The notes under the pieces: generated by a model | Seen by the model: only the letters and a program-made list of their open reading frames with translations | Database searches by the model: none | What the model was told of the DNA's origin: nothing | Source of the DNA: an uncultured virus (IMG/VR IMGVR_UViG_3300014911_000629) | Lineage: Duplodnaviria > Heunggongvirae > Uroviricota > Caudoviricetes | Length of the DNA stretch: 64,000 nt | Direction: 5' to 3' (one strand) | Virus record (IMG/VR): IMGVR_UViG_3300014911_000629 | In this document: positions 1 through 64,000 of the stretch, in pieces | Position numbering within the stretch: the stretch's first letter is position 1 | How the letters are laid out: each line of letters opens with the position of its first letter | Translations under genes and position numbers: made by a program

Positions 1-20
1 CATATATACACCTCAAAATT

Positions 21-31
21 TTCCTATGGAA
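21..31. promoter_or_regulatory. Mini-ORB-like dyad upstream of cdc6
   Basis: TTCCTATGGAA, one mismatch from the TTCCA-N-TGGAA Orc1/Cdc6 box, about 50 bp upstream of cdc6 in a probably divergent intergenic region. Confidence 0.35.
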
Positions 32-83
32 GCATGTGGAGAACAAATGGAAAAGTTTATATTTTCGTTTGTAATACACTATT

Positions 84-1289
84 ATGACACTCCAAAAAAC
101 ACTGTATGAATTTCTGGGTGTTAGGAAAGGTGGAGATGGTGGCAAACTCTTTAAAAACGAATTTGTTTTTACTAACAACTTTATACCAGACCATTTAATT
201 GGCAGAAAAAAAGAACAGGAAGTAATAGCAAAGTATCTAAAAAATGCAGAGAACATAAATAAGCATATGTTAATATTTGGTAAAACAGGCACAGGAAAAA
301 CAGTTGTAGTAAGGTGGGTTATGAATAATTTTAATGGAAATATCATTTATAAAGATAATGAAAAAATAATTTACAAAGTTGGAGATAAAAAAGGCATTAT
401 CATGTATTTATCATGCAGGCAATATCCAACAAGATATAGGGTTGTTAATAAGATTGCACAGATAATCAGCGAAAACGATAAAAAAAGCCAGAACTGGAGT
501 AAAGAGATAGAGAGGATAAGAACATTCTCAAAACTGTTAGATTTTATGATAATTATTTTGGATGAAATAGATTATGTTGATGATAAAGATAACTTATTGA
601 TTTCCACTTTTTCAAGATGGGGAGAGTTAGAAGAAAACACTATTTGCTCTCTTGTGCTTATATCTAATAAAATACACTTTTTACAGGAGTTGGAAAAGAG
701 GGCATTTTCCTCATTTCAATGCCTGCAATTGCCATTCTATCCATACAATGCAGATGAACTACAACAGATATTGGAAAATAGAGCCAAACTTGGTATAAAG
801 GATGGTGTTTTGGATGATGATATAATTCCCTACATTTCTGCAATAGTTTCAAGGGAAAGCGGAGATGCAAGGCAGGCGATAGGCATTCTTAAACTTGCTG
901 TTGAGATTGCAGGAATAGAAAACTCTGAAAAAGTAACAAGGCGTCATGTTGATATAGCAAAGAATTATGGTAATCTGTCTGTGTTATTTGGAGAAACAAT
1001 AACATCACTGCCATATCATGAGAGAAATACATTGAAAGCAATCGCACTTCTATATTTAGATAATAAAGAGGTTATAACTACTGGAGATGTATATAAAAAA
1101 TATAGGGAAATTGTGGGAAGTGATATTGCAGTAACACAGAGAAGAATTGCCGATTACATCAGTGATTTGAGTATGCTGGATATTATTTCAGCAAAGGAAA
1201 TATCAAGAGGGAGATATGGAAGAACAAGAATAATTGATTTGAAATATCCTCCAGAGATGATTTTAGAAATATTGAAGGAGGAAGTATGA
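84..1289 (+). CDS. cdc6: Orc1/Cdc6 replication initiator (AAA+ plus C-terminal wHTH)
   Basis: Walker A GKTGTGKT, Walker B IIILDEID, PYNADEL, SGDARQAI, C-terminal GRYGRTR wing. Confidence 0.93.
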   Translation: MTLQKTLYEFLGVRKGGDGGKLFKNEFVFTNNFIPDHLIGRKKEQEVIAKYLKNAENINKHMLIFGKTGTGKTVVVRWVMNNFNGNIIYKDNEKIIYKVGDKKGIIMYLSCRQYPTRYRVVNKIAQIISENDKKSQNWSKEIERIRTFSKLLDFMIIILDEIDYVDDKDNLLISTFSRWGELEENTICSLVLISNKIHFLQELEKRAFSSFQCLQLPFYPYNADELQQILENRAKLGIKDGVLDDDIIPYISAIVSRESGDARQAIGILKLAVEIAGIENSEKVTRRHVDIAKNYGNLSVLFGETITSLPYHERNTLKAIALLYLDNKEVITTGDVYKKYREIVGSDIAVTQRRIADYISDLSMLDIISAKEISRGRYGRTRIIDLKYPPEMILEILKEEV

Positions 1290-1987
1290 TGAGGTATTGG
1301 CATGGAAATATAAGAAAGCCCATATCTCAAAAGGTTAGGTGGAGAGTATATTGTAGAGATAATTTTACTTGCGTATATTGTGGTAGAAAACCGCCTGAAG
1401 TAGTGTTGGAAATAGACCACATAGTTCCTGTAAGTTTTGGAGGAGATAATAGTATAGATAATTTAGTAACATCATGTAAAAGATGCAACTCAAGTAAGGG
1501 TAATAGAATAGATAAAACCAGCACTTTGTTGATGGTAAATAATATGGGTGTTTATCCCTTAATAGTTTTATACGCAATAGTTAGATTGAAAGAAAAAAAT
1601 AAAAGAACATTATGTTATGATGTTGTAGAGGAGAGTAAATTAATAGCAAACGAATTTGGTTTTAAATTTGATGATTTGAGTATAAGAGCAGGATATAGGT
1701 ATGTGAAGGAAATGATTATAAGGGGTATTATCAAATTAGATGATTTACAGTTTTTAAAGAATTGCATTTTAAGAAGAATGGAGTTTGATGAAAGGTTTAG
1801 AAAAATGTTATATGAAATAGAACACCATGTTCTGTCAATAGATGGTATAAAGGAAGTTATAAAAAAATACTTTTCAGATTATGAACTTGTTTTTAACTAT
1901 ATGATTAAACACGGATATATTATTGTTTTTAATGAAAAATACACCATATTAAACATATATGATGGAGGGGATAACCATGAAGTATAA
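1286..1987 (+). CDS. HNH endonuclease domain protein
   Basis: RDNFTCVYCG...LEIDHIVP..GG.NSIDNLVTSCKRCNSSKG. Confidence 0.9.
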   Translation: MMRYWHGNIRKPISQKVRWRVYCRDNFTCVYCGRKPPEVVLEIDHIVPVSFGGDNSIDNLVTSCKRCNSSKGNRIDKTSTLLMVNNMGVYPLIVLYAIVRLKEKNKRTLCYDVVEESKLIANEFGFKFDDLSIRAGYRYVKEMIIRGIIKLDDLQFLKNCILRRMEFDERFRKMLYEIEHHVLSIDGIKEVIKKYFSDYELVFNYMIKHGYIIVFNEKYTILNIYDGGDNHEV

Positions 1988-2297
1988 AACTCTTGAGGAG
2001 GAATTGATTGAGGTCTTTAGGAGACGTGGATTGGAACTGCTTGAGGAGAAGTTTAGAGTAGTGAATGACAACGGAGAGATGGAATGGACTATAAGAGCAA
2101 GGAAAATGGATAGATGCAATATATTCAGGTGTGATTATTGTGGTAGAGAATTTTATCATACTCCTTTGTGGTATGAAGATGAGGAATATCATATATGCTA
2201 CATGTTTTGTTCCGAAAAATGCAGAAGTGCATTTATAGAGAACTATAAAAAGAGCGTTATAAAGAAAGTTGTTAGAAAGTTGATGAAAGGGAGGTAG
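1977..2297 (+). CDS. TRASH/YHS-like zinc-binding protein
   Basis: CDYCG...FCSEKC; start moved to ATG 1977 after GGAGGGG SD. Confidence 0.6.
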   Translation: MKYKTLEEELIEVFRRRGLELLEEKFRVVNDNGEMEWTIRARKMDRCNIFRCDYCGREFYHTPLWYEDEEYHICYMFCSEKCRSAFIENYKKSVIKKVVRKLMKGR

Positions 2298-2303
2298 ATT
2301 AAA

Positions 2304-2852
2304 ATGGAGAAGGAGGCAAATGGATTAATTGTAGATACGATGCTGGCATTCATCATAAAACATGATATTATTGAGGATACATTGAAATTTTTAAATGAAC
2401 TGATAGAAATATATAAGAAGAAAAGTCCATACTTCAAATTCAAAAAAGTCAAAAATAAACCGAAATGCTATCAATACCTTTTATCTTATCTCCATTTTGC
2501 AGGTATAATCGAAAAATATCCAAGAAATGGAGGTTGGAAAATCGTTGATTATAATGCACTTAAAAGAATATACCTGAATTTGCAGAAATGCTATGTGGAT
2601 GATAATGAAAGAGAAAAAATGAAGATGAAGTATAACGGAGATATAATATACAGCAGTATGCAGAGCATAATGTATAGCATTGGGAGAATGATAGGAATAA
2701 AAGAAAAATGCTCGACAGTTGAGGCAATAACCAGCATACTTATTGCATATTACATAGAGAACTATGGAGAAGATGAGTTTATAAAAGAAATATTGAGAAA
2801 ACTTGAAACCATAAAGAAGGTTGTTGAATTAGAGAACAAGGTGATGACGTGA
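2304..2852 (+). CDS. Hypothetical protein, possible wHTH
   Basis: SD GGAGGT; LSYLHFAGIIEK...GGWKI wing-like segment. Confidence 0.55.
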   Translation: MEKEANGLIVDTMLAFIIKHDIIEDTLKFLNELIEIYKKKSPYFKFKKVKNKPKCYQYLLSYLHFAGIIEKYPRNGGWKIVDYNALKRIYLNLQKCYVDDNEREKMKMKYNGDIIYSSMQSIMYSIGRMIGIKEKCSTVEAITSILIAYYIENYGEDEFIKEILRKLETIKKVVELENKVMT

Positions 2853-3082
2853 GTTTGCTCATCATATGGTGCATATTCTTCTTCATAACATTTTTAGCAG
2901 TTGCAAGCATTGAAGCGTGGGGAGGCGATGTCGGAGCAGGAATATTTGTTGGGGGTATATTCGGAGCAATATTTGCAACAATAATGACATTTTTTGCATG
3001 GCTTGTGTTGTATGCCTCCGTTAGGATTTTACTTGCAATACTTCTCATTGTCCTGATAATATATATCTGTGCAAAAATTTAG
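2849..3082 (+). CDS. Small membrane protein
   Basis: Hydrophobic throughout; GTGA overlap with upstream stop. Confidence 0.6.
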   Translation: MSLLIIWCIFFFITFLAVASIEAWGGDVGAGIFVGGIFGAIFATIMTFFAWLVLYASVRILLAILLIVLIIYICAKI

Positions 3083-3117
3083 AAAAGCATTTAAATAATG
3101 ACTTAATATAAACGTTG

Positions 3118-3175
3118 GGGATGCGGAAGGTGAGCAGAGCAACCCTGCGGGGTTAGGTGTTCTTTTCTGCATCCC
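3118..3175 (+). ncRNA. Candidate structured small RNA (long hairpin with UNCG loop)
   Basis: BRE/TATA GAAAAGCATTTAAATA 3082-3097 about 23 nt upstream; 13-bp basal stem with G-U pairs valid only on + strand; apical C(UGCG)G tetraloop. Confidence 0.65.
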
Positions 3176-3301
3176 ACCCCTCCCATTTTTGGAGGATTGA
3201 TAAACCCTCATTTATTAAAAATGGAGGATTGAACAACCTACAAAACATGTAAAATACCCGTTTTTAAAATGTTTAGCACTGCTAATAATTTTTAAATGTA
3301 T

Positions 3302-3478
3302 TTATCTCGAACCAATCATGACGTTACCGCACTTCGGACATTTTAAGGTTCTACAAGGAACTCCTCTTGTTTTCTTCATTTCATAGCCACAATTTGGGCA
3401 TATGCATTTTGTAGGAGCAAGTCCAAATCTGCCAAGACCTTGACGCTTTCCGCCTACACCCTGCCCCTTTCCAATCAT
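3302..3478 (-). CDS. 58-aa Gly-rich double zinc-knuckle protein (not in ORF track)
   Basis: Translated by hand: MIGKGQGVGGKRQGLGRFGLAPTKCICPNCGYEMKKTRGVPCRTLKCPKCGNVMIGSR; ATGA overlap with upstream gene; GGAGG SD. Confidence 0.75.
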   Translation of the reverse strand: MIGKGQGVGGKRQGLGRFGLAPTKCICPNCGYEMKKTRGVPCRTLKCPKCGNVMIGSR

Positions 3479-4263
3479 GTCCTCCTTCCTTTTCTATCGC
3501 TGATATACACGTAGGATAAAATTGCAACTCCAAGAATAAACATTGAAAGCAATGCGACATCAAGAGTATCAAATTCTACTGGTTCAGTTACAAGTGTTCC
3601 CTGTGTCTGTTGTGCCATCAATTCATTATATTCCTGTGCGGATGCTGAATATCCCCAGTATTTCTTATACTTATCCCACGGGGTTGGCTTTGTCCAGTAA
3701 GTTCCAGTTCCTTTGACAGTAAGCGTTATTGTTTCAAAGCCACTGCCCCAGTTATAAACACTGCCCTCTCCCTTTAAAGTTACTACGATTTTTGTTTTAC
3801 CGCTATTGTGGTGATAAAATGACTTATCTTTTGGTATTTTTATCTTAAACATGAGATAACTTTTTCCAGTAAATCTATCCCACCAATGCTTATAATATGC
3901 ACATGTGCTTACAGAAAACTCCTGACTTATTACACCACCAAGATTATTAAATGTGTTGCGATATGTCTTTTCATCCTGCAAGAACCACCCTCTTGTTGGA
4001 TATTCTCCCCAAGAATAGAGTTTTATATTCAATGTTTTATACATTATTTTTCCCAATCTATTCCAACCCCCAGCAAAAATAGATTTACTCCATCGTATAT
4101 TAGTTTTAATTGTTATTTTCTCTGGTGTAAATCCCACATATCTATATTTCTTATCAACATATGCCTTCCCTGTATAATAGTATGAGCCAGCATCCGCCAT
4201 ATCCGCAAAAATCGGCGTCATTAACAATCCAACTACCAGTAATGCAATGACCTTACGTATCAT
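3475..4263 (-). CDS. Secreted, C-terminally membrane-anchored basic protein
   Basis: N-terminal signal peptide, C-terminal TM plus basic tail. Confidence 0.7.
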   Translation of the reverse strand: MIRKVIALLVVGLLMTPIFADMADAGSYYYTGKAYVDKKYRYVGFTPEKITIKTNIRWSKSIFAGGWNRLGKIMYKTLNIKLYSWGEYPTRGWFLQDEKTYRNTFNNLGGVISQEFSVSTCAYYKHWWDRFTGKSYLMFKIKIPKDKSFYHHNSGKTKIVVTLKGEGSVYNWGSGFETITLTVKGTGTYWTKPTPWDKYKKYWGYSASAQEYNELMAQQTQGTLVTEPVEFDTLDVALLSMFILGVAILSYVYISDRKGRRT

Positions 4264-4285
4264 AATCTAAAATTTGAAAATAATA

Positions 4286-4313
4286 TTTAAATTTTGGTGG
4301 GATTAACGGGAAA
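4286..4313 (-). promoter_or_regulatory. Class A promoter (GTGGG/GGG boxes + TATA), copy 1
   Basis: + strand tttaaattttggtgggattaacgggaaa; TATA hexamer 23 nt from ATG 4263. Confidence 0.85.
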
Positions 4314-4617
4314 CCCTCAATTTTTCTGCCTCATGCTCAACACATACGAGAAAATCATGCTTATCTTTGATATGTCCGCATTTCTTCATTATCTTTCCAA
4401 GCAATGAAAATTTTTGTATATGGTTCTGATATTCTGGACTTGCCTCCCTTATGGTTTTCTTTGGACAATACTCTCTCTCCTGTGCATCAGTTAAAGTCCC
4501 AATCATTCCTTCGGAGAAGCAAAGCAGGTTTTCAGGTGTTGGTGGCTTATTAGGGTCTATTTTATAGCAGGTGCATGGGGATAACCTTGCCTTTATCTCA
4601 TTTGCTACGATTGCCAT
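4303..4617 (-). CDS. Small Cys-rich protein, SPCTCY family copy 1
   Basis: Paralog of 25412-25699; start moved to MAIVANE. Confidence 0.8.
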   Translation of the reverse strand: MAIVANEIKARLSPCTCYKIDPNKPPTPENLLCFSEGMIGTLTDAQEREYCPKKTIREASPEYQNHIQKFSLLGKIMKKCGHIKDKHDFLVCVEHEAEKLRVSR

Positions 4618-4618
4618 T

Positions 4619-4954
4619 TTAATCTCGCTCCTCAATTATATGCTCAAAACTTAACATATCCTCATAATATTTTATGTCCTTATCGCTTACTGAAAGACGA
4701 GCATTATCATTAGCAAACATTATAATAAGTTCGTTATCAACTGATGACAAAACCTTTCTTGGAATTTTTTGTGAGATAATTTCTCCTTTGCTAACTTTGT
4801 CATTATATATTGCTCTAACCTTTCCCGTAAATTTATTAATTCTTACTTCTATGTTACCAAGATTGCAACTAACATAAGAGGCAGTTTCATTTATGTCGCC
4901 TTTACAAGCATCAATAAACTCTTTTATTATTCTATCAGGAACTATTGATGCCAT
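4619..4954 (-). CDS. Hypothetical protein
   Basis: First gene behind a class A promoter; C..G...C N-terminus. Confidence 0.7.
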   Translation of the reverse strand: MASIVPDRIIKEFIDACKGDINETASYVSCNLGNIEVRINKFTGKVRAIYNDKVSKGEIISQKIPRKVLSSVDNELIIMFANDNARLSVSDKDIKYYEDMLSFEHIIEERD

Positions 4955-4976
4955 GATAATTAAATAAAAACAAAAA

Positions 4977-5004
4977 TATAAATTTTGGTGGGATTGCTGG
5001 GAAA
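4977..5004 (-). promoter_or_regulatory. Class A promoter, copy 2
   Basis: tataaattttggtgggattgctgggaaa; 23 nt from ATG 4954. Confidence 0.85.
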
Positions 5005-5005
5005 A

Positions 5006-5350
5006 TCATAATATCATATAAAACAATATGCCTAATAATATGATTATGAGGATATATATAAATATTGTCTTTAAACTATCATTATAGTTATATTCAGATT
5101 TTTGAGGTATTGCCATTGTCTTTATTAATATAAGCCAACCAATAAACACCAATATAAACATGCTATTATTATTGAATAATAAATAAAGTAGCAATGGAAT
5201 TGGGGTGAATACATAGCCAAATCTAAACAAGATATTTCTATATACAACCCCAGAAAAATTTTTGCCATACTTCTGTATAGTGTAAGTTTCCTCTAAAATA
5301 GCCCATATAACTGGAAGTGAAATAAGTGTAATAAGTGCTAAACCATCCAT
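5006..5350 (-). CDS. Integral membrane protein
   Basis: About four hydrophobic segments. Confidence 0.65.
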   Translation of the reverse strand: MDGLALITLISLPVIWAILEETYTIQKYGKNFSGVVYRNILFRFGYVFTPIPLLLYLLFNNNSMFILVFIGWLILIKTMAIPQKSEYNYNDSLKTIFIYILIIILLGILFYMIL

Positions 5351-5373
5351 GTTTTAATATAGTTAAAGTAATA

Positions 5374-5400
5374 TTTAATTTTTAGTGGGAATACTGGGAA
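5374..5400 (-). promoter_or_regulatory. Class A promoter, copy 3 (degenerate)
   Basis: tttaatttttagtgggaatactgggaa; 24 nt from ATG 5350. Confidence 0.75.
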
Positions 5401-5401
5401 C

Positions 5402-5461
5402 TATCTGCACTGCCACAAGAAAAACCCTTCACAAAATGCAAAATTTACACGAAAAGTAGGG
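5402..5461 (-). repeat. 60-bp conserved 3' element, copy downstream of the large minus-strand operon
   Basis: 49/60 ungapped identity by hand to the reverse complement of 39591-39650; one end has 21 identical nt. Confidence 0.8.
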
Positions 5462-5465
5462 GGTT

Positions 5466-5798
5466 TTACAAAGAAATAATAAGCCAAATGTAGTCATTCA
5501 GGAAGTCAATCATAGTTAAAACAACAAGCAAGGCACAGGCATACTTTGATGCTTTAAGCCATGCATCTCTATCTTTTTTAATTTTCTCTGGAAAATAAAT
5601 CAGTATTAAATAAAATAAAAACCATATGAATATTGAAAACATTAATGCTATTGGAATACCATGAGAAAACATTTTAGCCATTGCTGGATTTCCCTCTATT
5701 GCTCCCTTTTCAAATAGATAAACGGTTATTCCGAATGCTAACATATTGATGGTAAATGCAAGAGCAAACAATAATTTTCTTTCATCCATACCCATCAC
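5466..5798 (-). CDS. DUF5658-like membrane protein
   Basis: GAIEGNPAM motif with TM helices. Confidence 0.55.
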   Translation of the reverse strand: MMGMDERKLLFALAFTINMLAFGITVYLFEKGAIEGNPAMAKMFSHGIPIALMFSIFIWFLFYLILIYFPEKIKKDRDAWLKASKYACALLVVLTMIDFLNDYIWLIISL

Positions 5799-7510
5799 CC
5801 TATATATATGGTTTTGATGGGTTGTGGCTTTGAAGTGCTTTCCTTTTTCTTATGAACTAACTTTTTAAATCCTCCTTTCTTCCTTATATACCATATTAGA
5901 ATGATGATTATAGCAATTATGATGAATGGTAATATGAGGAAAATCAATCCAAGCAAAACTGCTTTATCTTCCATTTTATCAAATTGTGGTATTCCATGCC
6001 CGTATGTATTTCCATCTCCCTTTGGATAACATGACTTTTCCAATGCCCACTCAAAGATGAATGGAACTACACCCTTCCAGAAGAAATATTCTTTTTTGAG
6101 GAAATCCCATAATTTGTAATGCTTTGCATACACAACTGCACATCCTCCTGCAACGATGGGTATTGCCATACTTGTTCCAGATGCAACTTTTTCTCCATGC
6201 AACCAAGGTCCGATGATGCTTTCTCCACCTGCCACAACATCTGGCTTAACCTCATGCAACCCTCTCACAGGTCCTCTACTGCTCCATTCACATATCTGGT
6301 CATCCTCATAATACTCAAGTGTTCTCATTGGGTCTATTGCACCAACCGCAATTGCAGATGGAGATAATGCTGGAGATATTATTGAGTAAGGCATCGGACC
6401 GTAATTTCCACCAGCACAAACAACTATTATGCCTTCACTACGCAGTTCTCTAATCTTTTTATCAACAGCATCTCCAAGATGCCCGCCCCCTCCCAAAGAA
6501 ATTGAAACAACATCTACCTTTAATTTTTTACACATATCAAGTGCATCAAGTAAATATTGCATTGGACAACTGTTCTCCTCTATTACTTTGATTGAATATT
6601 GCTTGCCATTGGTGAATGATGAAACACCATAGAAAACAGCAAAGTTAGTCCAAGTTCCATGCCCATTGTAGTCGTATGGGTCATACATTGCTGGATGCTG
6701 TAATGCTTCTATTAAATACATGTTATATCCTTCATATGTTCTATGAGTAACACCTGTATCTATAACCGCAACCGTTACCTTTCCACTTGTTTTTCCAAGT
6801 TTGTCTATTTTGAGCATATGATACATCTCTGGTATTGTATATGGGTTGTATGGATAAATTGGTGGAGGCATTGGTGGCACATATATGTCGCTTTCATTTT
6901 CCCATCCTTCATCGCTTACTGTAATCCATTTTGTGCATGATGCCCATAAACCATCATTATCCTTAACCATGAGAGTTACCTTATATGTCCCTTCAGCGGT
7001 ATATGTGTGTTCTGGATTTGCCTCACGAGAAACACTCCAATCACCAAAATCCCATTTATATTCGACTATTATGCCATCAGGGTCATATGCTTCTTCAAAA
7101 AATCTAACTGTTTCTCCAGTTCTTGGATTTGTTGGCTCAAAGTAAAAGTTACATACTGGAGGGATTTTTCCTCCAAATGTTATATTTAGCCATTGTGTTA
7201 ATTTAGTTGTATCAACAACAGTTTGTGCAACACCAAGTTTTCCATTATAGGTTGTATTTGCCTCTATAATATCTCCATCCTGTGCAAGTATTGATACTGC
7301 ATACAATCCATCAGCATTCGTAGTAACCTGCTTTGTTTCTGATGTATTGAGATTTGTAACATTAACTGTTATGAATGGAATTGGATGTCCTTCATCATCA
7401 AATACATATCCTGCGACGCCGACAGGCGACCTCTCTGCATTTGAATAAATAGGAATAAATGAAAGTAATAGCATAAGTATTAGCAGTGCTTTAATTTTTC
7501 TTCCTAACAT
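5795..7510 (-). CDS. Membrane-anchored S8 subtilisin-like protease with Ig-like and PKD domains
   Basis: Signal peptide; WDFGD PKD; triad VAVIDTG, NGHGT, SGTSMA; C-terminal TM. Confidence 0.9.
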   Translation of the reverse strand: MLGRKIKALLILMLLLSFIPIYSNAERSPVGVAGYVFDDEGHPIPFITVNVTNLNTSETKQVTTNADGLYAVSILAQDGDIIEANTTYNGKLGVAQTVVDTTKLTQWLNITFGGKIPPVCNFYFEPTNPRTGETVRFFEEAYDPDGIIVEYKWDFGDWSVSREANPEHTYTAEGTYKVTLMVKDNDGLWASCTKWITVSDEGWENESDIYVPPMPPPIYPYNPYTIPEMYHMLKIDKLGKTSGKVTVAVIDTGVTHRTYEGYNMYLIEALQHPAMYDPYDYNGHGTWTNFAVFYGVSSFTNGKQYSIKVIEENSCPMQYLLDALDMCKKLKVDVVSISLGGGGHLGDAVDKKIRELRSEGIIVVCAGGNYGPMPYSIISPALSPSAIAVGAIDPMRTLEYYEDDQICEWSSRGPVRGLHEVKPDVVAGGESIIGPWLHGEKVASGTSMAIPIVAGGCAVVYAKHYKLWDFLKKEYFFWKGVVPFIFEWALEKSCYPKGDGNTYGHGIPQFDKMEDKAVLLGLIFLILPFIIIAIIIILIWYIRKKGGFKKLVHKKKESTSKPQPIKTIYIG

Positions 7511-8804
7511 ATATTATCACCCCAAACGCCAATACCAGTGCAAGCAAGCCAAAGGCAGGCGTGTTATTTCTATTGTAAGGTATATCAAGTAATATTTCCG
7601 TATTTTTATTTAAAGTTATGCTCTTATTGAACTCCATCCCGTTGTATGTATAGATTATATCATAGTTTCCAGATGGCAAATAATACTCAAAATGAGTTCC
7701 GTAATCTTCATCCAATAATTCTCCATTTCTCGAAAGTTTGATAGAAACTGGCTTTTCAGAATATATTGTGAGATGATATTTTTCTTCATTAATATAACTC
7801 GTATTGAAGGTTACAACAGCATTTATATCGTCATATAAGCCGTCATTGTCCGTAACAAGTAATGTAACATTTAATTTGACAAAACTTGCATTCTCGCCTG
7901 CGAGAGGCACTCCTACGGTGATATTTTCGCCATAGTATAACCTGCCATCTATTGTCCAAGTCCAATTTACTATATATCCATCTGGGTCTGTGCTTGTGCT
8001 TGTAAAATTAATGTAGAGGATACCATCACTATATTTACCTTCAGAGCATGTGAAATTTGCAATTGGAGGCATAGGAGGAAATGTAATTATGGTATCATTT
8101 GATGAATTATTATCCCCGCCATTTTCGTTGTTTGATTGCTGACTTATAATAACATTGAAAGTTTTACTTGTTGTGGCAAAATCATCATCATATACTGTAA
8201 GAACTCCTATTATATTGCATACATTATTGAACACTTTTTTTACTATTTTACCAGTTAGAGTGAATGGAGGATAATCATAGAATGTCCATTCATATTTTGT
8301 TATATAACCATCTGGGTCATAGCAAGAGGATGCATCAAATACAATTTCTTCCCCAACATATCCTTCAAAAGTGTCTGGTAAAATTATTACTGGTCTTTTA
8401 TTTTCTGTATCCCCACCACCAGTTGATATTGATATATTTATCCACTGTGTTGCTCTCGTTGTATCAACAATAGTGCTATTTGAATATATAACACCATTGT
8501 ATTCTATGCTTACTGTTATTTTATCACCGTCAGTGCCACTCAATCCAACAACAGCATATCCATTTTCTGTATAATCATATACAGTTTCTCCAGTATTATC
8601 ATTTTTAATAGTAACAAGATAGCCGTCTTCTATCGGGTTATTATCAACGGTTATATAAGATGCGATGCCGACGGGCATGGGCGGGCTTGCTTTAACAACA
8701 TAGATAGTTGCAAGTATAAATGTTAGCAGTGCTACGATTACTATAACAACCTTTATTATTGTTCCCACTTTCATTTTCATCCTCCAAACATTAAATTCCA
8801 CCAC
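7491..8804 (-). CDS. PKD-domain surface protein with PGF-CTERM-like anchor (likely start near 8774)
   Basis: Two YDPDG/TDPDG PKD repeats; tail NTPAFGLLALVLAFGVIIYVRKKN. Confidence 0.8.
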   Translation of the reverse strand: MVEFNVWRMKMKVGTIIKVVIVIVALLTFILATIYVVKASPPMPVGIASYITVDNNPIEDGYLVTIKNDNTGETVYDYTENGYAVVGLSGTDGDKITVSIEYNGVIYSNSTIVDTTRATQWINISISTGGGDTENKRPVIILPDTFEGYVGEEIVFDASSCYDPDGYITKYEWTFYDYPPFTLTGKIVKKVFNNVCNIIGVLTVYDDDFATTSKTFNVIISQQSNNENGGDNNSSNDTIITFPPMPPIANFTCSEGKYSDGILYINFTSTSTDPDGYIVNWTWTIDGRLYYGENITVGVPLAGENASFVKLNVTLLVTDNDGLYDDINAVVTFNTSYINEEKYHLTIYSEKPVSIKLSRNGELLDEDYGTHFEYYLPSGNYDIIYTYNGMEFNKSITLNKNTEILLDIPYNRNNTPAFGLLALVLAFGVIIYVRKKN

Positions 8805-11800
8805 CTGCTATTCTTTAGATATGTTACTATGACATCATAAGGTTTAACCTTGAAGTCGTCCCCTCCAACACCTTTCAGATATGCCTTCCATGTCCTATTT
8901 ACGGTGTCATATTTATATACCCACTCACCACTTTCCAGTGGTAACTCCGATGCATTTTTTTCACTATAACTGCTCCAAGATACCACATTATAACCTGTCT
9001 TCATGAATGTTCTATTCTTCACGCTATAATTATACATATCTGTTACATTTATTCTTCTTGTTATGTTACGATTTACAACAATTACTGTTGCATCCCAATT
9101 CTTTATAACAGAATTTATGCCTGCGTTATATCCAACGAAGTAACCCTCCCATTCATCAGATGATGCATTGTAGTAATGTATCCAATAACCCTTTGAAAGA
9201 TTTAGCAGTTCTGCAAGTTTTGATGAATTTGTTGCGTTGCCCTGCCATGCAAACCAGTTATATCCTGCTGTGCCTTCTTTTGGAGTAATTAGAGTTACAT
9301 TTCTATCAATTCTTATTGTCTTTGTCAATGAACCCCATACATCATTTGTTGCATTATATACCCATAGAGTTACATTGTAGTATCCTGCTACGAGATATTG
9401 ATGGGTTGTTTCATTAACTCCAGTAACGTTTGTTCCATCTCCAAATTCCCATTTCCAATCGTCAGCACCTTCAGTAATTGAATAGAAATGCACAATATCA
9501 TCTGTTGTTGGATACTCTGGATACCACCAGAAGTCAATGAAGAACTGGGTGAAGAAATGGAATATTTGTGTTGTTTCATTCTTTCCATCGCTTACCCATA
9601 CTTTCCAGTAATATGTCTGTCCAGTTTCGTTGAATAACTTTTCATCCTGATAATAACTACCATTATACATTGAATAATCAAGAATTGTCCATCTCTGTAT
9701 CCATGTGCCAGTATCAGGGTCTTTAACCCATAATATAAAGTTCATGCCATCTCCATCTCCATCTGTCAAATTCCAGTATAATCTTACAAAACGTTGCCAC
9801 TCACCGCTAACCAATTTTCTATAAACTGCAACATTTGTGCTTCCATTATCTGGGTCTTCATCTATAACTGGAGGATGATTGGCAGGGCGGTAACGCCACC
9901 AATCAGATGTTATTGTCCAGTTTCCGTCATATACCTTTACATACCAAGTGTGCCATGTCCAGTTGGTTAATCCAGATACATAGATAGTTGCTCTTGAATT
10001 TGCTGGAACATTTAACACTTCCCCATATTTGCTTCCATCTATGTAAAATTCAACTTTATCTATTGTATCATTAGCATCATCATCTGAAACATATACAGAG
10101 AAATTCAAATCTGGTTTTCCGTAGGCAGTATTATTTGCTGGAATTGGGTCTCCGACAGATGGCTTTCCTATTGGTATGTTTGCACCTAAAGAATAATAGA
10201 CAATATTCGGCTCATTCTCTGTATAGACAGGTTGCACATAAATTTCAGCACCTAATGAGTAATATACAATATTGGGTTCTGGTTGGTAAGGCAGTGTAGT
10301 GAAATGATAAATCTCGCTATACTGTGTCATGCCAGTTGTTACATTTACTGCCCTAACTCTCCAATAGTATGTGGTGTTCCAATCTAATCCGCTCCACCAT
10401 ATCTGTATCGTTGCATTTGGTGGGAATGATTGCGTAACTCTGCCAATTTCAGCCCAAGAGCCATCAGCGGTGCAATTTGTTTCAAATATTATATCAAGTT
10501 GCATAACATCTCCTGTTTTATTTACATCTATTCTCAATGGAGTTGATAACCATATGCCAGTAGAGCCATTAGAAGGATATGGATTTGAAAGATTAGCAAT
10601 GTTATAGACATTTATTTCAGCACCAAGAGAATAATATACAATATTTGGTTCTGGCTCTGTATATTCTGGCTGAACATATATTTGAGAGCCAATGCTGTAA
10701 TATACTATATCTGGCTCTGGGTCAGTTAGTTTTGTTGTAAATGAATAAACAGATGAATTTGAATATGCACCTATTGATGAATTATATGCAGATACTCTCC
10801 AATAATATGTAGTATTCCAATCTAATCCACTCCACCATAGCGAAACCTCAACAAGTGATGAATTTAGAACCTTAACATTATTTACAGTTCCTATCTTTGC
10901 CCAAGAGCCATCAGAAGTGCAATTTGTTAAGAATGTGAAATCCCAATAATTTTCTTCTCCTGTTTTATTAACGTATATAGTTAATTTAACGCTCAATGGC
11001 TCATCTGTTGTTCCATTCGGAGATGGATTATAAAAGTGGGGCGTATCATAAACTCTTATTTCAGCACCTAATGAATAATATACAATGTTTGGCTCTGGCT
11101 CTGTGTATTCAGGTTGAACATAAATATCTGCACCAAGTGAATAATATACAATGTTCGGTTCAGTATCATTATAATAGGTTGTAAAAACATATACTGGGCT
11201 TGGGTCGCTCCAATATTCATCGTCTTTCGCTTTTGCATACCAATAATATTTTGTTCCTTCATAAGGTGCATAGAATGTAACATTGCATTTTACTATTTCT
11301 CCGTTTGTCCATCCTGTTGCAGTGCTATTCCATCCAATTATCCTTCCACTTGGGTATTCATAGAATGTAACATTGTATATCTTGCCATAATATGTTGTAG
11401 AACCGCCTCCGCCTGTTGCCCACGCTGTTCCATCTTCAAGAGTTCCATCATTATTACCCCAACTATCATATGTTGTTGTCCCAGTATTTTCATCAAATTT
11501 CCACCATGATACCAGACCACGCTTTACACAATTATCATTCTTTCCATAAAAGTTCGCCTTTACTTCGCTTGGTGTTAAAGCAACATTATAAACTCTGATG
11601 TAATCCATCTTTCCATCAAATGTTTTGTCATTTCCCACATAAGAGCATTCTCCAATCACAACATCTGCCGTATTCGGCGAAGGCGTATTTGGCTCATAAT
11701 ATGAATAAACAAGAGTTCCATTTTTATAAACATACATTGTATGAGTATCATTGTCGAATACAACTGTAAGATAGACCCATGTTTCCATTGGTAATGTTGC

Positions 11801-13621
11801 ATTTCCAACCGTCTGATTATGCCCATTTACACAAATCATAAGTTCCCATGTTGTTCCATCCTCGCTGTATAACGCAACTCCCCATCCTGTATTTGCATTT
11901 GTCATCTTCGATATTATGGTATCAAATTTATCATCAGCAGGCACATCCTCTATCCACAATGCCATATCAATTGTGAAGGAAGTGAGATTTAGAGATGGGT
12001 CATCAGGAACTCTAACATCATCATTTGCACCATCAAAATCTAATCCTGTCCATCCGAATGTATAATCAGGATGATATACAACTGCTGAAAGTTCAATATT
12101 GCCCTTTTCTTCATAACTGTTGTTTTCTGGATAAACTGGAAAAACTTTTGGAATAGCATCAGTTCTAAAAGAAAAGGTTTGATTAGTCCATACCCCAGTT
12201 GTCCCATCCTTTGCATGGATACGCCAATAATAAGTTGTATTTGTTCTATTAAATGTATCTTCATGGTGATACCATGTTCCATTATTTTGGTCGGTTAGAT
12301 GAAGTCGGTTTGTCCATTCTCCAATAGGAACAGATGGAGAATTTTCAGAGCCAATGGAGTATAAAAGTAATGAAAAAGATGGTAATTCTTCTGGTATAAA
12401 CTGGTAATAATACATTTTTGTATCTATATATCCATCATCTGAAGAAGGACCTCCATTACCTTTTGCTTTTATATGTAGATAACCACCTTCTGAAGAACTC
12501 CATTCAAAGACAGAGCCAGCATCGTTGTAATTTAAAAGACCTATCCATTGATATTCAAGTTTTTCTGGTATATATGATGTTAATGTTTCATTAAAAACTT
12601 CACTTCCGCCAGTTGTTGTTATAATACCTCTACAATATGTATCGGTAACAATTATCTTAAATTCATAAGTATTGCCCTCCGTTAATACCAAATCCCATGA
12701 ACCACTATCAGTAGAACCAGAAGAATTTTGACAATAAAATTTAACAACAGCAGTAGTTTCTGTTGCACCCATATCTGCATTATATCTTATAGCGAAATAT
12801 GTCCTATTTGTTATTGTAGTTCCTTTTTCTCCTGACATACCAATATATATTCCCCCTCCCCAACCAAATGCATCAATGTCTGTGATTTCCATCGTCCAGT
12901 TCGCTGTTCCAAATCCACCATATTCGTATCTGAAGTAGTAATCCCATCTATCAGGGTCAAATCTTTCATATTCTGAAGTTGTATCTGAAGAAAAATCATC
13001 ATAAACGGTAGTAGCAGGTAAAGATGACATTCCAGACCATGTAGCACGAGGATTTCCATATGCAATCCATATCCTATAATTAGTATTTGCAGGTATATGT
13101 GGTATCTTAACGCTAAATTTTGCTGATTGATTTGATGAATTATACCATAACCTGACAGTATTTGGAGTTAAATCATTGCCAGACAATATATCCGATGCAT
13201 TATCTATAAATCTTATGTCATCTCCGTCTGGCTGTGCATGAGAAAAATCAAAATTTGTGCTGTTTAGTGTTATATTTGTGTAACTATTATTTATTTCAGA
13301 ACCACCAATATTGTCAATCCATATTTCTCTATAATATGACCAGTATCCACTACCATTGCCACTCCATTTTGGAGGAGATAACACATCCAAGTAAAATTCC
13401 ATATCTCCTCCGCCAGTTGTATCGTTTAATTGAAACGATAAATTAACATATCCGTTACCGTCTGGAGGGTTGTTTTCTATCTCAATATGTATTCCACCAT
13501 TTGGAGGAGAAACATTTGATATTATTATGTCAGCGATAGAAATTGTTGATAGAAAGAGTATTAAAAATAGGGAAACTATTGTTGTTATGCATATGCGTTT
13601 TGGATTTATTTTCAACATCAT
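8777..13621 (-). CDS. 1614-aa secreted adhesin-like protein (DUF2341, LamG, Ig/FN3-like repeats, PKD)
   Basis: NFDFSHAQPDGDDIRF (DUF2341); GLDFDGANDDV...FDGKMDYIRVYNVALT and GLVSWWKFDE (LamG); repeated TTYYWRV; WEFGDG. Confidence 0.85.
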   Translation of the reverse strand: MMLKINPKRICITTIVSLFLILFLSTISIADIIISNVSPPNGGIHIEIENNPPDGNGYVNLSFQLNDTTGGGDMEFYLDVLSPPKWSGNGSGYWSYYREIWIDNIGGSEINNSYTNITLNSTNFDFSHAQPDGDDIRFIDNASDILSGNDLTPNTVRLWYNSSNQSAKFSVKIPHIPANTNYRIWIAYGNPRATWSGMSSLPATTVYDDFSSDTTSEYERFDPDRWDYYFRYEYGGFGTANWTMEITDIDAFGWGGGIYIGMSGEKGTTITNRTYFAIRYNADMGATETTAVVKFYCQNSSGSTDSGSWDLVLTEGNTYEFKIIVTDTYCRGIITTTGGSEVFNETLTSYIPEKLEYQWIGLLNYNDAGSVFEWSSSEGGYLHIKAKGNGGPSSDDGYIDTKMYYYQFIPEELPSFSLLLYSIGSENSPSVPIGEWTNRLHLTDQNNGTWYHHEDTFNRTNTTYYWRIHAKDGTTGVWTNQTFSFRTDAIPKVFPVYPENNSYEEKGNIELSAVVYHPDYTFGWTGLDFDGANDDVRVPDDPSLNLTSFTIDMALWIEDVPADDKFDTIISKMTNANTGWGVALYSEDGTTWELMICVNGHNQTVGNATLPMETWVYLTVVFDNDTHTMYVYKNGTLVYSYYEPNTPSPNTADVVIGECSYVGNDKTFDGKMDYIRVYNVALTPSEVKANFYGKNDNCVKRGLVSWWKFDENTGTTTYDSWGNNDGTLEDGTAWATGGGGSTTYYGKIYNVTFYEYPSGRIIGWNSTATGWTNGEIVKCNVTFYAPYEGTKYYWYAKAKDDEYWSDPSPVYVFTTYYNDTEPNIVYYSLGADIYVQPEYTEPEPNIVYYSLGAEIRVYDTPHFYNPSPNGTTDEPLSVKLTIYVNKTGEENYWDFTFLTNCTSDGSWAKIGTVNNVKVLNSSLVEVSLWWSGLDWNTTYYWRVSAYNSSIGAYSNSSVYSFTTKLTDPEPDIVYYSIGSQIYVQPEYTEPEPNIVYYSLGAEINVYNIANLSNPYPSNGSTGIWLSTPLRIDVNKTGDVMQLDIIFETNCTADGSWAEIGRVTQSFPPNATIQIWWSGLDWNTTYYWRVRAVNVTTGMTQYSEIYHFTTLPYQPEPNIVYYSLGAEIYVQPVYTENEPNIVYYSLGANIPIGKPSVGDPIPANNTAYGKPDLNFSVYVSDDDANDTIDKVEFYIDGSKYGEVLNVPANSRATIYVSGLTNWTWHTWYVKVYDGNWTITSDWWRYRPANHPPVIDEDPDNGSTNVAVYRKLVSGEWQRFVRLYWNLTDGDGDGMNFILWVKDPDTGTWIQRWTILDYSMYNGSYYQDEKLFNETGQTYYWKVWVSDGKNETTQIFHFFTQFFIDFWWYPEYPTTDDIVHFYSITEGADDWKWEFGDGTNVTGVNETTHQYLVAGYYNVTLWVYNATNDVWGSLTKTIRIDRNVTLITPKEGTAGYNWFAWQGNATNSSKLAELLNLSKGYWIHYYNASSDEWEGYFVGYNAGINSVIKNWDATVIVVNRNITRRINVTDMYNYSVKNRTFMKTGYNVVSWSSYSEKNASELPLESGEWVYKYDTVNRTWKAYLKGVGGDDFKVKPYDVIVTYLKNSRWWNLMFGG
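10175..11161 (-). repeat. Intragenic repeats: three tandem pairs of EPNIVYYSLGAEI
   Basis: Pairs at about 11057-11161, 10613-10717 and 10175-10279. Confidence 0.85.
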
Positions 13622-13627
13622 AATTCA

Positions 13628-15331
13628 TCATGCCAATCCTACTTTAAGCACAATTCCTTCATCAACACTATGTAAATCTTCTGGCACTGCACCGACATCA
13701 AGAATTTCAATCTTGAAATATCTTTTATCTCCTGTTCCCCACGGCAACCCGCCTGCCCATGTAGTTGTAGTCATATTTATGTATCCATTAGCATCTGTTG
13801 TTCCTATCAATGTCCATGATGAATTATCTGTTGAACCCCATAATCTTATGTTGTTTTCACACTGAATGCTTCCTATATCGCTGAAACTCCAGTTAATCCA
13901 ATTTATTGCTCTGCTATTTATATTTTCAAAGTAGAATACGCTTGAATTTACATTCTTCTGATTTGGTGTTGCATCTGGGAATTGAATGCGGTTGTATTGT
14001 TTGAGGACGCCAGAGGAAAAGTATTCTGGAGCGGAAATCATGTAGATGTTGTAATTACCACGAAGGTTGTATGCGAAAGTAATAACAAGACGGTGGTCAA
14101 GATATTGCACATGAGGATACCTAATGCTTTTTCCACTTGCTGGCGTAAATATTGTATGGCTTTCACTCCACAAGCCAGATATGTCATTTAATATTCTATA
14201 AACTAAATTACCAGAGCCATTTTCATAAACAACAACAAGTTGATTATTTACTGGGTCTTTAACCACTGAACAACCATCTCCTATATCTGCTTCTATGTCC
14301 CCTTTATCTGTCCATGATACTCCATCGTATATTCTCCAGTGAAGGTCCTTGCCTTCATCTTTATATACTAATATTAAATATCCGTCAAATACTTCTAAAG
14401 ATGGATAGAAATTATGGTCTGTTGAAACTAAAAAATCGCTTTCAAATGAAAATGATATTGGTGATGTTCCAGAATAAAGAGATAAACGACCATTATTTGC
14501 CGATGTATCCATTCTGCCAGCAACCATATACCATCTCCCATTATAATATTTAACACTACAACCATAAGAATGATGAGTATTATAATATTGTCTGATGCCT
14601 GTCCATGTTGCATCCGTCCATGCACTTCCATTCCATTTTATACGATATAATACATCGCTATAACAAAAGAATACATAAACAAATCCATTGTATGTTATTG
14701 CACAATATGGAAACTTACCACCATAAACATCTTCTTTATTTATTGTTATCCAATCCCATCCCTGCGATGAACGCTTTACATCAATACTTCCATTACCTAC
14801 CAGAAGATAATAATCTCCACTGCTATTTTTATAAATAAGAGACATATCCATATTGTTAGGAGTTGGTCTAAAATCTCCAAATATTAGTTGAGGGTCTCCC
14901 CACACATACTCTGTTGTAAATGAATATGTCGTATTTGTCCATCCTGTGCCATCCTTTGCACAAATCTGCCATTGATATGTAGTCCATGAGCCAGTAAAAT
15001 TACTATTTAAAACTGTAACATTATGATAACTAACGCCTCCCAAAGCACCGCTGTCATAAAAGGTTGCCCATGTGCCACTGTTATTCCACTTAAGAATAAC
15101 CTGTTCTAAATCGCCATCTCCATCGGAAACATTCACTGTAACATTCACACCATGCCCTCTCCATACATCAACAAATGTTGCTCCATCAGATGGATAAGCA
15201 TACACTATGCTTGGATTTACTGCTCTTGTTTCTATTGCATAAAATGTTAAAGCACCAAATACAAACAATCCTGTTATAAGCCCAGCAATAAATTTACGCC
15301 TATCTTCTCTCATTTTAACCACCTTCAACAC
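13628..15331 (-). CDS. Secreted protein with Ig-like and beta-propeller-like regions (likely start 15313)
   Basis: Signal/TM, DGDGD Ig module, repeated aromatic/W blades (WNGSAW, YDGVSW). Confidence 0.7.
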   Translation of the reverse strand: MLKVVKMREDRRKFIAGLITGLFVFGALTFYAIETRAVNPSIVYAYPSDGATFVDVWRGHGVNVTVNVSDGDGDLEQVILKWNNSGTWATFYDSGALGGVSYHNVTVLNSNFTGSWTTYQWQICAKDGTGWTNTTYSFTTEYVWGDPQLIFGDFRPTPNNMDMSLIYKNSSGDYYLLVGNGSIDVKRSSQGWDWITINKEDVYGGKFPYCAITYNGFVYVFFCYSDVLYRIKWNGSAWTDATWTGIRQYYNTHHSYGCSVKYYNGRWYMVAGRMDTSANNGRLSLYSGTSPISFSFESDFLVSTDHNFYPSLEVFDGYLILVYKDEGKDLHWRIYDGVSWTDKGDIEADIGDGCSVVKDPVNNQLVVVYENGSGNLVYRILNDISGLWSESHTIFTPASGKSIRYPHVQYLDHRLVITFAYNLRGNYNIYMISAPEYFSSGVLKQYNRIQFPDATPNQKNVNSSVFYFENINSRAINWINWSFSDIGSIQCENNIRLWGSTDNSSWTLIGTTDANGYINMTTTTWAGGLPWGTGDKRYFKIEILDVGAVPEDLHSVDEGIVLKVGLA

Positions 15332-15575
15332 AAACCAACTCTTTTATATTATTTCCAAATTCCTCTTTTTCATCAACTTTACAAGATAATATATCAAATC
15401 CTTCGGTAAATATATGTCCAGAACCCTTTGTTATAATCGTGTTATAATTTTTAAATTTCAATTTTATTTTATCAACATATATCGGTTCATCTAAAGCGAA
15501 GGATGTTATTTTTATTTTATCTGATTGTGTTTGAGAGAATGTTACTTCCCTTGTATGAAATTTTATCTTACTCAT
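15315..15575 (-). CDS. Hypothetical protein
   Basis: In-operon ORF with GAGGGA SD. Confidence 0.55.
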   Translation of the reverse strand: MSKIKFHTREVTFSQTQSDKIKITSFALDEPIYVDKIKLKFKNYNTIITKGSGHIFTEGFDILSCKVDEKEEFGNNIKELVCVEGG

Positions 15576-15623
15576 TTTTATCCCTCTTTATATATTTTAT
15601 TTTCATTAATATTTTTTTCCATT

Positions 15624-16145
15624 CTACCACCAGTTGAACAGATTGAGCCAGACCTCATAACACCACTTCTCAAATTCGTTTGGGATAACATCAACTACCT
15701 CTGCTTTTATCTCATCAATCCTTACAGGTTCATCATAGTAGTTGTTATTGTCTCCTTTAGTCAATACATATTCAACACCGTTAGCACTGTAAATATCAAC
15801 AACTCTATGTGCCACATATACGCCTGCCTCCTCATTATAATATACGACAATATCTCCAACTTTTATATCAAAGTTTGGATGCTCCGTTGTTATATACAGC
15901 ACATATTCGCCATCATACATCTGTGGATACATGCTATATCCTACAACTTCTGCTATGCCATAGTAATCTCTGTTAGCCCAATCGTTGGAGTATGGATAAG
16001 CAAACATTATAGCGAGAGTTATCAGTAACATAACCATTATTATTCCAGCAAGAACGCTTATTGTTAAATATTCATACCACGGCTTTTTTATGACGATTTC
16101 CTTTTTTCTATATTCCACAGGTAATAATACCTTATCCATGTTCAT
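15624..16145 (-). CDS. Signal peptidase I, archaeal Sec11/S26B type
   Basis: TM then GYSMYP (Ser), GDIVVY, VAHRVV (His), TKGDNN. Confidence 0.9.
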   Translation of the reverse strand: MNMDKVLLPVEYRKKEIVIKKPWYEYLTISVLAGIIMVMLLITLAIMFAYPYSNDWANRDYYGIAEVVGYSMYPQMYDGEYVLYITTEHPNFDIKVGDIVVYYNEEAGVYVAHRVVDIYSANGVEYVLTKGDNNNYYDEPVRIDEIKAEVVDVIPNEFEKWCYEVWLNLFNWW

Positions 16146-16524
16146 TCACCTTTTCATTAACAAACTTTCTAATCCAATCAATGCCAGTTGATATTACCGC
16201 AACCATAACTATTGATTGTATAAAATCTATTACGAATTGTTTAGCAGTGTTACGTGTTATAATTAGATAGAACACTATATAGAAAGAGCCGATTATAAGC
16301 ATTATAGCATCTTCCTTTGTGAATTTTCCGAAAATTAAATCATATGTTGGAGAGAAGAAAAACAATGAAAGCAAACTACCAAGAACTGCATACTTTATCC
16401 ATGTAATGGTTTCTTCTACACCGTATATAAAGTAAAGAAGCAATATGCATGCCATGCCTATTGCCAACTTTGCTATATTGTTCATATTAATCCCTTGAGT
16501 ATGAATATGCTCTAAACAATACAT
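16132..16524 (-). CDS. Membrane protein
   Basis: Four hydrophobic helices; in operon. Confidence 0.65.
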   Translation of the reverse strand: MYCLEHIHTQGINMNNIAKLAIGMACILLLYFIYGVEETITWIKYAVLGSLLSLFFFSPTYDLIFGKFTKEDAIMLIIGSFYIVFYLIITRNTAKQFVIDFIQSIVMVAVISTGIDWIRKFVNEKVNEHG

Positions 16525-16861
16525 ATATGAGTAATATGATTGGAATTAACCAGAGAAGCAATGGCGAGTTGTATTTACCAGCAAGGGTAAATGATAAGAC
16601 AAGTGATGATAGGAATAAAAATATTGATGAAATTGTTACGGCAGGCATAACGTATTTTCTTTTGTTATAATAAACTGATGTTATTGTTGCAAGAACAGTT
16701 GATGCAGTTGTTAAATAGAGTATCCAGAATGCAGGAGTTAAAATCCCTTCCGAAGTATATATTGCATACTTTACATATTCAACTACTGACAACACAAATA
16801 GAATAATCATTAGTATTGTATCTCCAAACAGTGCAACATTCTTTATTTCTTCCTTTTCCAT
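16487..16861 (-). CDS. Membrane protein
   Basis: Four hydrophobic helices; in operon. Confidence 0.65.
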   Translation of the reverse strand: MEKEEIKNVALFGDTILMIILFVLSVVEYVKYAIYTSEGILTPAFWILYLTTASTVLATITSVYYNKRKYVMPAVTISSIFLFLSSLVLSFTLAGKYNSPLLLWLIPIILLIYVLFRAYSYSRD

Positions 16862-18708
16862 AATGCACCACCACTACCTTCAAATAGTCCAATATGACCC
16901 CACTCTGGGTAGAATACTATGCCAACTCCTATGAATATGCTTGCAAATGCTATTGCTGTATATACTTTTGTTGGAGTTATCTTTCCTATTATCTGTGATG
17001 CTTCTACTCCATCAACAAATCCATAGCCAGTTTTGTAGTCAAATCCTGCTGGAGGTATGTCATTTGCACTCTCTTTCAATGCTCTGTAAAAATCTGTTGG
17101 CTGTAAATCTTTATGCTTTGTTGCCAAATCTGCAAGTATTCCAGATGTCGATGGACATGAGAATGATGTTCCTGAAACAAACTTTAAACTTCCATCATAA
17201 TCAAATGTAGCAACATTTACTCCAACATTGGTAACATCTGGCTTTTTATGACCATCAGGTGTCGGACCTTCTGAACTAAAGTATGCTGGAACTAAATCCT
17301 TATCAACAGCACCTACTCCAAGCACATATTGGGCGGAGGCAGGTGAGGATATATGGTATCCCAAATGTGCTTCATTACCAGCAGATGCAACAACTGGTAT
17401 TCCATATCGCACTGCTAAATTATTTGCACCTGCTGATGTAGGTGCTGGATTAGACCATGTATCTCCAATCAATTCTGCTGGAACTCCAAATGAGCATGAT
17501 GCTATGACAAAATATTCTGGATGCTCCTGCTTGAACTGTGCTACCTTTTCATAACCCCAAAGAATATCGCTGTCATAAGCAACAGTGTCGCCATCGCTAT
17601 CAACAAAGAAAACTTCAACATCTATCAAATACACATCTGGTGCTACTCCTTTGTATTCTGGATGCTGACTTGCTATGCATGATGCTACAAGAGTTCCATG
17701 ATTTACATCATATTTTGGACTTATTATGTAATCCCCATATTTTTCATATGAGGCAATCACAACACTGCTTCCATTCCTCTGCAACCATTGCATATCCTCA
17801 TTTATACCACTGTCTATTATTGCAACAACAACTCCCTTTCCAGTATATCCATGAGACCAAAGCCAATCAGTGTTAAGTAACCTGTTGCAATCATCGAGAC
17901 AATGAACATTATTAATATCGCCCATGTATAATTTTACTTTATTGTTTGGATATATTGCTCTAACATATGGATGGCTTGCAAGTTCCCTTAATTTAGAACC
18001 ATCTATTTTTACGTGCAAGCCATTAAATGTATAATAATATTGATTTTCAACAAATCCACCAAGAGAAATAACATCCTGTATAACCATATTTTGCTGTTCA
18101 AGAGCATATGTGCCAACTGGTGCAGTTAGTTCAACAATAAAATCCTTTTCTCCATAGAGGTTATTAAGTTTTATTTTTTGCATGGGGTCTATGTTGCATT
18201 CTGGATAACCAAACATCTCTATTGACAGGGTTTCATATGTGCTTTGTGCGTATCCAGATAGATATGCAAATGAGAAAAATCCAAGCACTGCTATGATAAT
18301 GCCGATAACTCTGTAAGGAAGTTTTTTCTTTGAAAATTCACCGAATATTTTGTTGGCATATGGAGAAACCATCAGGACGATTATTGTTATACCTATTATT
18401 GTTCCAATAGGTATATCCAAAAGTTTTGGCACTGCCAGAAGTATAGCACCAATTCTTGATAGATGAAGTCGTGCAAGCAACCCAAAGCCAACAAGTATTG
18501 AAGAAACCGCTATAATTGCATTCAATATGAGGACGTATGTGTTTGATGGATAATAACCGAATAATGAAGTCAATGTAGGTTCATAGAATATCTCGCCTAT
18601 TATATACAGGGCAAGGATTACTGACATTACGATACCATCAACTAAATAAAAGAGAGCGATGAAGTTAGTGATTTTCTCAAATAATTCTTTTGTATCCATG
18701 TAAATCAC
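16843..18708 (-). CDS. Polytopic membrane S8 protease with I9-like propeptide
   Basis: N-terminal TMs; TFNGLHV...HPYVRAIYPN propeptide; triad AIIDSG, NHGT, SGTSFS; C-terminal TM. Confidence 0.9.
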   Translation of the reverse strand: MIYMDTKELFEKITNFIALFYLVDGIVMSVILALYIIGEIFYEPTLTSLFGYYPSNTYVLILNAIIAVSSILVGFGLLARLHLSRIGAILLAVPKLLDIPIGTIIGITIIVLMVSPYANKIFGEFSKKKLPYRVIGIIIAVLGFFSFAYLSGYAQSTYETLSIEMFGYPECNIDPMQKIKLNNLYGEKDFIVELTAPVGTYALEQQNMVIQDVISLGGFVENQYYYTFNGLHVKIDGSKLRELASHPYVRAIYPNNKVKLYMGDINNVHCLDDCNRLLNTDWLWSHGYTGKGVVVAIIDSGINEDMQWLQRNGSSVVIASYEKYGDYIISPKYDVNHGTLVASCIASQHPEYKGVAPDVYLIDVEVFFVDSDGDTVAYDSDILWGYEKVAQFKQEHPEYFVIASCSFGVPAELIGDTWSNPAPTSAGANNLAVRYGIPVVASAGNEAHLGYHISSPASAQYVLGVGAVDKDLVPAYFSSEGPTPDGHKKPDVTNVGVNVATFDYDGSLKFVSGTSFSCPSTSGILADLATKHKDLQPTDFYRALKESANDIPPAGFDYKTGYGFVDGVEASQIIGKITPTKVYTAIAFASIFIGVGIVFYPEWGHIGLFEGSGGALWKRKK

Positions 18709-18711
18709 CTA

Positions 18712-18939
18712 TTAACGTCGTGTCTGCTTTATTCTTTCCTTCTTTTCCTCCGCCTCAAATAGTTTATCGAGTATATCGAAATCGCTGAAGGCAACAAAGA
18801 AGGCAATTAATCCTGCTATTATGTCATCTAAAGGATTGAGGGGAAGGAGGTCTATGGGGCTAACTATGTAAATGAATGCTATCAGTAGCACTATGAATTT
18901 TATTGCCTTCTTTGTAATTTCTCGTATCATGTAAATCAC
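18712..18939 (-). CDS. DUF1232/YkvA-like membrane protein
   Basis: YIVSPIDLLP..PLDD motif. Confidence 0.75.
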   Translation of the reverse strand: MIYMIREITKKAIKFIVLLIAFIYIVSPIDLLPLNPLDDIIAGLIAFFVAFSDFDILDKLFEAEEKKERIKQTRR

Positions 18940-20282
18940 TTAAATGCCCACTTGCCTCCGTATTTAACGAGAGCCAAGCATGCAATGCCGACGAGTGCAA
19001 ATAGAGCGGTTTCTACCCACCATGTCGAAGATATATTTACATCTGGAGGTTGTGCAGAACCAACTTGGAAGTGCATGTTGTGGGTTGCTATTGCCTGTGT
19101 TGTGCTGTAAGCATAGTCATATGCTATTATTGTCAAATACCAATCTTTGGTGTATTGTGTCATTCCTGTTGGGCAGTATAGTTTTCCATATACCTCACGT
19201 GTTCGCCCTTTTTCTATTGGGACCCAAGACCATACATCTTCCTTTGGTGCAAGAGTTCCAGAAGCATCTATTTGCCAACTTGCTTGGTCGTATGGTGGTT
19301 TAAATCCTTCTGGTGTATTGGCAAAGGTGTATTGGCTGTCATCTTTCCACATTTGTGATGTTCCATCAATTCCCCAAATTGCAAATGTTACTGGAAGTAG
19401 CATATAGCCATCTGTTGTCTGCACGCCATACATTGCCCACATTGGCTGTTCGTTAGCATCATATACGCATGGTGCTGATGTATAAATATATCCTGCCTGT
19501 GAAGGTATCTTGAAGTATTGTTCAGAAAGCAATACATCGTCCTCGTCCATTTCTCCATCTCCATCAACGTCTCCCCAGCAGAAAACAGACCATACTGGTT
19601 GTCTCCAATCAACAGGACTTGATGAAGACACTCCGAATGTTAGTTTAAATCCAAGATAGTCGCCTTCTGCTGGGTTCTCCGCTAACTGATTTGGAAATTC
19701 TATTGATGTGTGGTAACTGTTTATTACAACTGGCATATTCGGATTGTTCATCAGTTGTGCCAATGTAGATGTGTCAAACGAAATCTCATTAATTGCATCT
19801 GTAAGTTTTACTGCTTTATAGTTGTATCCAGTTGGCTGAATTATCTTAACATCTCCTATGTTTATTACTGCTGGTGTAGCACCAGATACATTTAGAACCT
19901 TTGTTGGCTGTTTTATAACTGGATATGCTGAAGCAACAGATAGCATTACTATCATAAGTATTGCAAGAACCATTGCTATCGGTTTAACTTCAATTGCTGG
20001 CTTTGGTATTTTATCCCTCAAGAATATTGCTATTAAGTATGACACTATGCCACCAATGAACACTGGTAGTAACAAACTCCAGAAACTCCATACGAGTGCA
20101 TCTGTCAATGCAACGAAGAAACCACCGAACAATGCACCGATGAAACCACAGAAGAAAATGTTTCCAAGTATATATAGTGGGTTTTTGCCTTCGCTAATCA
20201 ATAGAGAAACTATTGTTCCTGTTAGCCCGCTTATTCCAATCCATATCAATATTATCTGGTGTGGCAATATATTCTCGAACAT
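18936..20282 (-). CDS. Membrane protein with large extracellular domain
   Basis: N-terminal TMs, DVDGDGEMD dockerin/EF-hand-like loop, C-terminal TM. Confidence 0.7.
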   Translation of the reverse strand: MFENILPHQIILIWIGISGLTGTIVSLLISEGKNPLYILGNIFFCGFIGALFGGFFVALTDALVWSFWSLLLPVFIGGIVSYLIAIFLRDKIPKPAIEVKPIAMVLAILMIVMLSVASAYPVIKQPTKVLNVSGATPAVINIGDVKIIQPTGYNYKAVKLTDAINEISFDTSTLAQLMNNPNMPVVINSYHTSIEFPNQLAENPAEGDYLGFKLTFGVSSSSPVDWRQPVWSVFCWGDVDGDGEMDEDDVLLSEQYFKIPSQAGYIYTSAPCVYDANEQPMWAMYGVQTTDGYMLLPVTFAIWGIDGTSQMWKDDSQYTFANTPEGFKPPYDQASWQIDASGTLAPKEDVWSWVPIEKGRTREVYGKLYCPTGMTQYTKDWYLTIIAYDYAYSTTQAIATHNMHFQVGSAQPPDVNISSTWWVETALFALVGIACLALVKYGGKWAFK

Positions 20283-20283
20283 T

Positions 20284-20547
20284 TTAACTCACCCCCTTTT
20301 TCGGAAATAAATACCTTTTCGCCAGAACGGCGACACATATCATTGCAAGCAATGCTACAGCAATGTAGAGAAGTCCCTTACCTATTGTTTCAAGATTTGC
20401 GAGTATCATCCATGTAAGCAAGAAAAAGCCCCCTGCTATCAGTATTATTAGCACAATGCCTATTATTGCCATTGTCCCCATTGCTCTTTTGTCTCTAACC
20501 ATTTGCCCTAACTTTCTTCCCAACTTTCTAAATATTTTCCCATTCAT
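20284..20547 (-). CDS. Small two-TM protein with class III (pilin-type) signal peptide
   Basis: Basic leader ending DKRA|MG followed by a hydrophobic helix. Confidence 0.55.
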   Translation of the reverse strand: MNGKIFRKLGRKLGQMVRDKRAMGTMAIIGIVLIILIAGGFFLLTWMILANLETIGKGLLYIAVALLAMICVAVLAKRYLFPKKGVS

Positions 20548-21227
20548 TTTTCCTCACCTGCCCTCCATTCTTTCTTAATTTTAGAGGAGGACAATGATAT
20601 AAATTTTTTGCCTTCTTTATAAACAAACCTTACATACCTAATTATCAAGATGATTGCAATAATAATAAGGATTGGAATTAACATCATACCTATTGAAGGA
20701 AGTTCAGCATGAAAATTAGATATTTCAAAACCGAATATTTTGAAACCTTTATAGAGATATATCGGTGCAAAAAGATTATCTATCCAGTTACCCTGCTCAA
20801 CATTAAATTTATAGACAAAAACAGTTGGATTGAAGTCAGTAATATCTGCCTTAAACTGTCCTTCTATTGTCCATTCTCCTTCTGGATAAAACCACATATT
20901 CGGAAGTTGTATCTCAAATTTATCATATGCCCACCAACCACCAGTTAGAGACGCCTGCCATGCATCAGGCGTATGCACCCACTTATAAACAACTCTGCCT
21001 TCGCTATCCTTCAATACCCACTCTGCACGTATCTTTCCTATATTCTGTATTCCACTGTCCTGCATTTCAACAATTAGCCAACTTCCTCCAGTAAAAGTAT
21101 AATAAGATGAATATGTTTCAACATTATTTGCACTACTATCTGGTGAGAAAAATGTTATAGAGCAAAATAACAAAAATAAAGGAATGAGGGTTGAAATCAA
21201 TTTTTTCGGCATCATGGTTTCCTCCAT
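20544..21227 (-). CDS. Membrane-anchored exported protein, paralog of 21212-22027
   Basis: Signal, GEWTI..F, G.W.D.LF.APIY, TM, KKEWR tail. Confidence 0.7.
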   Translation of the reverse strand: MEETMMPKKLISTLIPLFLLFCSITFFSPDSSANNVETYSSYYTFTGGSWLIVEMQDSGIQNIGKIRAEWVLKDSEGRVVYKWVHTPDAWQASLTGGWWAYDKFEIQLPNMWFYPEGEWTIEGQFKADITDFNPTVFVYKFNVEQGNWIDNLFAPIYLYKGFKIFGFEISNFHAELPSIGMMLIPILIIIAIILIIRYVRFVYKEGKKFISLSSSKIKKEWRAGEEK

Positions 21228-22027
21228 TCTCTTTTTGCTTCTTTAGTCGCTTTTACTGCCTTCTTTATTGCTCTAACCGCTCCAACTACTGAATGAGTGT
21301 ATATCACAAGTATAATGAAGAATATCAGGAATATCCATATAGGTGATAACCACCAGAACAGTGGTATTGTTTTATGTCCAGCGATGTATATAGGTGCTTT
21401 GAAGATTAAATCAACCCAAGAACCCCTGACTACTGGAAATGCAAGCATATATGAATTTCCTTCTTCATCAACTACTGGACCCTCTCCGCCATAAGAACCA
21501 TCCTCGAATTTGAAGTATGCTCTAACTGCCCAATCGCCATATCTTTCTGGAAGGAACAGTGCTGGTATAACGAATTCATTGTGGTCAGCAAATGCATATC
21601 TATAACCATCGAAATCTCCTTCATATATCACTGCTGGTTTCTTTTCTACCTTGTAAAATCTATGCATCTGTGGGTCATAGTATTCCCATATACATTTTAC
21701 TGGCTTTACATTTGATAGCCAGTAACCTTTCTGCAATGAAGAACCATCATAGATATAAGGACACCAACAGTAAAATATTGATGCTGGTGTGTATCCTTGA
21801 AATTCGGAGAGACCTATCTGGCTTGCACTCACAAGTGCAACATCATGGCTATCGCTATCATCCCACTGCTCCCAGTAACCAATTTTATAATCGCCATTTA
21901 CAGATGTTGTTGTAGAAAGTGTGCTACTGCTAACTAATGGGATAAAGAGAATAGCCGAAATCAATGTAATCAAAGCAATTGTTTTGTATCTATGTATCAT
22001 TGTAATCACCCTACTTTTTACTGACAA
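21212..22027 (-). CDS. Membrane-anchored exported protein, paralog of 20544-21227
   Basis: Signal, GDWAV..F, GSWVDLIFKAPIY, TM, KREWR tail. Confidence 0.7.
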   Translation of the reverse strand: MSVKSRVITMIHRYKTIALITLISAILFIPLVSSSTLSTTTSVNGDYKIGYWEQWDDSDSHDVALVSASQIGLSEFQGYTPASIFYCWCPYIYDGSSLQKGYWLSNVKPVKCIWEYYDPQMHRFYKVEKKPAVIYEGDFDGYRYAFADHNEFVIPALFLPERYGDWAVRAYFKFEDGSYGGEGPVVDEEGNSYMLAFPVVRGSWVDLIFKAPIYIAGHKTIPLFWWLSPIWIFLIFFIILVIYTHSVVGAVRAIKKAVKATKEAKREWRKP

Positions 22028-23138
22028 GACATAGCACTGCTATTATTGCTACTATAACTGCTATAAAACCAATGATAAATTCGACATTGTATCCTCTCTC
22101 TGTTGGCGTTGGAGGTATTGGCTGTTGTGCTGGCGTCCATTTCATATAAACGTCATTGAGACCGTCCTCAAGTTCTATATCTTCAATATATATGCTACCT
22201 GTTGTAAATTCCACCTGCTCATCGTTGATGTATATTTCGAGAGAGTTAATGTCCAACTGTGGGAAGTAATCTCTCCATTCAGCACTTGTTGGGTCTATTG
22301 TCCATGTAACATTGTCTTCATCTTCATATGCCTTAATTCTCATGTATAGTTCGTATTCTCCATAAGCATTTCTTGATGGAGTGCCTATTGACTTTACATA
22401 AGGTCCCTGCTTCTGGTAGGAGACATACTTGTTTATTGATTGTCCAGAGTTGAGAGCAGAAATCAATATATTTGTTGAGGATGGATTTAATGCCTGATAT
22501 GGATAGGAGAATGTTATGTTTATATTTGTCAGGTCAATTGTAGCGTCGTTAGTAACATGTATTTTATCCTCAACAGAATACCATGTATCATCCTTATTCA
22601 TCTCTATGTGAGGAGTTGTCTTTACCCACTCTGTTACTGTTGCTACACTGTTGATGTTTATAACAGTGCCATCATTTATCACTATTGTTATATTTAGATA
22701 CTCATCATCCGTCTGGTTGCAGTTAAATGACCAGTTGATATACGTCAATGATGTGTTACCGCCAGCAGTTGTATAATCTGTCTTTGTTTTTGTAAGTGTA
22801 GCACCAGAGGCAACAGTAGCACCATCCATAAGTTTAACGCCATTAACTGTGAGATTTACCTTTATTGGTATGGTCTCATTGTTCCAAACTGTAAAATTCA
22901 TATAATCAATCTGTGAAATATTAACGCCTCCCCACAGTTTTATGCTACCGCTTATGTTGCTACCTGCACCGCCTGCTGGCATGTAAAGATTACTAACAGA
23001 ATAATCGCCATCAAATGTTATTGATGTTATTGTAATGGTTTCTCTGCCACTGACATAAGTTTCAGCATCAACTGGTATATTTGCAACTAAAAGAAAAGCC
23101 AATGCCGTTACTACCAGAGCAAATATTTTTCCTTTCAT
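22011..23138 (-). CDS. Membrane-anchored surface glycoprotein
   Basis: Signal peptide, many N-x-S/T sequons, Pro linker, C-terminal TM. Confidence 0.7.
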   Translation of the reverse strand: MKGKIFALVVTALAFLLVANIPVDAETYVSGRETITITSITFDGDYSVSNLYMPAGGAGSNISGSIKLWGGVNISQIDYMNFTVWNNETIPIKVNLTVNGVKLMDGATVASGATLTKTKTDYTTAGGNTSLTYINWSFNCNQTDDEYLNITIVINDGTVININSVATVTEWVKTTPHIEMNKDDTWYSVEDKIHVTNDATIDLTNINITFSYPYQALNPSSTNILISALNSGQSINKYVSYQKQGPYVKSIGTPSRNAYGEYELYMRIKAYEDEDNVTWTIDPTSAEWRDYFPQLDINSLEIYINDEQVEFTTGSIYIEDIELEDGLNDVYMKWTPAQQPIPPTPTERGYNVEFIIGFIAVIVAIIAVLCLVSKK

Positions 23139-23200
23139 TTTTCCACCTACATATGCTCACCTGCTTTTAAAGATTAAAGAGGGGGGAGAAGTTACTGTAT

Positions 23201-23809
23201 TTACGTAAGCACCGTAAATTCTGCCATGTCGTATGCACTATCTCCCTGAAGTATGTAGATTGTCATATCATAACTCTTGCCATCACTGAATGTATCGGTG
23301 TCTGCCTCAAGAACCTTTACTCCTATTATTATCTGCACATTACTGTTACTCTCTATTGTTCCTAACTCGAAACCTCCATTAGGATTATACTGACCATCCC
23401 TGAAAAGATAATATGTCTTTGTCATGTATCCAGTTGAAACTTTGATATATACCTCGAACTCATCAACCTTCAATGCACTTGGAAGCCCCTCTCTACCATT
23501 TATGTCATTGACAAGAGAAATCTCTACGTTTGTAGCATCTCTTGTATCATTATTCCAGATTGTTATAGTAGCGGTTTTTTCGGTATCGGCTGATACAGAA
23601 CCGTTGGCATCAATAGCAGTGCTAAAATTAAATACAGTTGTATTCTGGACAATATCAAGTGTAGCAACAGCAGTTGGCACTTCCTCCGTTGGTATCCAAG
23701 CAGGTGCTTCCTCGACTTGTCTGCTCTCATACCATTTGTATCCTGCTATCCCTACTACCGCACCAATCAATATACACGCCGATATTATGGCAAACAATTT
23801 TCCGCTCAT
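23201..23809 (-). CDS. N-terminally anchored beta-rich protein; first gene of the large envelope operon
   Basis: Start MSGK after GGTGAG SD; own TATA box; pyrimidine tract downstream. Confidence 0.7.
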   Translation of the reverse strand: MSGKLFAIISACILIGAVVGIAGYKWYESRQVEEAPAWIPTEEVPTAVATLDIVQNTTVFNFSTAIDANGSVSADTEKTATITIWNNDTRDATNVEISLVNDINGREGLPSALKVDEFEVYIKVSTGYMTKTYYLFRDGQYNPNGGFELGTIESNSNVQIIIGVKVLEADTDTFSDGKSYDMTIYILQGDSAYDMAEFTVLT

Positions 23810-23962
23810 TTTCTCACCAATTAGTAAATACAAAAAGGGTATTTAAATAAGAAACAAATAAACAGTTTCATAAGATATAACAAAGGCAAAAATCAAACAG
23901 TTTAAAAATTCAAAAATATGAAAATAGGGAAAGAGGTTGAACTGTTCAGTGCGTTGCCTTGT

Positions 23963-24346
23963 CTAAATCTTTATTTCATTGACGAACTCGTTTTTAACTT
24001 TGTCGATTACCATAGAGTATATCACTATAATACCCAACACTGTTCCTATTGGAAATGCAAAGAGCATCAATATTCCTAAAAATGTTGCAAGATACTGTCC
24101 TTCCTTGTATCTCTCTGCTACAAGATAGCCAGTTACTAAATAAAGCACTCCAAATGCAAAACACGTCAATGCTGTAATAGTGCCATCGAAGTTTGCAAAT
24201 TGAGACAATGCTCCTGATGTTTCAAAGAACTTTGACAACTCTGTCCATACGTTTGCAAGGGCAATTCCAAGCACTATGGTTACCACTCCAAGTATTATGA
24301 ACAGCGTTGCTACAACATCCGCCATATCTAACTTATTTTCTGGCAT
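23963..24346 (-). CDS. Membrane protein resembling the N-terminal TM domain of protease 16843-18708
   Basis: FAFPIGTVLGIIVI vs LDIPIGTIIGITII. Confidence 0.7.
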   Translation of the reverse strand: MPENKLDMADVVATLFIILGVVTIVLGIALANVWTELSKFFETSGALSQFANFDGTITALTCFAFGVLYLVTGYLVAERYKEGQYLATFLGILMLFAFPIGTVLGIIVIYSMVIDKVKNEFVNEIKI

Positions 24347-24369
24347 ACAAGTATAATTGTTTCATCAAA

Positions 24370-24413
24370 TATAAAATTTGGTGGGATTAGCGGGAAATCA
24401 GGGAAAATTTATA
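24370..24413. promoter_or_regulatory. Class A promoter, copy 4 (bidirectional; three GGG boxes)
   Basis: tataaaatttggtgggattagcgggaaatcagggaaaatttata; TATA 24 nt from ATG 24346 (-) and 24 nt from ATG 24437 (+). Confidence 0.85.
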
Positions 24414-24436
24414 AAATATTCTCTATTTGATATTTG

Positions 24437-24826
24437 ATGGTAAAGGGTCAAACTATTGTTTCATTTCCAAACTGGCTTGCAAGGATTGCTGGATTTATTG
24501 TTGGTTATCTATTCTCAAGTGAGATAACAAGTATGATACTTTATGCAATAAATCATTTGAGAAGCGATGTTCCAACCATATTTAATATATTGAGCCAGTG
24601 GAATAGTAGTGTTGCAATAATAATAGCAATATTGTTGCTAATATCAATAATAAGCATAATTTCAAAATTCAGGTTGCTTACATTTGGATACTGGTTGCTT
24701 GCTGGTGCTTTAGTTGGCATGATATTGCCTCATATAATGCCATATATACTTGAAAGAATACAGGCACATGGTTATGAAATTCCTGATTGGATAAAAAGAT
24801 ATTTTGGTGGAAATGAAACAGGATGA
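24437..24826 (+). CDS. Membrane protein
   Basis: Three hydrophobic segments. Confidence 0.65.
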   Translation: MVKGQTIVSFPNWLARIAGFIVGYLFSSEITSMILYAINHLRSDVPTIFNILSQWNSSVAIIIAILLLISIISIISKFRLLTFGYWLLAGALVGMILPHIMPYILERIQAHGYEIPDWIKRYFGGNETG

Positions 24827-25376
24827 ATTTGAAGATTATGTTATAAAATACCTTACGAAGCGAAAAGTAGTTAGATTTAGCGATTTGCAGAATTGGTTAT
24901 CAACAGTGATGAAAGACCCGCCAGCGAAGGCAACGCTGTCAATAAAACTTGACAAGATGGCGAAGGAAGGAAAGATTATATCGTGGAATGAAAAGGGTGC
25001 AAGATATATAGCATTGCCATGCGAACATGAAGAATTGAAAAGCAGAATAATGAATAAAATGGAGGATTTATCTTTAAAGAAGGATAAGGTAACGATTGAT
25101 GAACTTGCAGAAGAAATAAAGTTGCCGAAGGAAATGATAAGTCAGGCAATAACTGATTTAGTATCGGAAGGGAAAATAATGAATACAACAATAGATGGGG
25201 TTACATATTATAAGTTGCCACCAATACATGCGTCAATAAAGATTGGAACAGCATTTACGATTTTAATGCTTGTGCTGTATTTAATCGGAGAGAATGCAAT
25301 AAGCAAGGAGGCGTTATTTGTTGTAGCACTGCTAATAATTTTGATTATGACAATACTGTGGTATAAGATAAGGTAA
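24804..25376 (+). CDS. Membrane-tethered double winged-helix protein
   Basis: Two wHTH-like repeats (LDKMAKEGKI, ITDLVSEGKI) followed by two C-terminal TMs. Confidence 0.7.
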   Translation: MVEMKQDEFEDYVIKYLTKRKVVRFSDLQNWLSTVMKDPPAKATLSIKLDKMAKEGKIISWNEKGARYIALPCEHEELKSRIMNKMEDLSLKKDKVTIDELAEEIKLPKEMISQAITDLVSEGKIMNTTIDGVTYYKLPPIHASIKIGTAFTILMLVLYLIGENAISKEALFVVALLIILIMTILWYKIR

Positions 25377-25411
25377 ATTTTACAAAATTCATAGAATTTG
25401 TAAATTTTACT

Positions 25412-25699
25412 TTACGAACTTTCTATATGCTCACTTATGCAATCCCAGTAGTTGTCATATCCCATCTGCCTATAATTGTCCTTGCATACTTCAACAGCAT
25501 GAGCAAATATTTTCATTCTTCTTTGCATCTGTGGTGGTAAATTTCCCTTGACAATCTTTTCTTTACAGAACTCTTTTTCCTGTTCATCAGACAAAACTCC
25601 TATCGCACCTATACTGTAACATATCTCCTTTCCATCGTCATATACATAGCATGTGCATGGAGAGTGTCTTGCTACTTCTTTATCAACTATTATTGCCAT
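25412..25699 (-). CDS. Small Cys-rich protein, SPCTCY family copy 2
   Basis: Paralog of 4303-4617. Confidence 0.8.
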   Translation of the reverse strand: MAIIVDKEVARHSPCTCYVYDDGKEICYSIGAIGVLSDEQEKEFCKEKIVKGNLPPQMQRRMKIFAHAVEVCKDNYRQMGYDNYWDCISEHIESS

Positions 25700-25702
25700 T
25701 GT

Positions 25703-25948
25703 CTAACCTCTTTTATATATTTTTACAACCCTTTCAATTTCATGAAGTATTGCCTTTCTTGTTTCTTCATTATACGCAGATAAATCTTTTGAAATTTCCT
25801 TAAATAGTTCATCTGGCAACTCTATTTTAATTGGTAAATCATCGACATCAACTTTGCATACTATTGTATTGATTTCTGGAAGAAATTTACATTCTTTGCC
25901 ATTTTCTATTTCAATCTTAACCTCCCTTTTTATTTTAGCCATTTTCAC
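25703..25948 (-). CDS. Hypothetical small protein
   Basis: In operon; two Cys. Confidence 0.65.
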   Translation of the reverse strand: MKMAKIKREVKIEIENGKECKFLPEINTIVCKVDVDDLPIKIELPDELFKEISKDLSAYNEETRKAILHEIERVVKIYKRG

Positions 25949-26211
25949 ACCTTACATTCACAAGAACATCTTTTTATGAAATCCTGTATTTCTTCATCAA
26001 GTAATAAGTTATATGTTCTATAATCCCATGCTGATATTTCTCCAGTAACTCTCTTACTCTTTATCAACTCTGCCACATGCTTAACATGTGCAAGTGCTTC
26101 TGGTCTGCACGCCTCCACCGCCTCATGGAGAACACGCATACTGCTATCTATGCGTTTCAATGCATATGACCTTTCAACTTCACTAACTACCGCCATCTTA
26201 ACCACCTTCAA
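25945..26211 (-). CDS. Hypothetical small protein
   Basis: In operon; C-terminal CSCEC. Confidence 0.6.
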   Translation of the reverse strand: MKVVKMAVVSEVERSYALKRIDSSMRVLHEAVEACRPEALAHVKHVAELIKSKRVTGEISAWDYRTYNLLLDEEIQDFIKRCSCECKV

Positions 26212-26560
26212 TATAATCTTTTATAAAATCATATCTTTTTTCATTTAATACACATTCTCCCAATCCATCTTCATCTACTTCTTCACAAACATCAATCGCA
26301 CAAAGTTCAAAGTTATGCAGTTCATCACATTTATCCATTATTCTTTTTGCTACTTGCTCTGCTGTTTTAAGGTCTTTAATATTTTCTATTAATGCCAATG
26401 CAACATCACCAAAATCATGAATTACGACAGAATATGTGCCTTCCTCATCGCCATATGAAATTCCTATTCCTCCAGTTACTTGTTTTTTCATTCTCCAAAA
26501 TTTATAAAAATCTGTTGGATGTCGTAACATTCTTTTATCTTCAACCCATACCTTCGCCAT
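26198..26560 (-). CDS. Hypothetical protein
   Basis: GGTGA SD; in operon. Confidence 0.65.
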   Translation of the reverse strand: MAKVWVEDKRMLRHPTDFYKFWRMKKQVTGGIGISYGDEEGTYSVVIHDFGDVALALIENIKDLKTAEQVAKRIMDKCDELHNFELCAIDVCEEVDEDGLGECVLNEKRYDFIKDYIEGG

Positions 26561-26570
26561 TTTTAATCAC

Positions 26571-26903
26571 CTATAAATCTTCCCAAACTTCTCTTTCAAA
26601 ATCATATTTTCCTTTTAGATTGCACCACATAATACCTGTTTCTCTATCAATCTCGCATGCTTTTTTGCCATTTATTGTTATAACTCTAATTCTATCCTCG
26701 TCGGCAACAGGTCGTCCTTTACCCAATCTTTTAACACCTTGTAATCTTGGTGCAATTGGTTTATCTCTATACATTCTAATCCTTACAGCCCTATCATGAT
26801 GTCGTTCATCAAAATGCAAAGAAACAGAAATCCAATCTTTCGCCCTTGCTGTTCTTAATGTTTTTATCAAGTCAGTTTCGGCAGAGAGATATAACTTTGC
26901 CAT
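26571..26903 (-). CDS. Basic hypothetical protein
   Basis: First gene behind a class A promoter. Confidence 0.7.
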   Translation of the reverse strand: MAKLYLSAETDLIKTLRTARAKDWISVSLHFDERHHDRAVRIRMYRDKPIAPRLQGVKRLGKGRPVADEDRIRVITINGKKACEIDRETGIMWCNLKGKYDFEREVWEDL

Positions 26904-26925
26904 ACTACTAAATATTTAATTAAAA

Positions 26926-26953
26926 TATAAATTTTGGTGGGAATAGTGGGAAA
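26926..26953 (-). promoter_or_regulatory. Class A promoter, copy 5
   Basis: tataaattttggtgggaatagtgggaaa; 23 nt from ATG 26903. Confidence 0.85.
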
Positions 26954-26981
26954 CACTGGTAGCAAAAGGCATCCCATCCCA

Positions 26982-27482
26982 CTATAACAGTTTCTTGAAC
27001 CAATCAATACCTGTCTTTTCTTTAAGATTTTCCCTGTATTTACCACTGACAAATGCCATCTCTGTCTTTGCATTTGAAATCATAACCGATGCTTGTCCAA
27101 GTTCTTCTCCAATCTCTTTAGCCAAATCGAATACAAAGTCCAAATCCTTCAATCTTATCTTTGTTTTGTCTTCATCGCCTTCAAAGTTCCTTATTGAATA
27201 TATCTCTGCATTTTCCTCACATACGAGTTTTCCATCCTCATCCTCCCAGCATCCAAGAACTGAAGGTATTACTGTTACACCGCCGAAATGTCGTGCCATC
27301 TTCCTTACCTTCTTCTCTATCACTTCTGGCTTTATCTTTCTCCCAGAATTGTCGTATTTTGGTATTATTATTGAATATTTTATATCGTCTATTTTCTCAA
27401 GTTCCCGCTCAACCATTATCCTCTCATTTTCCTTTACTAACGCCATTTCAACCACCCTTTTTACCACATATTCCACATCCAC
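26982..27482 (-). CDS. DUF3574-like protein (likely start 27446)
   Basis: IIPKYDNSG...FGGVT.....G.W....G....E pattern. Confidence 0.5.
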   Translation of the reverse strand: MDVEYVVKRVVEMALVKENERIMVERELEKIDDIKYSIIIPKYDNSGRKIKPEVIEKKVRKMARHFGGVTVIPSVLGCWEDEDGKLVCEENAEIYSIRNFEGDEDKTKIRLKDLDFVFDLAKEIGEELGQASVMISNAKTEMAFVSGKYRENLKEKTGIDWFKKLL

Positions 27483-28080
27483 CTTCTCCTATTAAGCAAA
27501 AGCAAGGTATAACCAATAATACAAGGAAAACGCATATTAAAGCATTCATGCATCCTCCATAACAACCTTCCACTAATGGGCAACAGCACCCCCAACCGCA
27601 TTCACAACTATAAATAGATGGTCTTGCTTTTATTTGCCTGATTGTAGTTGAAATTGCCTCTCTTAATCCAATCTTTGTATGTATATAAATCATGGCAAAG
27701 ATGAACTCGTATAATGCAAATGTTAAAATCTTAAACGGTATTGATGCTGGCATTATGATGAAGTATGTGGTTACTCCACAACCAAGTAAGAAACCAGTTA
27801 TAAATCTAATTTTGTTGTTGCCTTCACGAATGCCTAATTTTATGCTTGACCAATCAAATATCGCTGGAATTGCTAAAAACCACGATAGAAGAAATGCCGT
27901 TGTAAAATCAATTTTTAAATAGCCAAAAACAAATGGCAGTGCTAAAATGAGTGAAGAAAATATACCAATTATTTTTCCAAAGCATCTCGCACATGGTTTA
28001 ATTTTTCTGCCAAATATATTCAATTCTATGTAATGCTCGTTATGTTCTAAAGCCCTTATCATATATTCTGTTACCTTCAT
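27448..28080 (-). CDS. DUF2085-like membrane protein with Cys-rich C-terminal extension
   Basis: PCARCFG, P..FDW, NNKIRFITGFLLG; tail SCECGWGCCCP... Confidence 0.7.
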   Translation of the reverse strand: MKVTEYMIRALEHNEHYIELNIFGRKIKPCARCFGKIIGIFSSLILALPFVFGYLKIDFTTAFLLSWFLAIPAIFDWSSIKLGIREGNNKIRFITGFLLGCGVTTYFIIMPASIPFKILTFALYEFIFAMIYIHTKIGLREAISTTIRQIKARPSIYSCECGWGCCCPLVEGCYGGCMNALICVFLVLLVIPCFCLIGEGGCGICGKKGG

Positions 28081-28084
28081 TTCA

Positions 28085-28936
28085 TCACCAATATCTTACT
28101 ATCAACACAACTGATGCAAGACACATTGACAATCCTATGATTTGTGTGATTATTACCCAATATGAACTTGTTATGCTGATAGATGGCTTTAAACTGCTTG
28201 TTGGAGTATATGTCCTGAAATATAAATCGCCATTGGACATTTCATCCCAATTATTGTCAGCATTATTATCATAGTATAAATGACCTCTACTATAAACATC
28301 AGTTGTGTAATTTCCACCAACTGACCACCAACCGCCATCATCCAAATCGTCTGGCAAACTGTCTGTTGAAACTGCTATTATATAAAATGTTTCTCCAGCA
28401 CTTATGTCAAGTGGATTATCAGATAAATCCATGCCAACCCAGTATGCAGTTCTTGGTTGAAGTTGAGAATAATCCAAAGCACCATACATTAGCCAATCAT
28501 CAGGATTGTATGAAAGAGTTTTTGATATTCCTATATAGAGATAGTCATCAATAGTTCCCTTTCCGTTACCATCCCACCAACTTACCAATAACTGAAAACC
28601 AGTTAATGGCTCTCTATCGTTATACAAACCTTCTGCTATGAAGTTACAACCTCCCCAGTTAGGTGAATAATGAACTGCGAAACCTGCTGTATCTCCTTCT
28701 ACATAGCATTCTTGGTCTATTTCATCCCACGCTGGCTTTATAACAAGTGGCTTATAATTTGATGAACTCAAATCAAGGTCAGCATAATAAAGATATGGTG
28801 CTTTTTTACCAATATATGAATGTGTTATTTTAATCTCCTCTGTTAGCAAACTTTCCCCGAAAGTTCCAAATATGAATATTGTTAGACCTGCTATCAGCAA
28901 TGCAACAGCCAATATTCTAATATTTTTTCTTTTCAT
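28085..28936 (-). CDS. Membrane-anchored exported protein
   Basis: N- and C-terminal TMs; YSRGHLY...DLYFRTY beta module. Confidence 0.65.
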   Translation of the reverse strand: MKRKNIRILAVALLIAGLTIFIFGTFGESLLTEEIKITHSYIGKKAPYLYYADLDLSSSNYKPLVIKPAWDEIDQECYVEGDTAGFAVHYSPNWGGCNFIAEGLYNDREPLTGFQLLVSWWDGNGKGTIDDYLYIGISKTLSYNPDDWLMYGALDYSQLQPRTAYWVGMDLSDNPLDISAGETFYIIAVSTDSLPDDLDDGGWWSVGGNYTTDVYSRGHLYYDNNADNNWDEMSNGDLYFRTYTPTSSLKPSISITSSYWVIITQIIGLSMCLASVVLIVRYW

Positions 28937-30437
28937 TTTTATCCCTCCATGCTATAAATCCTATTGGAATTAACAACAGAAGTGCCAATATTCCAAATAA
29001 CCAGTAGTTCTTGCTCTGGTCTGTTTCTTCTGGAGGAGTTGGTGGAGGCGGTGTTGGATTTTCTCTAACAGTAACAACAGTTGTGTCTTCTGCCGTTGCA
29101 CCATCATCATCAGTTACATTGAGTTTAACAACAAATGTTCCAACAGTATGGAATGTAACATTTACTTTTTCTCCATGCAAGTCCCATATTCCATCGTTAT
29201 CTATATCCCACTTATAATCAACTATATAGCCATCTGGGTCATAACTATTTGAACCATCAAGAACTACCCATCTATCAGCATAACATTCATAAGGACCGCC
29301 TGCCTCCGCAACTGGTGGCTCATTTGTGGGAGGAGGCAGAGGCGGTGAAGAAATCATAACTGTTGTTGTATCTGTATCTGAATATTGACCATCACTTACC
29401 TTGAGAACAACATTGAAAGTTCCTGCCTGATAGTATGTAACATTTACTATCCTACCAGTTAAATCATATGTTCCATCTCCATCAACATCCCACTCATATG
29501 AGAGTGGATTTCCATCAGGGTCATAACTTCCAGAGCCATCAAGTTGTATATTTTCGCCAATCATTCCAGAATACGGACCGTCGGCATCTGCAACTGGGGG
29601 ATTATTAACATTTGTAACCGTAACAGTAGTAACATCATCATCAACAAGACCATTATTCTGCACTACTCTTAATCTAACTTCGTATATTCCTGCCTTGCCA
29701 AAAACTACCTTAACCTTTTTTCCAACCAAATCCCATGTTCCATCATTATATATATCCCATATATATTCTACAAGAAAACATTTGTAACCCATACGGTAAC
29801 TACCACTTCCGTCGAGCATTAATGTTTCACCCACGCTTGTTAAATATGGTCCGCCTGCTTTTGCTACTGGTGGAAATTGATACCATGTATCTGTTGTGTT
29901 TCCACCATAAAAATAGAAAAAGTGTGCAGGATACCATATTGATTGACCAACTCCAGTAGGAGGATTTTCACAGTAATAAACCTCTACCTTCCAATAATAT
30001 GCATGCTCTCTATCTGTGAGGAAATTGCTTTCATCCGTTACTTCACTAACATAATATTTTACATAGTATGTATCATCATCTTCCTTTATTATTTCAGCAT
30101 GTTCATTAGAATATCCTGCTAACCATATTCTTTCTGTTCTCCTTTCTATCTCCTCTCCACAATAAAATATATCATACTGAATTTTTACAAATGTGTGGTC
30201 TGGAGGAGCATTTGTATCAATGTAGAACCCAAAATACTCTGGAGGAAGTTGCCAATGCAATCCATCCGCATGCTTTGGATATGGATTATATACATAACAA
30301 TAAAAATCATCATATGGATTATCCCCATACCATTTTATTTTAAAAAGATAACCCTGATGATATGCGAAAAAAATTGAAGCAAGTAACACCAAACTTATAA
30401 TAATTGATGATATGATTACCTTATCTCTTTTATTCAT
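28917..30437 (-). CDS. Surface protein with three PKD domains and C-terminal TM
   Basis: Three PPVA.A.GPY...LDGS.SY...WD..DG repeats. Confidence 0.85.
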   Translation of the reverse strand: MNKRDKVIISSIIISLVLLASIFFAYHQGYLFKIKWYGDNPYDDFYCYVYNPYPKHADGLHWQLPPEYFGFYIDTNAPPDHTFVKIQYDIFYCGEEIERRTERIWLAGYSNEHAEIIKEDDDTYYVKYYVSEVTDESNFLTDREHAYYWKVEVYYCENPPTGVGQSIWYPAHFFYFYGGNTTDTWYQFPPVAKAGGPYLTSVGETLMLDGSGSYRMGYKCFLVEYIWDIYNDGTWDLVGKKVKVVFGKAGIYEVRLRVVQNNGLVDDDVTTVTVTNVNNPPVADADGPYSGMIGENIQLDGSGSYDPDGNPLSYEWDVDGDGTYDLTGRIVNVTYYQAGTFNVVLKVSDGQYSDTDTTTVMISSPPLPPPTNEPPVAEAGGPYECYADRWVVLDGSNSYDPDGYIVDYKWDIDNDGIWDLHGEKVNVTFHTVGTFVVKLNVTDDDGATAEDTTVVTVRENPTPPPPTPPEETDQSKNYWLFGILALLLLIPIGFIAWRDKNEKKKY

Positions 30438-30459
30438 ATTTAGTAATTTTATTTCAAAA

Positions 30460-30496
30460 TATAAATTTTGGTGGGTATAGTGGGAAAATTTTTAAA
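30460..30496. promoter_or_regulatory. Class A promoter, copy 6 (bidirectional)
   Basis: tataaattttggtgggtatagtgggaaaatttttaaa; 23 nt from ATG 30437 (-) and about 21 nt from ATG 30517 (+). Confidence 0.85.
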
Positions 30497-30516
30497 CGGT
30501 AATTGTATATAAACCC

Positions 30517-32013
30517 ATGAGAGAAAGGATAGCAACTGTTATCATAATGGTAGTTCTGTTAGCATGTATAAATGCTTCTGCAATAGAGGTAAATCCTCCT
30601 ATTCTTGAAATAGAAGGAGAAAGTGGAGATTTTGTGTTGCAGAGCATAGAGATATATAATGATAGAGATACGGAAACGGTTGTAAATATAACGGTTGCAG
30701 GCATCAGTAACTATTATCTTCCAAAAAGCACATATGTTTTAAAACCATATGAACGCAAGACAATAACGATAGGATTTACAATTTCTGGCAGTGCTAATGG
30801 TTTTATAACGTATGAATATAATGGAGAGGTTCTGACACAGATAGTGAGCATAAACGCAGAGAAGAATGTCATAATATTTCCACAAAATCCAAAGGCAGGG
30901 ACATCAATTGCTATAATAACAACATCAGATGAGAAGGCGAATGGATTTTTATTTGTAAGCGAGACAGGAAGGCAGTATCCTGTGATATTGAGTGGTATGC
31001 CCATAACCTTTGTAAATATAAGTAAGGATGATTATGGGAGTGCCATGATAGTATTGATATGGGAGGATAAAGAAGTAACATATCATTATATAAACATAAC
31101 AAAGGCGAAGGAGACAGAGGAGAAAAAGTTGGCAATTGACTTTGGTGGAGATAAAACAATAAAGTATGGTTCTACAAGGATTATAACTTTAAAATATGGA
31201 GATGAGCCAGTTGATGGTAGTTTCATAATAGTAAAGCCAGATGGTAGTCAGATATTGAAAGATGCTAATGCACTTGGACAGATAACAGTAACGTTTAATC
31301 AAGCAGGGCAATGGACATTTATAGCGAATTATAAAGATGCAACAGTATCAGATGCAGTAACGGTTAAGAAGGGTTCTATATCTGTGAGTGTTCCAGATAA
31401 AGTTTATGTTGGTGAAGAAATAGAAATAGAGGTTTCAGAAGATAAGGGGAATTTCACAATAGTAACACCTAAAGATGAATATATAGATGGCGAGTTTAGA
31501 CATGGAGTAATAAAATTTACACCAGATGAAGCAGGAGAATATGAAATAACAATAAATTGCGAGGGTGCTGAAGAAACAGATACATTTAGAGCATACCATG
31601 AACCAAAAATTGTATTAAAGAAAGGATTTCTTGAAGTATATCCTTCTGAAATAAAATCTGGAGAAACATATGATGTATATGTTGTTGATGCCAATACTGG
31701 AGAGGTCATAGATGGAGTTCAGTATATAAGCGTAGTTCATGAAGGAGTGCAGGAATACATAACTCTCGTAAATGGTGTTGGAAAATTTACTCCAAAATCA
31801 GGATATTACACGTTTTCAATAAGTAGAGATGATAAAAATTTCATAGATGCATACTCCACATATATAACAGTGTATGGTAGCGGAGGCGGAGGCATAAAAG
31901 GTTCTACTATAATTATAATAGTGGCAATAATTGTTATATTGCTTGTGCTTGCATACTTATATAAGAAAGGAATAATTAGTTTTCCAAGCAAGCCACCGAC
32001 ACTTGAAAGGTGA
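30517..32013 (+). CDS. Membrane-anchored multi-Ig surface protein
   Basis: Signal peptide, repeated FNQAGQW/FTPDEAGEY beta modules, C-terminal TM. Confidence 0.75.
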   Translation: MRERIATVIIMVVLLACINASAIEVNPPILEIEGESGDFVLQSIEIYNDRDTETVVNITVAGISNYYLPKSTYVLKPYERKTITIGFTISGSANGFITYEYNGEVLTQIVSINAEKNVIIFPQNPKAGTSIAIITTSDEKANGFLFVSETGRQYPVILSGMPITFVNISKDDYGSAMIVLIWEDKEVTYHYINITKAKETEEKKLAIDFGGDKTIKYGSTRIITLKYGDEPVDGSFIIVKPDGSQILKDANALGQITVTFNQAGQWTFIANYKDATVSDAVTVKKGSISVSVPDKVYVGEEIEIEVSEDKGNFTIVTPKDEYIDGEFRHGVIKFTPDEAGEYEITINCEGAEETDTFRAYHEPKIVLKKGFLEVYPSEIKSGETYDVYVVDANTGEVIDGVQYISVVHEGVQEYITLVNGVGKFTPKSGYYTFSISRDDKNFIDAYSTYITVYGSGGGGIKGSTIIIIVAIIVILLVLAYLYKKGIISFPSKPPTLER

Positions 32014-32018
32014 TTTAG

Positions 32019-32351
32019 ATGGCAACAATAACAAGAATAGTATGCCCGATGTGCATGCACAACTTTCTTGATAGAGATATACGCAACAAGAAAAGATTTC
32101 TGATGTTTGATGTAAATAAAAATCATTTTGTCCTGATAGAAGAAACCATTGGAGGTAAAATTGCAGGAACAGGTAGAGGATATAGAGGTAGTGCTAAAGC
32201 AACTGGTTTCAATGTTATTGAGAGATTAACTATCGAGGAGGCAAAAAATACACACATGTATGATGATATTCTATTGCAACTGAAACAGCAAGTAATAAAT
32301 TTAGCAAGAGAACTAATAAGGTTGGGAATTATGAAGCGTAGTGATATTTAG
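32019..32351 (+). CDS. Hypothetical protein (CPMC motif)
   Basis: GGTGA SD; in operon. Confidence 0.6.
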   Translation: MATITRIVCPMCMHNFLDRDIRNKKRFLMFDVNKNHFVLIEETIGGKIAGTGRGYRGSAKATGFNVIERLTIEEAKNTHMYDDILLQLKQQVINLARELIRLGIMKRSDI

Positions 32352-32357
32352 CCAGAT

Positions 32358-32618
32358 TTACTTCATCTGATTCAATCTTTTATGTATCTTTTTTTCTTGT
32401 GTATGATGATACCATGCAAGCAATCTCATTATCGTAGCGATTATTACGAGAGGCAATAGTATGTAGAAGCATATTATCTCCGCTTTGAAAACCATTCCAA
32501 GAACCATTATGAACAACATTGTAAGCAAAAAGTATGTTGCATATCGCTCATATTTATGTTCCTTCATGCTGTGTTCATAACGCTTTTTATATAACTTTAC
32601 TTCAAGCATTTCACTCAC
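32358..32618 (-). CDS. Two-TM membrane protein
   Basis: Hydrophobic hairpin. Confidence 0.6.
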   Translation of the reverse strand: MSEMLEVKLYKKRYEHSMKEHKYERYATYFLLTMLFIMVLGMVFKAEIICFYILLPLVIIATIMRLLAWYHHTQEKKIHKRLNQMK

Positions 32619-33420
32619 CTGAACCGCTTAAAACTTTTTTAACCATCTTTTCAACCATCTTTTCAAGTTGTTTTGTAGTTGCACTTTCAAATTCTTCTTT
32701 ATGTGCCTCAAAGAACTTTCTAAATTCAGGATTTTTATTTGACAATACAACTATATCAACATAATTTCTCAATTTTGCAAATGCATCCTCAAAATTCTTT
32801 GAAATAGATGTAGTTCCTCTCGCAGTGGGCAACGGCAGTGATGATATTAGAGTGTTTATTGCTTCTGAAATTCTATATCTTATCATTTCACTTGGAACTT
32901 CTACATAAGGAATGATGTTATCTCTTATGAACTCACATGTCATTATGAAGTTGTCCCTTATCGAAGCATGTGTTGTTGCATCATGAAGCATCCTTGTAAG
33001 TTCCTTTACTTTTTCATTGAGAACGGCGATATAATCAACTATTGTAACCTTTTGCTGACCTATGTATATTCCACAACCTCCAATATAGTTGATTATGGCA
33101 TTCAGTTGTTCAAAACAATCATCTCTTTTCAAAAGGTTATTGCCTATAGTATCATAAGAGGATTTAACAGTATTGATGAGTTCATCGAACATATTATTCA
33201 ATGTAGATACGCTGATGCCTCTATTTAGAAAAATTGAAAGTATTTTTGCATGAAAACCCCTTATGTTTTCAAGTGCTTTATTCCACTCAAAATTTATTAT
33301 GTTTTCTGATATTAGCGATAGATAAATTCGTATCTCATCATATATACTTATTTTTGCAATCTCTCCTTCTATCTCTTTTTTCAATCTTTCAATTTCTTTC
33401 TCTTTCTCCTTTTTACTCAC
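32611..33420 (-). CDS. Helical hypothetical protein
   Basis: Long ORF, GTG start. Confidence 0.65.
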   Translation of the reverse strand: MSKKEKEKEIERLKKEIEGEIAKISIYDEIRIYLSLISENIINFEWNKALENIRGFHAKILSIFLNRGISVSTLNNMFDELINTVKSSYDTIGNNLLKRDDCFEQLNAIINYIGGCGIYIGQQKVTIVDYIAVLNEKVKELTRMLHDATTHASIRDNFIMTCEFIRDNIIPYVEVPSEMIRYRISEAINTLISSLPLPTARGTTSISKNFEDAFAKLRNYVDIVVLSNKNPEFRKFFEAHKEEFESATTKQLEKMVEKMVKKVLSGSGE

Positions 33421-33515
33421 AAAAATAAATATTAAATCAATTTAAAAAAATAACTAATTCACAATAAGGGAAGAAGGGGGAAATTACCGATATACTGGGT
33501 TGAAAGTGTGTTGTT

Positions 33516-33893
33516 TTATTCTCCTCCCTTTTCTCCTCCCTTTCCTTTTAACTTCAAGCCAACACAGACATTAAAGGATGTCTCTCCCTCTTTTCTTGGT
33601 TTATATTTCCTGTTAAACTCTGCTGGGTCTTCCTCCTTTTCCTCCTTGCACGCCTCAATAGCAGGTTCTATGGCTTTCTGTTTTGCCCTTATTTTCTTTG
33701 CTTCCTCAAATGTCATTCCGTGTTTTTTTGCCCATTTCTTGAGTTCATCATCACTCATATTTTTTACGTCCTTCAAATGCATTGGTTCTGGTTTGCTCTT
33801 CATTATTTGCTGTCCTCTTCTACCCTGAAATGTTACTTCCCCAAGTGCGGTATTCATACTTCCTCTTATATATCCACCTTTCAGCACAGCCAT
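33516..33893 (-). CDS. Small basic protein, candidate nucleic-acid-binding/nucleocapsid protein
   Basis: Class A promoter, strong GGTGAG SD, Lys/Arg-rich, AIEAC...FNVCV Cys pair. Confidence 0.7.
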   Translation of the reverse strand: MAVLKGGYIRGSMNTALGEVTFQGRRGQQIMKSKPEPMHLKDVKNMSDDELKKWAKKHGMTFEEAKKIRAKQKAIEPAIEACKEEKEEDPAEFNRKYKPRKEGETSFNVCVGLKLKGKGGEKGGE

Positions 33894-33925
33894 TTTCTCA
33901 CCAATTATGAAATATAGAGAGAGTA

Positions 33926-33953
33926 TTTAAATTTTGGTGGGAATAACGGGAAA
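33926..33953 (-). promoter_or_regulatory. Class A promoter, copy 7
   Basis: tttaaattttggtgggaataacgggaaa; 33 nt from ATG 33893 (short SD leader). Confidence 0.85.
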
Positions 33954-34025
33954 AACGTAAATTTTACAAAATTTGAAAACTTTTCAAAATTTGGAAAATT
34001 ATTAATAAATCTGACTATTGTGTAA

Positions 34026-34502
34026 ATGGTGAGTATGATGAGTAAGAAAAATAAATATATACTAATAGGAGTTGTTATAGTTCTGCTTTTGGGTGTTACC
34101 AGAATAATTCAACCGACTACTAATGCAGAATTGTATGGAGGAACTCCATCATACGAAGATAATAGAGTAATGGAATTTGGATATGGAGAACCTGTGTATT
34201 TGAATACATCGTGCTTTTTCTTTCACATTATACCAATATCAATATATTGCTCTGGACCAGTTCTTATAGAAATAAGCAAATGGAATGGCTCTGATTGGGA
34301 AATAATTGTCTATCCTCCCATAACATTATGTTCTACATTTAAGTTTTATATAAATCAAAAAACTACATATTGTTTAAATGACCTACTCGAAAATTCTACT
34401 GGTTATAGAGAATTTCCAATAGGATATTACAAAGTATCAACAACAATTGCAGGAAATGAATATATCCATTACTTTATAGTTACAGAGCCAATTCTCCCAT
34501 AA
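34026..34502 (+). CDS. Exported protein with single Ig-like domain
   Basis: N-terminal TM/signal; PIGYYKV. Confidence 0.6.
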   Translation: MVSMMSKKNKYILIGVVIVLLLGVTRIIQPTTNAELYGGTPSYEDNRVMEFGYGEPVYLNTSCFFFHIIPISIYCSGPVLIEISKWNGSDWEIIVYPPITLCSTFKFYINQKTTYCLNDLLENSTGYREFPIGYYKVSTTIAGNEYIHYFIVTEPILP

Positions 34503-34506
34503 TAAA

Positions 34507-34581
34507 TAGCGGGGGGCGGATTTGAACCGCCGTTCTTCGGGTAATGAACCCGACGGGTTATCCTGACTACCCTACCCCGCT
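34507..34581 (-). tRNA. Initiator tRNA-Met (CAT)
   Basis: AGCGGGG acceptor with A1-U72, D-arm GGGT/ACCC, anticodon stem TCGGG/CCCGA (three G-C pairs), loop TTCATTA, T-loop TTCAAAT; CCA not encoded. Confidence 0.93.
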
Positions 34582-34582
34582 A

Positions 34583-35560
34583 TCAACATCCTACAATTTT
34601 CAAATTCCTGAAAGTTCTCTCATATTTATGTTCTGCTATACACAAACTATCTATATCAAGAACACGCTCCGCAAATAACCTTCTCCCGACAGGACAGGTT
34701 ATGCTATCAGGCGACAGGCGACACCCACCACGACATGCTGATTTTCTTATACAATACCTGCATTCTGGCTTTATATTCACATAGTTTCTATGATATTCCA
34801 AACCTTTTTCAACAAAATATTCATAGTCATGGTCATAGACATTGCCAAAAACTGTTTCTCTCAACCACTGGCATGGATTTACATTTCCGTTTTCATCAAC
34901 ATGCAATCTATACCTGCCTGCCTGACATGTGCTTTTTTTATAACCGCAGAACTGCCAGAATTGTGGAGAATATATGCTAACGTTATCATATTTAACTGCC
35001 CACTTAAATAAATTCAATTGAAACTTAATATCAAAGGGTTCTCTAATGCCAAGAAGCGGAAAATACATGACACCTATTCCAAATTCATCCGCTATTTTTT
35101 TCACTGGCGATATATCTTTCTTATTGTCATTGCTTATAGTCATCCTTATCCATACTGATTTTATATTACCCTTGTTTTTTTCCTCTGCAAGATATTTGAT
35201 AACTTCAACGGTTTTCTTCCACATACCTTTGCCCCTATAATAATCATGAAATTCCTCCATACCATCCAAACTCACAGCATAGTGGATGTTATCTCCAGTT
35301 ATAAGACGCTCTGGATGTTTATATAAAATTATGCCATTTGTGTATATCGTTATTGACCTGTTGCCAAACAAATCAACTATTTTATCCAAATCCTTTCTGA
35401 TAAATGGCTCACCTCCAAGTATTCCAACACTCGATACATCAAATGTTGTTGCTACCTTTTCGATTGCTTCCATAGGTATGCTACTCTTAAATAACTTATC
35501 AACGAGGCAGTGTCGGCAGTTTAAATTGCAGGCGTTGGTTACTGATAGAACTAACTGCAT
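34583..35560 (-). CDS. Radical SAM protein with SPASM domain
   Basis: CNLNCRHC, GGEP, TNG, SLDG; CQAG...G.V.PC...CRYC....CRGGC. Confidence 0.92.
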   Translation of the reverse strand: MQLVLSVTNACNLNCRHCLVDKLFKSSIPMEAIEKVATTFDVSSVGILGGEPFIRKDLDKIVDLFGNRSITIYTNGIILYKHPERLITGDNIHYAVSLDGMEEFHDYYRGKGMWKKTVEVIKYLAEEKNKGNIKSVWIRMTISNDNKKDISPVKKIADEFGIGVMYFPLLGIREPFDIKFQLNLFKWAVKYDNVSIYSPQFWQFCGYKKSTCQAGRYRLHVDENGNVNPCQWLRETVFGNVYDHDYEYFVEKGLEYHRNYVNIKPECRYCIRKSACRGGCRLSPDSITCPVGRRLFAERVLDIDSLCIAEHKYERTFRNLKIVGC

Positions 35561-35562
35561 AA

Positions 35563-35826
35563 TTATTCTACTGGTTCTTCCTCGACCATCGGTTCTTCTC
35601 TTTCCTCATGAACTGCTCTCCTCTTTTTTATAACTTTAAGAGGAGGTTCTCTGAAAACTTTAGAGCCATCTGGTCTTTCTTCTTCTTCAACAACGCATCC
35701 AACTCCTTCGACGAATTTTCCTTTTAAAATTACCTCACATTCATCTTTAGTCATCAAGTCATCCTTAATTATAGTAGTCCCCTTATGCAAATTTTCCTCA
35801 TCTTCCTTATTTTTTCTAAACACCAT
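35563..35826 (-). CDS. Two-Cys miniprotein 3
   Basis: KDECEVILKGKFVEGVGCVV; start MVFRK after GGTGAG. Confidence 0.7.
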   Translation of the reverse strand: MVFRKNKEDEENLHKGTTIIKDDLMTKDECEVILKGKFVEGVGCVVEEEERPDGSKVFREPPLKVIKKRRAVHEEREEPMVEEEPVE

Positions 35827-35827
35827 A

Positions 35828-35989
35828 CTACTCACCCTCCTTACCTACATATTCTTCTTCACCATCCCCATTTATTTTTACCTTATATCGGCATATGCCT
35901 GTTTTGAAATCATACTCACCGCTAATCGCAAGGCATGAAATCAAGTCCATTTTTTCTTCTCTAATCTCAACTTTTACTGGCGTTGCCAT
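35828..35989 (-). CDS. Two-Cys miniprotein 2 (53 aa, not in ORF track)
   Basis: MATPVKVEIREEKMDLISCLAISGEYDFKTGICRYKVKINGDGEEEYVGKEGE; fills the gap between its neighbours. Confidence 0.75.
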   Translation of the reverse strand: MATPVKVEIREEKMDLISCLAISGEYDFKTGICRYKVKINGDGEEEYVGKEGE

Positions 35990-35990
35990 A

Positions 35991-36167
35991 CTAATCCTTC
36001 AACTCGTCTTCTTCAAGAGGTTCAATGCTGACTTTCTTTGGCATGCTCTCATCAACTATTATCTTTACTTTGCATCTGCCGTCTTTATCAACTGTTCCAC
36101 CCATGAGGCGACATACCTCTGGGTCTAAATTTTCTATCTTTACTGGATTTTTATACACTTTCGCCAT
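35991..36167 (-). CDS. Two-Cys miniprotein 1 (58 aa)
   Basis: MAKVYKNPVKIENLDPEVCRLMGGTVDKDGRCKVKI...; GGGGTGA SD. Confidence 0.75.
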   Translation of the reverse strand: MAKVYKNPVKIENLDPEVCRLMGGTVDKDGRCKVKIIVDESMPKKVSIEPLEEDELKD

Positions 36168-36181
36168 ATTTATCACCCCTT

Positions 36182-36916
36182 TCAACTATTAACTGGAGGA
36201 GGACTTTTAAACTTTACCCTATCTCCTTCAATCTTTACACATCCAATTGATACAAGATAATTCAGATAGTTCTCAAACATTGCATCTCCTCTAATCCATT
36301 TCCTCGCATCTATGAACTCATATTTTAGTTCGCTTATAGGAACGCCAGCACCGCCTGCCTCCTCAATGTATTTCATCATGTGATAAACAATCGGTTCATA
36401 GCCCCTAACGAACTCATACATCTTGTCAAATGTTGTTACTGATATTCCGATAGTATATCTTTCAATTTTTATTATCTTTCCTACCTTCTCCTGCTCAACT
36501 GCAAGATAACCAAACCTTTCCATCTCATCAATGATTTTATCTATGTATTTCCTTGCCCATCTTGTGTCTGGTAAAACACGCAAATCATAAATCAATGCAT
36601 TTTTTATACCATCTCTTGTTAGTTTTCTCTCTGCCACAACACGCTGAATTAATTGATAATAGACGTCAGCACCAGCACATATTTTGTCTTCAGGTATTTC
36701 TTCTTCAAAGTATATAACAGTTCCACCGTGATGCATCTTCTTTGTAACAATCATCTGGTTTGGATATTCGGCATCCAAGCCAAGAGTTACAGTATATGGA
36801 AGTCGTATCGTAACACCAGAGCGTCTAACGTGTGTTTCCCTTCCAGAGTAACCTTTAACCCCCTGTGCAAATTCCGACATTGTTATTCCTTTTCTTGGAA
36901 CTACCTTCTTCTTCAT
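36182..36916 (-). CDS. Winged-helix-like protein
   Basis: IIDEMERFGYL and YLNYLVSIGCVKIEGDRVK wHTH-like segments. Confidence 0.6.
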   Translation of the reverse strand: MKKKVVPRKGITMSEFAQGVKGYSGRETHVRRSGVTIRLPYTVTLGLDAEYPNQMIVTKKMHHGGTVIYFEEEIPEDKICAGADVYYQLIQRVVAERKLTRDGIKNALIYDLRVLPDTRWARKYIDKIIDEMERFGYLAVEQEKVGKIIKIERYTIGISVTTFDKMYEFVRGYEPIVYHMMKYIEEAGGAGVPISELKYEFIDARKWIRGDAMFENYLNYLVSIGCVKIEGDRVKFKSPPPVNS

Positions 36917-37311
36917 ATTACCACTGGCTTATACATATACCTTTCAAACTCCGATATTAACTTTCTTGAAAGTGTGGCAATCCTTTCCTCTATTGTTTTT
37001 GTAACTACGCCAGTGTATTTTCTTTCAAGTGCTACGATGTGTGGTATTCCTCTTTCAAATCCTTCTTTCCAGAATACAAGTATTGGAACTACTCTATCTC
37101 CAAGTTTTTCATCACAGAATGTTCGCCACCACATATATTTGGCATCCCTCCTTACTGATACATTGACCCTGTCTATCGGTATAGTAGTTCTTAAATCAAG
37201 TTCATCAACTATTCTAACAAATCTTCTGCATATTGGACATTCATATTTATAGTAATACACGAACTCTGGTGTCTGCAACTCTTCCTGCAAATCTAAAACT
37301 ATATGCCTCAT
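36913..37311 (-). CDS. Thioredoxin/glutaredoxin-like protein
   Basis: YYYKYECPIC active-site-like motif; VVPILVF cis-Pro-like strand. Confidence 0.7.
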   Translation of the reverse strand: MRHIVLDLQEELQTPEFVYYYKYECPICRRFVRIVDELDLRTTIPIDRVNVSVRRDAKYMWWRTFCDEKLGDRVVPILVFWKEGFERGIPHIVALERKYTGVVTKTIEERIATLSRKLISEFERYMYKPVVI

Positions 37312-38210
37312 GCTATCTCCGCCAGATTTTCGGCAACTTCCTCCTCCTTCTTCTTAACTTCCTTCTTAAATTCCTTTGCCTCTTTTTCAGCACCAGTTAA
37401 TGCATTCTTTATGTTATCTAACTCTGTTTTTATCATCTCAAGTTCTCCCTTTAGTTCATTATCCTTATCTGTCTTTATTCTGCTTACCAGTGATGCTATC
37501 TTCATTGTTTTTTCAAGCACTTCAATTGTAAGTTTGTATGGCTCTTTGCCCTGCTCCGTAGAAATCTTTATCAACGTATTTACCAACTCGCTTACCTGCT
37601 CCTTCATTGCCACAACTATTGCATGCTCTGCCTGCTGTTTTGCTCTTATTCTCTCAATCTCTCCTTCTATTGATACAAGTTTTGCAGACAAAGTCCTCAA
37701 CTGTCTCTGTAAAGAATTAACAAGTTCTTCTGCATGCTGTGCCTTTAATCTTTCAACCTCAAGCGAATGTTCAATCTCCTGCCTATTGTTGTCAAGTTCC
37801 GTCAATGACAATTCAAGTTCTCTTATGTATTCCTTCAATTCACTTATTGGCTTTGCCTCCTCTGGAGGTAACCATCTCATAAGATTTATTTCATCATCCT
37901 TGTGTGTTTTTGCTGTCAATACAACGATGCCTCCAAGTTCATGATAAACTGGCTCGAACTGTTGCGATTTCTCATTGTATATCATGAGAGGTTCTTCAAC
38001 TATGTCTCTTTCTGGAGTAACTACTATCGCAACCTCCTTTCTTTTTCCGCTACTTTCCTCTGTAACCCACTTCCTATCAATTATTACTCCTCCAAACTTT
38101 CCATTACCTCGTATCAAATATTGAAATGCATTTTTCATCATATATTTTGCATTCTTCAATAACTGAATACCATTATCAGCCCTACCATTATATTTATATT
38201 TCTCATACAT
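37308..38210 (-). CDS. Beta-domain plus long coiled-coil protein
   Basis: Heptad-rich C-terminal ~170 aa. Confidence 0.7.
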   Translation of the reverse strand: MYEKYKYNGRADNGIQLLKNAKYMMKNAFQYLIRGNGKFGGVIIDRKWVTEESSGKRKEVAIVVTPERDIVEEPLMIYNEKSQQFEPVYHELGGIVVLTAKTHKDDEINLMRWLPPEEAKPISELKEYIRELELSLTELDNNRQEIEHSLEVERLKAQHAEELVNSLQRQLRTLSAKLVSIEGEIERIRAKQQAEHAIVVAMKEQVSELVNTLIKISTEQGKEPYKLTIEVLEKTMKIASLVSRIKTDKDNELKGELEMIKTELDNIKNALTGAEKEAKEFKKEVKKKEEEVAENLAEIA

Positions 38211-38586
38211 CTTCTTTCACCCTTTTACCAAGATGGGCAATATTAATTATTTCTACAACACGCTTATCTTTAGCATTTGTAAGGAAGAAACCCACAAAGT
38301 TGTTATTTTTCCTGTCATCAATGCCAAGTTCTTCCCTGACTTTCTTTGTTATTGTGCATCTTTGCCTACCATCTACCTTGACAGCATCTATTTCTTTTCC
38401 AACAACTTTACTATGAGCGTTATTAACAACAATCTTAACATCTCCATTAACCTGCAATTTTGAATATACTATTATTTCGGGGTGTCCAAGTAATTTCATA
38501 AGGTCATCTGAAAGATAAACTCTGTTTTTATCTTTAACCTTTCTTATATCAATGGGTATGTAATCACTGCTTTCATAATCATTCAT
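38203..38586 (-). CDS. Tandem AbrB/SpoVT (MraZ-like) DNA-binding protein
   Basis: RKVKDKNRVYLSDDLMKLLG and VKVDGRQRCTITKKVREELGI. Confidence 0.7.
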   Translation of the reverse strand: MNDYESSDYIPIDIRKVKDKNRVYLSDDLMKLLGHPEIIVYSKLQVNGDVKIVVNNAHSKVVGKEIDAVKVDGRQRCTITKKVREELGIDDRKNNNFVGFFLTNAKDKRVVEIINIAHLGKRVKEDV

Positions 38587-38607
38587 CAGTTTTATAAATA
38601 AGATTAA

Positions 38608-38644
38608 TTTAAAAATTTTCCCGTTATTCCCACCAAAATTTATA
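38608..38644. promoter_or_regulatory. Class A promoter, copy 8 (bidirectional; upstream of the MraZ-like gene)
   Basis: tttaaaaattttcccgttattcccaccaaaatttata; 23 nt from ATG 38667 (+) and 22 nt from ATG 38586 (-). Confidence 0.85.
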
Positions 38645-38666
38645 AATTATTTTGAAATTTAGACAT

Positions 38667-39257
38667 ATGAACATAGATGAAAGATTTAAGGATTTATGCG
38701 AAGATTTTGATGGAACAGTAATAGATGAAAATGGAATGTTAGTATGCGAATTGAGGGATTGGGATTATTTTAAATCATTTTCAACATGGATGAAAAAGAA
38801 GATACCACGAAAGAAGATTAAAAAAGAGTATGTGGCAAAATTTAAATCTTATGGAGTTATCCCAGAAACAGAGGCAGAGTTTATAATAGGTGTTACTGGA
38901 GATATGGAGGCAAAAGTAAGTGCAATTGACATTGTTTCACATGAGGCAATTTTAGACGGATTGGAGGAAGAAGCAAAAGAAAAGGGAATTGAGAATGTTG
39001 AAGATGTAATAGATAGAGCAATTGAAGAATGGGAAAACAAATATCCAAAGAATGTAAAGCCATCAAAATACCAATTCGTAGGTGAAATTACTATTGATGT
39101 TGATTTTGATAGTGTTTATGATAATTGGGAACTTTCGGCGACGGCAAGAAAGAAAGTATTGGAAGGAGAAGAATTGAACCATACATTAAATGCTATGGAT
39201 GAGGAAGTAACCCGTGCTGTTGAAAACATTGAATATCCTCATATTGAAGGTGATTAA
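38667..39257 (+). CDS. Acidic protein with N-terminal two-Cys motif
   Basis: DLCEDFDGTVIDENGMLVCEL; start set by promoter spacing. Confidence 0.7.
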   Translation: MNIDERFKDLCEDFDGTVIDENGMLVCELRDWDYFKSFSTWMKKKIPRKKIKKEYVAKFKSYGVIPETEAEFIIGVTGDMEAKVSAIDIVSHEAILDGLEEEAKEKGIENVEDVIDRAIEEWENKYPKNVKPSKYQFVGEITIDVDFDSVYDNWELSATARKKVLEGEELNHTLNAMDEEVTRAVENIEYPHIEGD

Positions 39258-39258
39258 A

Positions 39259-39549
39259 ATGGCGAGCATAAGAATAGAGTATGATGGTAGCAGTAAAGAA
39301 TTAGATGAAAAGTTGGTTGCATGCCTTGAAAACAAAATAAAAAGTGGAGAATGGAAAAAATATAATCCATATCCAAATAGTGAGCCAGACACACAAGAAT
39401 TTTTAAACAGATTGGAAGGAGTAATAGATGAAATAAAGCATGGTCGTTCCAGCAAGGGAGTTCCTCTTGATGAATTTACTTGGGCAGTTGATGCTCTTGT
39501 AAGGAAGTGCTATAAAGAAGTTGGTGCTAAAATAATAGAAGAAGATTGA
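39259..39549 (+). CDS. Hypothetical protein
   Basis: GGTGA SD before MASIRIE. Confidence 0.65.
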   Translation: MASIRIEYDGSSKELDEKLVACLENKIKSGEWKKYNPYPNSEPDTQEFLNRLEGVIDEIKHGRSSKGVPLDEFTWAVDALVRKCYKEVGAKIIEED

Positions 39550-39590
39550 ATTCTATAACCACGCATAAAGGCATAAAAAACAAGGAATAT

Positions 39591-39650
39591 CCCTACTTTT
39601 CGTGTAAATTTGCCAATCCGTGAGGGTTTTTTCTTTTAGCACTGCTGATA
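39591..39650 (+). repeat. 60-bp conserved 3' element, second copy
   Basis: Inverted homolog of 5402-5461; CCCT...AGGG followed by a T-tract. Confidence 0.8.
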
Positions 39651-39680
39651 ATTTCATTTTGCATAAAAATAGCATATAAC

Positions 39681-39711
39681 TATCCCAGATTTTTTTGCAA
39701 AAACTGGGATA
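39681..39711. repeat. Inverted repeat upstream of the recombinase
   Basis: TATCCCAG-N15-CTGGGATA with inner TTTTTGCAAAAA. Confidence 0.6.
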
Positions 39712-39796
39712 CTAATTTATATACTGCCAAAAATTATAAAGTTTTTAACAGTGGTAGATAGAAAAAAACTATATACTACGACAGATTATCTATGCG

Positions 39797-40942
39797 ATGG
39801 ATATTGTTAAGATTTGTAAGAGTTATAGGTCAATGCTTGAGAGATATGGTTTTAGTGCAGAAACGATATATTACTATCCAATTGAACTTGGAAAATTTTT
39901 GGAATTTGTGAAAAGCAGGGGTAAGAATAAGATAGAGGATATAGATGAAGTTGATTATATCCTTTATAGAAATAAACTTGAGGATGAAGGATATAGCAAA
40001 AAAATGGTAATCAAAAAAATGTCAGCAGTGAAAACATGGATTAGATTGAACTATGAAAGAAATCCAACAGATGAACATTTTGCAAGGTTACATGAAAAGG
40101 TAAATACGGTAAGAATGACTTTATCCAAAAAGGGCTATAATGGAGGATATAAGCCAATACCACTTGAGCATTTTTTACAGATTTTAAAAACAGCATCCAT
40201 AATGGATTTAGAGACAAAATTGTTTATTTACATTCTTGCCACAACAGGGGGGCGTAGTCAGTTCTATGGTTTGAAATTAGGAAATATTGATTTGGACAAT
40301 AGATTGATAAAGGTATTTGTAAAAGGAGAGAAATACATTGAAGTTCCAATAATAGACATGGTTACCAAACTGATTATAGAGCATATAAAGATGAAATACT
40401 TAAAGGAATATAACGAAATAAAAGAGAAGTTGGAAAAGAATGGAGAAAAAGTTGATGATGAATATATAGTGAAAAAATATCTTATAAAAAGGCACTCTAA
40501 CGAATTTTTATTCAAGTATGGTAAGGATGTATATTCTGAAAACTTATCATGGGATAGGATAAAGAAAAATAGAAGGGCTAACACGAAGAATGCGGAAAGG
40601 ATTTTGAGGAGGGTATGCGATTATGCTGGCTTGTGGGTATGCAAGAATTGTGGTAAGGTGGGCAGTGGAAAATCAGAAAACAATAGTGTGAGATGTGATG
40701 TATGCAACAAAAAGGTTGAATTTGTATATTACACGCCACACCAGATACGCAAGGCGATAGCAACTCATGGACATAAATTAGGATTGTCTCTTGAAGGGAC
40801 ATCTGACTTGCTTGGACATTCAAATATTGATATAACAAAGAGGTTCTATCGTGGTAAGCAGATACAAAAAGTGAGAGAAGAATTGAAGGGCATAGGAGAA
40901 TTGTTAAACAAAATAGAGGAGGAAAGGTTCAATACAAGTTAG
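39797..40942 (+). CDS. Tyrosine recombinase/integrase with zinc-ribbon insertion
   Basis: TTGGR (R), VKG (K), HQIR, LLGHS, TKRFY (Y); CKNC...CDVC insert. Confidence 0.9.
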   Translation: MDIVKICKSYRSMLERYGFSAETIYYYPIELGKFLEFVKSRGKNKIEDIDEVDYILYRNKLEDEGYSKKMVIKKMSAVKTWIRLNYERNPTDEHFARLHEKVNTVRMTLSKKGYNGGYKPIPLEHFLQILKTASIMDLETKLFIYILATTGGRSQFYGLKLGNIDLDNRLIKVFVKGEKYIEVPIIDMVTKLIIEHIKMKYLKEYNEIKEKLEKNGEKVDDEYIVKKYLIKRHSNEFLFKYGKDVYSENLSWDRIKKNRRANTKNAERILRRVCDYAGLWVCKNCGKVGSGKSENNSVRCDVCNKKVEFVYYTPHQIRKAIATHGHKLGLSLEGTSDLLGHSNIDITKRFYRGKQIQKVREELKGIGELLNKIEEERFNTS

Positions 40943-41292
40943 AGGAAATCCTCTGGTTTTGCATTTGGAAATCCAAGTTTTCTTGCTATCGAGGCAAGAA
41001 AACCCGCTGTATCTCTGCTATACACAAGTTGGTATCTTACTGGATTATTATATCTTTTTAGGTTGCCATTTATTCTTAATTTTTCAGCAGACCTTAAAAC
41101 AGTTCCGTATAAATTCCTACGTCTATCTGGAGTTAATTCTCCATTATAACATGCATCAAGAAGGGTAGTCATTTTGATGGGTGTTTCATATCCTCCAAGA
41201 ATGTAAAGATTTATCAGTATTCTATGCCATATCTTAAGGTCTTTCTGTTTATTCTTTAATCGTAATACAAGTAATCCTTTATCTAAAGGCAT
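40939..41292 (-). CDS. Possible winged-helix protein
   Basis: Basic; EKLRINGNLKR...RYQL. Confidence 0.55.
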   Translation of the reverse strand: MPLDKGLLVLRLKNKQKDLKIWHRILINLYILGGYETPIKMTTLLDACYNGELTPDRRRNLYGTVLRSAEKLRINGNLKRYNNPVRYQLVYSRDTAGFLASIARKLGFPNAKPEDFL

Positions 41293-41334
41293 AATAAAAG
41301 AATTAGTATCTAAATAAATTTTTTACCAATCCAC

Positions 41335-41835
41335 CTAACCTACATATTTGGATAATGCCTCTATCTGTGCCTTGTTTGCCTCTTGTATTCTTTCTATCCT
41401 TTGTGTCGCTAATTTCTTGATGTATGAACTTTTTATCATTTTCTTGAACTTTATTAACTCGTTCCAAACTTCATTAACATTAATGCTATCAACTTCAGCC
41501 AACCTTACCTCAAGTAGCATACCACGAAGTAGCAAATAGTTAAATGCAACATTGTAATCTTTTATACCGTGTTTTTGCATAAAATACTTCAATATTGTCA
41601 TAACATTCTTTGTGAATTTCAGTTGCACATTTTTATTCTCACTTTCATCCTTCTTCTTTTTTATACTATCAAGAAATGAGCATACTATCTCTTTTGCCAT
41701 CATAGTATATGATTTCTTATTCTTTTTTGCAATTTCAGCAAGTTCTGAAAGATAGGGTTCATTTAACCTAAAAGTTATCAAATCAGGGTGCTTCCTATTA
41801 TCTAATGGTTTAAACTTGCCTCTTTTCTTTCCCAT
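41335..41835 (-). CDS. Ribbon-helix-helix-like regulator
   Basis: ITFRLNE...LAEIAKK...MAKEIV; second RHH-like repeat. Confidence 0.6.
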   Translation of the reverse strand: MGKKRGKFKPLDNRKHPDLITFRLNEPYLSELAEIAKKNKKSYTMMAKEIVCSFLDSIKKKKDESENKNVQLKFTKNVMTILKYFMQKHGIKDYNVAFNYLLLRGMLLEVRLAEVDSINVNEVWNELIKFKKMIKSSYIKKLATQRIERIQEANKAQIEALSKYVG

Positions 41836-42185
41836 GACAAATACATATGCAATTTCTATTTAAACTTTCACAAAACTCCACATATTACATTTTGCAAACA
41901 AAACAATAGCATTCCCTGTGCCAGAACCAGCAATACCTCCGCTCTACCTCAACATTGTCTCCGCTTTACCTCCGCTTTCAATCCGCAAAATCTTCGGGGA
42001 AATTCCTTCGCCATGTGTCGGGCAACGATAAAACGGCAGAACGGCACAACGGCTCTACGGTTCATCGGCAATTGGGCAAATTTTGGCAATATTGCTGGCT
42101 CATTTTGTAAATTTTGCAAAATTCATGAAATTCATGGTTTTTACAGATAAGGTAAATTGTAGTAGTAGAATTTGCACCACGACAG

Positions 42186-42206
42186 TTTTTCGGGTAACCC
42201 GAAAAA
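42186..42206. repeat. 21-bp perfect palindrome
   Basis: TTTTTCGGGT-A-ACCCGAAAAA, 44 bp upstream of the first class B promoter. Confidence 0.7.
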
Positions 42207-42249
42207 TGAAAAAGGCGAATTTTACAAATTTTGCGAATTTTACAAAATG

Positions 42250-42291
42250 TTTATATATGGCAATTGCATATAATATTTGGTGATAGAAATG
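42250..42291 (+). promoter_or_regulatory. Class B promoter-leader cassette, copy 1
   Basis: tttatatatggcaattgcatataatatttggtgatagaaatg. Confidence 0.85.
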
Positions 42292-42630
42292 GTGAAAAAA
42301 ATTTGTGTGAATGTAAAAATGGGGGAAATAGATAAGGTGATATATGAAGCAAAAAAGGGCGAATGGCAGTTAGTGAAAAGAGGCAAAAAATATCTCTATT
42401 TTAGGAAGGGCTTTATCACTGCAAAGATAGACAAAAAGAGATATGAAAACTTCAATGAGGAAAATATTATCTTTGAAATTTGGATTACAGTGATAGAGGA
42501 GTTTATGCATTCCACATATCTATACTGTAAAGGAAAAAAAGAAATTTGTAGAGGAGCATTGGATAAAATAAAGAAAGAATATGGAAATGATAAAGATATA
42601 AAGTTAGAAATAAAGGGGGTGGCTATATGA
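42289..42630 (+). CDS. Hypothetical protein
   Basis: Start set by cassette. Confidence 0.65.
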   Translation: MVKKICVNVKMGEIDKVIYEAKKGEWQLVKRGKKYLYFRKGFITAKIDKKRYENFNEENIIFEIWITVIEEFMHSTYLYCKGKKEICRGALDKIKKEYGNDKDIKLEIKGVAI

Positions 42631-43787
42631 AAAAGGTAATAGTGGAAAGGGTTTATGAGGAAATAAGGAAGCATGGAAGCGAAGGAGCGAAAGCGAAGGA
42701 TATAGCAAAAGCCACTGGCTTTTGCATGGCAACAGTATATAAGGCAGTAAAGGAGTTAATCATGGAAGGAAAGGTTAGAGAAGAAATAGATGGAAGGACC
42801 TCAATCTTTATTGCACAAAATTTACAAAATTCATGTAATGTAATACAGCCACAGCCACAGGCAGTTATACCACAGCCACAGCAAGCCATAACCCCACAGC
42901 CACAGGCAATAACAGGAGGGCTAAAATTCACTGGAGGAGTAAATGAAATTGCTTATGATATGGAAGATTATAAGGTTGAAAAGGATAAGGATTATGTGCA
43001 TAGATTTTTCAATGGCATAAAGGATTTTGAATTACTGGATAAGGCAAAGGAAAACGGGCAAAATGTTTTACTTGTCGGACCGAAGGGAAGCGGTAAAACA
43101 TACATGATTAAAAACTGGTGTGCGGAGCGTGGTTATCCTTATGCAAGAATAAACATGGATGGAGCGATAACCACAGAAGATTTTATTGGCTCATGGGTTA
43201 GAGTTGGAAATGAATGGGTATGGAGCGATGGTATTCTCACAAGATTTATGAGGCATGGAGGAGTTTTAGTTATAGATGAAATAAATGCATCTCCTCCTGA
43301 AATGCTCTTTATACTTCATAGTGTATTAGATGATGGAAGGCAAATAGTATTGAGAAGCAAGGATGGTGAAATTGTAAAGGCACACAAGGATTTTATGCTG
43401 ATTGCATGCATGAACCCTGACTATGCAGGCACACAGGAGTTAAATGAGGCGTTAGAAGATAGATTTGATATAATACTATATGTTGATTATGATGAAAACT
43501 TGGAGGCAAAGTTAATCAAAAATGAGAAATTGATAGATTTTGCAAAGAGAATAAGGTTTATGTATAATGAAAGGAAGTTGCATAAAACAATATCCACAAG
43601 GACATTGATACAATTTGAGAAAAACATAGAATTGTATGGCTATGAGATAGCGAGGCATATATTGTTAAACAAATTTGATTATGAGGACAGGCAGGCAGTA
43701 GGCGAAGCACTGGATATGGTATTGAATAAGAGGAGCGAGGAGGAAGCAATAGAGGAGGAAAACAATATTGAGGAGGGAGGAATATGA
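42627..43787 (+). CDS. MoxR-family AAA+ ATPase (CbbQ/NorQ/CobS-like) with N-terminal wHTH
   Basis: GPKGSGKT, VLVIDEIN, ACMNPDYAGT, LNEALEDRF; QPQ linker. Confidence 0.88.
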   Translation: MKKVIVERVYEEIRKHGSEGAKAKDIAKATGFCMATVYKAVKELIMEGKVREEIDGRTSIFIAQNLQNSCNVIQPQPQAVIPQPQQAITPQPQAITGGLKFTGGVNEIAYDMEDYKVEKDKDYVHRFFNGIKDFELLDKAKENGQNVLLVGPKGSGKTYMIKNWCAERGYPYARINMDGAITTEDFIGSWVRVGNEWVWSDGILTRFMRHGGVLVIDEINASPPEMLFILHSVLDDGRQIVLRSKDGEIVKAHKDFMLIACMNPDYAGTQELNEALEDRFDIILYVDYDENLEAKLIKNEKLIDFAKRIRFMYNERKLHKTISTRTLIQFEKNIELYGYEIARHILLNKFDYEDRQAVGEALDMVLNKRSEEEAIEEENNIEEGGI

Positions 43788-45751
43788 GGGAGGAGATAAG
43801 AATAAGAGGGGCAGTAATACAGGCATTTTTAGAGAAGTTGGATTGCATATTATCCATGAAGTTGTTAAGAGTAAAAAATTACGATAGTGCTTGCACTGAT
43901 GGAAGGGTAATATTCCTTCCTATCGAGTATTACAAAGAACAAGCAAGTAATATGAAAGATTATCTTTTGATGATTAAAGGGCTTAATTATCATGAATTGG
44001 CTCATGTATTATTCACAACATACACAAAGAGACAAGTAAAGAAATTCTGTGATGATTTTGATATTGCTTATTACCATTTCTTTGATGTGTTAAACATGCT
44101 GGAAGATATGAGAATTGAGAATTACATAGTTAAAGTATATCCAAAGTGCAAGCCATATCTCATTTACATTAATACAGTGATAATAAAAAGAGCATTAAAG
44201 AAAGCCACAGGAAAGTTAAATCTAAAGTATGAACGGATGGAAAACTTATGGTTGCCACAGATTGGCAAGGTATATTTACCAAAAAGGTTTAGAATGGCTT
44301 TGTTGAAGCAGACAAATACTTTTGATAAGGATACAACCAAAAAGATAATAGACATTGTCAATAGATATATCAATCTGGCAAGGGAATATGGAAAGAAATT
44401 GAAATATAAGAAATACAGGAAGGAATATGAATTAAAATCTCTTTCAATAGCAAAGGAATTATATGATATACTTGCGGAGCATGATAATAATGTTGCTATG
44501 CCAACATTTACTCCTTATGAGGATGTGGGAGATGCAGTAAAGGAATACAGGCAAGATATGGATGAAAAGGTATTAAGAGTTATTGATGTTGATTTTGGCG
44601 ATATAGATGAAGATGATATTGAGGAAATGGAGGAGGAAGGAGAAGAAGATAAAGATATTGATGGAAATGCTGGTAATGGTGAAGATAAAGAGGAAGAAAT
44701 AGAGGAGGAAGGAGAAGGCAGTAATGGAGATAAGGAGGAAGAAGGCGATATTGAAGAAGTGGAGGAAGAAATAGGAGATAGTGAGGAAGATAGCGAAGGT
44801 AATGAGGAAGATGACAAGGAAGATATTAAGGCAAGTGGAGGAAGCAGTAAGGATAACAAATTAGAGGATAGTGAAAACAGCAAGGCAGGAGATAAAGGCA
44901 GTGAAAAGGATGAGGAAGATGAAAGAAAGGAGTTAAATAAAATAATTGAGGAAATGGAAAAAATGCAGGAGGAAATAAAAGAGGATGTTGAAGGAGAAAT
45001 ACAACAGGATTATGAGTTAATATTAGAGATAGATAAAGAGTTGCTCACAGCAGAAGAAGATAGAGCAAGGGAGGAAGTAGAGAAGATATTAAGCAAAGTT
45101 GTAAATGAGTATAAGGCACACTGGGTAATGAGGCAAAAAGAAGGAAGGGTTAATATCAGACATGCTATGAAAAGTGAGCATAACGGAGATACAAGAATAT
45201 TTAAGAAATTCAAAGCAAGCAAAATGAATGAGTTAGAGTTTAGAATATTCTTAAATGTAGATACAAGTGGAAGCATGCATGGTGAAAAGATTTTGGCAGT
45301 TAGAAGCATGGCAAAAGTGATTTTGAGGGCTTTTGAGAAAACAAAGAGTAAAGTAAAAGTTGTTGGATTTAGCAATAGTGCGGAGTTATACAAGGATTGG
45401 GAGGATAAACATATACCATACCTATCTGCGGGAGGAGGAACATGGGCATCTCTTTCATTAAGAAATATTGTAAGAGAAGTTAAAGAACTAAAGAGGAAAT
45501 ACAATAAACCAGTGTTGGTAATAACAATTACTGATGGATGGTGGCATTCGGAGGAAGAAGCGGAAAAACTAATAAGAGAATTGAATAAAATGGATGTAAT
45601 AACAGTTGAGATAAATATAGAAGTTGAGCGTTATCATGGAAGTGAGTATTGTTATTTCATAAAGAGCGTTAGTGAGTTGCCAAAGATAATGAGGGATTTA
45701 ACTGATAAATTAGCAAGGAAGTTGATAAAAAGGAGACAATACCTTATCTAA
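43784..45751 (+). CDS. VWA protein with N-terminal HExxH domain and acidic linker (CobT-like architecture)
   Basis: ACTDG, HELAH, LEDMRIE; Asp/Glu-rich linker; MIDAS DTSGS, GGT, ITDG. Confidence 0.85.
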   Translation: MREEIRIRGAVIQAFLEKLDCILSMKLLRVKNYDSACTDGRVIFLPIEYYKEQASNMKDYLLMIKGLNYHELAHVLFTTYTKRQVKKFCDDFDIAYYHFFDVLNMLEDMRIENYIVKVYPKCKPYLIYINTVIIKRALKKATGKLNLKYERMENLWLPQIGKVYLPKRFRMALLKQTNTFDKDTTKKIIDIVNRYINLAREYGKKLKYKKYRKEYELKSLSIAKELYDILAEHDNNVAMPTFTPYEDVGDAVKEYRQDMDEKVLRVIDVDFGDIDEDDIEEMEEEGEEDKDIDGNAGNGEDKEEEIEEEGEGSNGDKEEEGDIEEVEEEIGDSEEDSEGNEEDDKEDIKASGGSSKDNKLEDSENSKAGDKGSEKDEEDERKELNKIIEEMEKMQEEIKEDVEGEIQQDYELILEIDKELLTAEEDRAREEVEKILSKVVNEYKAHWVMRQKEGRVNIRHAMKSEHNGDTRIFKKFKASKMNELEFRIFLNVDTSGSMHGEKILAVRSMAKVILRAFEKTKSKVKVVGFSNSAELYKDWEDKHIPYLSAGGGTWASLSLRNIVREVKELKRKYNKPVLVITITDGWWHSEEEAEKLIRELNKMDVITVEINIEVERYHGSEYCYFIKSVSELPKIMRDLTDKLARKLIKRRQYLI

Positions 45752-46164
45752 ACTCTTTTCCTTTTTCTATTTTTTTTGTGAATTTTATGAAATTGAAGAT
45801 AAGGCATTTTTACAGCGGGAGCATGCAGGCAGGAACAAATGATTGTGTCGAGACAATGATGCGTGTTTTCCACAAATTTTGTAAAATGTTTTTACAAATT
45901 TTACATTTTTTATGAGCATGTTATTGTCTATCATGATTTAAAAAGTGGAAAATTAAAAATTGCAAAGTTTAACATTAACACAAAAACTGCGTGTGAAAAT
46001 TATAATCGTGGAGTGCGTGCCTTATGGGTTAAATTTACATGACGATTTTTCCAGTGGGTTTTTACATTTTATAAATTTTATAAAATTAGGCAAAAAAGTA
46101 GTAAATTGCATCTTTGAACCAGCATGCGGAGTAGGGCGGAATACTTTTCCGTGCTGGCGATATA

Positions 46165-46206
46165 TTTATATATCGCAATTGCATATAGTAATTGGTGATG
46201 GAAATG
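46165..46206 (+). promoter_or_regulatory. Class B promoter-leader cassette, copy 2
   Basis: tttatatatcgcaattgcatatagtaattggtgatggaaatg. Confidence 0.85.
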
Positions 46207-46584
46207 AGAATAGTGGGTAAAAAAATAAGATTGGGGGGTTTGGTAAAAAGGGCTGGAAAAGATAATGAAACACAGATTGTAAAATTCTGTAAATTACTTA
46301 CATTAAAGACAAAAGAAGCGGATGTTATTACGCTTGCGATATACAAAGATGAAAACGGGAAAATGTATATCTCATGTTGCGGATGGGGAATTAATGAAGG
46401 TTATAAACTCAAAAAAGGATACAATGAAATAAATGTTGTAAAGCGTGGAAATTATCTTGAAGGGGGAAATGGCATTCTTTTTGATGCTACTGCATACGAT
46501 GATATAAGCAAACTTATTGAAGATGTAAGGAATGTCTGGATAGAGGCAGGAGTAAATTTAGTTGATGTGGAGGTGGCACAGTGA
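46204..46584 (+). CDS. Hypothetical protein
   Basis: Start set by cassette. Confidence 0.65.
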   Translation: MRIVGKKIRLGGLVKRAGKDNETQIVKFCKLLTLKTKEADVITLAIYKDENGKMYISCCGWGINEGYKLKKGYNEINVVKRGNYLEGGNGILFDATAYDDISKLIEDVRNVWIEAGVNLVDVEVAQ

Positions 46585-46726
46585 ATTATATAATTATGGT
46601 AGATAAATTCGGTGTTGCAAAACTATACGAAGTTTTGCATTACTATAAAACTAAACAGAGATGCGATTTATGCGGTATTGGATATTGAAGAGTTTAAGGA
46701 TTTGTTAAAAGTAAGGAGGGATAAAA

Positions 46727-47551
46727 ATGGAAGGAAGAAAGGAAATTAAGGTTTTGACAAATGAGGAGATAGATAAAATGCTCATGGAAGGAGGCATAGA
46801 GCAACTATACATTAGAAAAAAGATTGATGAAAACAAATTTGAATGCGAAATAACATGGTTGCCAAATGCGGAGGAATTGAAAACAACATGGAAAATTGAT
46901 GTATGGAATTGTCATGGCGTGCTAAAAAAGGCGGAATGGGGACTTGGATATGGCAGTATGCCAGACATATCGCCAGCGGGCAAATATGTTGATATTGGCT
47001 ATTTCTCAATACCAGTAAAACATGATGTGGAATTAACAGATGAGGAAAGCGAGAAACTTTCAAAGTTGCTATTTGAAATAATAGACAGAAATGGCATGAT
47101 AAACATGAGCGGATTTTATCCTGTAAAAGATGAAGATATTGAAAAGATAAAAGAGATAATCGGAGATAAACTATATGAAGGAGATAAAGAGGATGATTTT
47201 GGGAATATCAAAGAACTTATAGGCAATATATCAGATGATGAGATGAACGAGATAGCATTTATGCTTGTGAAACATGGGGCGGAGGTAGATACTTTAGATG
47301 AACTTGCAAGGAAAGTTGAAAAGCATGTAAAAAGTGAGGAAGGGATGAAATACCTGTATTTCACTCTTGGAAGAATTGAAGTTTTTGAAACATTGTTAGA
47401 GGCAAGAAAGAGAACAGAAAACTTGGATATGGACGAGATTTTATCCATTGTGTATGCAAACTTCTTAAATGGATTAAAGAAAAAAACAATTGAATATTTG
47501 AAGAAAAATAAGGAGGCGGAATGCAAGGAGGAGGATAAACATGGGCGTTGA
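46727..47551 (+). CDS. Hypothetical protein
   Basis: GGAGGG SD, long ORF. Confidence 0.7.
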   Translation: MEGRKEIKVLTNEEIDKMLMEGGIEQLYIRKKIDENKFECEITWLPNAEELKTTWKIDVWNCHGVLKKAEWGLGYGSMPDISPAGKYVDIGYFSIPVKHDVELTDEESEKLSKLLFEIIDRNGMINMSGFYPVKDEDIEKIKEIIGDKLYEGDKEDDFGNIKELIGNISDDEMNEIAFMLVKHGAEVDTLDELARKVEKHVKSEEGMKYLYFTLGRIEVFETLLEARKRTENLDMDEILSIVYANFLNGLKKKTIEYLKKNKEAECKEEDKHGR

Positions 47552-47771
47552 AATAATGATATATACAACAGATGAGAAGGTGTTATATCCAAAAAATTTA
47601 AAGCAGTTAAGGAAAATTATTTTTGAAAAAGTGAGACAGATAGATATACTTTTTGAAGATGATGCGGGAAAAAGAAGAATAATAAGAATTACAGATGAAG
47701 GCGTGGAATATGTTAAACCAAAAAGATTGCAATTAATAAAAGGGGATGATTTTTTTAAAAGAAGTGTTTAA
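47541..47771 (+). CDS. Hypothetical protein
   Basis: GGAGG SD; overlap with upstream gene. Confidence 0.6.
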   Translation: MGVEIMIYTTDEKVLYPKNLKQLRKIIFEKVRQIDILFEDDAGKRRIIRITDEGVEYVKPKRLQLIKGDDFFKRSV

Positions 47772-48084
47772 AGAACCAAATGAGGATGAGAAAATGCAAA
47801 CTAAAGTTATAAATTTAAGTGAGATAGCAGAAAACAATCCTACATTATGCCTGTCGCCACTGCGAGTTTTCAATGCTTGCCACAAATGTAATCATTTTTT
47901 ATCGAGGTTGCAGTATTACAAGAGAAAATACCCAGATATGAGCATTGACGAAATGATTGAAAGAGCCATTGCAGACATACCATGCAAACCCCATGTGAAA
48001 AAAGAATATGTTGAACTTCTGAAAAAGAAGACAAAAGTGTTGCAGGAACTTGCTGAAGTGCAGAAGAAGATTGACGAACTCTAA
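47746..48084 (+). CDS. Hypothetical Cys-containing protein
   Basis: CLSP...CHKC...PCKP. Confidence 0.6.
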   Translation: MIFLKEVFKEPNEDEKMQTKVINLSEIAENNPTLCLSPLRVFNACHKCNHFLSRLQYYKRKYPDMSIDEMIERAIADIPCKPHVKKEYVELLKKKTKVLQELAEVQKKIDEL

Positions 48085-48226
48085 ACAACCCTTTTCCCTT
48101 TTTATTTTTATGTGAATTTTACAAATTTTATGAATTTTACATTTTTCTTGTATGTGATTTTGAAAAATTGAGATTACGAACAGCACGCCCCTGCTGGCTG
48201 ACGTAGTGTCGCTTGCCTCCATAAAA

Positions 48227-48268
48227 TTTATATATGTAGGTTGTATATAAAAATTGGTGATGGAAATG
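48227..48268 (+). promoter_or_regulatory. Class B promoter-leader cassette, copy 3
   Basis: tttatatatgtaggttgtatataaaaattggtgatggaaatg. Confidence 0.8.
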
Positions 48269-49114
48269 GTAGATGAAAAAGAAGTAAGGATTGGGGTTGG
48301 TAATGAAAAAATAAAGATAACAAAAAAGAATGTGAATTTGATAGAGAAAGAAGATATAGTAATTGTAAGAACAACACTTGATAAGATAAATGGAGCAATG
48401 CCAACACCATCATCATTCAAATTTGCAAAGGAGTATGGAAGGGAATATGAAGGCGGTGGCATGTCAATATTTGACAAAGATGATGAAGATGCTTATATAG
48501 ATGCATTTATAGAAGGAAGAGCAGTGGAGTTTTATTTATATGATGAAACAAAAATTACAATACACTATGGAGGAAAAGTAGAAATAAGATACTGCATAAC
48601 AGATGAATTTCTTGAGGAGGAGGAGATAACCATTGATGATATGAGAGATTTTGTAGCAGAGTATTTATTGAGTATAGGAGATGTTATATTAGTGAAAAAT
48701 GTGAGGAAAACAATAGGAAGAAATTTATGGAAAAAGTTTGGTAAAAAGACACCAGAAATAGCGGAGGAGTTTGATGAACATATACAGAACTTCGCAGATA
48801 AACATGGATTGAGCAAAGAGGAAATAATAGAACTCATGATTGGCTTTATTGACTATGCATTTGACAAGGAAGGAGACATTGAAAAGATATTCACGGCGAT
48901 AGTAAATGAAGATTTCCATGAAGCATTATGCTATCTTTCGGATTACATATTGATAGCAAACTGGTATGATAAGGAGGACTTGGAAAATGTGATTGATAAA
49001 GAACTTGATGAGGAAGAATACAGAAAAATAATAGAGGAATGGAATGATGATGGATTGCATGATGAAGTGAATGAAGTAATAAGAGATTTCATAAACGAAA
49101 GAGGAGGGATGTAA
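48266..49114 (+). CDS. Acidic hypothetical protein
   Basis: Start set by cassette. Confidence 0.7.
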   Translation: MVDEKEVRIGVGNEKIKITKKNVNLIEKEDIVIVRTTLDKINGAMPTPSSFKFAKEYGREYEGGGMSIFDKDDEDAYIDAFIEGRAVEFYLYDETKITIHYGGKVEIRYCITDEFLEEEEITIDDMRDFVAEYLLSIGDVILVKNVRKTIGRNLWKKFGKKTPEIAEEFDEHIQNFADKHGLSKEEIIELMIGFIDYAFDKEGDIEKIFTAIVNEDFHEALCYLSDYILIANWYDKEDLENVIDKELDEEEYRKIIEEWNDDGLHDEVNEVIRDFINERGGM

Positions 49115-49300
49115 ATGGATGAGTTTGAAGATTTAACTCCAGAGGAATTAGAGGAGTTGGAAAAACTATACTATGATATTCATGGAATTTGTGAAAGGTG
49201 TTATAAGGAAAGGAATTGTGCAGTGTTTAGAGGCAAATTACTTTGTAAAGAATGCATTGATGAAATAAGATTGCATGATGGATTAGTGGCATACGTTTAA
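49115..49300 (+). CDS. Small zinc-finger protein
   Basis: CERC...LCKEC. Confidence 0.65.
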   Translation: MDEFEDLTPEELEELEKLYYDIHGICERCYKERNCAVFRGKLLCKECIDEIRLHDGLVAYV

Positions 49301-49395
49301 CTGTCCCGCCCCTCCTCCCTCTTTTTTATTTTTGTATGAAAATTGATGATGGTAAAAAAGGTAATTTTTATATATGCAATTTGTATTTACAAACT

Positions 49396-49878
49396 ATGAA
49401 TAAAATTGTAGTCAGAATTGCTGACATAGATAAACAAATAATCAAAAAAATCAAAGAGAATGAAATGATAACTTTAGGTTTGCTTGTTCCAGAACTTCCA
49501 GAATATCATAAAAGTGCAATATGGAAAAGCGTTAATATGCTGAAAAGAGCGGGAATAATTGAAGTTGTAGATAGAATGTATAAAATAGCAGATGGCATAG
49601 ATGTTGAAAAAATTGAGGAAACTGGAGAAATAACATTAGAACCAGACATGCTGAAACTAACGGATAATCACATTGAAATTCTTAAACTGTTAAATGAGCG
49701 TGGCAAAAAAACAAAACTGGCATTCATAAGACATAAATTAAATTATACATTTTGGAAAGCAGTGCATACTCTTGAGGAGTTGCGTTTTCTTGGGTTGGTA
49801 AAAAGGGAGAAGAAAGGTATATATGAAATAACCCCTATCGGAAAGGAATTAATTGAAAATGGAAAGCACACCACTTGA
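49396..49878 (+). CDS. Double winged-helix protein
   Basis: MLKRAGII and LEELRFLGLVKREKKGIYEITPIG; leaderless start 24 nt after TATA. Confidence 0.7.
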   Translation: MNKIVVRIADIDKQIIKKIKENEMITLGLLVPELPEYHKSAIWKSVNMLKRAGIIEVVDRMYKIADGIDVEKIEETGEITLEPDMLKLTDNHIEILKLLNERGKKTKLAFIRHKLNYTFWKAVHTLEELRFLGLVKREKKGIYEITPIGKELIENGKHTT

Positions 49879-50089
49879 ACTTGAGCGGAAAAAGAGATAC
49901 AAACAATTTGATGAAGGTAGGTATATTTTTGTTGTCCAGAACCATGAATTAATGGCTATGCTTGAAACTGAATTTGAAAATATTGAAGATGTTTTGCATA
50001 AGGTAAAACTTGATTTGATGACGATGGCACATTATGGGCAGGCGGATGGCGAAAAGTTTTTCATAAAGATTTTCTTGAAAAGAAAGTGA
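49853..50089 (+). CDS. Hypothetical protein
   Basis: In operon. Confidence 0.55.
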   Translation: MKMESTPLELERKKRYKQFDEGRYIFVVQNHELMAMLETEFENIEDVLHKVKLDLMTMAHYGQADGEKFFIKIFLKRK

Positions 50090-50205
50090 GCGGAACAAGA
50101 CGGGTTGTGTGGAGTTGAACGGGCATTTATACAAATTTTTTGTGTTATGGCAATGGATTTTATAAAAAATGTAAAATAAAAAGATTGCACTGCTGAAAGA
50201 AAAAA

Positions 50206-50247
50206 TTTATATAGCCGAATTGCATATAGTAATTGGTGATGAAAATG
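50206..50247 (+). promoter_or_regulatory. Class B promoter-leader cassette, copy 4
   Basis: tttatatagccgaattgcatatagtaattggtgatgaaaatg. Confidence 0.85.
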
Positions 50248-51012
50248 GTGGGAAATCTGGAGAAAGAGTTTGAGGGTTTGGTGAAAAATGTATTGATAAG
50301 GGCGAAAGAAGAACTGGAGGAGTTGAATGAGGAGGACTTTCCCTATGACTTTAACAGCAATGCCATCCATGAGATAGTAGATGAGGAAGTAGATGATTTT
50401 GTCTGTGGATTTAGCAGGCAGGATTGCCTTGCATGGATTGACTTTTGCGGAAATGAGGAGCATGTAGATAGAGGCATAATAGATACTTCCAGCATAGACA
50501 GGATACTCATTACCACAGCATACGAATGCATCAGAATGAAACTTTTTGAGGATGACTTAATTAACGATTTACAGGAGTATGAACTCACAGCAGAGAAAAG
50601 GGATGAATTTATACGCAGAATAAACGAAAGGATAGGAGATGAGGAATACAAGGTTGGAGAAGATAATGAAACACAGATTTTTATAGAAACTGAATTTGAT
50701 ATAGAGGCAAATGACTTCAAAGAACCATACTTTGCAAGAGAGCAGATAGTAGAACTTGGAGGAGGAGACATAAAGATACTGAATGAAGCATTTGATATGG
50801 AAAAGATAAACAGAAATGCCATTGTTCTTGAGAAAAAGAGGCAGGGGCTATACAGAATATACCTGATGGATAAGGATAAAAATGTTGATATAAGGAAATT
50901 CTTTGATAAAAAACATTTTGATAGCAAAGATGAACTCCTTGATGTCCTAATACGCATGTCTAATGAACTTTTTATGAATAATGCAAAAAAGCATGTTGAA
51001 AAGGAGGGATGA
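50245..51012 (+). CDS. Acidic hypothetical protein
   Basis: Start set by cassette. Confidence 0.7.
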   Translation: MVGNLEKEFEGLVKNVLIRAKEELEELNEEDFPYDFNSNAIHEIVDEEVDDFVCGFSRQDCLAWIDFCGNEEHVDRGIIDTSSIDRILITTAYECIRMKLFEDDLINDLQEYELTAEKRDEFIRRINERIGDEEYKVGEDNETQIFIETEFDIEANDFKEPYFAREQIVELGGGDIKILNEAFDMEKINRNAIVLEKKRQGLYRIYLMDKDKNVDIRKFFDKKHFDSKDELLDVLIRMSNELFMNNAKKHVEKEG

Positions 51013-51389
51013 AGATGGGAGAGGAGTATGTGCTGGTTTGTGTAAGTGAGGAGGAATACGTGGAATTTCCAGCAGGCAAGCAGGCGGAGATAATGCTGGA
51101 TAATTTTGCATGTAAAATTGTAGCAGGATTTGTAATGAGAAATTCTCTTGGTTATGGGAGTGAAAATGAATATGCTTTTGTAAGCAAGGATACCTTTTAT
51201 AACAAAGGGCTTGACAAAAAGTTTAGAAATGCAACAGCAGATGTTATAGAATTTTTGATTGAAAGTGGCTATCTTGACATAAAGAAGTTATGTGTTTTTG
51301 ATGTTGGATGGATATATAAAAAGTTTGAAGAAGCAGGCATGTTGGACGAATTGAAAGAAATTTTGAGTAGAAAGGAGGGAGAAAAATGA
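51009..51389 (+). CDS. Hypothetical protein
   Basis: ATGA overlap, SD. Confidence 0.65.
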   Translation: MKMGEEYVLVCVSEEEYVEFPAGKQAEIMLDNFACKIVAGFVMRNSLGYGSENEYAFVSKDTFYNKGLDKKFRNATADVIEFLIESGYLDIKKLCVFDVGWIYKKFEEAGMLDELKEILSRKEGEK

Positions 51390-51823
51390 AAGAACCATTA
51401 GTTAGGCATTTAAAGAAGGAATATGAGAAGGCGAAAAAGGAAGGAAGGGAGATATTTAAGATAGGAGAATATGAGTTTTATACTGAATATGCAAAATATC
51501 TCATTGAATATCTTGAACATAAAAAGATAGACGATAGAATGCCACTAAAGGATATATTTGAGAAAGTAAAGGAAACAGGAATAAAAACAGGAGATGAAAT
51601 AGGAGAGGTTATGATTATCATTCCAAAAGAAGTGAAAAAGGAAGCGGAGAAGAAAGGATGGAAATTTGAAAAGGACAGATGGATATGCCCGAATGGGCAT
51701 AAGCAAATTAGTTTTCTTGCAACATACAATGGCATCATAGTAAAAGTTTGGTGTGAAGAATGTGATGCTGAATTTGTAAATAGAGAGGAATGGGAAAAGA
51801 TAGTAGGGGGTGTTGCCTCATGA
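51386..51823 (+). CDS. Zinc-ribbon-containing protein
   Basis: CPNGH...CEEC. Confidence 0.6.
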   Translation: MKEPLVRHLKKEYEKAKKEGREIFKIGEYEFYTEYAKYLIEYLEHKKIDDRMPLKDIFEKVKETGIKTGDEIGEVMIIIPKEVKKEAEKKGWKFEKDRWICPNGHKQISFLATYNGIIVKVWCEECDAEFVNREEWEKIVGGVAS

Positions 51824-52455
51824 AGATAAACAAGGTTGAAACTATGATAAGGATTAAAGAACTGAAGGAAGAAATAAGCAAAATTGACGGTGAGATACTG
51901 ATACTCCAGAAACAGATGGAAGAAGCAATGAAACCATTTAAAGAAAAGATTGACAAGTTGTCCAAGCAGAGAAACGAACTCCAAAATGAGTTGAATAGAT
52001 TAAAGCATTCTATGGAATATGTAAAATTTGAAGAATTTGTAAAATATAGAAAAGATAAAATGACTTTGAAGGAGTTGATTTTGAAAGGCGAGGGAACATT
52101 TGGGGACTACCTGTATTTTCTTCCATCTGGAACAGCAGTAAAGCCATCCATCTTCTTGAAGATAGATAGAGAATTTGAAAATCTTGAGACATTTGCAAAA
52201 TACTTGAAGAAACTGCTTGGAGAAATCAAACATATTGACTATGGTTTATCTGGAATTATTGAAAAATATACAGAGGGCAGAGTGGAGTGCTATGATGATA
52301 CTCCAGTTGAGGTTGCAAAGAAACTCTATCTGAATGGTTTTATAGTTGGTTGGAACGGAGAAATCTATGTTAGACGCTTGGATAAAAATGTAAGGTATGT
52401 TAGGAATATAGATAAGATAATTGTGGTGAAAAAAGGAAAGGGGGTGAAAAGTTGA
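51820..52455 (+). CDS. Coiled-coil hypothetical protein
   Basis: N-terminal heptads; ATGA overlap. Confidence 0.65.
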   Translation: MKINKVETMIRIKELKEEISKIDGEILILQKQMEEAMKPFKEKIDKLSKQRNELQNELNRLKHSMEYVKFEEFVKYRKDKMTLKELILKGEGTFGDYLYFLPSGTAVKPSIFLKIDREFENLETFAKYLKKLLGEIKHIDYGLSGIIEKYTEGRVECYDDTPVEVAKKLYLNGFIVGWNGEIYVRRLDKNVRYVRNIDKIIVVKKGKGVKS

Positions 52456-52859
52456 AGTTTGTATATACATTGGGAGGGAAAAGAGAATTTTTCTTGCTCC
52501 TTGAAAAATTGAGACAGGCAGGCAAAATCTGTGTAAAGAACCTATATGAATTGAAAACAGAATTTGAACAAAAAAGAGGATGGAAATACAGAACAATTGT
52601 GGAAAGGCATATCTATCTTGCAGAAGTATGTTCATATTTGGGTTTTGCACCAAGAAATTTAGCACCACATGAGAAGCAAGAAGAAATAAAGAAGTATGGT
52701 TGGTGTCCTGAATTTGAGGCAAGATGTAGTGCATCTGAAAATAAAGAAATGAAACCTGAAATATGTAAAAAAATATGGAAGGGAGAACCGCATCGCAACC
52801 TTGCTATCATATATTTTGAAGATAGAATAAGAAAAGAACCTTTATATGAGGAGGGATGA
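52452..52859 (+). CDS. Hypothetical protein
   Basis: TTGA overlap; WCPE...C...C. Confidence 0.6.
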   Translation: MKFVYTLGGKREFFLLLEKLRQAGKICVKNLYELKTEFEQKRGWKYRTIVERHIYLAEVCSYLGFAPRNLAPHEKQEEIKKYGWCPEFEARCSASENKEMKPEICKKIWKGEPHRNLAIIYFEDRIRKEPLYEEG

Positions 52860-53992
52860 AAATGAATGAGTTAGTAAAAAAGGTAAATAGGATAAGAGAT
52901 GAATTAAACGGATACTTCCTTGAAAGGAAGGAAGAAATAGACATAATGATAACAGCAATACTATCTAAAAAGCATGTATATCTGCTTGGAGAGGCAGGCA
53001 CAGGAAAAAGTATGTTGTGCAGGGCAGTGGCAGGGCATATTGAAGGGGCTAAATATTTTGATTGGCTCTTGACAAAATTCACTACGCCAGATGAAATCTT
53101 CGGTCCGCCTAACATTAAGGCATTGGAGGAAGGAAGATATGAGCGAGTAATTGAAGGAAAATTACCAACAGTGCATATTGCCTTCCTTGATGAAATCTTT
53201 AAGGCAAATAGTAGCATCCTCAATTCTTTACTCAAAATCATCAATGAGCGTTTGTTTGATAATGATGCAAAACCGATAGCAGTGCCATTAATTTCTCTTT
53301 TCACAGCAAGCAATGAACTTCCAGATACCGATGAGAACCTGTCAGCATTATATGATAGATTACACTTGAGGAAGTTAGTTAAACCAATCAGCGATATTGA
53401 TAATGAAAGAAGATTGTTAAAACTTGAGGATAAATATGAACCAAAAACAAAGATAACCCTTGATGAACTTGAAAAACTGCATACACTTGTAAAGCGTGTT
53501 GATATTGATTATGTTATTGATGATGCTATAAAGATTTTTAGAGCAGTAAGAGAGAAAGGAGTATTTGTGAGCGATAGGAGAAAGAAGGAGAGCATGGACA
53601 TTGTCAGGGCTTATGCATTGATGAACGGCAAAACGAAGGCAGATATAGATGATTTGGAAATATTACAGTATGTGCTTTGGAATGAACCACAGGAAATCCA
53701 GAATGTGGCATCCACAGTGCTACAAATTAGCAATCCATTTGAAGAAAAAGCAAGGGAACTTATGGCAATGCTTGATGACTTGGAGAAGAAGATAGAAAAA
53801 TATGAGCAGTTAGAACCTGATGTTTATGAAATCTATCAAAAGTTGGTTGCACTTGAAAAAGATACAAGCAAACTCATTGAAACAGCAAACAGGATAAAGA
53901 AGAATGCAAAATCACTGGAAGAAGTGCATGAAAGAATAAAGTATATGATAAAGAAGATGAGAAAAGATTTTTGGGGAATTGAGGGGGGATGA
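52856..53992 (+). CDS. RavA-like MoxR AAA+ ATPase
   Basis: GEAGTGKS, LLTKFTTPDEIFGP, AFLDEIFKANSSILNSLL, ASNELP, ALYDR, SDRR. Confidence 0.9.
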   Translation: MKMNELVKKVNRIRDELNGYFLERKEEIDIMITAILSKKHVYLLGEAGTGKSMLCRAVAGHIEGAKYFDWLLTKFTTPDEIFGPPNIKALEEGRYERVIEGKLPTVHIAFLDEIFKANSSILNSLLKIINERLFDNDAKPIAVPLISLFTASNELPDTDENLSALYDRLHLRKLVKPISDIDNERRLLKLEDKYEPKTKITLDELEKLHTLVKRVDIDYVIDDAIKIFRAVREKGVFVSDRRKKESMDIVRAYALMNGKTKADIDDLEILQYVLWNEPQEIQNVASTVLQISNPFEEKARELMAMLDDLEKKIEKYEQLEPDVYEIYQKLVALEKDTSKLIETANRIKKNAKSLEEVHERIKYMIKKMRKDFWGIEGG

Positions 53993-54444
53993 AAATGGAG
54001 GAGAGAACAATTAAAGAGTTGGAAAAGAAAATAAAGGAGGAAGGCAACCTGCATATATTTTCCTATAAAGGTATAATAGGATTGATTATGCGTCCTCATT
54101 TAGTAAAGAAGATATACGATGATTGGAAAAGAAAACTGATACATTGGTGTGGGTATGCATTGATACCAGCAGAAACACCATTAGGAAAATGGATATTGGA
54201 AAACAAAGATAAAATAGAGATGGAAGTTAAAGTGCATGGAGGAATTACTCTAATTGAAGAAGAAGATGGCATAGTATGGATTGGCTTTGATACGGCACAT
54301 TGGGGAGATATTTCATTTTTAGGAGATACACATGCTTATGCAACATATAAAGACAAGGAATATGTATTGAGCGAGACAAAAAAATTGATAGATGAAATCT
54401 TGAGATTATATTCTGGTATAAAGTTTGTTGGGGGTGATGCCTGA
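53989..54444 (+). CDS. Conserved virus-type hypothetical protein
   Basis: HWCGY...VHGGIT...WIGFDTAHWGD. Confidence 0.65.
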   Translation: MKMEERTIKELEKKIKEEGNLHIFSYKGIIGLIMRPHLVKKIYDDWKRKLIHWCGYALIPAETPLGKWILENKDKIEMEVKVHGGITLIEEEDGIVWIGFDTAHWGDISFLGDTHAYATYKDKEYVLSETKKLIDEILRLYSGIKFVGGDA

Positions 54445-55061
54445 TGTCTCTTATATACTTGGTTAAGGTTTATATGAGTTATGATGAAGTGGTAGAAAGC
54501 ACAAAGGAGATAGATGAGAGAAAGAGGGAAATTGTGCTAAAATATGACAAGGAGACAAGGAAAAAGATTAACTATGTCAGGGAAAAAAGGAGGAGGGAGG
54601 CATACCAGCACACAGCAAAATTCTTTGATTTGCATTTTGCAACAGAAGAAGCATTGAAGAAGATAAAGAAGATTGTAGAGATAGCGGATAAAGAAATGAA
54701 ACAAATAAACCCAGAGTTGTATGCATCGCTTGTTGCTATACCGTTGCCAGTTGCAGAGTTAAAGAGGCGTGGAGAACTGTATGAAAAGATATACTATGCA
54801 ATATGCCTCCAAATGGCAGAGGCAGTTTTCAATCATGTTAAAAAGTTGAAATCGGAAGTGCCATCAAAGAGAAGCAGAAGGAAACTTGAAGAATTACTTG
54901 AAAAGTTTGAGGAGTTAAATGTAATCGGAGATGAAAGGATAAACGAGAAGATACAGGAGTTAAAGTTGCTAATAAATAGAACAACAGAGGAAATAAAAGA
55001 GCAGATTTTGGAGGATATAGAAAACTTGAGGAGAGAGTTGCAGGAGATGATGATAGCATGA
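54444..55061 (+). CDS. Helical protein, possibly DUF3150-like
   Basis: Lies between the RavA-like and ViaA-like genes; EKFEELNVIGD. Confidence 0.5.
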   Translation: MSLIYLVKVYMSYDEVVESTKEIDERKREIVLKYDKETRKKINYVREKRRREAYQHTAKFFDLHFATEEALKKIKKIVEIADKEMKQINPELYASLVAIPLPVAELKRRGELYEKIYYAICLQMAEAVFNHVKKLKSEVPSKRSRRKLEELLEKFEELNVIGDERINEKIQELKLLINRTTEEIKEQILEDIENLRRELQEMMIA

Positions 55062-55067
55062 GGAGGG

Positions 55068-56663
55068 ATGAAAAAGATGTTAATGAAAAAAATTGAAACA
55101 AACAATTTAATGGATGGCATCTTGAACAGAATAATTAATTTATCAAAGAATACAGTAGAGCATGATGCTTTTGATAAGATGGCTTTTGACAAAATGTTTG
55201 AAAAATGCGAGCAGATGCAGAATATATATAACATAGCATCTGGAGAACCTTTCCCAATAGAGGTTGGAAAACATGCATTTCAAATTGTTAAATCAAAGGA
55301 GGATTATCATTATCCATTCATAAAAGAATTGCAACAGGATATCTTTTATTCCTTCTTTAAGTATAATCCAAAGTTTTTAGATGATGAGAAGATACAGCCA
55401 GAGTTTAGAGTGCATAAAGAGATGATACGGAAGGCACAGAAAAATGAGAATTGGCGTAAAATGAGAAACATGACAAAACTGGATGAGGTAAATTCTGCAA
55501 TTGCAACAACATATTTTAGTGCAGAACTTCTAAAAGAGATGGCAAAGAGAGATAAGAAATTCAGACAGCAGATGTTTAAATTGAAAGAACAAAGACAGCA
55601 GTTGATTGATTTGATGAAAGATTTTGCAAATGCAAAGAAGGAGAAGGAGAGAAAACAATTAGCAGAGCAAATGGAAAAATTAATGCAGGATATACAACAG
55701 CAGGCGGAGCAGGCAATGAAGAATATTTCGCAAATTACAGTATCGCAGGCAATTAAAAATGCAACAAAGAAGATGGCAGAATATCATGAAACAACAAATG
55801 CATTGATGTGGGGAAGTGAGGCATCGCAGATGCAGAGGGTTAATCCAGATGAGAGAATAGCCCTTGCTAACTATCTGCTAACAAATGAGAAACTGTTTAA
55901 ACTTGTAAGGGAGTTGGGTAAATTAAAGAATGTATTTGTTGAAACAAAGAGGAGAGAGATAAAGCACGGAACATCAGAAGTATATTCTGTTGATATTGGC
56001 AGAGATTTAGGAAAGATATTGCCATGCGAAGTATTAAAAATGAAGCATCCAGTGTTGAAGAAGGACTTTTATAAGAGATTTTTAGAGGGCAGTTTGCTTG
56101 AATATTCATTGAGAAGCAAAGAAAAATTAGGCAAAGGAAACATCATAGTATGCCTTGATTGTTCGGGCAGTATGAACCTAAAATTATATGATGAAATCAC
56201 AAGAGAGATATATGCAAAGGCACTGGCTCTTGCAATACTTGAGATGGCAGTAAGAGAGAATAGAAAATATCATTTAATTTTGTTTGAAGCAAATGTAAGG
56301 AAGGAATTTTCATTTGCCAGAAATAAAAAGCCAAAAGTAGATGACATTGTAAATATTGCAAGCATGCATTTTGGTGGCGGAACTAATTTTGAAGCACCAT
56401 TGGAAAGAGCGTTATCCTATGTGAATGAGAATGCGGATATTGTTTTCATAACAGATGGTGAATGCAGAGTAGGAGAGAACTTTTTAATAAAGTTTAATGC
56501 AGTTAAAAAGAAATTGAACTTCAAAGTCGTCGCATTGCAGGTCGGCGATGCATCAACAGAACCATTGGAAGAATTTAGTGATAATGTTATAAATTTTACA
56601 AAATTTATAGAAACTTCAAAATCTGTATTTTCCTCGCTGATGAAAGGGGGTGGTGTAACGTGA
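55068..56663 (+). CDS. ViaA-like VWA protein
   Basis: GRDLGKILPCE, IVCLDCSGSM, GGTNF, DIVFITDG. Confidence 0.88.
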   Translation: MKKMLMKKIETNNLMDGILNRIINLSKNTVEHDAFDKMAFDKMFEKCEQMQNIYNIASGEPFPIEVGKHAFQIVKSKEDYHYPFIKELQQDIFYSFFKYNPKFLDDEKIQPEFRVHKEMIRKAQKNENWRKMRNMTKLDEVNSAIATTYFSAELLKEMAKRDKKFRQQMFKLKEQRQQLIDLMKDFANAKKEKERKQLAEQMEKLMQDIQQQAEQAMKNISQITVSQAIKNATKKMAEYHETTNALMWGSEASQMQRVNPDERIALANYLLTNEKLFKLVRELGKLKNVFVETKRREIKHGTSEVYSVDIGRDLGKILPCEVLKMKHPVLKKDFYKRFLEGSLLEYSLRSKEKLGKGNIIVCLDCSGSMNLKLYDEITREIYAKALALAILEMAVRENRKYHLILFEANVRKEFSFARNKKPKVDDIVNIASMHFGGGTNFEAPLERALSYVNENADIVFITDGECRVGENFLIKFNAVKKKLNFKVVALQVGDASTEPLEEFSDNVINFTKFIETSKSVFSSLMKGGGVT

Positions 56664-56788
56664 GTGCTATCAAAATCGTGTTGATAACTGTCTTTGGTAT
56701 AATCATCTATTGGATAATCCTATTCCTGTGGTTCTGGTTAGAAAAAAAGGAGGAGGAATGGTATAGAAGAAAGGGGTGGTTAAAGTGA
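56660..56788 (+). CDS. 42-aa single-TM protein (not in ORF track)
   Basis: GTG start overlapping stop; MSAIKIVLITVFGIIIYWIILFLWFWLEKKEEEWYRRKGWLK. Confidence 0.5.
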   Translation: MSAIKIVLITVFGIIIYWIILFLWFWLEKKEEEWYRRKGWLK

Positions 56789-57156
56789 ATTGTAAAAAAT
56801 ATTCATTAAAAGAACTATGCGAAATGTATATCAGAATGATAGCAACCAAAGTAGATGGAAGGATGAGGGTAGAACTACATGAATGTATAGCAGAGAGAAT
56901 AGGGATTGATTATGATAAACTAAAAACAGTTTTACATAATTTAGATAAGGAAATAGGTTTTGAAATTAAAGAATTTTACACAATAAGAGAGATTAAGCAG
57001 TATGGCAATAAACTCTATGAGAGATTAATCAGATTTGCAAAAGATGAGGTTTTGAATGATGGAGATAGTGTTGAATTTTTAAAATCTATTGGCATGGATA
57101 TTGACGAGTGGGAAGCATACTATCGTGATTATGTAAATTGCAAGGAGGGTGGTTAA
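56776..57156 (+). CDS. Hypothetical protein
   Basis: In operon. Confidence 0.6.
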   Translation: MVKVNCKKYSLKELCEMYIRMIATKVDGRMRVELHECIAERIGIDYDKLKTVLHNLDKEIGFEIKEFYTIREIKQYGNKLYERLIRFAKDEVLNDGDSVEFLKSIGMDIDEWEAYYRDYVNCKEGG

Positions 57157-57964
57157 AGTGATATTGGTAAGTGTAGATTTTGATTATTTTGTAAGAGAGT
57201 TGAAATCTTGGGATTGGGGACATAGTGATGAGAATGGAGGGCAGGCAGGACTATATGCTTACAAGGCATGGTATGTAAGATATGTTACTTCCAGAATAGA
57301 CATAATAAAAGAAACCGACCCTAAAATACATGCTGACTTTGAACCCATACAGTTGTTAAGCAAATTCAGAGAACTTGGATTAAAATTCAATGATAGGACG
57401 AGGATGATGATAGCAGAAAGTCATGGAGAAGCATATCATTTCTTCAAAGAGATGCAATCAAATGTAATGATACATCTGGATGCACACCATGACATGTATG
57501 ATGATAGTGATGAGATAACATGCGGGAACTGGTTGGCTAATCTAACAAAGATAAAGAGAGGCATGGAAATATATCATGTTGTGCCAAAGTGGGAGAGAGA
57601 ATGGTATCCAAATGCGAAATCAAAGGAAGAAATGTTCAAAGAGATTAGCAGTGCTATTAAAAACGAGATAAAGCAGAGAGCAACAATAAGGCACGTGTTC
57701 TTTGAGGATTTGCCAAAATTCAATCAGGTAGTGGAAGGAATTTTCTTTTGCAGGAGCGGAAGTTGGACACCACCACATCTTGACCAAGAATTTATTGACA
57801 TGCTAAAGGTTTTCATAATTGGCACTGGCATATTGCCATCAAATATTATAGAACTTCCTCTAATAGTCAGAAACTTTAACATGAAGGAAATTGAAGAAAC
57901 AAGAAAGAAGTTTTTGGAAGCGGAAAAAATGTTAAGGGAAAAAGGAGGGATGAAAAATGATTAA
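57149..57964 (+). CDS. UPF0489/arginase-like metal-binding protein
   Basis: SVDFDYF, ESH, HLDAHHD, CGNW, RSGSWTPP. Confidence 0.65.
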   Translation: MVKVILVSVDFDYFVRELKSWDWGHSDENGGQAGLYAYKAWYVRYVTSRIDIIKETDPKIHADFEPIQLLSKFRELGLKFNDRTRMMIAESHGEAYHFFKEMQSNVMIHLDAHHDMYDDSDEITCGNWLANLTKIKRGMEIYHVVPKWEREWYPNAKSKEEMFKEISSAIKNEIKQRATIRHVFFEDLPKFNQVVEGIFFCRSGSWTPPHLDQEFIDMLKVFIIGTGILPSNIIELPLIVRNFNMKEIEETRKKFLEAEKMLREKGGMKND

Positions 57965-58103
57965 ATGGGAATGTAAGGAATGTGGAAACGCAAAATGCAT
58001 CCTGATAACAGGAAGTGAAGGCAAGCCCCACATGTGTCCTTTTTCAATAACTGTCCCATCATGGAAAAGAATAGATGAAAATGAAAGGAGGGATGAAAAA
58101 TGA
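57957..58103 (+). CDS. 48-aa Cys-rich protein (not in ORF track)
   Basis: MIKWECKECGNAKC...HMCPF; SD and ATGA coupling. Confidence 0.55.
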   Translation: MIKWECKECGNAKCILITGSEGKPHMCPFSITVPSWKRIDENERRDEK

Positions 58104-58534
58104 AGGTAATAGATAAGTATGGTAGGGAGGTTGATGTGCCATTTATTGATGAAAATGGATGCCATAATAATGGAAAATACATCTGCAATCTTGGATACGC
58201 CTGTGATGGATGTCCATACAATATGGATTTGAAAAAGGAGCATGGAAGGTTAAGAAACTGTCCATACTGCGGAAAGCCATTAGTAGGAGAAAGCAGGACA
58301 GCATTATTCAAAGGCAAGCGAAGGATATTATTTGGGTGCAAATACTGTGGCATGCCATACTACGTAGTTATGCCTAAATCATTGCGGATAGAATGGATGA
58401 TATACAGGATAGGAGGGCGGAAGAAAAGCAGATTTATTCTTGCAAGAGTGAAATTTGAGGAAGGCGGAGACGAAATACTTGAATACATGGAACTCGAAAG
58501 AGTTAAGGATGCTATAAAGCCATTCAGGAATTAG
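58100..58534 (+). CDS. Multi-zinc-finger protein
   Basis: CNLGYACDGCPY, CPYC, CKYC. Confidence 0.65.
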   Translation: MKVIDKYGREVDVPFIDENGCHNNGKYICNLGYACDGCPYNMDLKKEHGRLRNCPYCGKPLVGESRTALFKGKRRILFGCKYCGMPYYVVMPKSLRIEWMIYRIGGRKKSRFILARVKFEEGGDEILEYMELERVKDAIKPFRN

Positions 58535-58545
58535 GGGGTGGTTAA

Positions 58546-59040
58546 GTGTGCATATTGTGTGATGTAAGATATTTTCTAACTGTGCATGATACTGCCATTT
58601 ATTTACAGATATTCGCAAATAAGAAGGAAGGAGAAGGAGTATGGGAGAAAAAACCAAAAAACAGAAAGGAGTTTGATAAGAAAATAACTACAATTACGAA
58701 AGAATTGAATGATGCACCTAACATGGCAACAACATACGAGTTTCTTATGAGAGTTGTAAAGAGTTTTGCAAAGAAGTATGATGATGACCTGTTATCCATT
58801 GCACTTGTATATCTTGATATATTGTGTATAATGAATGGAAGGGATAGAGAGCCGATTGATAAAAAATGGATAGAGAAGATGCAAAGAAAGATGAGAAAAC
58901 TAAAATTCACGGAAAGTGAAAAATGTTATTTTGTCATCAATGCACTAATCCATGATTTCAACAATTTTCATGAGTGGTTTAACAGCGGAAAGAGGAGTGG
59001 AAAGGAGCATGAGAAGGCATACATAAATTACATAGGGTGA
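58546..59040 (+). CDS. Hypothetical protein
   Basis: In operon. Confidence 0.6.
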   Translation: MCILCDVRYFLTVHDTAIYLQIFANKKEGEGVWEKKPKNRKEFDKKITTITKELNDAPNMATTYEFLMRVVKSFAKKYDDDLLSIALVYLDILCIMNGRDREPIDKKWIEKMQRKMRKLKFTESEKCYFVINALIHDFNNFHEWFNSGKRSGKEHEKAYINYIG

Positions 59041-59972
59041 TAACCATGAAGAACCTAATAATATCTCATGGAGATGGAGATGGCGTATGTGCCTGTGCTA
59101 TTTGCTATCAGGCATTAGGCAAGAATGCAATCATTTTGTTTGCACAACCATTCAACATAGAGCATATATTTGAGGAACTATTTAGAAATGGAGAACTGCT
59201 ATCGTTTGATAACATCTATATTATAGACATAGCATATAATGGAAGCATAGAAGCATATCTTGAATATTTAAGAAGAAGCAACAAGAGGGTTATTTACATA
59301 GACCATCATTTTCAATCATTGACAATAAAAGGAAGATATGAAGGAATTATAGATACAAATTATTCTGCGTCCAAACTTACTGCACATTATTTCCATGTGC
59401 TAACACCATTAGAAAAGATTGGCAGTGCATGTGATAAAACCATAATGCTGGCAAAACTTGACCCACTATATGAGGAAGCGGAGACATTGAGAAAGGCATT
59501 GGCGTATGAGCCAGATGATGATATTTTCAGATTAAAACTTGTAAAAGAACTTGCAGATGGAAAAATGCCATCAGAAATAGAGGAAGTGATTGAGAGAGGA
59601 AATAAATGCGAGGAAGAAAGAAACATGCTTTATGAACTTGCCTTGAAAAACATAGAATATGAGGATGAGAAAGTAATCATTGTTAATATGAAACCGATGG
59701 ATTTAGTTGGCAGAGCGGGAAGTATCGCAAGCAGGATGGCGATAGAGAACAAGAAGGCAGTATTTCTCATATATGGCAACAGTAAAACAATCATAACAGC
59801 GAGAAGTCATAGAGACCTTGACATCAATATCGGCAAGATAATGCATAAATACTACAATGGAGGAGGACACAAATACGCAGGAAGCGGAAATGTAGGAAAT
59901 GATAATGACATTGATAGATTGATTAAGGAAATACCAAGAATAGTAGAGAAAAGTTGTGGAAATTGTAAATGA
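59037..59972 (+). CDS. DHH/DHHA1 phosphoesterase
   Basis: HGDGDG, IIDI, YIDHH, SAS, GGGHKYAG. Confidence 0.9.
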   Translation: MITMKNLIISHGDGDGVCACAICYQALGKNAIILFAQPFNIEHIFEELFRNGELLSFDNIYIIDIAYNGSIEAYLEYLRRSNKRVIYIDHHFQSLTIKGRYEGIIDTNYSASKLTAHYFHVLTPLEKIGSACDKTIMLAKLDPLYEEAETLRKALAYEPDDDIFRLKLVKELADGKMPSEIEEVIERGNKCEEERNMLYELALKNIEYEDEKVIIVNMKPMDLVGRAGSIASRMAIENKKAVFLIYGNSKTIITARSHRDLDINIGKIMHKYYNGGGHKYAGSGNVGNDNDIDRLIKEIPRIVEKSCGNCK

Positions 59973-60018
59973 TAATCATGAAAAGATTTATATACAAAAT
60001 TTAGATATAGATTTTGGG

Positions 60019-60903
60019 ATGACAATGGGATTGGATAAGTTTGAAGGAAAGGATGAAAAGAAGGAAAAGAAGGAGGAGAAAAAGGAATTAACTTGGGATA
60101 ACGAGGCGGATAGAACTATACTGGCAACAGCATTAAACATGCTTGGATTTAAGCAAACAGAGAAGCGTAGCGACCTTTTTGTTAAACAGATAAGTAAGGA
60201 TGAAGCAATTTTTGTTGATTTTTCAAAAAATCCGAAGGGAGTATTTTATCCAAAGAAGGGTAGCAAATTGAAAGTTGAGGAGAGAGTGGAATATAAAGCG
60301 TTTAGAGCGATGCAGAAAGGACAGGCAAAGGCAAATCCAGAAAATCCGAAGGAAATCACAATAGTTGATGATGAGGGGAGAGAACAGGTATTATTGATAC
60401 CAGATTATGTTGAAGGTGAAGAAGTTGTTAAGGTTTCTCCACAGGACTTTTTCATTGAATGGGAGGGAAAGAAATACTACATTAAGCCAGAATTTATAGA
60501 GGTAATAAAGAACAGACCAGCACCAAATATTAAGGGTATTATTGATGTTGTCCAGCGTGCCAATGCCATAAGGGATTGGAAAACAGAGATTTTGAAAGAG
60601 CCAGAAAAGATTTTGCCAAAGCAGGTAGATGACCCCAGAGACCCAGAACATTATGATGAGCCAGCGGACATACACAGCAAGGATTATTTGTGTATAGCAA
60701 AAACAACAGTTGTAAGAGCAGATGGAAAAACTTTCACTGCTCATGGTTCTGCTCATCCATTGAGCGTTAGTGGAAACTTGAGACCGAAGATAATAGAAAT
60801 GGCAGAGACACGAAGTTTGGCAAGGGCATTGCGATTTGCTTTTAACATTCATGCTGTAACTGCTGAAGAAATTGAAGATGTTATGGAGGAAAAGGAGGGA
60901 TAA
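60019..60903 (+). CDS. Rad52/Sak-like ssDNA annealing protein (tentative)
   Basis: F.AHGSA...IEMAETRSLARALRFA...AEEI; internal TATA at 59987-59994. Confidence 0.55.
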   Translation: MTMGLDKFEGKDEKKEKKEEKKELTWDNEADRTILATALNMLGFKQTEKRSDLFVKQISKDEAIFVDFSKNPKGVFYPKKGSKLKVEERVEYKAFRAMQKGQAKANPENPKEITIVDDEGREQVLLIPDYVEGEEVVKVSPQDFFIEWEGKKYYIKPEFIEVIKNRPAPNIKGIIDVVQRANAIRDWKTEILKEPEKILPKQVDDPRDPEHYDEPADIHSKDYLCIAKTTVVRADGKTFTAHGSAHPLSVSGNLRPKIIEMAETRSLARALRFAFNIHAVTAEEIEDVMEEKEG

Positions 60904-60904
60904 A

Positions 60905-61198
60905 ATGGATATAGTATTGGCATGGATTTCAGGATTAATGCCATTTTGTTTAGTTGTAACACTATTATTTCATATCTTTTTAAAGGAATTAGATGTGCTT
61001 GAATGTTTTGCATTGGCTTTAATGTTATATTTAGGAATAATAACATGGATAGACACTATATTATGGTTTTTGAATATTTTAACTGGAGAGCCAGAAATAG
61101 TATTTTTCTTTTTCATTCCATGTGCAATCTTATTTGATATTATTCTTGCCAAAAATATATCAATAGAGGTGAAAAGGAGGGATGAAAATGAAGGGTGA
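60905..61198 (+). CDS. Membrane protein
   Basis: Three hydrophobic segments; GGAGG SD. Confidence 0.6.
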   Translation: MDIVLAWISGLMPFCLVVTLLFHIFLKELDVLECFALALMLYLGIITWIDTILWFLNILTGEPEIVFFFFIPCAILFDIILAKNISIEVKRRDENEG

Positions 61199-61982
61199 AA
61201 TAAAGCCACTTTATGGTATTATAGTTATGATTGTATTTACCGTAATATTAGCAGGAGCAATATACATATATGTTGAGAAAGGGCAGAAGGAAAGCAAGCA
61301 AGAAAACACATATACCATAGGTTCAATACTTCATGTAGTAGTAAATGATAGAGACATTGTATGTTTGAAGGGGTTTGACACAGACAATACAAGAGGATAT
61401 ATTATTGGAAAACTTGTAGGATTTTCAGAAGAAGTTGAGATAAATTTCAACGAAGGTGTAGCGTATGCATATGGAGATGAAAACCTGACAGAGGAGGTTT
61501 TATCAATTAATTACTTTGACCCTGAAAATAATATCTTTGTTTATGCGGAAAAAGGAATACAAATTCAAAAAAGAAGATATGACAATAATACTTATCAAAT
61601 AGAACTTGAAACTTATGTGCCAATAGAAAATGTTGTAATAGTTGGAGACGGAGCATCAATACATATACAAGGCGAAAAATTAGAAGTAGCATCAATAGGA
61701 TTTTTAGAAGTAGCAAGTCGGGTTGTATTTCTTGTTACTGTTGAAACAGATAATGCAACAATTTACATTAGAGGACATGTGAAACATCCAGACATGATAT
61801 TTACAAGGAATATTAATTTGACCCAACAATCAGACCAAATAGATACACAATTTGTAAAAATTATACAATATGGTGAATATTGGTTTAAAATATACAGCAT
61901 GCCTGATGGCAGAATAATAATTAGAGTATTTGATAGCAACTGGAACGAAGTTGCGAGAGATGTTATAAGGGTGGAGGGATAA
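61182..61982 (+). CDS. Protein with archaeal pilin-like N-terminal helix
   Basis: KGEIKPLYGIIVMIVFTVILAGAIYIYV resembles the SPVIGVILMVAITVILA pilin helix. Confidence 0.55.
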   Translation: MKMKGEIKPLYGIIVMIVFTVILAGAIYIYVEKGQKESKQENTYTIGSILHVVVNDRDIVCLKGFDTDNTRGYIIGKLVGFSEEVEINFNEGVAYAYGDENLTEEVLSINYFDPENNIFVYAEKGIQIQKRRYDNNTYQIELETYVPIENVVIVGDGASIHIQGEKLEVASIGFLEVASRVVFLVTVETDNATIYIRGHVKHPDMIFTRNINLTQQSDQIDTQFVKIIQYGEYWFKIYSMPDGRIIIRVFDSNWNEVARDVIRVEG

Positions 61983-61983
61983 A

Positions 61984-62160
61984 ATGGGTATAATACCAGT
62001 ATTTAAATGTCCAGCATGTAAAGGCGATGTTATCCTTCAGTTTTATGGACACTTTCTTGAATGGGGATGTGTTGAATGTAATAGGATATGGGGTATAGAG
62101 GTAAGCAAACCTGTTTTTGCACTGGGAGGGATTAACCATGTCAGCAGAAGAAAAGATTGA
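61984..62160 (+). CDS. 58-aa zinc-ribbon protein (not in ORF track)
   Basis: FKCPACKG...WGCVECN; GGAGG SD. Confidence 0.6.
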   Translation: MGIIPVFKCPACKGDVILQFYGHFLEWGCVECNRIWGIEVSKPVFALGGINHVSRRKD

Positions 62161-62581
62161 GTTGTTGATTGAAGAACAAAGGAGGCATCATAAAGAAAAG
62201 GAGAAAGCGGATAAAATAAGGAATATAATCCTATTTCTCATCCTGATTGTTTTGATACTTCGCCTTTTTTACTGTCCATGCCCACAAGCCCCAACCCCCG
62301 TTAAAGGGTATGAGTTAGATAAGTATGTAGAAGACCAGAATGGAAACCCACTTGCAGGAGCAACAGTTATTCTTTATAATCACCCGAATGGAATGGTAAT
62401 CGCACAGGGTGAGACAGATGAGTATGGTTGGTGTAATTTCACCAACCTTCAATATGGTAGATATTTCCTGTGGGTTTCCTATGGTGGTATCACATCCTCT
62501 GAATGGGTGTGGGTAACAGAGGACATGCAGATTACAAATACTCTAACTCTCCCGACGGAAGGGTTGGGGCGTGGGCTTTAG
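62138..62581 (+). CDS. Membrane-anchored protein with prealbumin/carboxypeptidase-regulatory-like domain
   Basis: TM then DQNGNPLAGATVIL...TDEYG...F.NL..G.Y. Confidence 0.7.
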   Translation: MSAEEKIELLIEEQRRHHKEKEKADKIRNIILFLILIVLILRLFYCPCPQAPTPVKGYELDKYVEDQNGNPLAGATVILYNHPNGMVIAQGETDEYGWCNFTNLQYGRYFLWVSYGGITSSEWVWVTEDMQITNTLTLPTEGLGRGL

Positions 62582-62587
62582 AAAAAT

Positions 62588-63208
62588 GTGAAAATGATGA
62601 GGAAAAGCGAGTTGATGCAGGATAAAACCTTCATTGAGTTTATGAGACGATACTATCCTTTTTATAGCAATAGTATGCTATGTAAGTTGATTGAACAAGA
62701 GTATGGCATTAAACTAAAAGTAAAAGATATAGAGAGAATGGTATATGAGTTAAGGAAACAAAACCCTGAACTGATAAAACCGAAATATCCCATACTCTTG
62801 AGAAAGAAAATTCTTGAAAAGAAAGGGTTGCCAAGAGACCCAACAAAGACCCCGAACATGTATGTGATGAAGTTGAGCAAATACCTAATTATCGCAAAGT
62901 GCATAAATATCATAAATTCCATAAAAAATAGAAAAAATGTAAAAAATGTAAAAGACATAGAAGATGAAACAGCATTTATAACATATAAGGACATGGGTGG
63001 GAGGCAACCGACGGTTGTGAAGTATTTATGCAATATCGGAGTTCTTGAAGAATGGGGAGGAAAAACCTATATCTGTAACATAAAGAAATTGCTTGCCCTG
63101 ATAGATGAATTAAGGAAAGCAAAGGATAATTTTGTTGAAGTATATAATGGTAATGGTGGTGAAAATGGTAATAGTAAAAGGTATAGAGAGATTGCCAGAA
63201 CGAATTAA
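62588..63208 (+). CDS. Basic hypothetical protein
   Basis: Long ORF in operon. Confidence 0.6.
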   Translation: MKMMRKSELMQDKTFIEFMRRYYPFYSNSMLCKLIEQEYGIKLKVKDIERMVYELRKQNPELIKPKYPILLRKKILEKKGLPRDPTKTPNMYVMKLSKYLIIAKCINIINSIKNRKNVKNVKDIEDETAFITYKDMGGRQPTVVKYLCNIGVLEEWGGKTYICNIKKLLALIDELRKAKDNFVEVYNGNGGENGNSKRYREIARTN

Positions 63209-63809
63209 AAAGCATATCCTTGATACGGTAAGGCGTGAATATGTGCCTCCAGATGATAGGATATGGGTAACGGAGATACTGTATTGTTTGAGAAAGGCAT
63301 GGTTTAGAAGAAAGATGCCGAAACCGATGGACATACATTCAGCATGGCACTTGTATAGAGGGATAATATTTCATAATGTATGGGAAAGTTTATATGATGA
63401 CAAGGACAAAAAGATAGAGATACCAATTTATAACACAGGTGCAGTTTTAGTTGCCAAATATGATTTTATTGAGGGAGATACCATCTATGACCTGAAATGG
63501 GTTGCAGATGGTTATGAGAAATTTTTAGTCCAGCGTGGAGCAAGCAAGCCACATAAGGAGCAGGTTCAAATTTATTTACATGCAAAAGGGATGAAAAAAG
63601 GCGGTTTGATTTATTTAATGAGCAAGAGCGTTAAAATATTTGAATTTGAACTTGAGGATGATTTTGATATAAATGAATTTTTGAAAAGGGCTTTACTTCT
63701 ATGGGATGCTTTAAAAACGAATACTCCTGCACCTAAAACTCCCCATCCTCATGAATGTAGATACTGCGAATATAAGGACGAGTGTATAAAGGTGGAAAAG
63801 CATGTATAA
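63132..63809 (+). CDS. Solo Cas4-like PD-(D/E)XK nuclease
   Basis: YCLRKAW, G..FH, YDF...YDLKW, QVQIY, ECRYCEYKDEC (four-Cys Fe-S pattern). Confidence 0.8.
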   Translation: MLKYIMVMVVKMVIVKGIERLPERIKKHILDTVRREYVPPDDRIWVTEILYCLRKAWFRRKMPKPMDIHSAWHLYRGIIFHNVWESLYDDKDKKIEIPIYNTGAVLVAKYDFIEGDTIYDLKWVADGYEKFLVQRGASKPHKEQVQIYLHAKGMKKGGLIYLMSKSVKIFEFELEDDFDINEFLKRALLLWDALKTNTPAPKTPHPHECRYCEYKDECIKVEKHV

Positions 63810-64000
63810 CGGAGTAAATAAATGGATAAAGTTGAGCGAATATATGCGAACTGCAATAATAAGAGGATGCACAGATGAGGAAAAATTGAAAAGATTAGCA
63901 CTGCGACACGCTTGGTATCTATTTGGAAATGAGGACGGAACTGTAATAGACAAAAAACTTGAGGAGGAAATAAGGGCATTTATCAGCAGTTTTATCTGGC
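63802..64000 (+). CDS. Hypothetical protein, truncated by window end
   Basis: ATG overlapping the Cas4-like gene's end; open reading frame to 64000. Confidence 0.5.
   Translation, partial: MYNGVNKWIKLSEYMRTAIIRGCTDEEKLKRLALRHAWYLFGNEDGTVIDKKLEEEIRAFISSFIW

Follow-up and report, generated by a model that had tools for sequence, protein, structure and literature searches.

A Roughly 75-kb Element of Thermophilic Vent Archaea, Possibly a Large Virus with a Membrane-Associated Particle

The stretch of DNA analyzed here (64,000 nt, referred to as the window) is best explained as part of a double-stranded DNA element of roughly 75 kb from thermophilic vent archaea, of which it would cover approximately 85%. 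Our leading interpretation, to which we give somewhat less than an even chance, is that this element is an undescribed large virus whose particle would be membrane-associated (spindle-like, pleomorphic, or enveloped) and neither icosahedral nor tailed. It is favored because the element has two promoter regulons, opposed arms, PHROG family matches in 19 of 91 proteins, its own tRNA, a Cas4-like nuclease, and no partition or conjugation gene, and because conservation of a 129-aa membrane protein far exceeds that of Orc1. The original prediction had proposed an uncharacterised virus or a large extrachromosomal element; its mobile or extrachromosomal part was upheld, and its viral part is a candidate reading. 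The enveloped, pleomorphic, or vesicle-borne nature that it also proposed is what we infer from the gene set.

Extent and Relatives of the Element

The contig of one relative, which is 93–97% identical, has 74,605 nt and continues for about 10.5 kb past the orc1 end of the window; a second relative is on a contig of 60,311 nt. The element includes at least some 10.5 kb outside the window, and all gene counts given here refer to the window. Close relatives were found only on metagenome contigs of 60–75 kb from vents or sediments, and parts of the element were present in 17 sequencing runs (13 studies), most of them from vent metagenomes and none an RNA run. No relatives were found in IMG/VR, INPHARED, or the GTDB species genomes; one IMG/VR contig shares only a Cas4-like stretch (31%) and is otherwise unrelated.

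The coding fraction of the window is 96%. Because no housekeeping genes (ribosomal, tRNA-synthetase, or metabolic) were detected among its 91 proteins by Pfam and NCBIfam, Orc1 identity drops to at most 38% in cells, and the relatives' contigs are element-sized, the data support a mobile or extrachromosomal element rather than an ordinary chromosome. One homologue carries a Thermoplasmata MAG label; the tentative assignment to a Thermoplasmata host depends on this single source label of a 2,458-nt MAG contig.

Strains that are 93–97% identical differ by whole-gene replacements, and the joints fall at conserved promoter and ribosome-site motifs. Accessory genes are swapped between strains as whole cassettes with borders at these motifs.

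Replication, Recombination, and tRNA Genes

The following features are related to replication and recombination or adjoin the tRNA gene:

21–31, plus strand: ORB-like dyad TTCCTATGGAA, just upstream of orc1 and at the cut edge of the window
84–3082, plus strand: Orc1 operon (Pfam, PHROGs, NCBIfam, hydrophobicity scan), comprising the next five genes
84–1289, plus strand: Orc1/Cdc6 (TIGR02928, 256.5 bits vs. a cut-off of 181.3; also Cdc6_C and Cdc6_lid)
1286–1987, plus strand: HNH endonuclease
1959–2297, plus strand: TRASH-like zinc protein
2304–2852, plus strand: unknown protein, 182 aa
2849–3082, plus strand: very hydrophobic protein, 77 aa
34506–34582, minus strand: initiator-type tRNA-Met (62.2 bits)
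34583–35560, minus strand: radical SAM/SPASM enzyme (Pfam, NCBIfam)
35563–35835, minus strand: acidic ORF, 90 aa
39797–40942, plus strand: tyrosine recombinase (Phage_integrase, 1.7e-12; N-terminal SAM-like domain; phrog_1 integrase, 4.8e-21)

Both Orc1/Cdc6 and a recombinase had been predicted, and both are present. Orc1 shares 92–80% identity with five metagenome proteins, and no cellular Orc1 exceeds 38%; this divergent protein would start replication of the element and recruit the host helicase. The dyad upstream of its gene is the sole match to TTCC-NN-TGGAA in the window, with a unique 26-nt context, and is a possible origin element. The recombinase is Xer-like (XerA score of 67 bits vs. 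a cut-off of 220) and may serve in multimer resolution or in integration of the element. It is not of the SSV type, and PF16795 gave no match.

The tRNA-Met is flanked on both sides by element genes and, because its place is kept in a relative's contig, is internal to the element. The neighboring radical SAM protein belongs to a family of 15 clusters with identities from 96 down to 38%, the next sequences being at most 32% identical. It is quite improbable that the window is no self-contained replicon but cargo, carried by a genomic island or integrated element in the chromosome of an archaeon that has been poorly sampled. Such an island would be consistent with the combination of a tyrosine recombinase and a tRNA gene, with the position of both ends of the element outside what was seen, and with the homologue filed in a Thermoplasmata MAG. 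However, the 64 kb contain no host genes, the tRNA gene lies between element genes in the relative as well, no second copy of its 3' end occurs in the window, no related locus was found in 185,579 species genomes, and the relatives' contigs have the size of the element.

Opposed Arms and Promoter Classes

Genes from approximately 3.3 to 38.6 kb are on the minus strand with few exceptions, whereas those at 42.1–64.0 kb and 84–3082 are on the plus strand, and GC skew tracks the coding strand. Two promoter motifs were observed: D1 (TTTCCCRNTANYCCCACCAAAATTTAWAWA), with 8 matches at up to three mismatches versus none in 100 shuffles, and D6 (TTTATATA..AATTGCATATA..TTGGTGAT), with 4 matches versus none by shuffling. 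The opposed arms with different promoter classes that had been predicted are therefore real features of this sequence; the early and late timing assigned to them is putative.

41836–42276, between the arms: non-coding divergence region of 440 nt with iteron-like short repeats and copies of the AATTTTACAAA motif
42250, 46165, 48227, and 50206, plus strand: D6 promoters (motif scan)

In D1 promoters, a common 18-nt element is located directly 5' of the TATA box, mostly 21–22 nt ahead of the start codon, which would make the first genes leaderless. Because this element is common to all eight, a single activator for the whole D1 set is suggested. The four D6 promoters are near-identical and contain a GGTGAT ribosome site as well as an operator-like palindrome, GCAATTGC. 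The divergence region is a candidate control region or origin, and it showed no RNA-fold signal (z of 0.18 and −0.47).

The Minus-Strand Secretome Arm

A Kyte-Doolittle scan revealed at least one hydrophobic segment in 37 of 92 ORFs. Removal of four doubtful cases (the alternative-frame ORFs at 26392 and 26995 on the plus strand and 62662 on the minus strand, and the HNH protein) left about 33 membrane or secreted proteins, close to the 30 originally estimated. Eleven proteins combine an N-terminal signal or anchor with a C-terminal anchor.

3302–24346, minus strand: main secretome ("structural-like") arm (Pfam, NCBIfam, hydrophobicity, D1 motifs)
3475–5350, minus strand: three short D1-driven units
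24346 down to 5466, minus strand: long D1-driven operon, including type-I and multi-pass membrane proteins
16843–18708, minus strand: membrane-anchored subtilase
15624–16145, minus strand: archaeal signal peptidase I (TIGR02228, 1.1e-21, 77.4 bits vs. a cut-off of 51.85)
13628–15331, minus strand: 567-aa protein
8777–13621, minus strand: 1614-aa giant with LamG, DUF2341, PKD, and Big_7 domains
7491–8804, minus strand: PKD protein
5795–7510, minus strand: membrane-anchored subtilase
5466–5798, minus strand: DUF5658-like protein
25412–33893, minus strand: further D1-driven units (Pfam, hydrophobicity, D1 motifs)
25412–26903, minus strand: small soluble proteins
28917–30437, minus strand: protein with three PKD domains, accompanied by a 283-aa type-I protein and a DUF2085 membrane protein
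30517–32013, plus strand: type-I protein
32611–33893, minus strand: basic 125-aa protein and 269-aa helical protein
36182–39549, both strands: regulator-like genes (Pfam, D1 motif)
within 36182–39549, minus strand: proteins of 244 aa, 132 aa (glutaredoxin-like), 300 aa (coiled-coil), and 127 aa (AbrB-like)
38652–39549, plus strand: D1-driven gene pair

The last pair is exchanged for other sequence in a relative (joint of 38644 to 39591/39761). Some 30 secreted or membrane-anchored proteins are encoded in this arm, along with a signal peptidase I of its own, the two subtilases, and the large lectin/PKD proteins. The products would be processed, inserted into the host membrane, and become the particle coat and attachment fibers.

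The same genes bear on an alternative that we consider less likely than a virus, although it is the strongest rival: a large non-conjugative plasmid, or another integrating extrachromosomal element without a particle, that uses Orc1 for replication and an Xer-like enzyme for resolution. Its minus arm would remodel the host surface with adhesins, lectins, proteases, and possibly filaments, which would serve the host or the element, for example, in attachment or cell-to-cell contact. PKD, LamG, DUF2341, S8 subtilase, and signal peptidase I are common in cellular surface proteins, and a plasmid altering the surface of its host would be equally well served by secreted adhesins, subtilases, and a signal peptidase. 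An Orc1 and recombinase backbone is usual for archaeal plasmids, and the absence of relatives from IMG/VR is also in line with a plasmid. On the other hand, two tight promoter regulons, an own tRNA, and phage-type gene pairs with best matches in PHROGs argue against it.

The Plus-Strand Enzymatic Arm

42250–64000, plus strand: enzymatic arm with four D6 promoters, including acidic unknowns (Pfam, PHROGs, NCBIfam)
42627–43787, plus strand: CobS-like AAA+ protein
43784–45751, plus strand: CobT-like VWA protein
49336–49878, plus strand: wHTH regulator
52856–53992, plus strand: RavA/MoxR
53989–54444, plus strand: MazG-like protein
55068–56663, plus strand: ViaA-like VWA protein
59037–59972, plus strand: DHH/DHHA1 protein
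59956–60903, plus strand: 315-aa protein with a possible annealing-protein motif
60872–62581, plus strand: small membrane or pilin-like proteins
63132–63809, plus strand: Cas4-like nuclease (Pfam)

With two AAA+/VWA remodeling pairs of phage type, the Cas4-like nuclease, DHH and MazG-like proteins, and many acidic unknowns, this would be the early or enzymatic arm. The strongest PHROG matches were those of the MoxR/VWA pair (phrog_19600 at 6.2e-87 and phrog_24053 at 2.7e-63), followed by the CobS-like ATPase (phrog_249 at 1.7e-55). MoxR/VWA pairs, Cas4-like nucleases, and Orc1 are found in cells and plasmids too, which counts against a virus.

Hallmark Genes

Pfam, PHROGs, NCBIfam, and a Walker-A scan of the 91 proteins detected no capsid (HK97 or DJR), portal, terminase, packaging ATPase, VirB4, or relaxase, in agreement with the original prediction. 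Apart from a chance occurrence in the integrase, Walker A motifs were confined to Orc1 and the two MoxR-class ATPases. No lysis gene was found among the 91 proteins (Pfam, PHROGs, NCBIfam), no DNA polymerase in the 64 kb, and no virion protein by sequence profile or fold, both AlphaFold models (n = 2) being of low confidence. That none of the 91 proteins was recognized as a capsid, packaging, or lysis protein favors the plasmid; at the same time, the 64 kb yielded no partition protein (ParA/ParB/SegAB-type) and no conjugation or transfer ATPase, which is unusual for a low-copy plasmid of ~75 kb.

It is unlikely that the element is a conventional virus, whether tailed or tailless and icosahedral with an internal membrane, whose capsid and packaging genes are beyond the window. 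The 10.5-kb extension in the 74,605-nt relative would provide space for them, given that a double-jelly-roll capsid gene and its ATPase occupy only 3–5 kb, and a second structural block may start at the membrane or pilin-like genes that are last in the plus arm. However, a full tailed morphogenesis module normally exceeds 10 kb, no protease, scaffold, tail, or baseplate proteins were seen in the 64 kb, and IMG/VR did not pick up the contig of the relative as viral.

A Highly Conserved 129-aa Membrane Protein

24437–25376, plus strand: 129-aa three-helix membrane protein, then a winged-helix protein with two C-terminal membrane helices

The gene of the 129-aa protein has a TATA box of its own and lacks a Shine-Dalgarno site. 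Ten homologues with 72–98% identity were detected, and the family comprises only 12 clusters in 1.84 billion representatives. In the 60,311-nt relative, this protein is 98% identical versus 81% for Orc1; that the best-conserved gene codes for a small membrane protein instead of the replication protein speaks against a plasmid.

Kinship of this protein to spindle-virus capsid proteins was refuted by a deeper profile: a similarity to the His1 VP21 capsid protein in one BLASTP comparison (6e-6) fell from an hhalign probability of 18% to 1% with a 17-sequence profile. Two other hairpin-like candidates scored 2.3% and 0.9%.

Comparison with Known Viruses and Vesicle Plasmids

The ATPase of Moorella phage MTATph1 is 38% identical to that of the window (3e-64), and the product of the adjoining phage gene shares 29% identity with the window VWA protein over 447 residues (8e-70). 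Homologous ATPase and VWA genes are adjacent in MTATph1 and in Bacillus phage 0305phi8-36, whereas two small genes separate them in the window. Both are tailed bacterial phages with full head and tail modules, and the rest of their genomes is unrelated to the window.

Bicaudaviridae resemble the element in genome size (50–76 kb), integrase, giant virion protein, and a RavA-type MoxR ATPase with a VWA partner. The MoxR/VWA pair matched ORF618 (8.3e-23) and ORF892 (4.2e-8) of ATV, and Sulfolobus monocaudavirus SMV4 matched the MoxR ATPase at 6e-23. ORF618 and ORF892 are described as a virion MoxR chaperone and its VWA partner with an implied role in tail growth (PMC4124505). Only 2 of 79 ATV ORFs had a convincing match, nine more phmmer pairs (E of 0.0006–0.007) resembling chance, and no counterparts of ORF131 and ORF145 (head proteins), ORF567, ORF1940, or the radical SAM protein were detectable between ATV and the window. 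Bicaudaviridae hosts are Sulfolobales, and the window ATPase is nearer to the bacterial phage versions (38% vs. 25–28%).

Large vent spindle viruses have one structural and one enzymatic arm, the latter varying more in gene content (PMC9894754), which matches the cassette replacements observed here; vent habitat and a genome of about 70–80 kb are also shared. Their genomes encode a DNA polymerase of family B and recognizable capsid proteins of the hydrophobic alpha-helical kind (PMC9894754). The window instead carries Orc1; its 64 kb include no polymerase, and no protein matched the spindle-capsid profile that could be built. Thermococcales spindle viruses (PAV1, TPV1, and candidate families) share concanavalin-like lectins, vent habitat, and a core rich in membrane proteins, their lectin proteins having membrane helices; none of the viral genomes in that study was found to carry Orc1/Cdc6 (PMC12934983). 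The giant lectin protein of the window had no archaeal virus match in the phage collection. PAV1 and TPV1 genomes are about 18–21 kb.

The structural module of His1 has the pattern of signal plus C-terminal anchor that is also seen in the window. Capsid-less vesicle plasmids (pR1SE) and pleolipoviruses (HRPV-type) of haloarchaea form particles of membrane proteins with no classical capsid. Such particles would leave exactly this type of gene set, although pR1SE and HRPV-type genomes are much smaller.

Gene Organization and Promoter Classes

The window has a G+C content of about 35%, contains zero N and is 96% coding, with 92 open reading frames (ORFs) in a non-overlapping ORF call. Plus-strand genes occupy 84-3082 (the orc1 operon) and 42.1-64.0 kb, minus-strand genes occupy most of 3.3-38.6 kb, and the coding strand is matched by GC skew across the window. 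We refer to the minus-strand region as the secretome arm, and to the plus-strand region at 42.1-64.0 kb as the enzymatic arm. The original prediction that these opposed arms use different promoter classes was borne out: the 18-nt promoter element D1 occurs eight times and the promoter class D6 four times, with no occurrence of either in 100 shuffles each.

All eight D1 copies are located within 4.3-38.6 kb. At seven of them (taking an internal ATG as the start in the case of the plus-strand copy), the TATA box ends 21-22 nt before the start codon of the first gene; on our reading of the coordinates, these first genes would thus be translated leaderless. The D6 copies were located by motif scan in the plus arm at 42.25, 46.17, 48.23 and 50.21 kb; in each, the TATA box is followed by a GCAATTGC-type palindrome and then by a GGTGAT ribosome site. 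A GGAGGGATGAAAATG-type junction is found at internal operon genes in nine copies.

The arms diverge from a non-coding region of 440 nt (41836-42276), which contains iteron-like repeats (CTCCGCTYTAC about three times and ACGGC about five times) as well as AATTTTACAAA motifs and could act as an origin or master control region. RNA folding gave no RNA-structure signal in the GC-rich stretch at 41.9-42.1 kb. A GC-rich island (3105-3199; 57% in 80 nt) is present in the convergent gap between the arms, adjoining a 58-aa zinc-ribbon ORF (3302-3478).

Distribution, Relatives and Host

The element is mobile and not part of a chromosome. No housekeeping genes were detected among the 91 window proteins with Pfam and NCBIfam. 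The predicted Orc1/Cdc6 protein (84-1289) was confirmed, exceeding the cut-off of its curated family (TIGR02928, 256.5 bits vs 181.3; Cdc6_C 3.1e-21, Cdc6_lid 4.5e-19), and it falls below the level of the cellular Orc1 equivalog (NF001625, 240.7 vs a cut-off of 501). Five close relatives of this protein, all metagenomic, show 92, 88, 87, 81 and 80% identity; beyond them identity is at most 38%, to cellular Orc1 of Archaeoglobi, Alkanophagales, Thermoplasmatota and others.

Members of the close Orc1 clusters are carried by two metagenome contigs of 74,605 nt (L001) and 60,311 nt. One end of L001 is 86-97% identical to 52.1-64.0 kb of the window and stops 61 nt past its right end, so this relative continues for about 10.5 kb past the window at its orc1 end. 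In 17 listed runs from 13 studies, mostly labelled as hydrothermal vent, sediment or marine metagenomes, pieces of a 10-kb segment of the element were detected; the window probably derives from one of these runs, and none of the 17 is an RNA run.

Relatives were absent from IMG/VR in several scans, including exact window-end patterns, and from INPHARED in a megablast of the window. One IMG/VR contig considered as a relative was dismissed because it has only a Cas4-like stretch in common. Scans of 185,579 species genomes with an Orc1 homologue and the family of a 129-aa membrane protein gave no relative, the sole match being a spurious bacterial one of 14 residues. No description of this family was found in the literature searched, a search whose coverage excludes most subscription journals. 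The family is thus missing from IMG/VR and INPHARED despite its occurrence in vent metagenomes of many studies, and archaeal viruses and plasmids that lack known hallmark genes escape the pipelines which fill virus catalogues.

The sole pointer to a host is a single homologue on a MAG contig of 2.5 kb, which carries the label "Thermoplasmata archaeon". Three sequencing runs (X7, X11 and X12), labelled as one organism rather than as metagenomes, contain contigs of 0.6-1.8 kb that are 85-96% like the window at 31.5-49.8 kb. These pieces occur at low depth (5-7) in the company of contigs as long as 355 kb, and the source may be a culture or enrichment containing a host.

Cassette Exchange and the tRNA Locus

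Over the six aligned blocks, the window and L001 share 86-97% identity, five of the blocks being at 93-97%. Between the two, genes are lost or replaced at 52452-52859, 53989-54444 and 56776-57156, and L001 has an extra small gene. A 16,380-nt contig from another run (X2) is collinear with 30.3-46.1 kb of the window, from which it diverges by a few per cent. This contig lacks 34026-34502 and carries other sequence in place of 38652-39549 and 42277-42630. The exchange joints (33959, 38644, 39591/39761, 42288, 46206 and 48266) are at or next to D1, D6 and AATTTTACAAA repeats, so that conserved control motifs seem to serve as cassette-exchange borders, much like recombination joints. Two promoter regulons combined with cassette exchange at motifs lead to testable predictions on timing and recombination. 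The spans 42288-42628 and 48266-48713 also count among the sites of cassette loss or replacement.

The recombinase noticed earlier proved to be a tyrosine recombinase (39797-40942). The single RNA gene of the window is a tRNA-Met at 34506-34582 (-), in which an A1:U72 pair and three G-C pairs of the anticodon stem, identified by eye, are marks of an archaeal initiator. These two genes bear on the idea that the whole element is an integrated island. Both keep the same context in the X2 contig as in the window, indicating that the tRNA is internal to the element and is not an attachment border; moreover, the tRNA 3' end is present in a single copy in the window, with no att-like repeat. We regard an integrated island as very improbable.

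The initiator-type tRNA lies immediately after a radical SAM/SPASM gene and an acidic ORF of 90 aa (34506-35835, minus strand). All 15 clusters of the radical SAM family (96 to 38% identity) are on metagenome contigs; the next proteins, at 32% identity or less, are bacterial maturases of the mycofactocin type. The enzyme is a candidate maturase of peptides or proteins that would be particular to this element family.

Hallmark Genes and the Nature of the Element

To the original prediction the element was one without recognizable viral or conjugative hallmarks, and profile searches (Pfam, PHROGs and NCBIfam) of 91 proteins agreed: capsid, portal, terminase, packaging ATPase, VirB4, coupling protein and relaxase were all undetected. 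For Caudoviricetes, this means no HK97-fold capsid, portal or large terminase in the 64-kb window. Three PHROG matches of the "head and packaging" category were dismissed, since they are located on the Orc1 P-loop, an HNH domain and PKD repeats. Neither a double-jelly-roll capsid nor an FtsK/A32-type ATPase, as in Varidnaviria, had a profile match in the 64 kb (Pfam, PHROGs). Walker A motifs in the window proteins are confined to Orc1 and two MoxR-class ATPases, apart from a chance one in the integrase. Similarly, VirB4/TrbE and VirD4/TraG of conjugation and type IV secretion had no profile match in the 64 kb, and no further P-loop protein was found. Head proteins from Acidianus two-tailed virus (Bicaudaviridae; ATV) had no match; among the 79 ATV ORFs, only ORF618 and ORF892 were convincing. 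PADLOC recognized no defence system in the window.

We place the element with those of archaea that are poor in hallmarks and have one structural and one enzymatic arm. Our preferred reading, to which we give not quite an even chance, is that of a large virus, so far undescribed, whose particle is membrane-associated and non-icosahedral; the window would cover most of its genome. In favour of a virus are its two regulons and opposed arms, phage-type enzyme pairs (including the pair that ATV uses for particle remodelling), its own tRNA and a nuclease typical of viral recombination modules. Large spindle viruses of vent ANME-1 archaea are reported to have a similar gene layout and strain-to-strain variation (PMC9894754). 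Against a virus is that no protein has been tied to a particle. A conventional virus would have its capsid genes in the approximately 10.5 kb outside the window; we consider this improbable. If the element is a virus, the large-genome design of structural and enzymatic arms reaches a new host group, with a new and unrecognized set of particle proteins.

Search for a Particle Protein

Capsid proteins of archaeal viruses, spindle viruses included, have often diverged too far to be recognized by sequence. As the mark of a spindle-virus capsid protein we took homology to SSV1 VP1 or His1 VP21 in a short alpha-helical hairpin of high hydrophobicity. The window encodes several small membrane proteins with two or three helices; for three of them, hhalign probabilities against a thin capsid alignment of four sequences were 1, 2.3 and 0.9%. 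The last two values belong to the hairpin-like candidates at 20284-20547 and 2849-3082, which were thus negative in this comparison.

The first value belongs to the 129-aa protein in the following pair of co-transcribed genes:

24437-24826 (+), 129-aa protein with three helices and its own TATA box
24804-25376 (+), winged-helix (RPA_C/TrmB-like) protein with two C-terminal membrane helices

The 129-aa protein is 98% identical on the 60-kb relative, vs 81% for Orc1 there. An early likeness to VP21 (phmmer 7e-4 among about 700 ORFs; BLASTP 36% over 55 residues; hhalign probability 18%) was rejected, because the hhalign probability fell to 1% with a 17-sequence alignment and the shared loop motif is not conserved. 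An exhaustive profile search recovered 12 clusters only; members often end in GNETG, an N-glycosylation sequon, and have invariant G19, G23, P46, G90 and P102. Its AlphaFold model (pLDDT 58.5, pTM 0.28) was too poor for use, and the ESM Atlas gave nothing usable. The domain architecture of its winged-helix partner is that of a predicted membrane-tethered DNA-binding protein.

Likeness to the BLv25 capsid protein was also set aside (BLASTP E 1.7). Foldseek comparison of predicted structures, which had been proposed as a check, was run for the model of 23201-23833. This model (pLDDT 55.8) retrieved generic Ig-like sandwiches with TM values of at most 0.39 and lends no support to a TasA-like fibre. 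No ESM Atlas neighbour at TM of at least 0.5 was obtained for a 269-aa helical protein (32611-33420), PDB sequence searches of three window proteins gave no match, and low-stringency PHROG and Pfam scans of small and uncharacterized proteins gave nothing significant. Altogether, no virion protein was identified among the window proteins by profiles, hhalign or the two low-confidence models, although one may still be encoded, since such proteins frequently escape comparison by sequence.

The Secretome Arm

About 30 membrane or secreted proteins had been anticipated. In a hydrophobicity scan, 37 of the 92 ORFs have at least one membrane-like segment, or about 33 after four doubtful rows are dropped, in line with that estimate; eleven combine an N-terminal signal or anchor with a C-terminal anchor. 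Most of the arm is one long minus-strand operon running from 24346 down to 5466, which encodes the following:

Minus strand, archaeal signal peptidase I (NCBIfam, 77.4 bits vs a cut-off of 51.85)
Minus strand, two membrane-anchored S8 subtilases
Minus strand, 1614-aa protein with LamG, DUF2341, PKD and Big_7 domains
Minus strand, type-I membrane proteins, multi-pass membrane proteins and a PKD protein
Minus strand, DUF5658-like protein, slightly below the Pfam family cut-off (the family is annotated in SSV1 too)

Other D1 units encode a triple-PKD protein, a DUF2085 membrane protein and small soluble proteins. Two Cys-rich small paralogues (4303-4635 and 25412-25699, both minus strand; 39% identity, 1e-13) are each in a D1-driven unit.

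In the spindle virus His1, annotated proteins all along the structural module show the pattern seen in this arm, a signal peptide together with a C-terminal anchor. Core genes reported for Thermococcales spindle viruses include those for lectins that have membrane helices and for numerous membrane proteins (PMC12934983). The giant 1614-aa lectin protein had no archaeal virus match in the phage collection. A secretome arm would equally suit a plasmid that alters the host surface. On the other hand, no partition or transfer genes were found in the window, and we consider a plasmid rather unlikely.

Returning to a virus, a more specific and doubtful proposal is a new family of large viruses that infect Thermoplasmata-like archaea of vents, with this genome as its founder. 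The particle would consist of a membrane plus surface proteins encoded by the virus, and no known capsid protein would have a homologue in it; the element's own signal peptidase I and two subtilases would mature these proteins, and one activator-controlled regulon with eight leaderless promoters would express them. If the element is a virus, it would be a rare case of one with its own signal peptidase.

The Enzymatic Arm

The plus arm contains two AAA+/VWA pairs:

42627-45751 (+), CobS-like AAA+ ATPase and CobT-like VWA protein, the second pair (Pfam, PHROGs, NCBIfam)
52856-53992 (+), RavA/MoxR ATPase (RavA 9.8e-60, below the equivalog cut-off)
55068-56663 (+), ViaA-like VWA protein (ViaA 2.4e-20, below the equivalog cut-off)

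Assignment of the latter two genes to the MoxR-VWA (RavA-ViaA) type is supported by bpMoxR (1.1e-49) and AAA_lid_8 (3.8e-15). Profile searches also detected MazG-like, DHH/DHHA1 phosphoesterase, winged-helix regulator and Cas4-like nuclease genes, and the arm encodes many acidic proteins without relatives. Its best matches are phage families (phrog_19600, 6.2e-87; phrog_24053, 2.7e-63; phrog_249, 1.7e-55).

The ATPase of Moorella phage MTATph1 is 38% identical to the RavA/MoxR ATPase, and the gene after it shows 29% identity over 447 residues with the VWA protein. The same pair is matched by ATV ORF618 (8.3e-23) and ORF892 (4.2e-8). In ATV, p618 is a MoxR-type chaperone of the virion; the VWA protein p892 is bound by it, and a part in the growth of tails outside the cell has been implicated for p618 (PMC4124505). 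A MoxR-VWA pair common to ATV and jumbo-type phages offers a handle on the role of widespread, unexplained viral pairs.

Several other plus-strand proteins showed faint likenesses. A 315-aa protein (59956-60903, +) has a terminal motif reminiscent, by eye, of Rad52/Sak-type annealing proteins, a likeness without profile support in a PDB sequence search and low-stringency PHROG/Pfam scans. The N-terminus of a beta-rich 266-aa protein (61182-61982, +), one of a group of mostly small membrane proteins with which the arm ends, is weakly like an archaeal type IV pilin/archaellin signal (18.6 bits vs a cut-off of 20). A 271-aa protein (57149-57964, +) with the stretch HLDAHHDMYDD and a faint arginase-family match (E 0.2) may be a metal-dependent hydrolase.

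A different metagenome element (L002, 1-16643), which encodes two YopX proteins, ParB, an RHH protein and a TnpB-type gene, has nothing in common with the window but the Cas4-like nuclease (84%) and a membrane protein of prealbumin fold (44%), indicating that this nuclease moves between unrelated elements.

Follow-up and report, generated by a model that had tools for sequence, protein, structure and literature searches.

Layout of the operon

The window, the whole 64,000-nucleotide stretch of DNA that was analysed, carries on its minus strand a tightly packed series of genes for a CPIC thioredoxin-like protein, a 244-aa winged-helix protein, three two-cysteine miniproteins, a 325-aa radical SAM (rSAM)/SPASM enzyme and a tRNA-Met (Table 1). 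A previous annotation made from the letters alone (the sequence-only reading) had named these parts except the winged-helix protein, with the thioredoxin-like gene upstream of the rSAM gene, and had quoted one peptide string from each miniprotein; all parts were found in place, and the three strings matched letter for letter. The miniC stop lies 2 nt ahead of the rSAM start, and the tRNA begins directly behind the rSAM stop codon.

Table 1. Operon features, listed in the direction of transcription.
Feature	Position	Strand	Basis
127-aa protein, first gene of the operon	38203..38586	-	ORF call
300-aa protein, C-terminal half a long coiled coil	37308..38210	-	weak SMC/MAD-type coiled-coil matches (Pfam, NCBIfam)
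Thioredoxin/glutaredoxin-like protein, 132 aa, CPIC motif	36913..37311	-	motif and weak profile matches
244-aa protein, two winged-helix domains after a poorly modelled N-terminal part	36182..36916	-	AF2 model, Foldseek
miniA, 58 aa, Cys19 and Cys32; alternative TTG start at 36185	35991..36167	-	ORF, family profile, dN/dS, AF2
miniB, 53 aa, Cys19 and Cys33	35828..35989	-	ORF, family profile, dN/dS
miniC, 87 aa, two Cys; ATG start behind Shine-Dalgarno-like AAGGAGGGTGA; alternative GTG at 35835	35563..35826	-	ORF, profile, dN/dS
Radical SAM/SPASM enzyme, 325 aa	34583..35560	-	Pfam, motifs
tRNA-Met(CAT)	34506..34582 (ARAGORN); 34507-34581 (Rfam)	-	ARAGORN, Rfam

The product of the first gene gave no significant family match in the NCBIfam search (weak match, E 0.0043), and from its sequence pattern we take it to be a possible AbrB/SpoVT-like regulator. 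Genes at the corresponding position head the module in the related loci L002, L007, L013, L042 and L044, and counterparts of the coiled-coil protein, 225-309 aa long, are found in L005, L007, L013, L042 and L044. In the thioredoxin-like protein C25, P26, C28 and P76 are invariant among 6/6 homologues. Five of the six matched the Pfam Glrx-like family at E <= 0.1 (best 5.1e-5), all under the Pfam cut-off, and the best PDB sequence matches of the protein were glutaredoxins and thioredoxins (best E 2e-4). The 244-aa protein, kept in 6 elements, belongs to no family in Pfam, NCBIfam or PHROG. Its AF2 model (mean pLDDT 67.8; low over residues 1-80, mostly >70 over residues 81-244) matched tandem winged-helix proteins in Foldseek, namely TFIIIC tauB (2.4e-4), the SelB C-terminus, ScpB and PadR. 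PADLOC models recognised no defence system among the operon proteins; beyond coiled-coil noise, the only match was to pVip, a generic likeness in the rSAM core over residues 5-125 (E 3.3e-10).

The identity of the enzyme, which the sequence-only reading had called rSAM-SPASM, was confirmed by Pfam and by motifs over the full protein. It matched Radical_SAM (PF04055; E 2.2e-16, 60.9 bits against a cut-off of 29.5) and SPASM (PF13186; E 3.3e-5, 24.5 bits against 21.5), and its cluster motif, C11-x3-C15-x2-C18, is complete. The seven-cysteine SPASM motif reads CX9-15GX4C ... CX2CX5CX3C ... C; the enzyme carries C212-x12-G225-x4-C230, C267-x2-C270-x5-C276-x3-C280 and C289, invariant in 16/16 sequences, as are G49, G50, E51 and P52 of the GGEP motif. 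C205 is nearly invariant, and the last residue, Cys325, is invariant. Together with its 15 close homologues the enzyme makes up a small, separate clade. An RRE is absent: the rSAM core starts at residue 3-4, aligning from residue 112 of SkfB and residue 99 of CteB. A longer, fused homologue was not found either, which is weak evidence. The best solved sequence relatives were two thioether synthases, SkfB (E 1.6e-19) and CteB (2e-15), followed by anSME (7.4e-13). The top NCBIfam match was NirJ1 (E 3.1e-19, 68.9 bits against a cut-off of 650). Matches to MoaA, HpnH and AhbC/D were also listed, and peptide maturases (WgkB, StsB, MftC, PapB) rank among the top matches. All of these fall far under their cut-offs (bits/cut-off: WgkB 67.4/650, StsB 66.3/625, PapB 62.8/340; for GggB 50.2/650).

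The miniprotein family

Each miniprotein contains exactly two cysteines, with 12, 13 and 13 residues between them in miniA, miniB and miniC, and PVK(I/V)E is common to miniA and miniB, just as the sequence-only reading had described. That reading had also marked one of the three ORFs as unannotated, which could suggest chance open frames. The comparative data refute this explanation, whose probability we consider negligible. In comparisons of the window with L001 and of L004 with L006, the miniprotein genes gave dN/dS values of 0.09-0.14 (pN 0.11-0.18 against pS 0.55-0.69), and the rSAM gene gave 0.06-0.17. Strong Shine-Dalgarno-like sequences precede miniA and miniC. Across loci the miniproteins are 22-78% identical and keep Cys, Gly and Cys invariant. 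A profile search found 59 matches among 1.84 billion representatives; 53 were retrieved, 49 of them 48-105 aa long, and the Cys-Gly-Cys signature is present in 49/49. In a six-frame search of the window only the three frames matched a profile of 22 miniproteins (E 3.2e-22, 8.1e-18 and 2.8e-15; next best 0.4), a specificity that is partly circular because the three window sequences sit in the profile. miniA, miniB and miniC align with one another in hhalign at E 2.7e-5 to 1.3e-3 with their cysteines in register. In an alignment of 54 family members just three columns, those of Cys, Gly and Cys, never vary, at a mean column identity of 20%. By their dN/dS values the miniproteins are real genes, and by the hhalign matches they are paralogues.

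In the AF2 model of miniA (pLDDT 77.7) the order of elements is strand-helix-strand-strand-strand, with Cys19 within the helix and Cys32 at the start of a strand. As modelled, the miniproteins look like small folded domains. No leader/core split or cleavage site is visible in them, and conservation spans the whole small domain. When the 54 members were compared with Pfam, no family was matched by more than one of them, and Foldseek and VIA-align returned no match; no ferredoxin or rubredoxin likeness appeared in any of the three. The copy number varies (1, 1, 3, 3, 3, 3, 3, 4 and 5 per element) against a single enzyme gene, and the miniproteins diverge faster than the enzyme, with 22-27% identity to those of L013 against 40% for the enzyme.

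Linkage within an element family

The sequence-only reading had proposed the synteny of homologous rSAM genes as a check, and had held that homologues without such ORFs would refute its inference. Related loci with 150 nt or more of DNA ahead of the rSAM gene were assessed, and no such homologue was found among them. In 10/10 (L001, L002, L004, L005, L006, L007, L009, L010, L011 and L013), representing 8 distinct lineages with rSAM identities of 40-99%, one to five miniprotein genes immediately precede the rSAM gene. The spacing between the last miniprotein and the rSAM start ranges from a 4-nt overlap to 21 nt. Two distant relatives (28% rSAM identity) have the enzyme and miniprotein genes apart, and both keep a miniprotein nearby: in G269 a single one 0.9 kb downstream of the rSAM gene, with two small genes between, and in G218 one 4.6 kb away, its neighbours being the winged-helix protein and a surface-type protein of 527 aa. 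The L005 module is divided, its three miniproteins standing by the rSAM gene and its thioredoxin-like, winged-helix and coiled-coil genes lying 6 kb off on the other strand. The thioredoxin-like gene accompanies the miniproteins in every element with enough visible DNA. The tRNA follows the rSAM gene in L001, L002 and L003 as well as in the window, and no tRNA stands beside the enzyme gene in L005, L007 or L013, nor in the sequenced downstream DNA of L008-L011.

When 401 Thermoplasmatota genomes were sampled, exactly three matched the rSAM profile at E <= 1e-40 (G001, G269 and G218; next best 2.4e-24). The three best genomes for the miniprotein profile were the same set (E 1e-13, 4e-9 and 2.4e-4), with two more at only about 1e-3, within 298-aa frames. 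In G001 all three miniprotein matches lie beside the rSAM gene. Since all of these are core genes of one element family, common descent of the element, and not a functional pairing, may account for the co-occurrence and for a large share of the synteny.

Several metagenomes from vents and sediments contain that family, as do three Thermoplasmatota MAGs, and these MAGs show the host to be archaeal, as the sequence-only reading had suggested. An integrase, Cdc6/Orc1 and a Cas4-like nuclease give the region the look of a mobile element. Of the virion role raised in the sequence-only reading there was no sign: neither a capsid nor a terminase was recognised, and no relatives were found in IMG/VR. 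The operon is best explained as a conserved core module of an unclassified mobile element from vent-dwelling archaea of the Thermoplasmatota.

Possible modification of the miniproteins

Among known systems, those for sactipeptides and ranthipeptides (SkfB-SkfA-SkfH, CteB, PapB, StsB, GggB) likewise place an rSAM enzyme with C-terminal auxiliary clusters beside several small paralogous Cys-bearing genes, and they supply the two best solved relatives of the enzyme, SkfB and CteB. A thioredoxin-like gene is a further point of likeness. According to the available part of PMC8172795, sactipeptide clusters often include a thioredoxin; SKF, which has one thioether and one disulfide, has skfH, a putative thioredoxin, in its cluster, and streptosactin has a Cys-to-Gly C-alpha thioether. 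The enzyme studied here differs from the sacti- and ranthi-synthases in having no N-terminal RRE and in scoring far under every NCBIfam cut-off. Compared with the precursors of those systems, the miniproteins are 53-87 aa long, modelled as folded domains, and contain only two cysteines; the system is archaeal and element-borne, with no leader/core split, protease or exporter. Of the RiPP-like crosslinking system envisaged by the sequence-only reading, the SPASM enzyme, the paralogous two-Cys genes, their linkage, the archaeal host and the mobile-element setting have held. It is not a classical RiPP cluster: no RRE, leader/core precursor, protease or exporter was found. Pfam and NCBIfam revealed no protease or transporter in the operon, and the subtilases of the window are 17-29 kb distant from it.

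Proteins as targets are found in three further systems. The third-best solved relative, the anaerobic sulfatase-maturating enzyme (anSME), is likewise an rSAM/SPASM enzyme without an RRE; it is close in size and targets a Cys (or Ser) of a protein. Its target motif is C/S-x-P/A-x-R, which is absent from the three miniproteins, and no sulfatase was found in Pfam scans of window ORFs of at least 100 aa. The QhpD-QhpC system of quinohemoprotein amine dehydrogenase (QHNDH) resembles our proposal in that its rSAM/SPASM enzyme forms intramolecular thioethers from Cys within a small subunit, which remains a protein. It differs in being a bacterial, periplasmic system that also includes a protease, an exporter and a flavoenzyme. 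The available text of PMC13692751 names QHNDH as a protein with RiPP-like modifications. The same text describes CrpC of Methanococcus voltae (CrpC-CrpA, TIGR04463), an rSAM/SPASM enzyme from an archaeon, which holds three 4Fe-4S clusters, installs thioethers in a whole protein, not a short peptide, and has paralogous substrate-like genes adjoining. As described there, CrpC has a predicted RRE, which our enzyme lacks, and CrpA/B share a leader-like N-terminus of 47 residues; CrpA is a large protein rich in Cys that contains ten repeats of 17 residues and C-x-x-Q/D motifs, whereas the miniproteins have two cysteines and no such motif (PMC13692751). TIGR04463 was not among the best 25 of the 67 NCBIfam matches of the enzyme.

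A complex of enzyme and miniprotein was predicted from an alignment of each, together with three 4Fe-4S clusters and SAM. The score was 0.56 (runs 0.63, 0.05 and 0.56) against 0.00 for the best of three controls and was graded as weak support, the use of our own alignments and of riding ligands setting this prediction apart from the calibration set. The runs showed at least 73% contact agreement, and the partner pLDDT was at least 55. The score mark is passed by 116/157 solved complexes and 2/215 mismatched pairs; passing scores at 0.60 or under belong to only 18 of the 157 solved complexes and to both passing mismatches.

The enzyme is accompanied by paralogues that share an invariant Cys-Gly-Cys signature; the miniproteins are therefore likely, though unproven, substrates. 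Their variable copy number and faster divergence, with Cys, Gly and Cys yet kept, count for substrate-like behaviour. We propose that the enzyme post-translationally modifies the adjacent miniproteins, a variable set of one to five paralogues per element, and consider the chances evenly balanced that it does so at or near the Cys pair. The site would lie at or beside the Cys...Gly...Cys signature, and by analogy with the closest characterised relatives the most probable chemistry would be a radical-made crosslink, such as a thioether from Cys to a backbone or side-chain carbon. Because the enzyme has no RRE, it would recognise the small miniprotein domain directly. The thioredoxin-like CPxC protein may keep or set the redox state of the miniprotein Cys pair or of the C-terminal Cys of the enzyme. 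A bolder form of the proposal, which we regard as doubtful, is an RRE-independent stapling of proteins encoded by an element, perhaps a virus, of hydrothermal-vent Thermoplasmatota: a compact enzyme would recognise a small folded domain and crosslink it within the chain at the Cys...Gly...Cys signature, for example by a Cys-to-Gly C-alpha thioether, giving diversifying, heat-proof virion, surface-complex or effector miniproteins, with the thioredoxin-like protein and the C-terminal Cys as a redox relay.

Several observations count against modification. The known sacti- and ranthi-synthases and CrpC use the RRE that is absent here; the miniproteins, modelled as folded domains, come with neither a leader/core split nor a protease or exporter; G269 and G218 have the enzyme and miniprotein genes apart; non-protein substrates, too, are taken by SPASM enzymes, Gms and NirJ1 among them; and the complex prediction is weak, with one of three runs at 0.05.

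A serious rival, possible but on balance unlikely, holds that the miniproteins are small structural or regulatory proteins whose Cys pair forms a disulfide or a cross-subunit metal site handled by the CPxC protein, with the enzyme's substrate elsewhere and the adjacency due to the shared element core. Proteins of hyperthermophilic archaea and of the viruses that infect them often contain intracellular disulfides, and hyperthermophile viruses have disulfide-stabilised small proteins with thioredoxin-fold oxidoreductases. The locus is similar in its small element-encoded proteins, conserved Cys pair and CPxC protein nearby. A conserved Cys pair with a helix-capping Gly fits a structural disulfide or metal site equally well. 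The modelled fold, which places the first Cys within a helix and the second where a strand begins, also favours this rival. The thioredoxin-like protein, whose CPxC and conserved Pro are invariant in its six homologues, is encoded two genes upstream of the miniproteins and co-occurs with them, and the G218 miniprotein stands by the winged-helix protein, away from the rSAM gene. Such virus proteins need no rSAM enzyme, however, and this explanation neither accounts for the enzyme being the gene joined most tightly to the last miniprotein, in 8/8 close lineages, nor names an alternative substrate. The L005 miniproteins stay with the rSAM gene and apart from the thioredoxin-like gene. By a crude count, 36 of 93 greedy non-overlapping window ORFs have even numbers of Cys, 50 odd and 7 none; with no excess of even numbers, pervasive disulfide use is not evident in the window.

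The miniproteins might otherwise be accessory partners of the enzyme, serving as Fe-S, metal or electron carriers or as specificity adaptors in place of the RRE, while the true substrate is another element or host molecule. The missing RRE agrees with this, two Cys per chain could form a bridging cluster in an oligomer, and the weak predicted interface suits a partner as well as a substrate. We nevertheless find it improbable: one to five copies that diverge faster than the enzyme would be unusual for an obligatory subunit, the RRE/PqqD fold has three helices whereas the predicted miniprotein fold has one, and the ferredoxin and rubredoxin comparisons were negative. Very unlikely, in our view, is an enzyme acting on a non-protein substrate (a lipid, a tetrapyrrole-like cofactor, or a nucleic acid such as the adjacent tRNA) with the miniproteins unrelated. 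NirJ1 as top NCBIfam match, with MoaA, HpnH and AhbC/D listed, and the tRNA adjoining the enzyme gene in four loci favour it, as does the SPASM enzyme Gms, which acts on archaeal lipids according to the available part of PMC11186832. The NirJ1- and MoaA-type matches, however, rest on the common rSAM core and fall far under their cut-offs; the tRNA is missing beside the enzyme in L005, L007 and L013 and from the available downstream DNA of L008-L011; the extra N-terminal helical domain that PMC11186832, in the same part, gives for Gms is absent from our enzyme; and the family-specific linkage is with the miniproteins.

If the Cys pair only forms a disulfide, the locus is an ordinary conserved gene neighbourhood with an orphan SPASM enzyme. 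If, as we propose, the miniproteins are modified, radical-SAM crosslinking would extend from leader-guided peptides to RRE-free recognition of small folded proteins, and would reach archaeal mobile elements or viruses. A substrate family set by three invariant residues would offer a compact scaffold for engineering heat-stable stapled miniproteins, and some of the conserved core genes that define an uncharted element family would gain a function.

Gene row and surrounding element

The radical SAM/SPASM enzyme gene and the three small genes in front of it belong to a single tightly packed row of genes on the minus strand, running from 38586 to 34506. Neighbours overlap by 4 to 8 nt or are separated by 1 to 2 nt, and the tRNA begins right behind the enzyme stop codon. 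The peptide strings that the sequence-only reading had quoted for the three small ORFs were all found in the window. Each miniprotein contains exactly two Cys, as had been claimed, with 12, 13, and 13 residues between them in miniA, miniB, and miniC, respectively, and the PVK(I/V)E stretch is indeed common to miniA and miniB. A CPIC thioredoxin-like gene, also noted in that reading, lies upstream in the same row. Its CPxC motif and a downstream Pro are kept in 6/6 homologues, and glutaredoxins and thioredoxins match it best, all under curated thresholds. The 244-aa protein was modelled with an ill-defined N-terminal part followed by two winged-helix domains; it may bind DNA or act as a recognition module.

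Since a tRNA also stands behind the enzyme gene in three related loci (L001, L002, and L003), we regard it as part of the element and not as an integration site. The tRNAs of this element family have a conserved acceptor stem starting with AGCGGGG, and their anticodon stems vary among loci; initiator, elongator Met, and Ile2-type are all candidates for their CAT class. Directly 3' of the tRNA, 544 nt of the window are replaced by 14 nt in L002, which is otherwise 93-98% identical. This stretch, which holds a 158-aa ORF with a hydrophobic N-terminus and four Cys, suggests an indel precisely at the 3' end of the tRNA.

The whole window (1-64000) appears to be a single large mobile element. Neither a capsid nor a terminase nor any further virion hallmark was recognised in it, and searches of IMG/VR with the enzyme, the enzyme alignment, or the 244-aa protein alignment found no relative. 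GC skew stays below zero between about 4 kb and 38 kb and is strongly positive beyond 42 kb. The cumulative minimum at 36-38 kb coincides with a switch of coding strand in the divergent region near 38.6 kb, and could be a replication origin or merely coding-strand bias. The stretch or close variants of it were present in sequencing runs labelled as hydrothermal vent, marine, or sediment metagenome. DNA contigs of X4, a marine metagenome run, covered 30/30 bins of the region 34507-37311 in several variants, and those of X7, a run with a coded organism name, covered 17/30 bins, mostly at 90-99% likeness; therefore, close relatives of the element exist in other studies. Contigs of runs X2 and X3 covered essentially the tRNA only. 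No RNA run is among the 20 runs listed, and the coverage by these DNA contigs has no bearing on expression.

Features of the window and of related loci (positions are those of the window unless a locus is named)
Feature	Location	Strand	Remark
127-aa protein	38203-38586	-	first in row
300-aa coiled-coil protein	37308-38210	-	
132-aa protein, CPIC motif	36913-37311	-	
244-aa protein	36182-36916	-	
miniA	35991-36167	-	
miniB	35828-35989	-	
miniC	35563-35826	-	
Radical SAM/SPASM enzyme, 325 aa	34583-35560	-	
tRNA-Met, anticodon CAT	34506-34582	-	Rfam bounds 34507-34581
Further tRNA (CAT) copies	L001 1992-2068; L003 1051-1125; L013 15404-15480		
544-nt stretch 3' of tRNA-Met	33962-34505		
158-aa ORF	34026-34502	+	
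Cdc6/Orc1	84-1289		
HNH nuclease	1286-1987		
Subtilases with PKD domains (two)	5795-7510; 16843-18708		
1614-aa laminin-G/PKD protein	8777-13621		
Tyrosine integrase	39797-40942		
MoxR-VWA pairs (two)	42627-45751; 52856-53992 with 55068-56663		
DHH phosphoesterase	59037-59972		
Cas4-like nuclease	63132-63809		
201-aa protein with two-Cys start	38652-39257	+	no profile score in window
Counterpart of the 201-aa protein	L002		profile E only 0.46
Larger proteins with two-Cys start	L005 74-526; L005 12780-13343; L013 4559-5053	-	by eye
100-aa protein, N-terminal signature copy	L044 7060-7362	-	profile E 2.5e-4
~500-aa anchored protein	30517-32013	+	
~500-aa anchored protein	L005 8110-9624; L042 6060-7574		
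~500-aa anchored protein	L043 17898-19481	-	

The miniprotein family

Compared with their counterparts at related loci, the miniprotein genes gave dN/dS values of 0.09-0.14 (pN 0.11-0.18, pS 0.55-0.69) and the enzyme gene 0.06-0.17, ratios that are approximate, with dS close to saturation. Shine-Dalgarno-like sequences lie ahead of miniA (GGGGTGAT) and miniC (AAGGAGGGTGA); the second of these makes the ATG at 35826 the preferred start of miniC. In profile-profile comparison, the three orthologue sets aligned in register with the Cys pair (E of 2.7e-5 for miniA and miniB, 1e-4 for miniB and miniC, and 1.3e-3 for miniA and miniC). Judged from their sequences, the three small ORFs are genes and paralogues of one another.

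When 22 miniproteins from seven loci were aligned, Cys, Gly, and Cys were the only invariant columns. A profile built from these 22 sequences retrieved only 59 matches at E <= 0.001 from 1.84 billion representative proteins. Among the 53 that were fetched, 49 are proteins of 48-105 aa with a C-x(3-5)-G-x(6-9)-C signature, and the remaining four are longer, three of them containing repeats of the two-Cys unit. A wider alignment of 54 sequences (mean column identity 20%) again left these three columns as the sole invariant ones, and the conserved Gly noted with the Cys pair held in both sets; four residues ahead of the first Cys, the majority have an Asp. In P0132 (629 aa), P0159 (139 aa), and P0168 (216 aa), two or more two-Cys units of similar type were seen in tandem; P0168 begins with a signal-like segment and ends with a membrane-like one.

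The AlphaFold2 model of miniA (pLDDT 77.7) consists of a strand, a helix, and three strands, with Cys19 within the helix and Cys32 where a strand begins. Foldseek against PDB returned nothing for the miniprotein fold at E <= 0.001 (best 0.65), and a wide VIA-align search placed 0 of 48,161 chains at Z >= 5, the best being 4lid_B with Z 3.0 and an rmsd of 4.3 over 39 residues; such empty searches do not amount to proof of a new fold. A search of the ESM Atlas with miniC gave no usable match. Pfam, NCBIfam, PHROGs, and PADLOC yielded no family for the miniproteins, and no Pfam family was matched at E <= 0.1 by more than one of the 54 family members.

The enzyme clade and its miniprotein neighbours

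The enzyme carries the cluster motif C11-x3-C15-x2-C18, an invariant GGEP motif, and a complete SPASM motif (C212-x12-G-x4-C230, then C267-x2-C270-x5-C276-x3-C280, then C289), along with a nearly invariant C205. Database searches gave 15 homologues that form a tight clade (E <= 5e-50, 37-96% identity); other SPASM enzymes, mostly annotated as mycofactocin maturase, start at E 1e-19. The best NCBIfam matches (NirJ1, WgkB, StsB, MftC, tungsten-cofactor maturase, and PapB) scored 63-69 bits against cut-offs of 265-650, and no curated family cut-off was reached. A C-terminal Cys (...V/G-C), encoded in the window at 34583-34585, is present in 15/15 close homologues, and among the 105 other SPASM matches only three carry Cys at one of their final three positions. 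The sequences of two distant homologues finish with ...EIC and ...LICP. The C-terminal Cys is a family-specific hallmark of the clade.

Among solved structures, the best relatives by sequence are SkfB (1.6e-19) and CteB (2e-15), both thioether synthases, followed by anSME (7.4e-13). Alignments of the enzyme start at SkfB residue 112 and CteB residue 99, from which it follows that the N-terminal recognition domain of these two is missing. No longer, fused homologues of the enzyme were found at E <= 1e-15, which is weak evidence.

Scans of metagenomes and genomes yielded 13 close-family loci. L003 (63 nt upstream) and L008 (about 100 nt) were too short to judge, and L012 is a fragment. Ten loci retain 150 nt or more ahead of the enzyme gene and, with near-duplicates among them, represent eight lineages; miniprotein genes stood directly upstream in 10/10, so the expected synteny was borne out. 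Five loci (L001, L002, L005, L007, and L013) have three such genes each, L006 has four, and L004 five; in L009-L011 they are interrupted by the contig end. The module is split in L005, where the miniproteins remain with the enzyme, and the genes for the thioredoxin-like, winged-helix, and coiled-coil proteins are found 6 kb off on the opposite strand. In the genome that carries L013, the miniprotein profile matches nothing but the three genes beside the enzyme. These results clearly show that, in the close clade, the miniprotein genes are joined to the enzyme gene.

Among 401 genomes sampled from the phylum Thermoplasmatota, the enzyme profile scored below 1e-40 in three (G001, G269, and G218; next best 2.4e-24), and the same three were the top genomes for the miniprotein profile. 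G269 and G218 hold distant elements whose enzymes show 28% identity (BLASTP E 9e-35). In G269, 0.9 kb with two small genes separates the enzyme from the sole miniprotein, which is downstream and stands directly ahead of a 504-aa surface-type protein. In G218, the miniprotein is 4.6 kb from the enzyme, with the winged-helix protein on one side and a surface-type protein of 527 aa on the other, and 0.7 kb past the enzyme there is a 100-aa protein that carries a copy of the signature at its N-terminus. These distances weaken the argument from adjacency. What always holds in this element family is the joint presence of the enzyme, the thioredoxin-like protein, and one or more miniproteins.

Larger proteins of these elements (100-201 aa) open with two Cys in an arrangement that, to the eye, is similar to the miniprotein signature; the miniprotein profile scores just the one in L044. 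Also conserved in the neighbourhood of the module is a protein of some 500 aa whose N-terminus is signal-like and whose C-terminus holds a membrane anchor; in both distant elements it is directly behind the miniprotein gene.

A possible modification of the miniproteins by the enzyme

We give roughly even chances to the proposal that the enzyme modifies the miniproteins, either at the Cys...Gly...Cys signature or close to it. It draws on the fusion-like adjacency in the close clade together with the L005 split and the complete co-occurrence, on a copy number that varies from one to five against a single enzyme gene, on the faster divergence of the miniproteins around three fixed residues, and on the nearest characterised relatives of the enzyme. 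A substrate that diversifies while its modification sites stay fixed would show this pattern. By analogy, a Cys thioether would be the leading guess for the chemistry. PMC8172795 describes precedents for thioredoxin in sactipeptide-type clusters, for a peptide (SKF) with one thioether and one disulfide, and for Gly as the C-alpha acceptor in streptosactin; in PMC13692751, an archaeal SPASM enzyme (CrpC) crosslinks a whole protein (CrpA).

Prediction of the enzyme-miniprotein complex scored 0.56 (runs 0.63, 0.05, and 0.56), and the best of three controls 0.00; at least 73% of contacts agreed between runs, and partner pLDDT was at least 55. The mark used is passed by 116/157 solved complexes and 2/215 mismatched pairs, and scores of 0.60 or less occur among the passers for only 18 of the 157 solved complexes and for both mismatches. 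Custom alignments and riding ligands were used, unlike in the calibration, and the prediction lends weak support to the pairing.

The Cys pair might instead form a disulfide or bind a metal, with the CPxC protein serving it and another substrate for the enzyme. We regard this as the main rival, though less likely than modification by the enzyme. Cys counts over 93 greedily called ORFs of the window, a crude set with some spurious frames, show no excess of even numbers. Two lesser rivals seem improbable to a similar degree: that the miniproteins are accessory partners of the enzyme, and that the enzyme acts on a non-protein substrate, for which Gms, a SPASM enzyme with lipid substrates, is a precedent (PMC11186832).

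Modification of the miniproteins by the enzyme would bring the system closest in working to the sacti- and ranthipeptide or CrpC-type systems, yet it is a member of none. Those systems have a RiPP-recognition element (RRE), whereas tests found the RRE absent from the window enzyme, which also misses known family cut-offs by a wide margin. The miniprotein genes, when tested, had neither the leader/core organisation of classical RiPP-type precursors nor Cys-rich repeats, and the anSME motif was absent from the miniproteins. Pfam, NCBIfam, PHROGs, and PADLOC do not cover the enzyme clade, the miniprotein family, or their association. A cluster look-up of six family proteins yielded neither names nor accessions, and searches of the literature on radical SAM/SPASM enzymes, archaeal viruses and proviruses, or virus-encoded RiPPs turned up no description of the enzyme-miniprotein family. 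Should the miniproteins be unmodified, the row would be an ordinary conserved neighbourhood; if the modification is true, it would be a new RRE-independent protein-stapling system borne by an archaeal mobile element.
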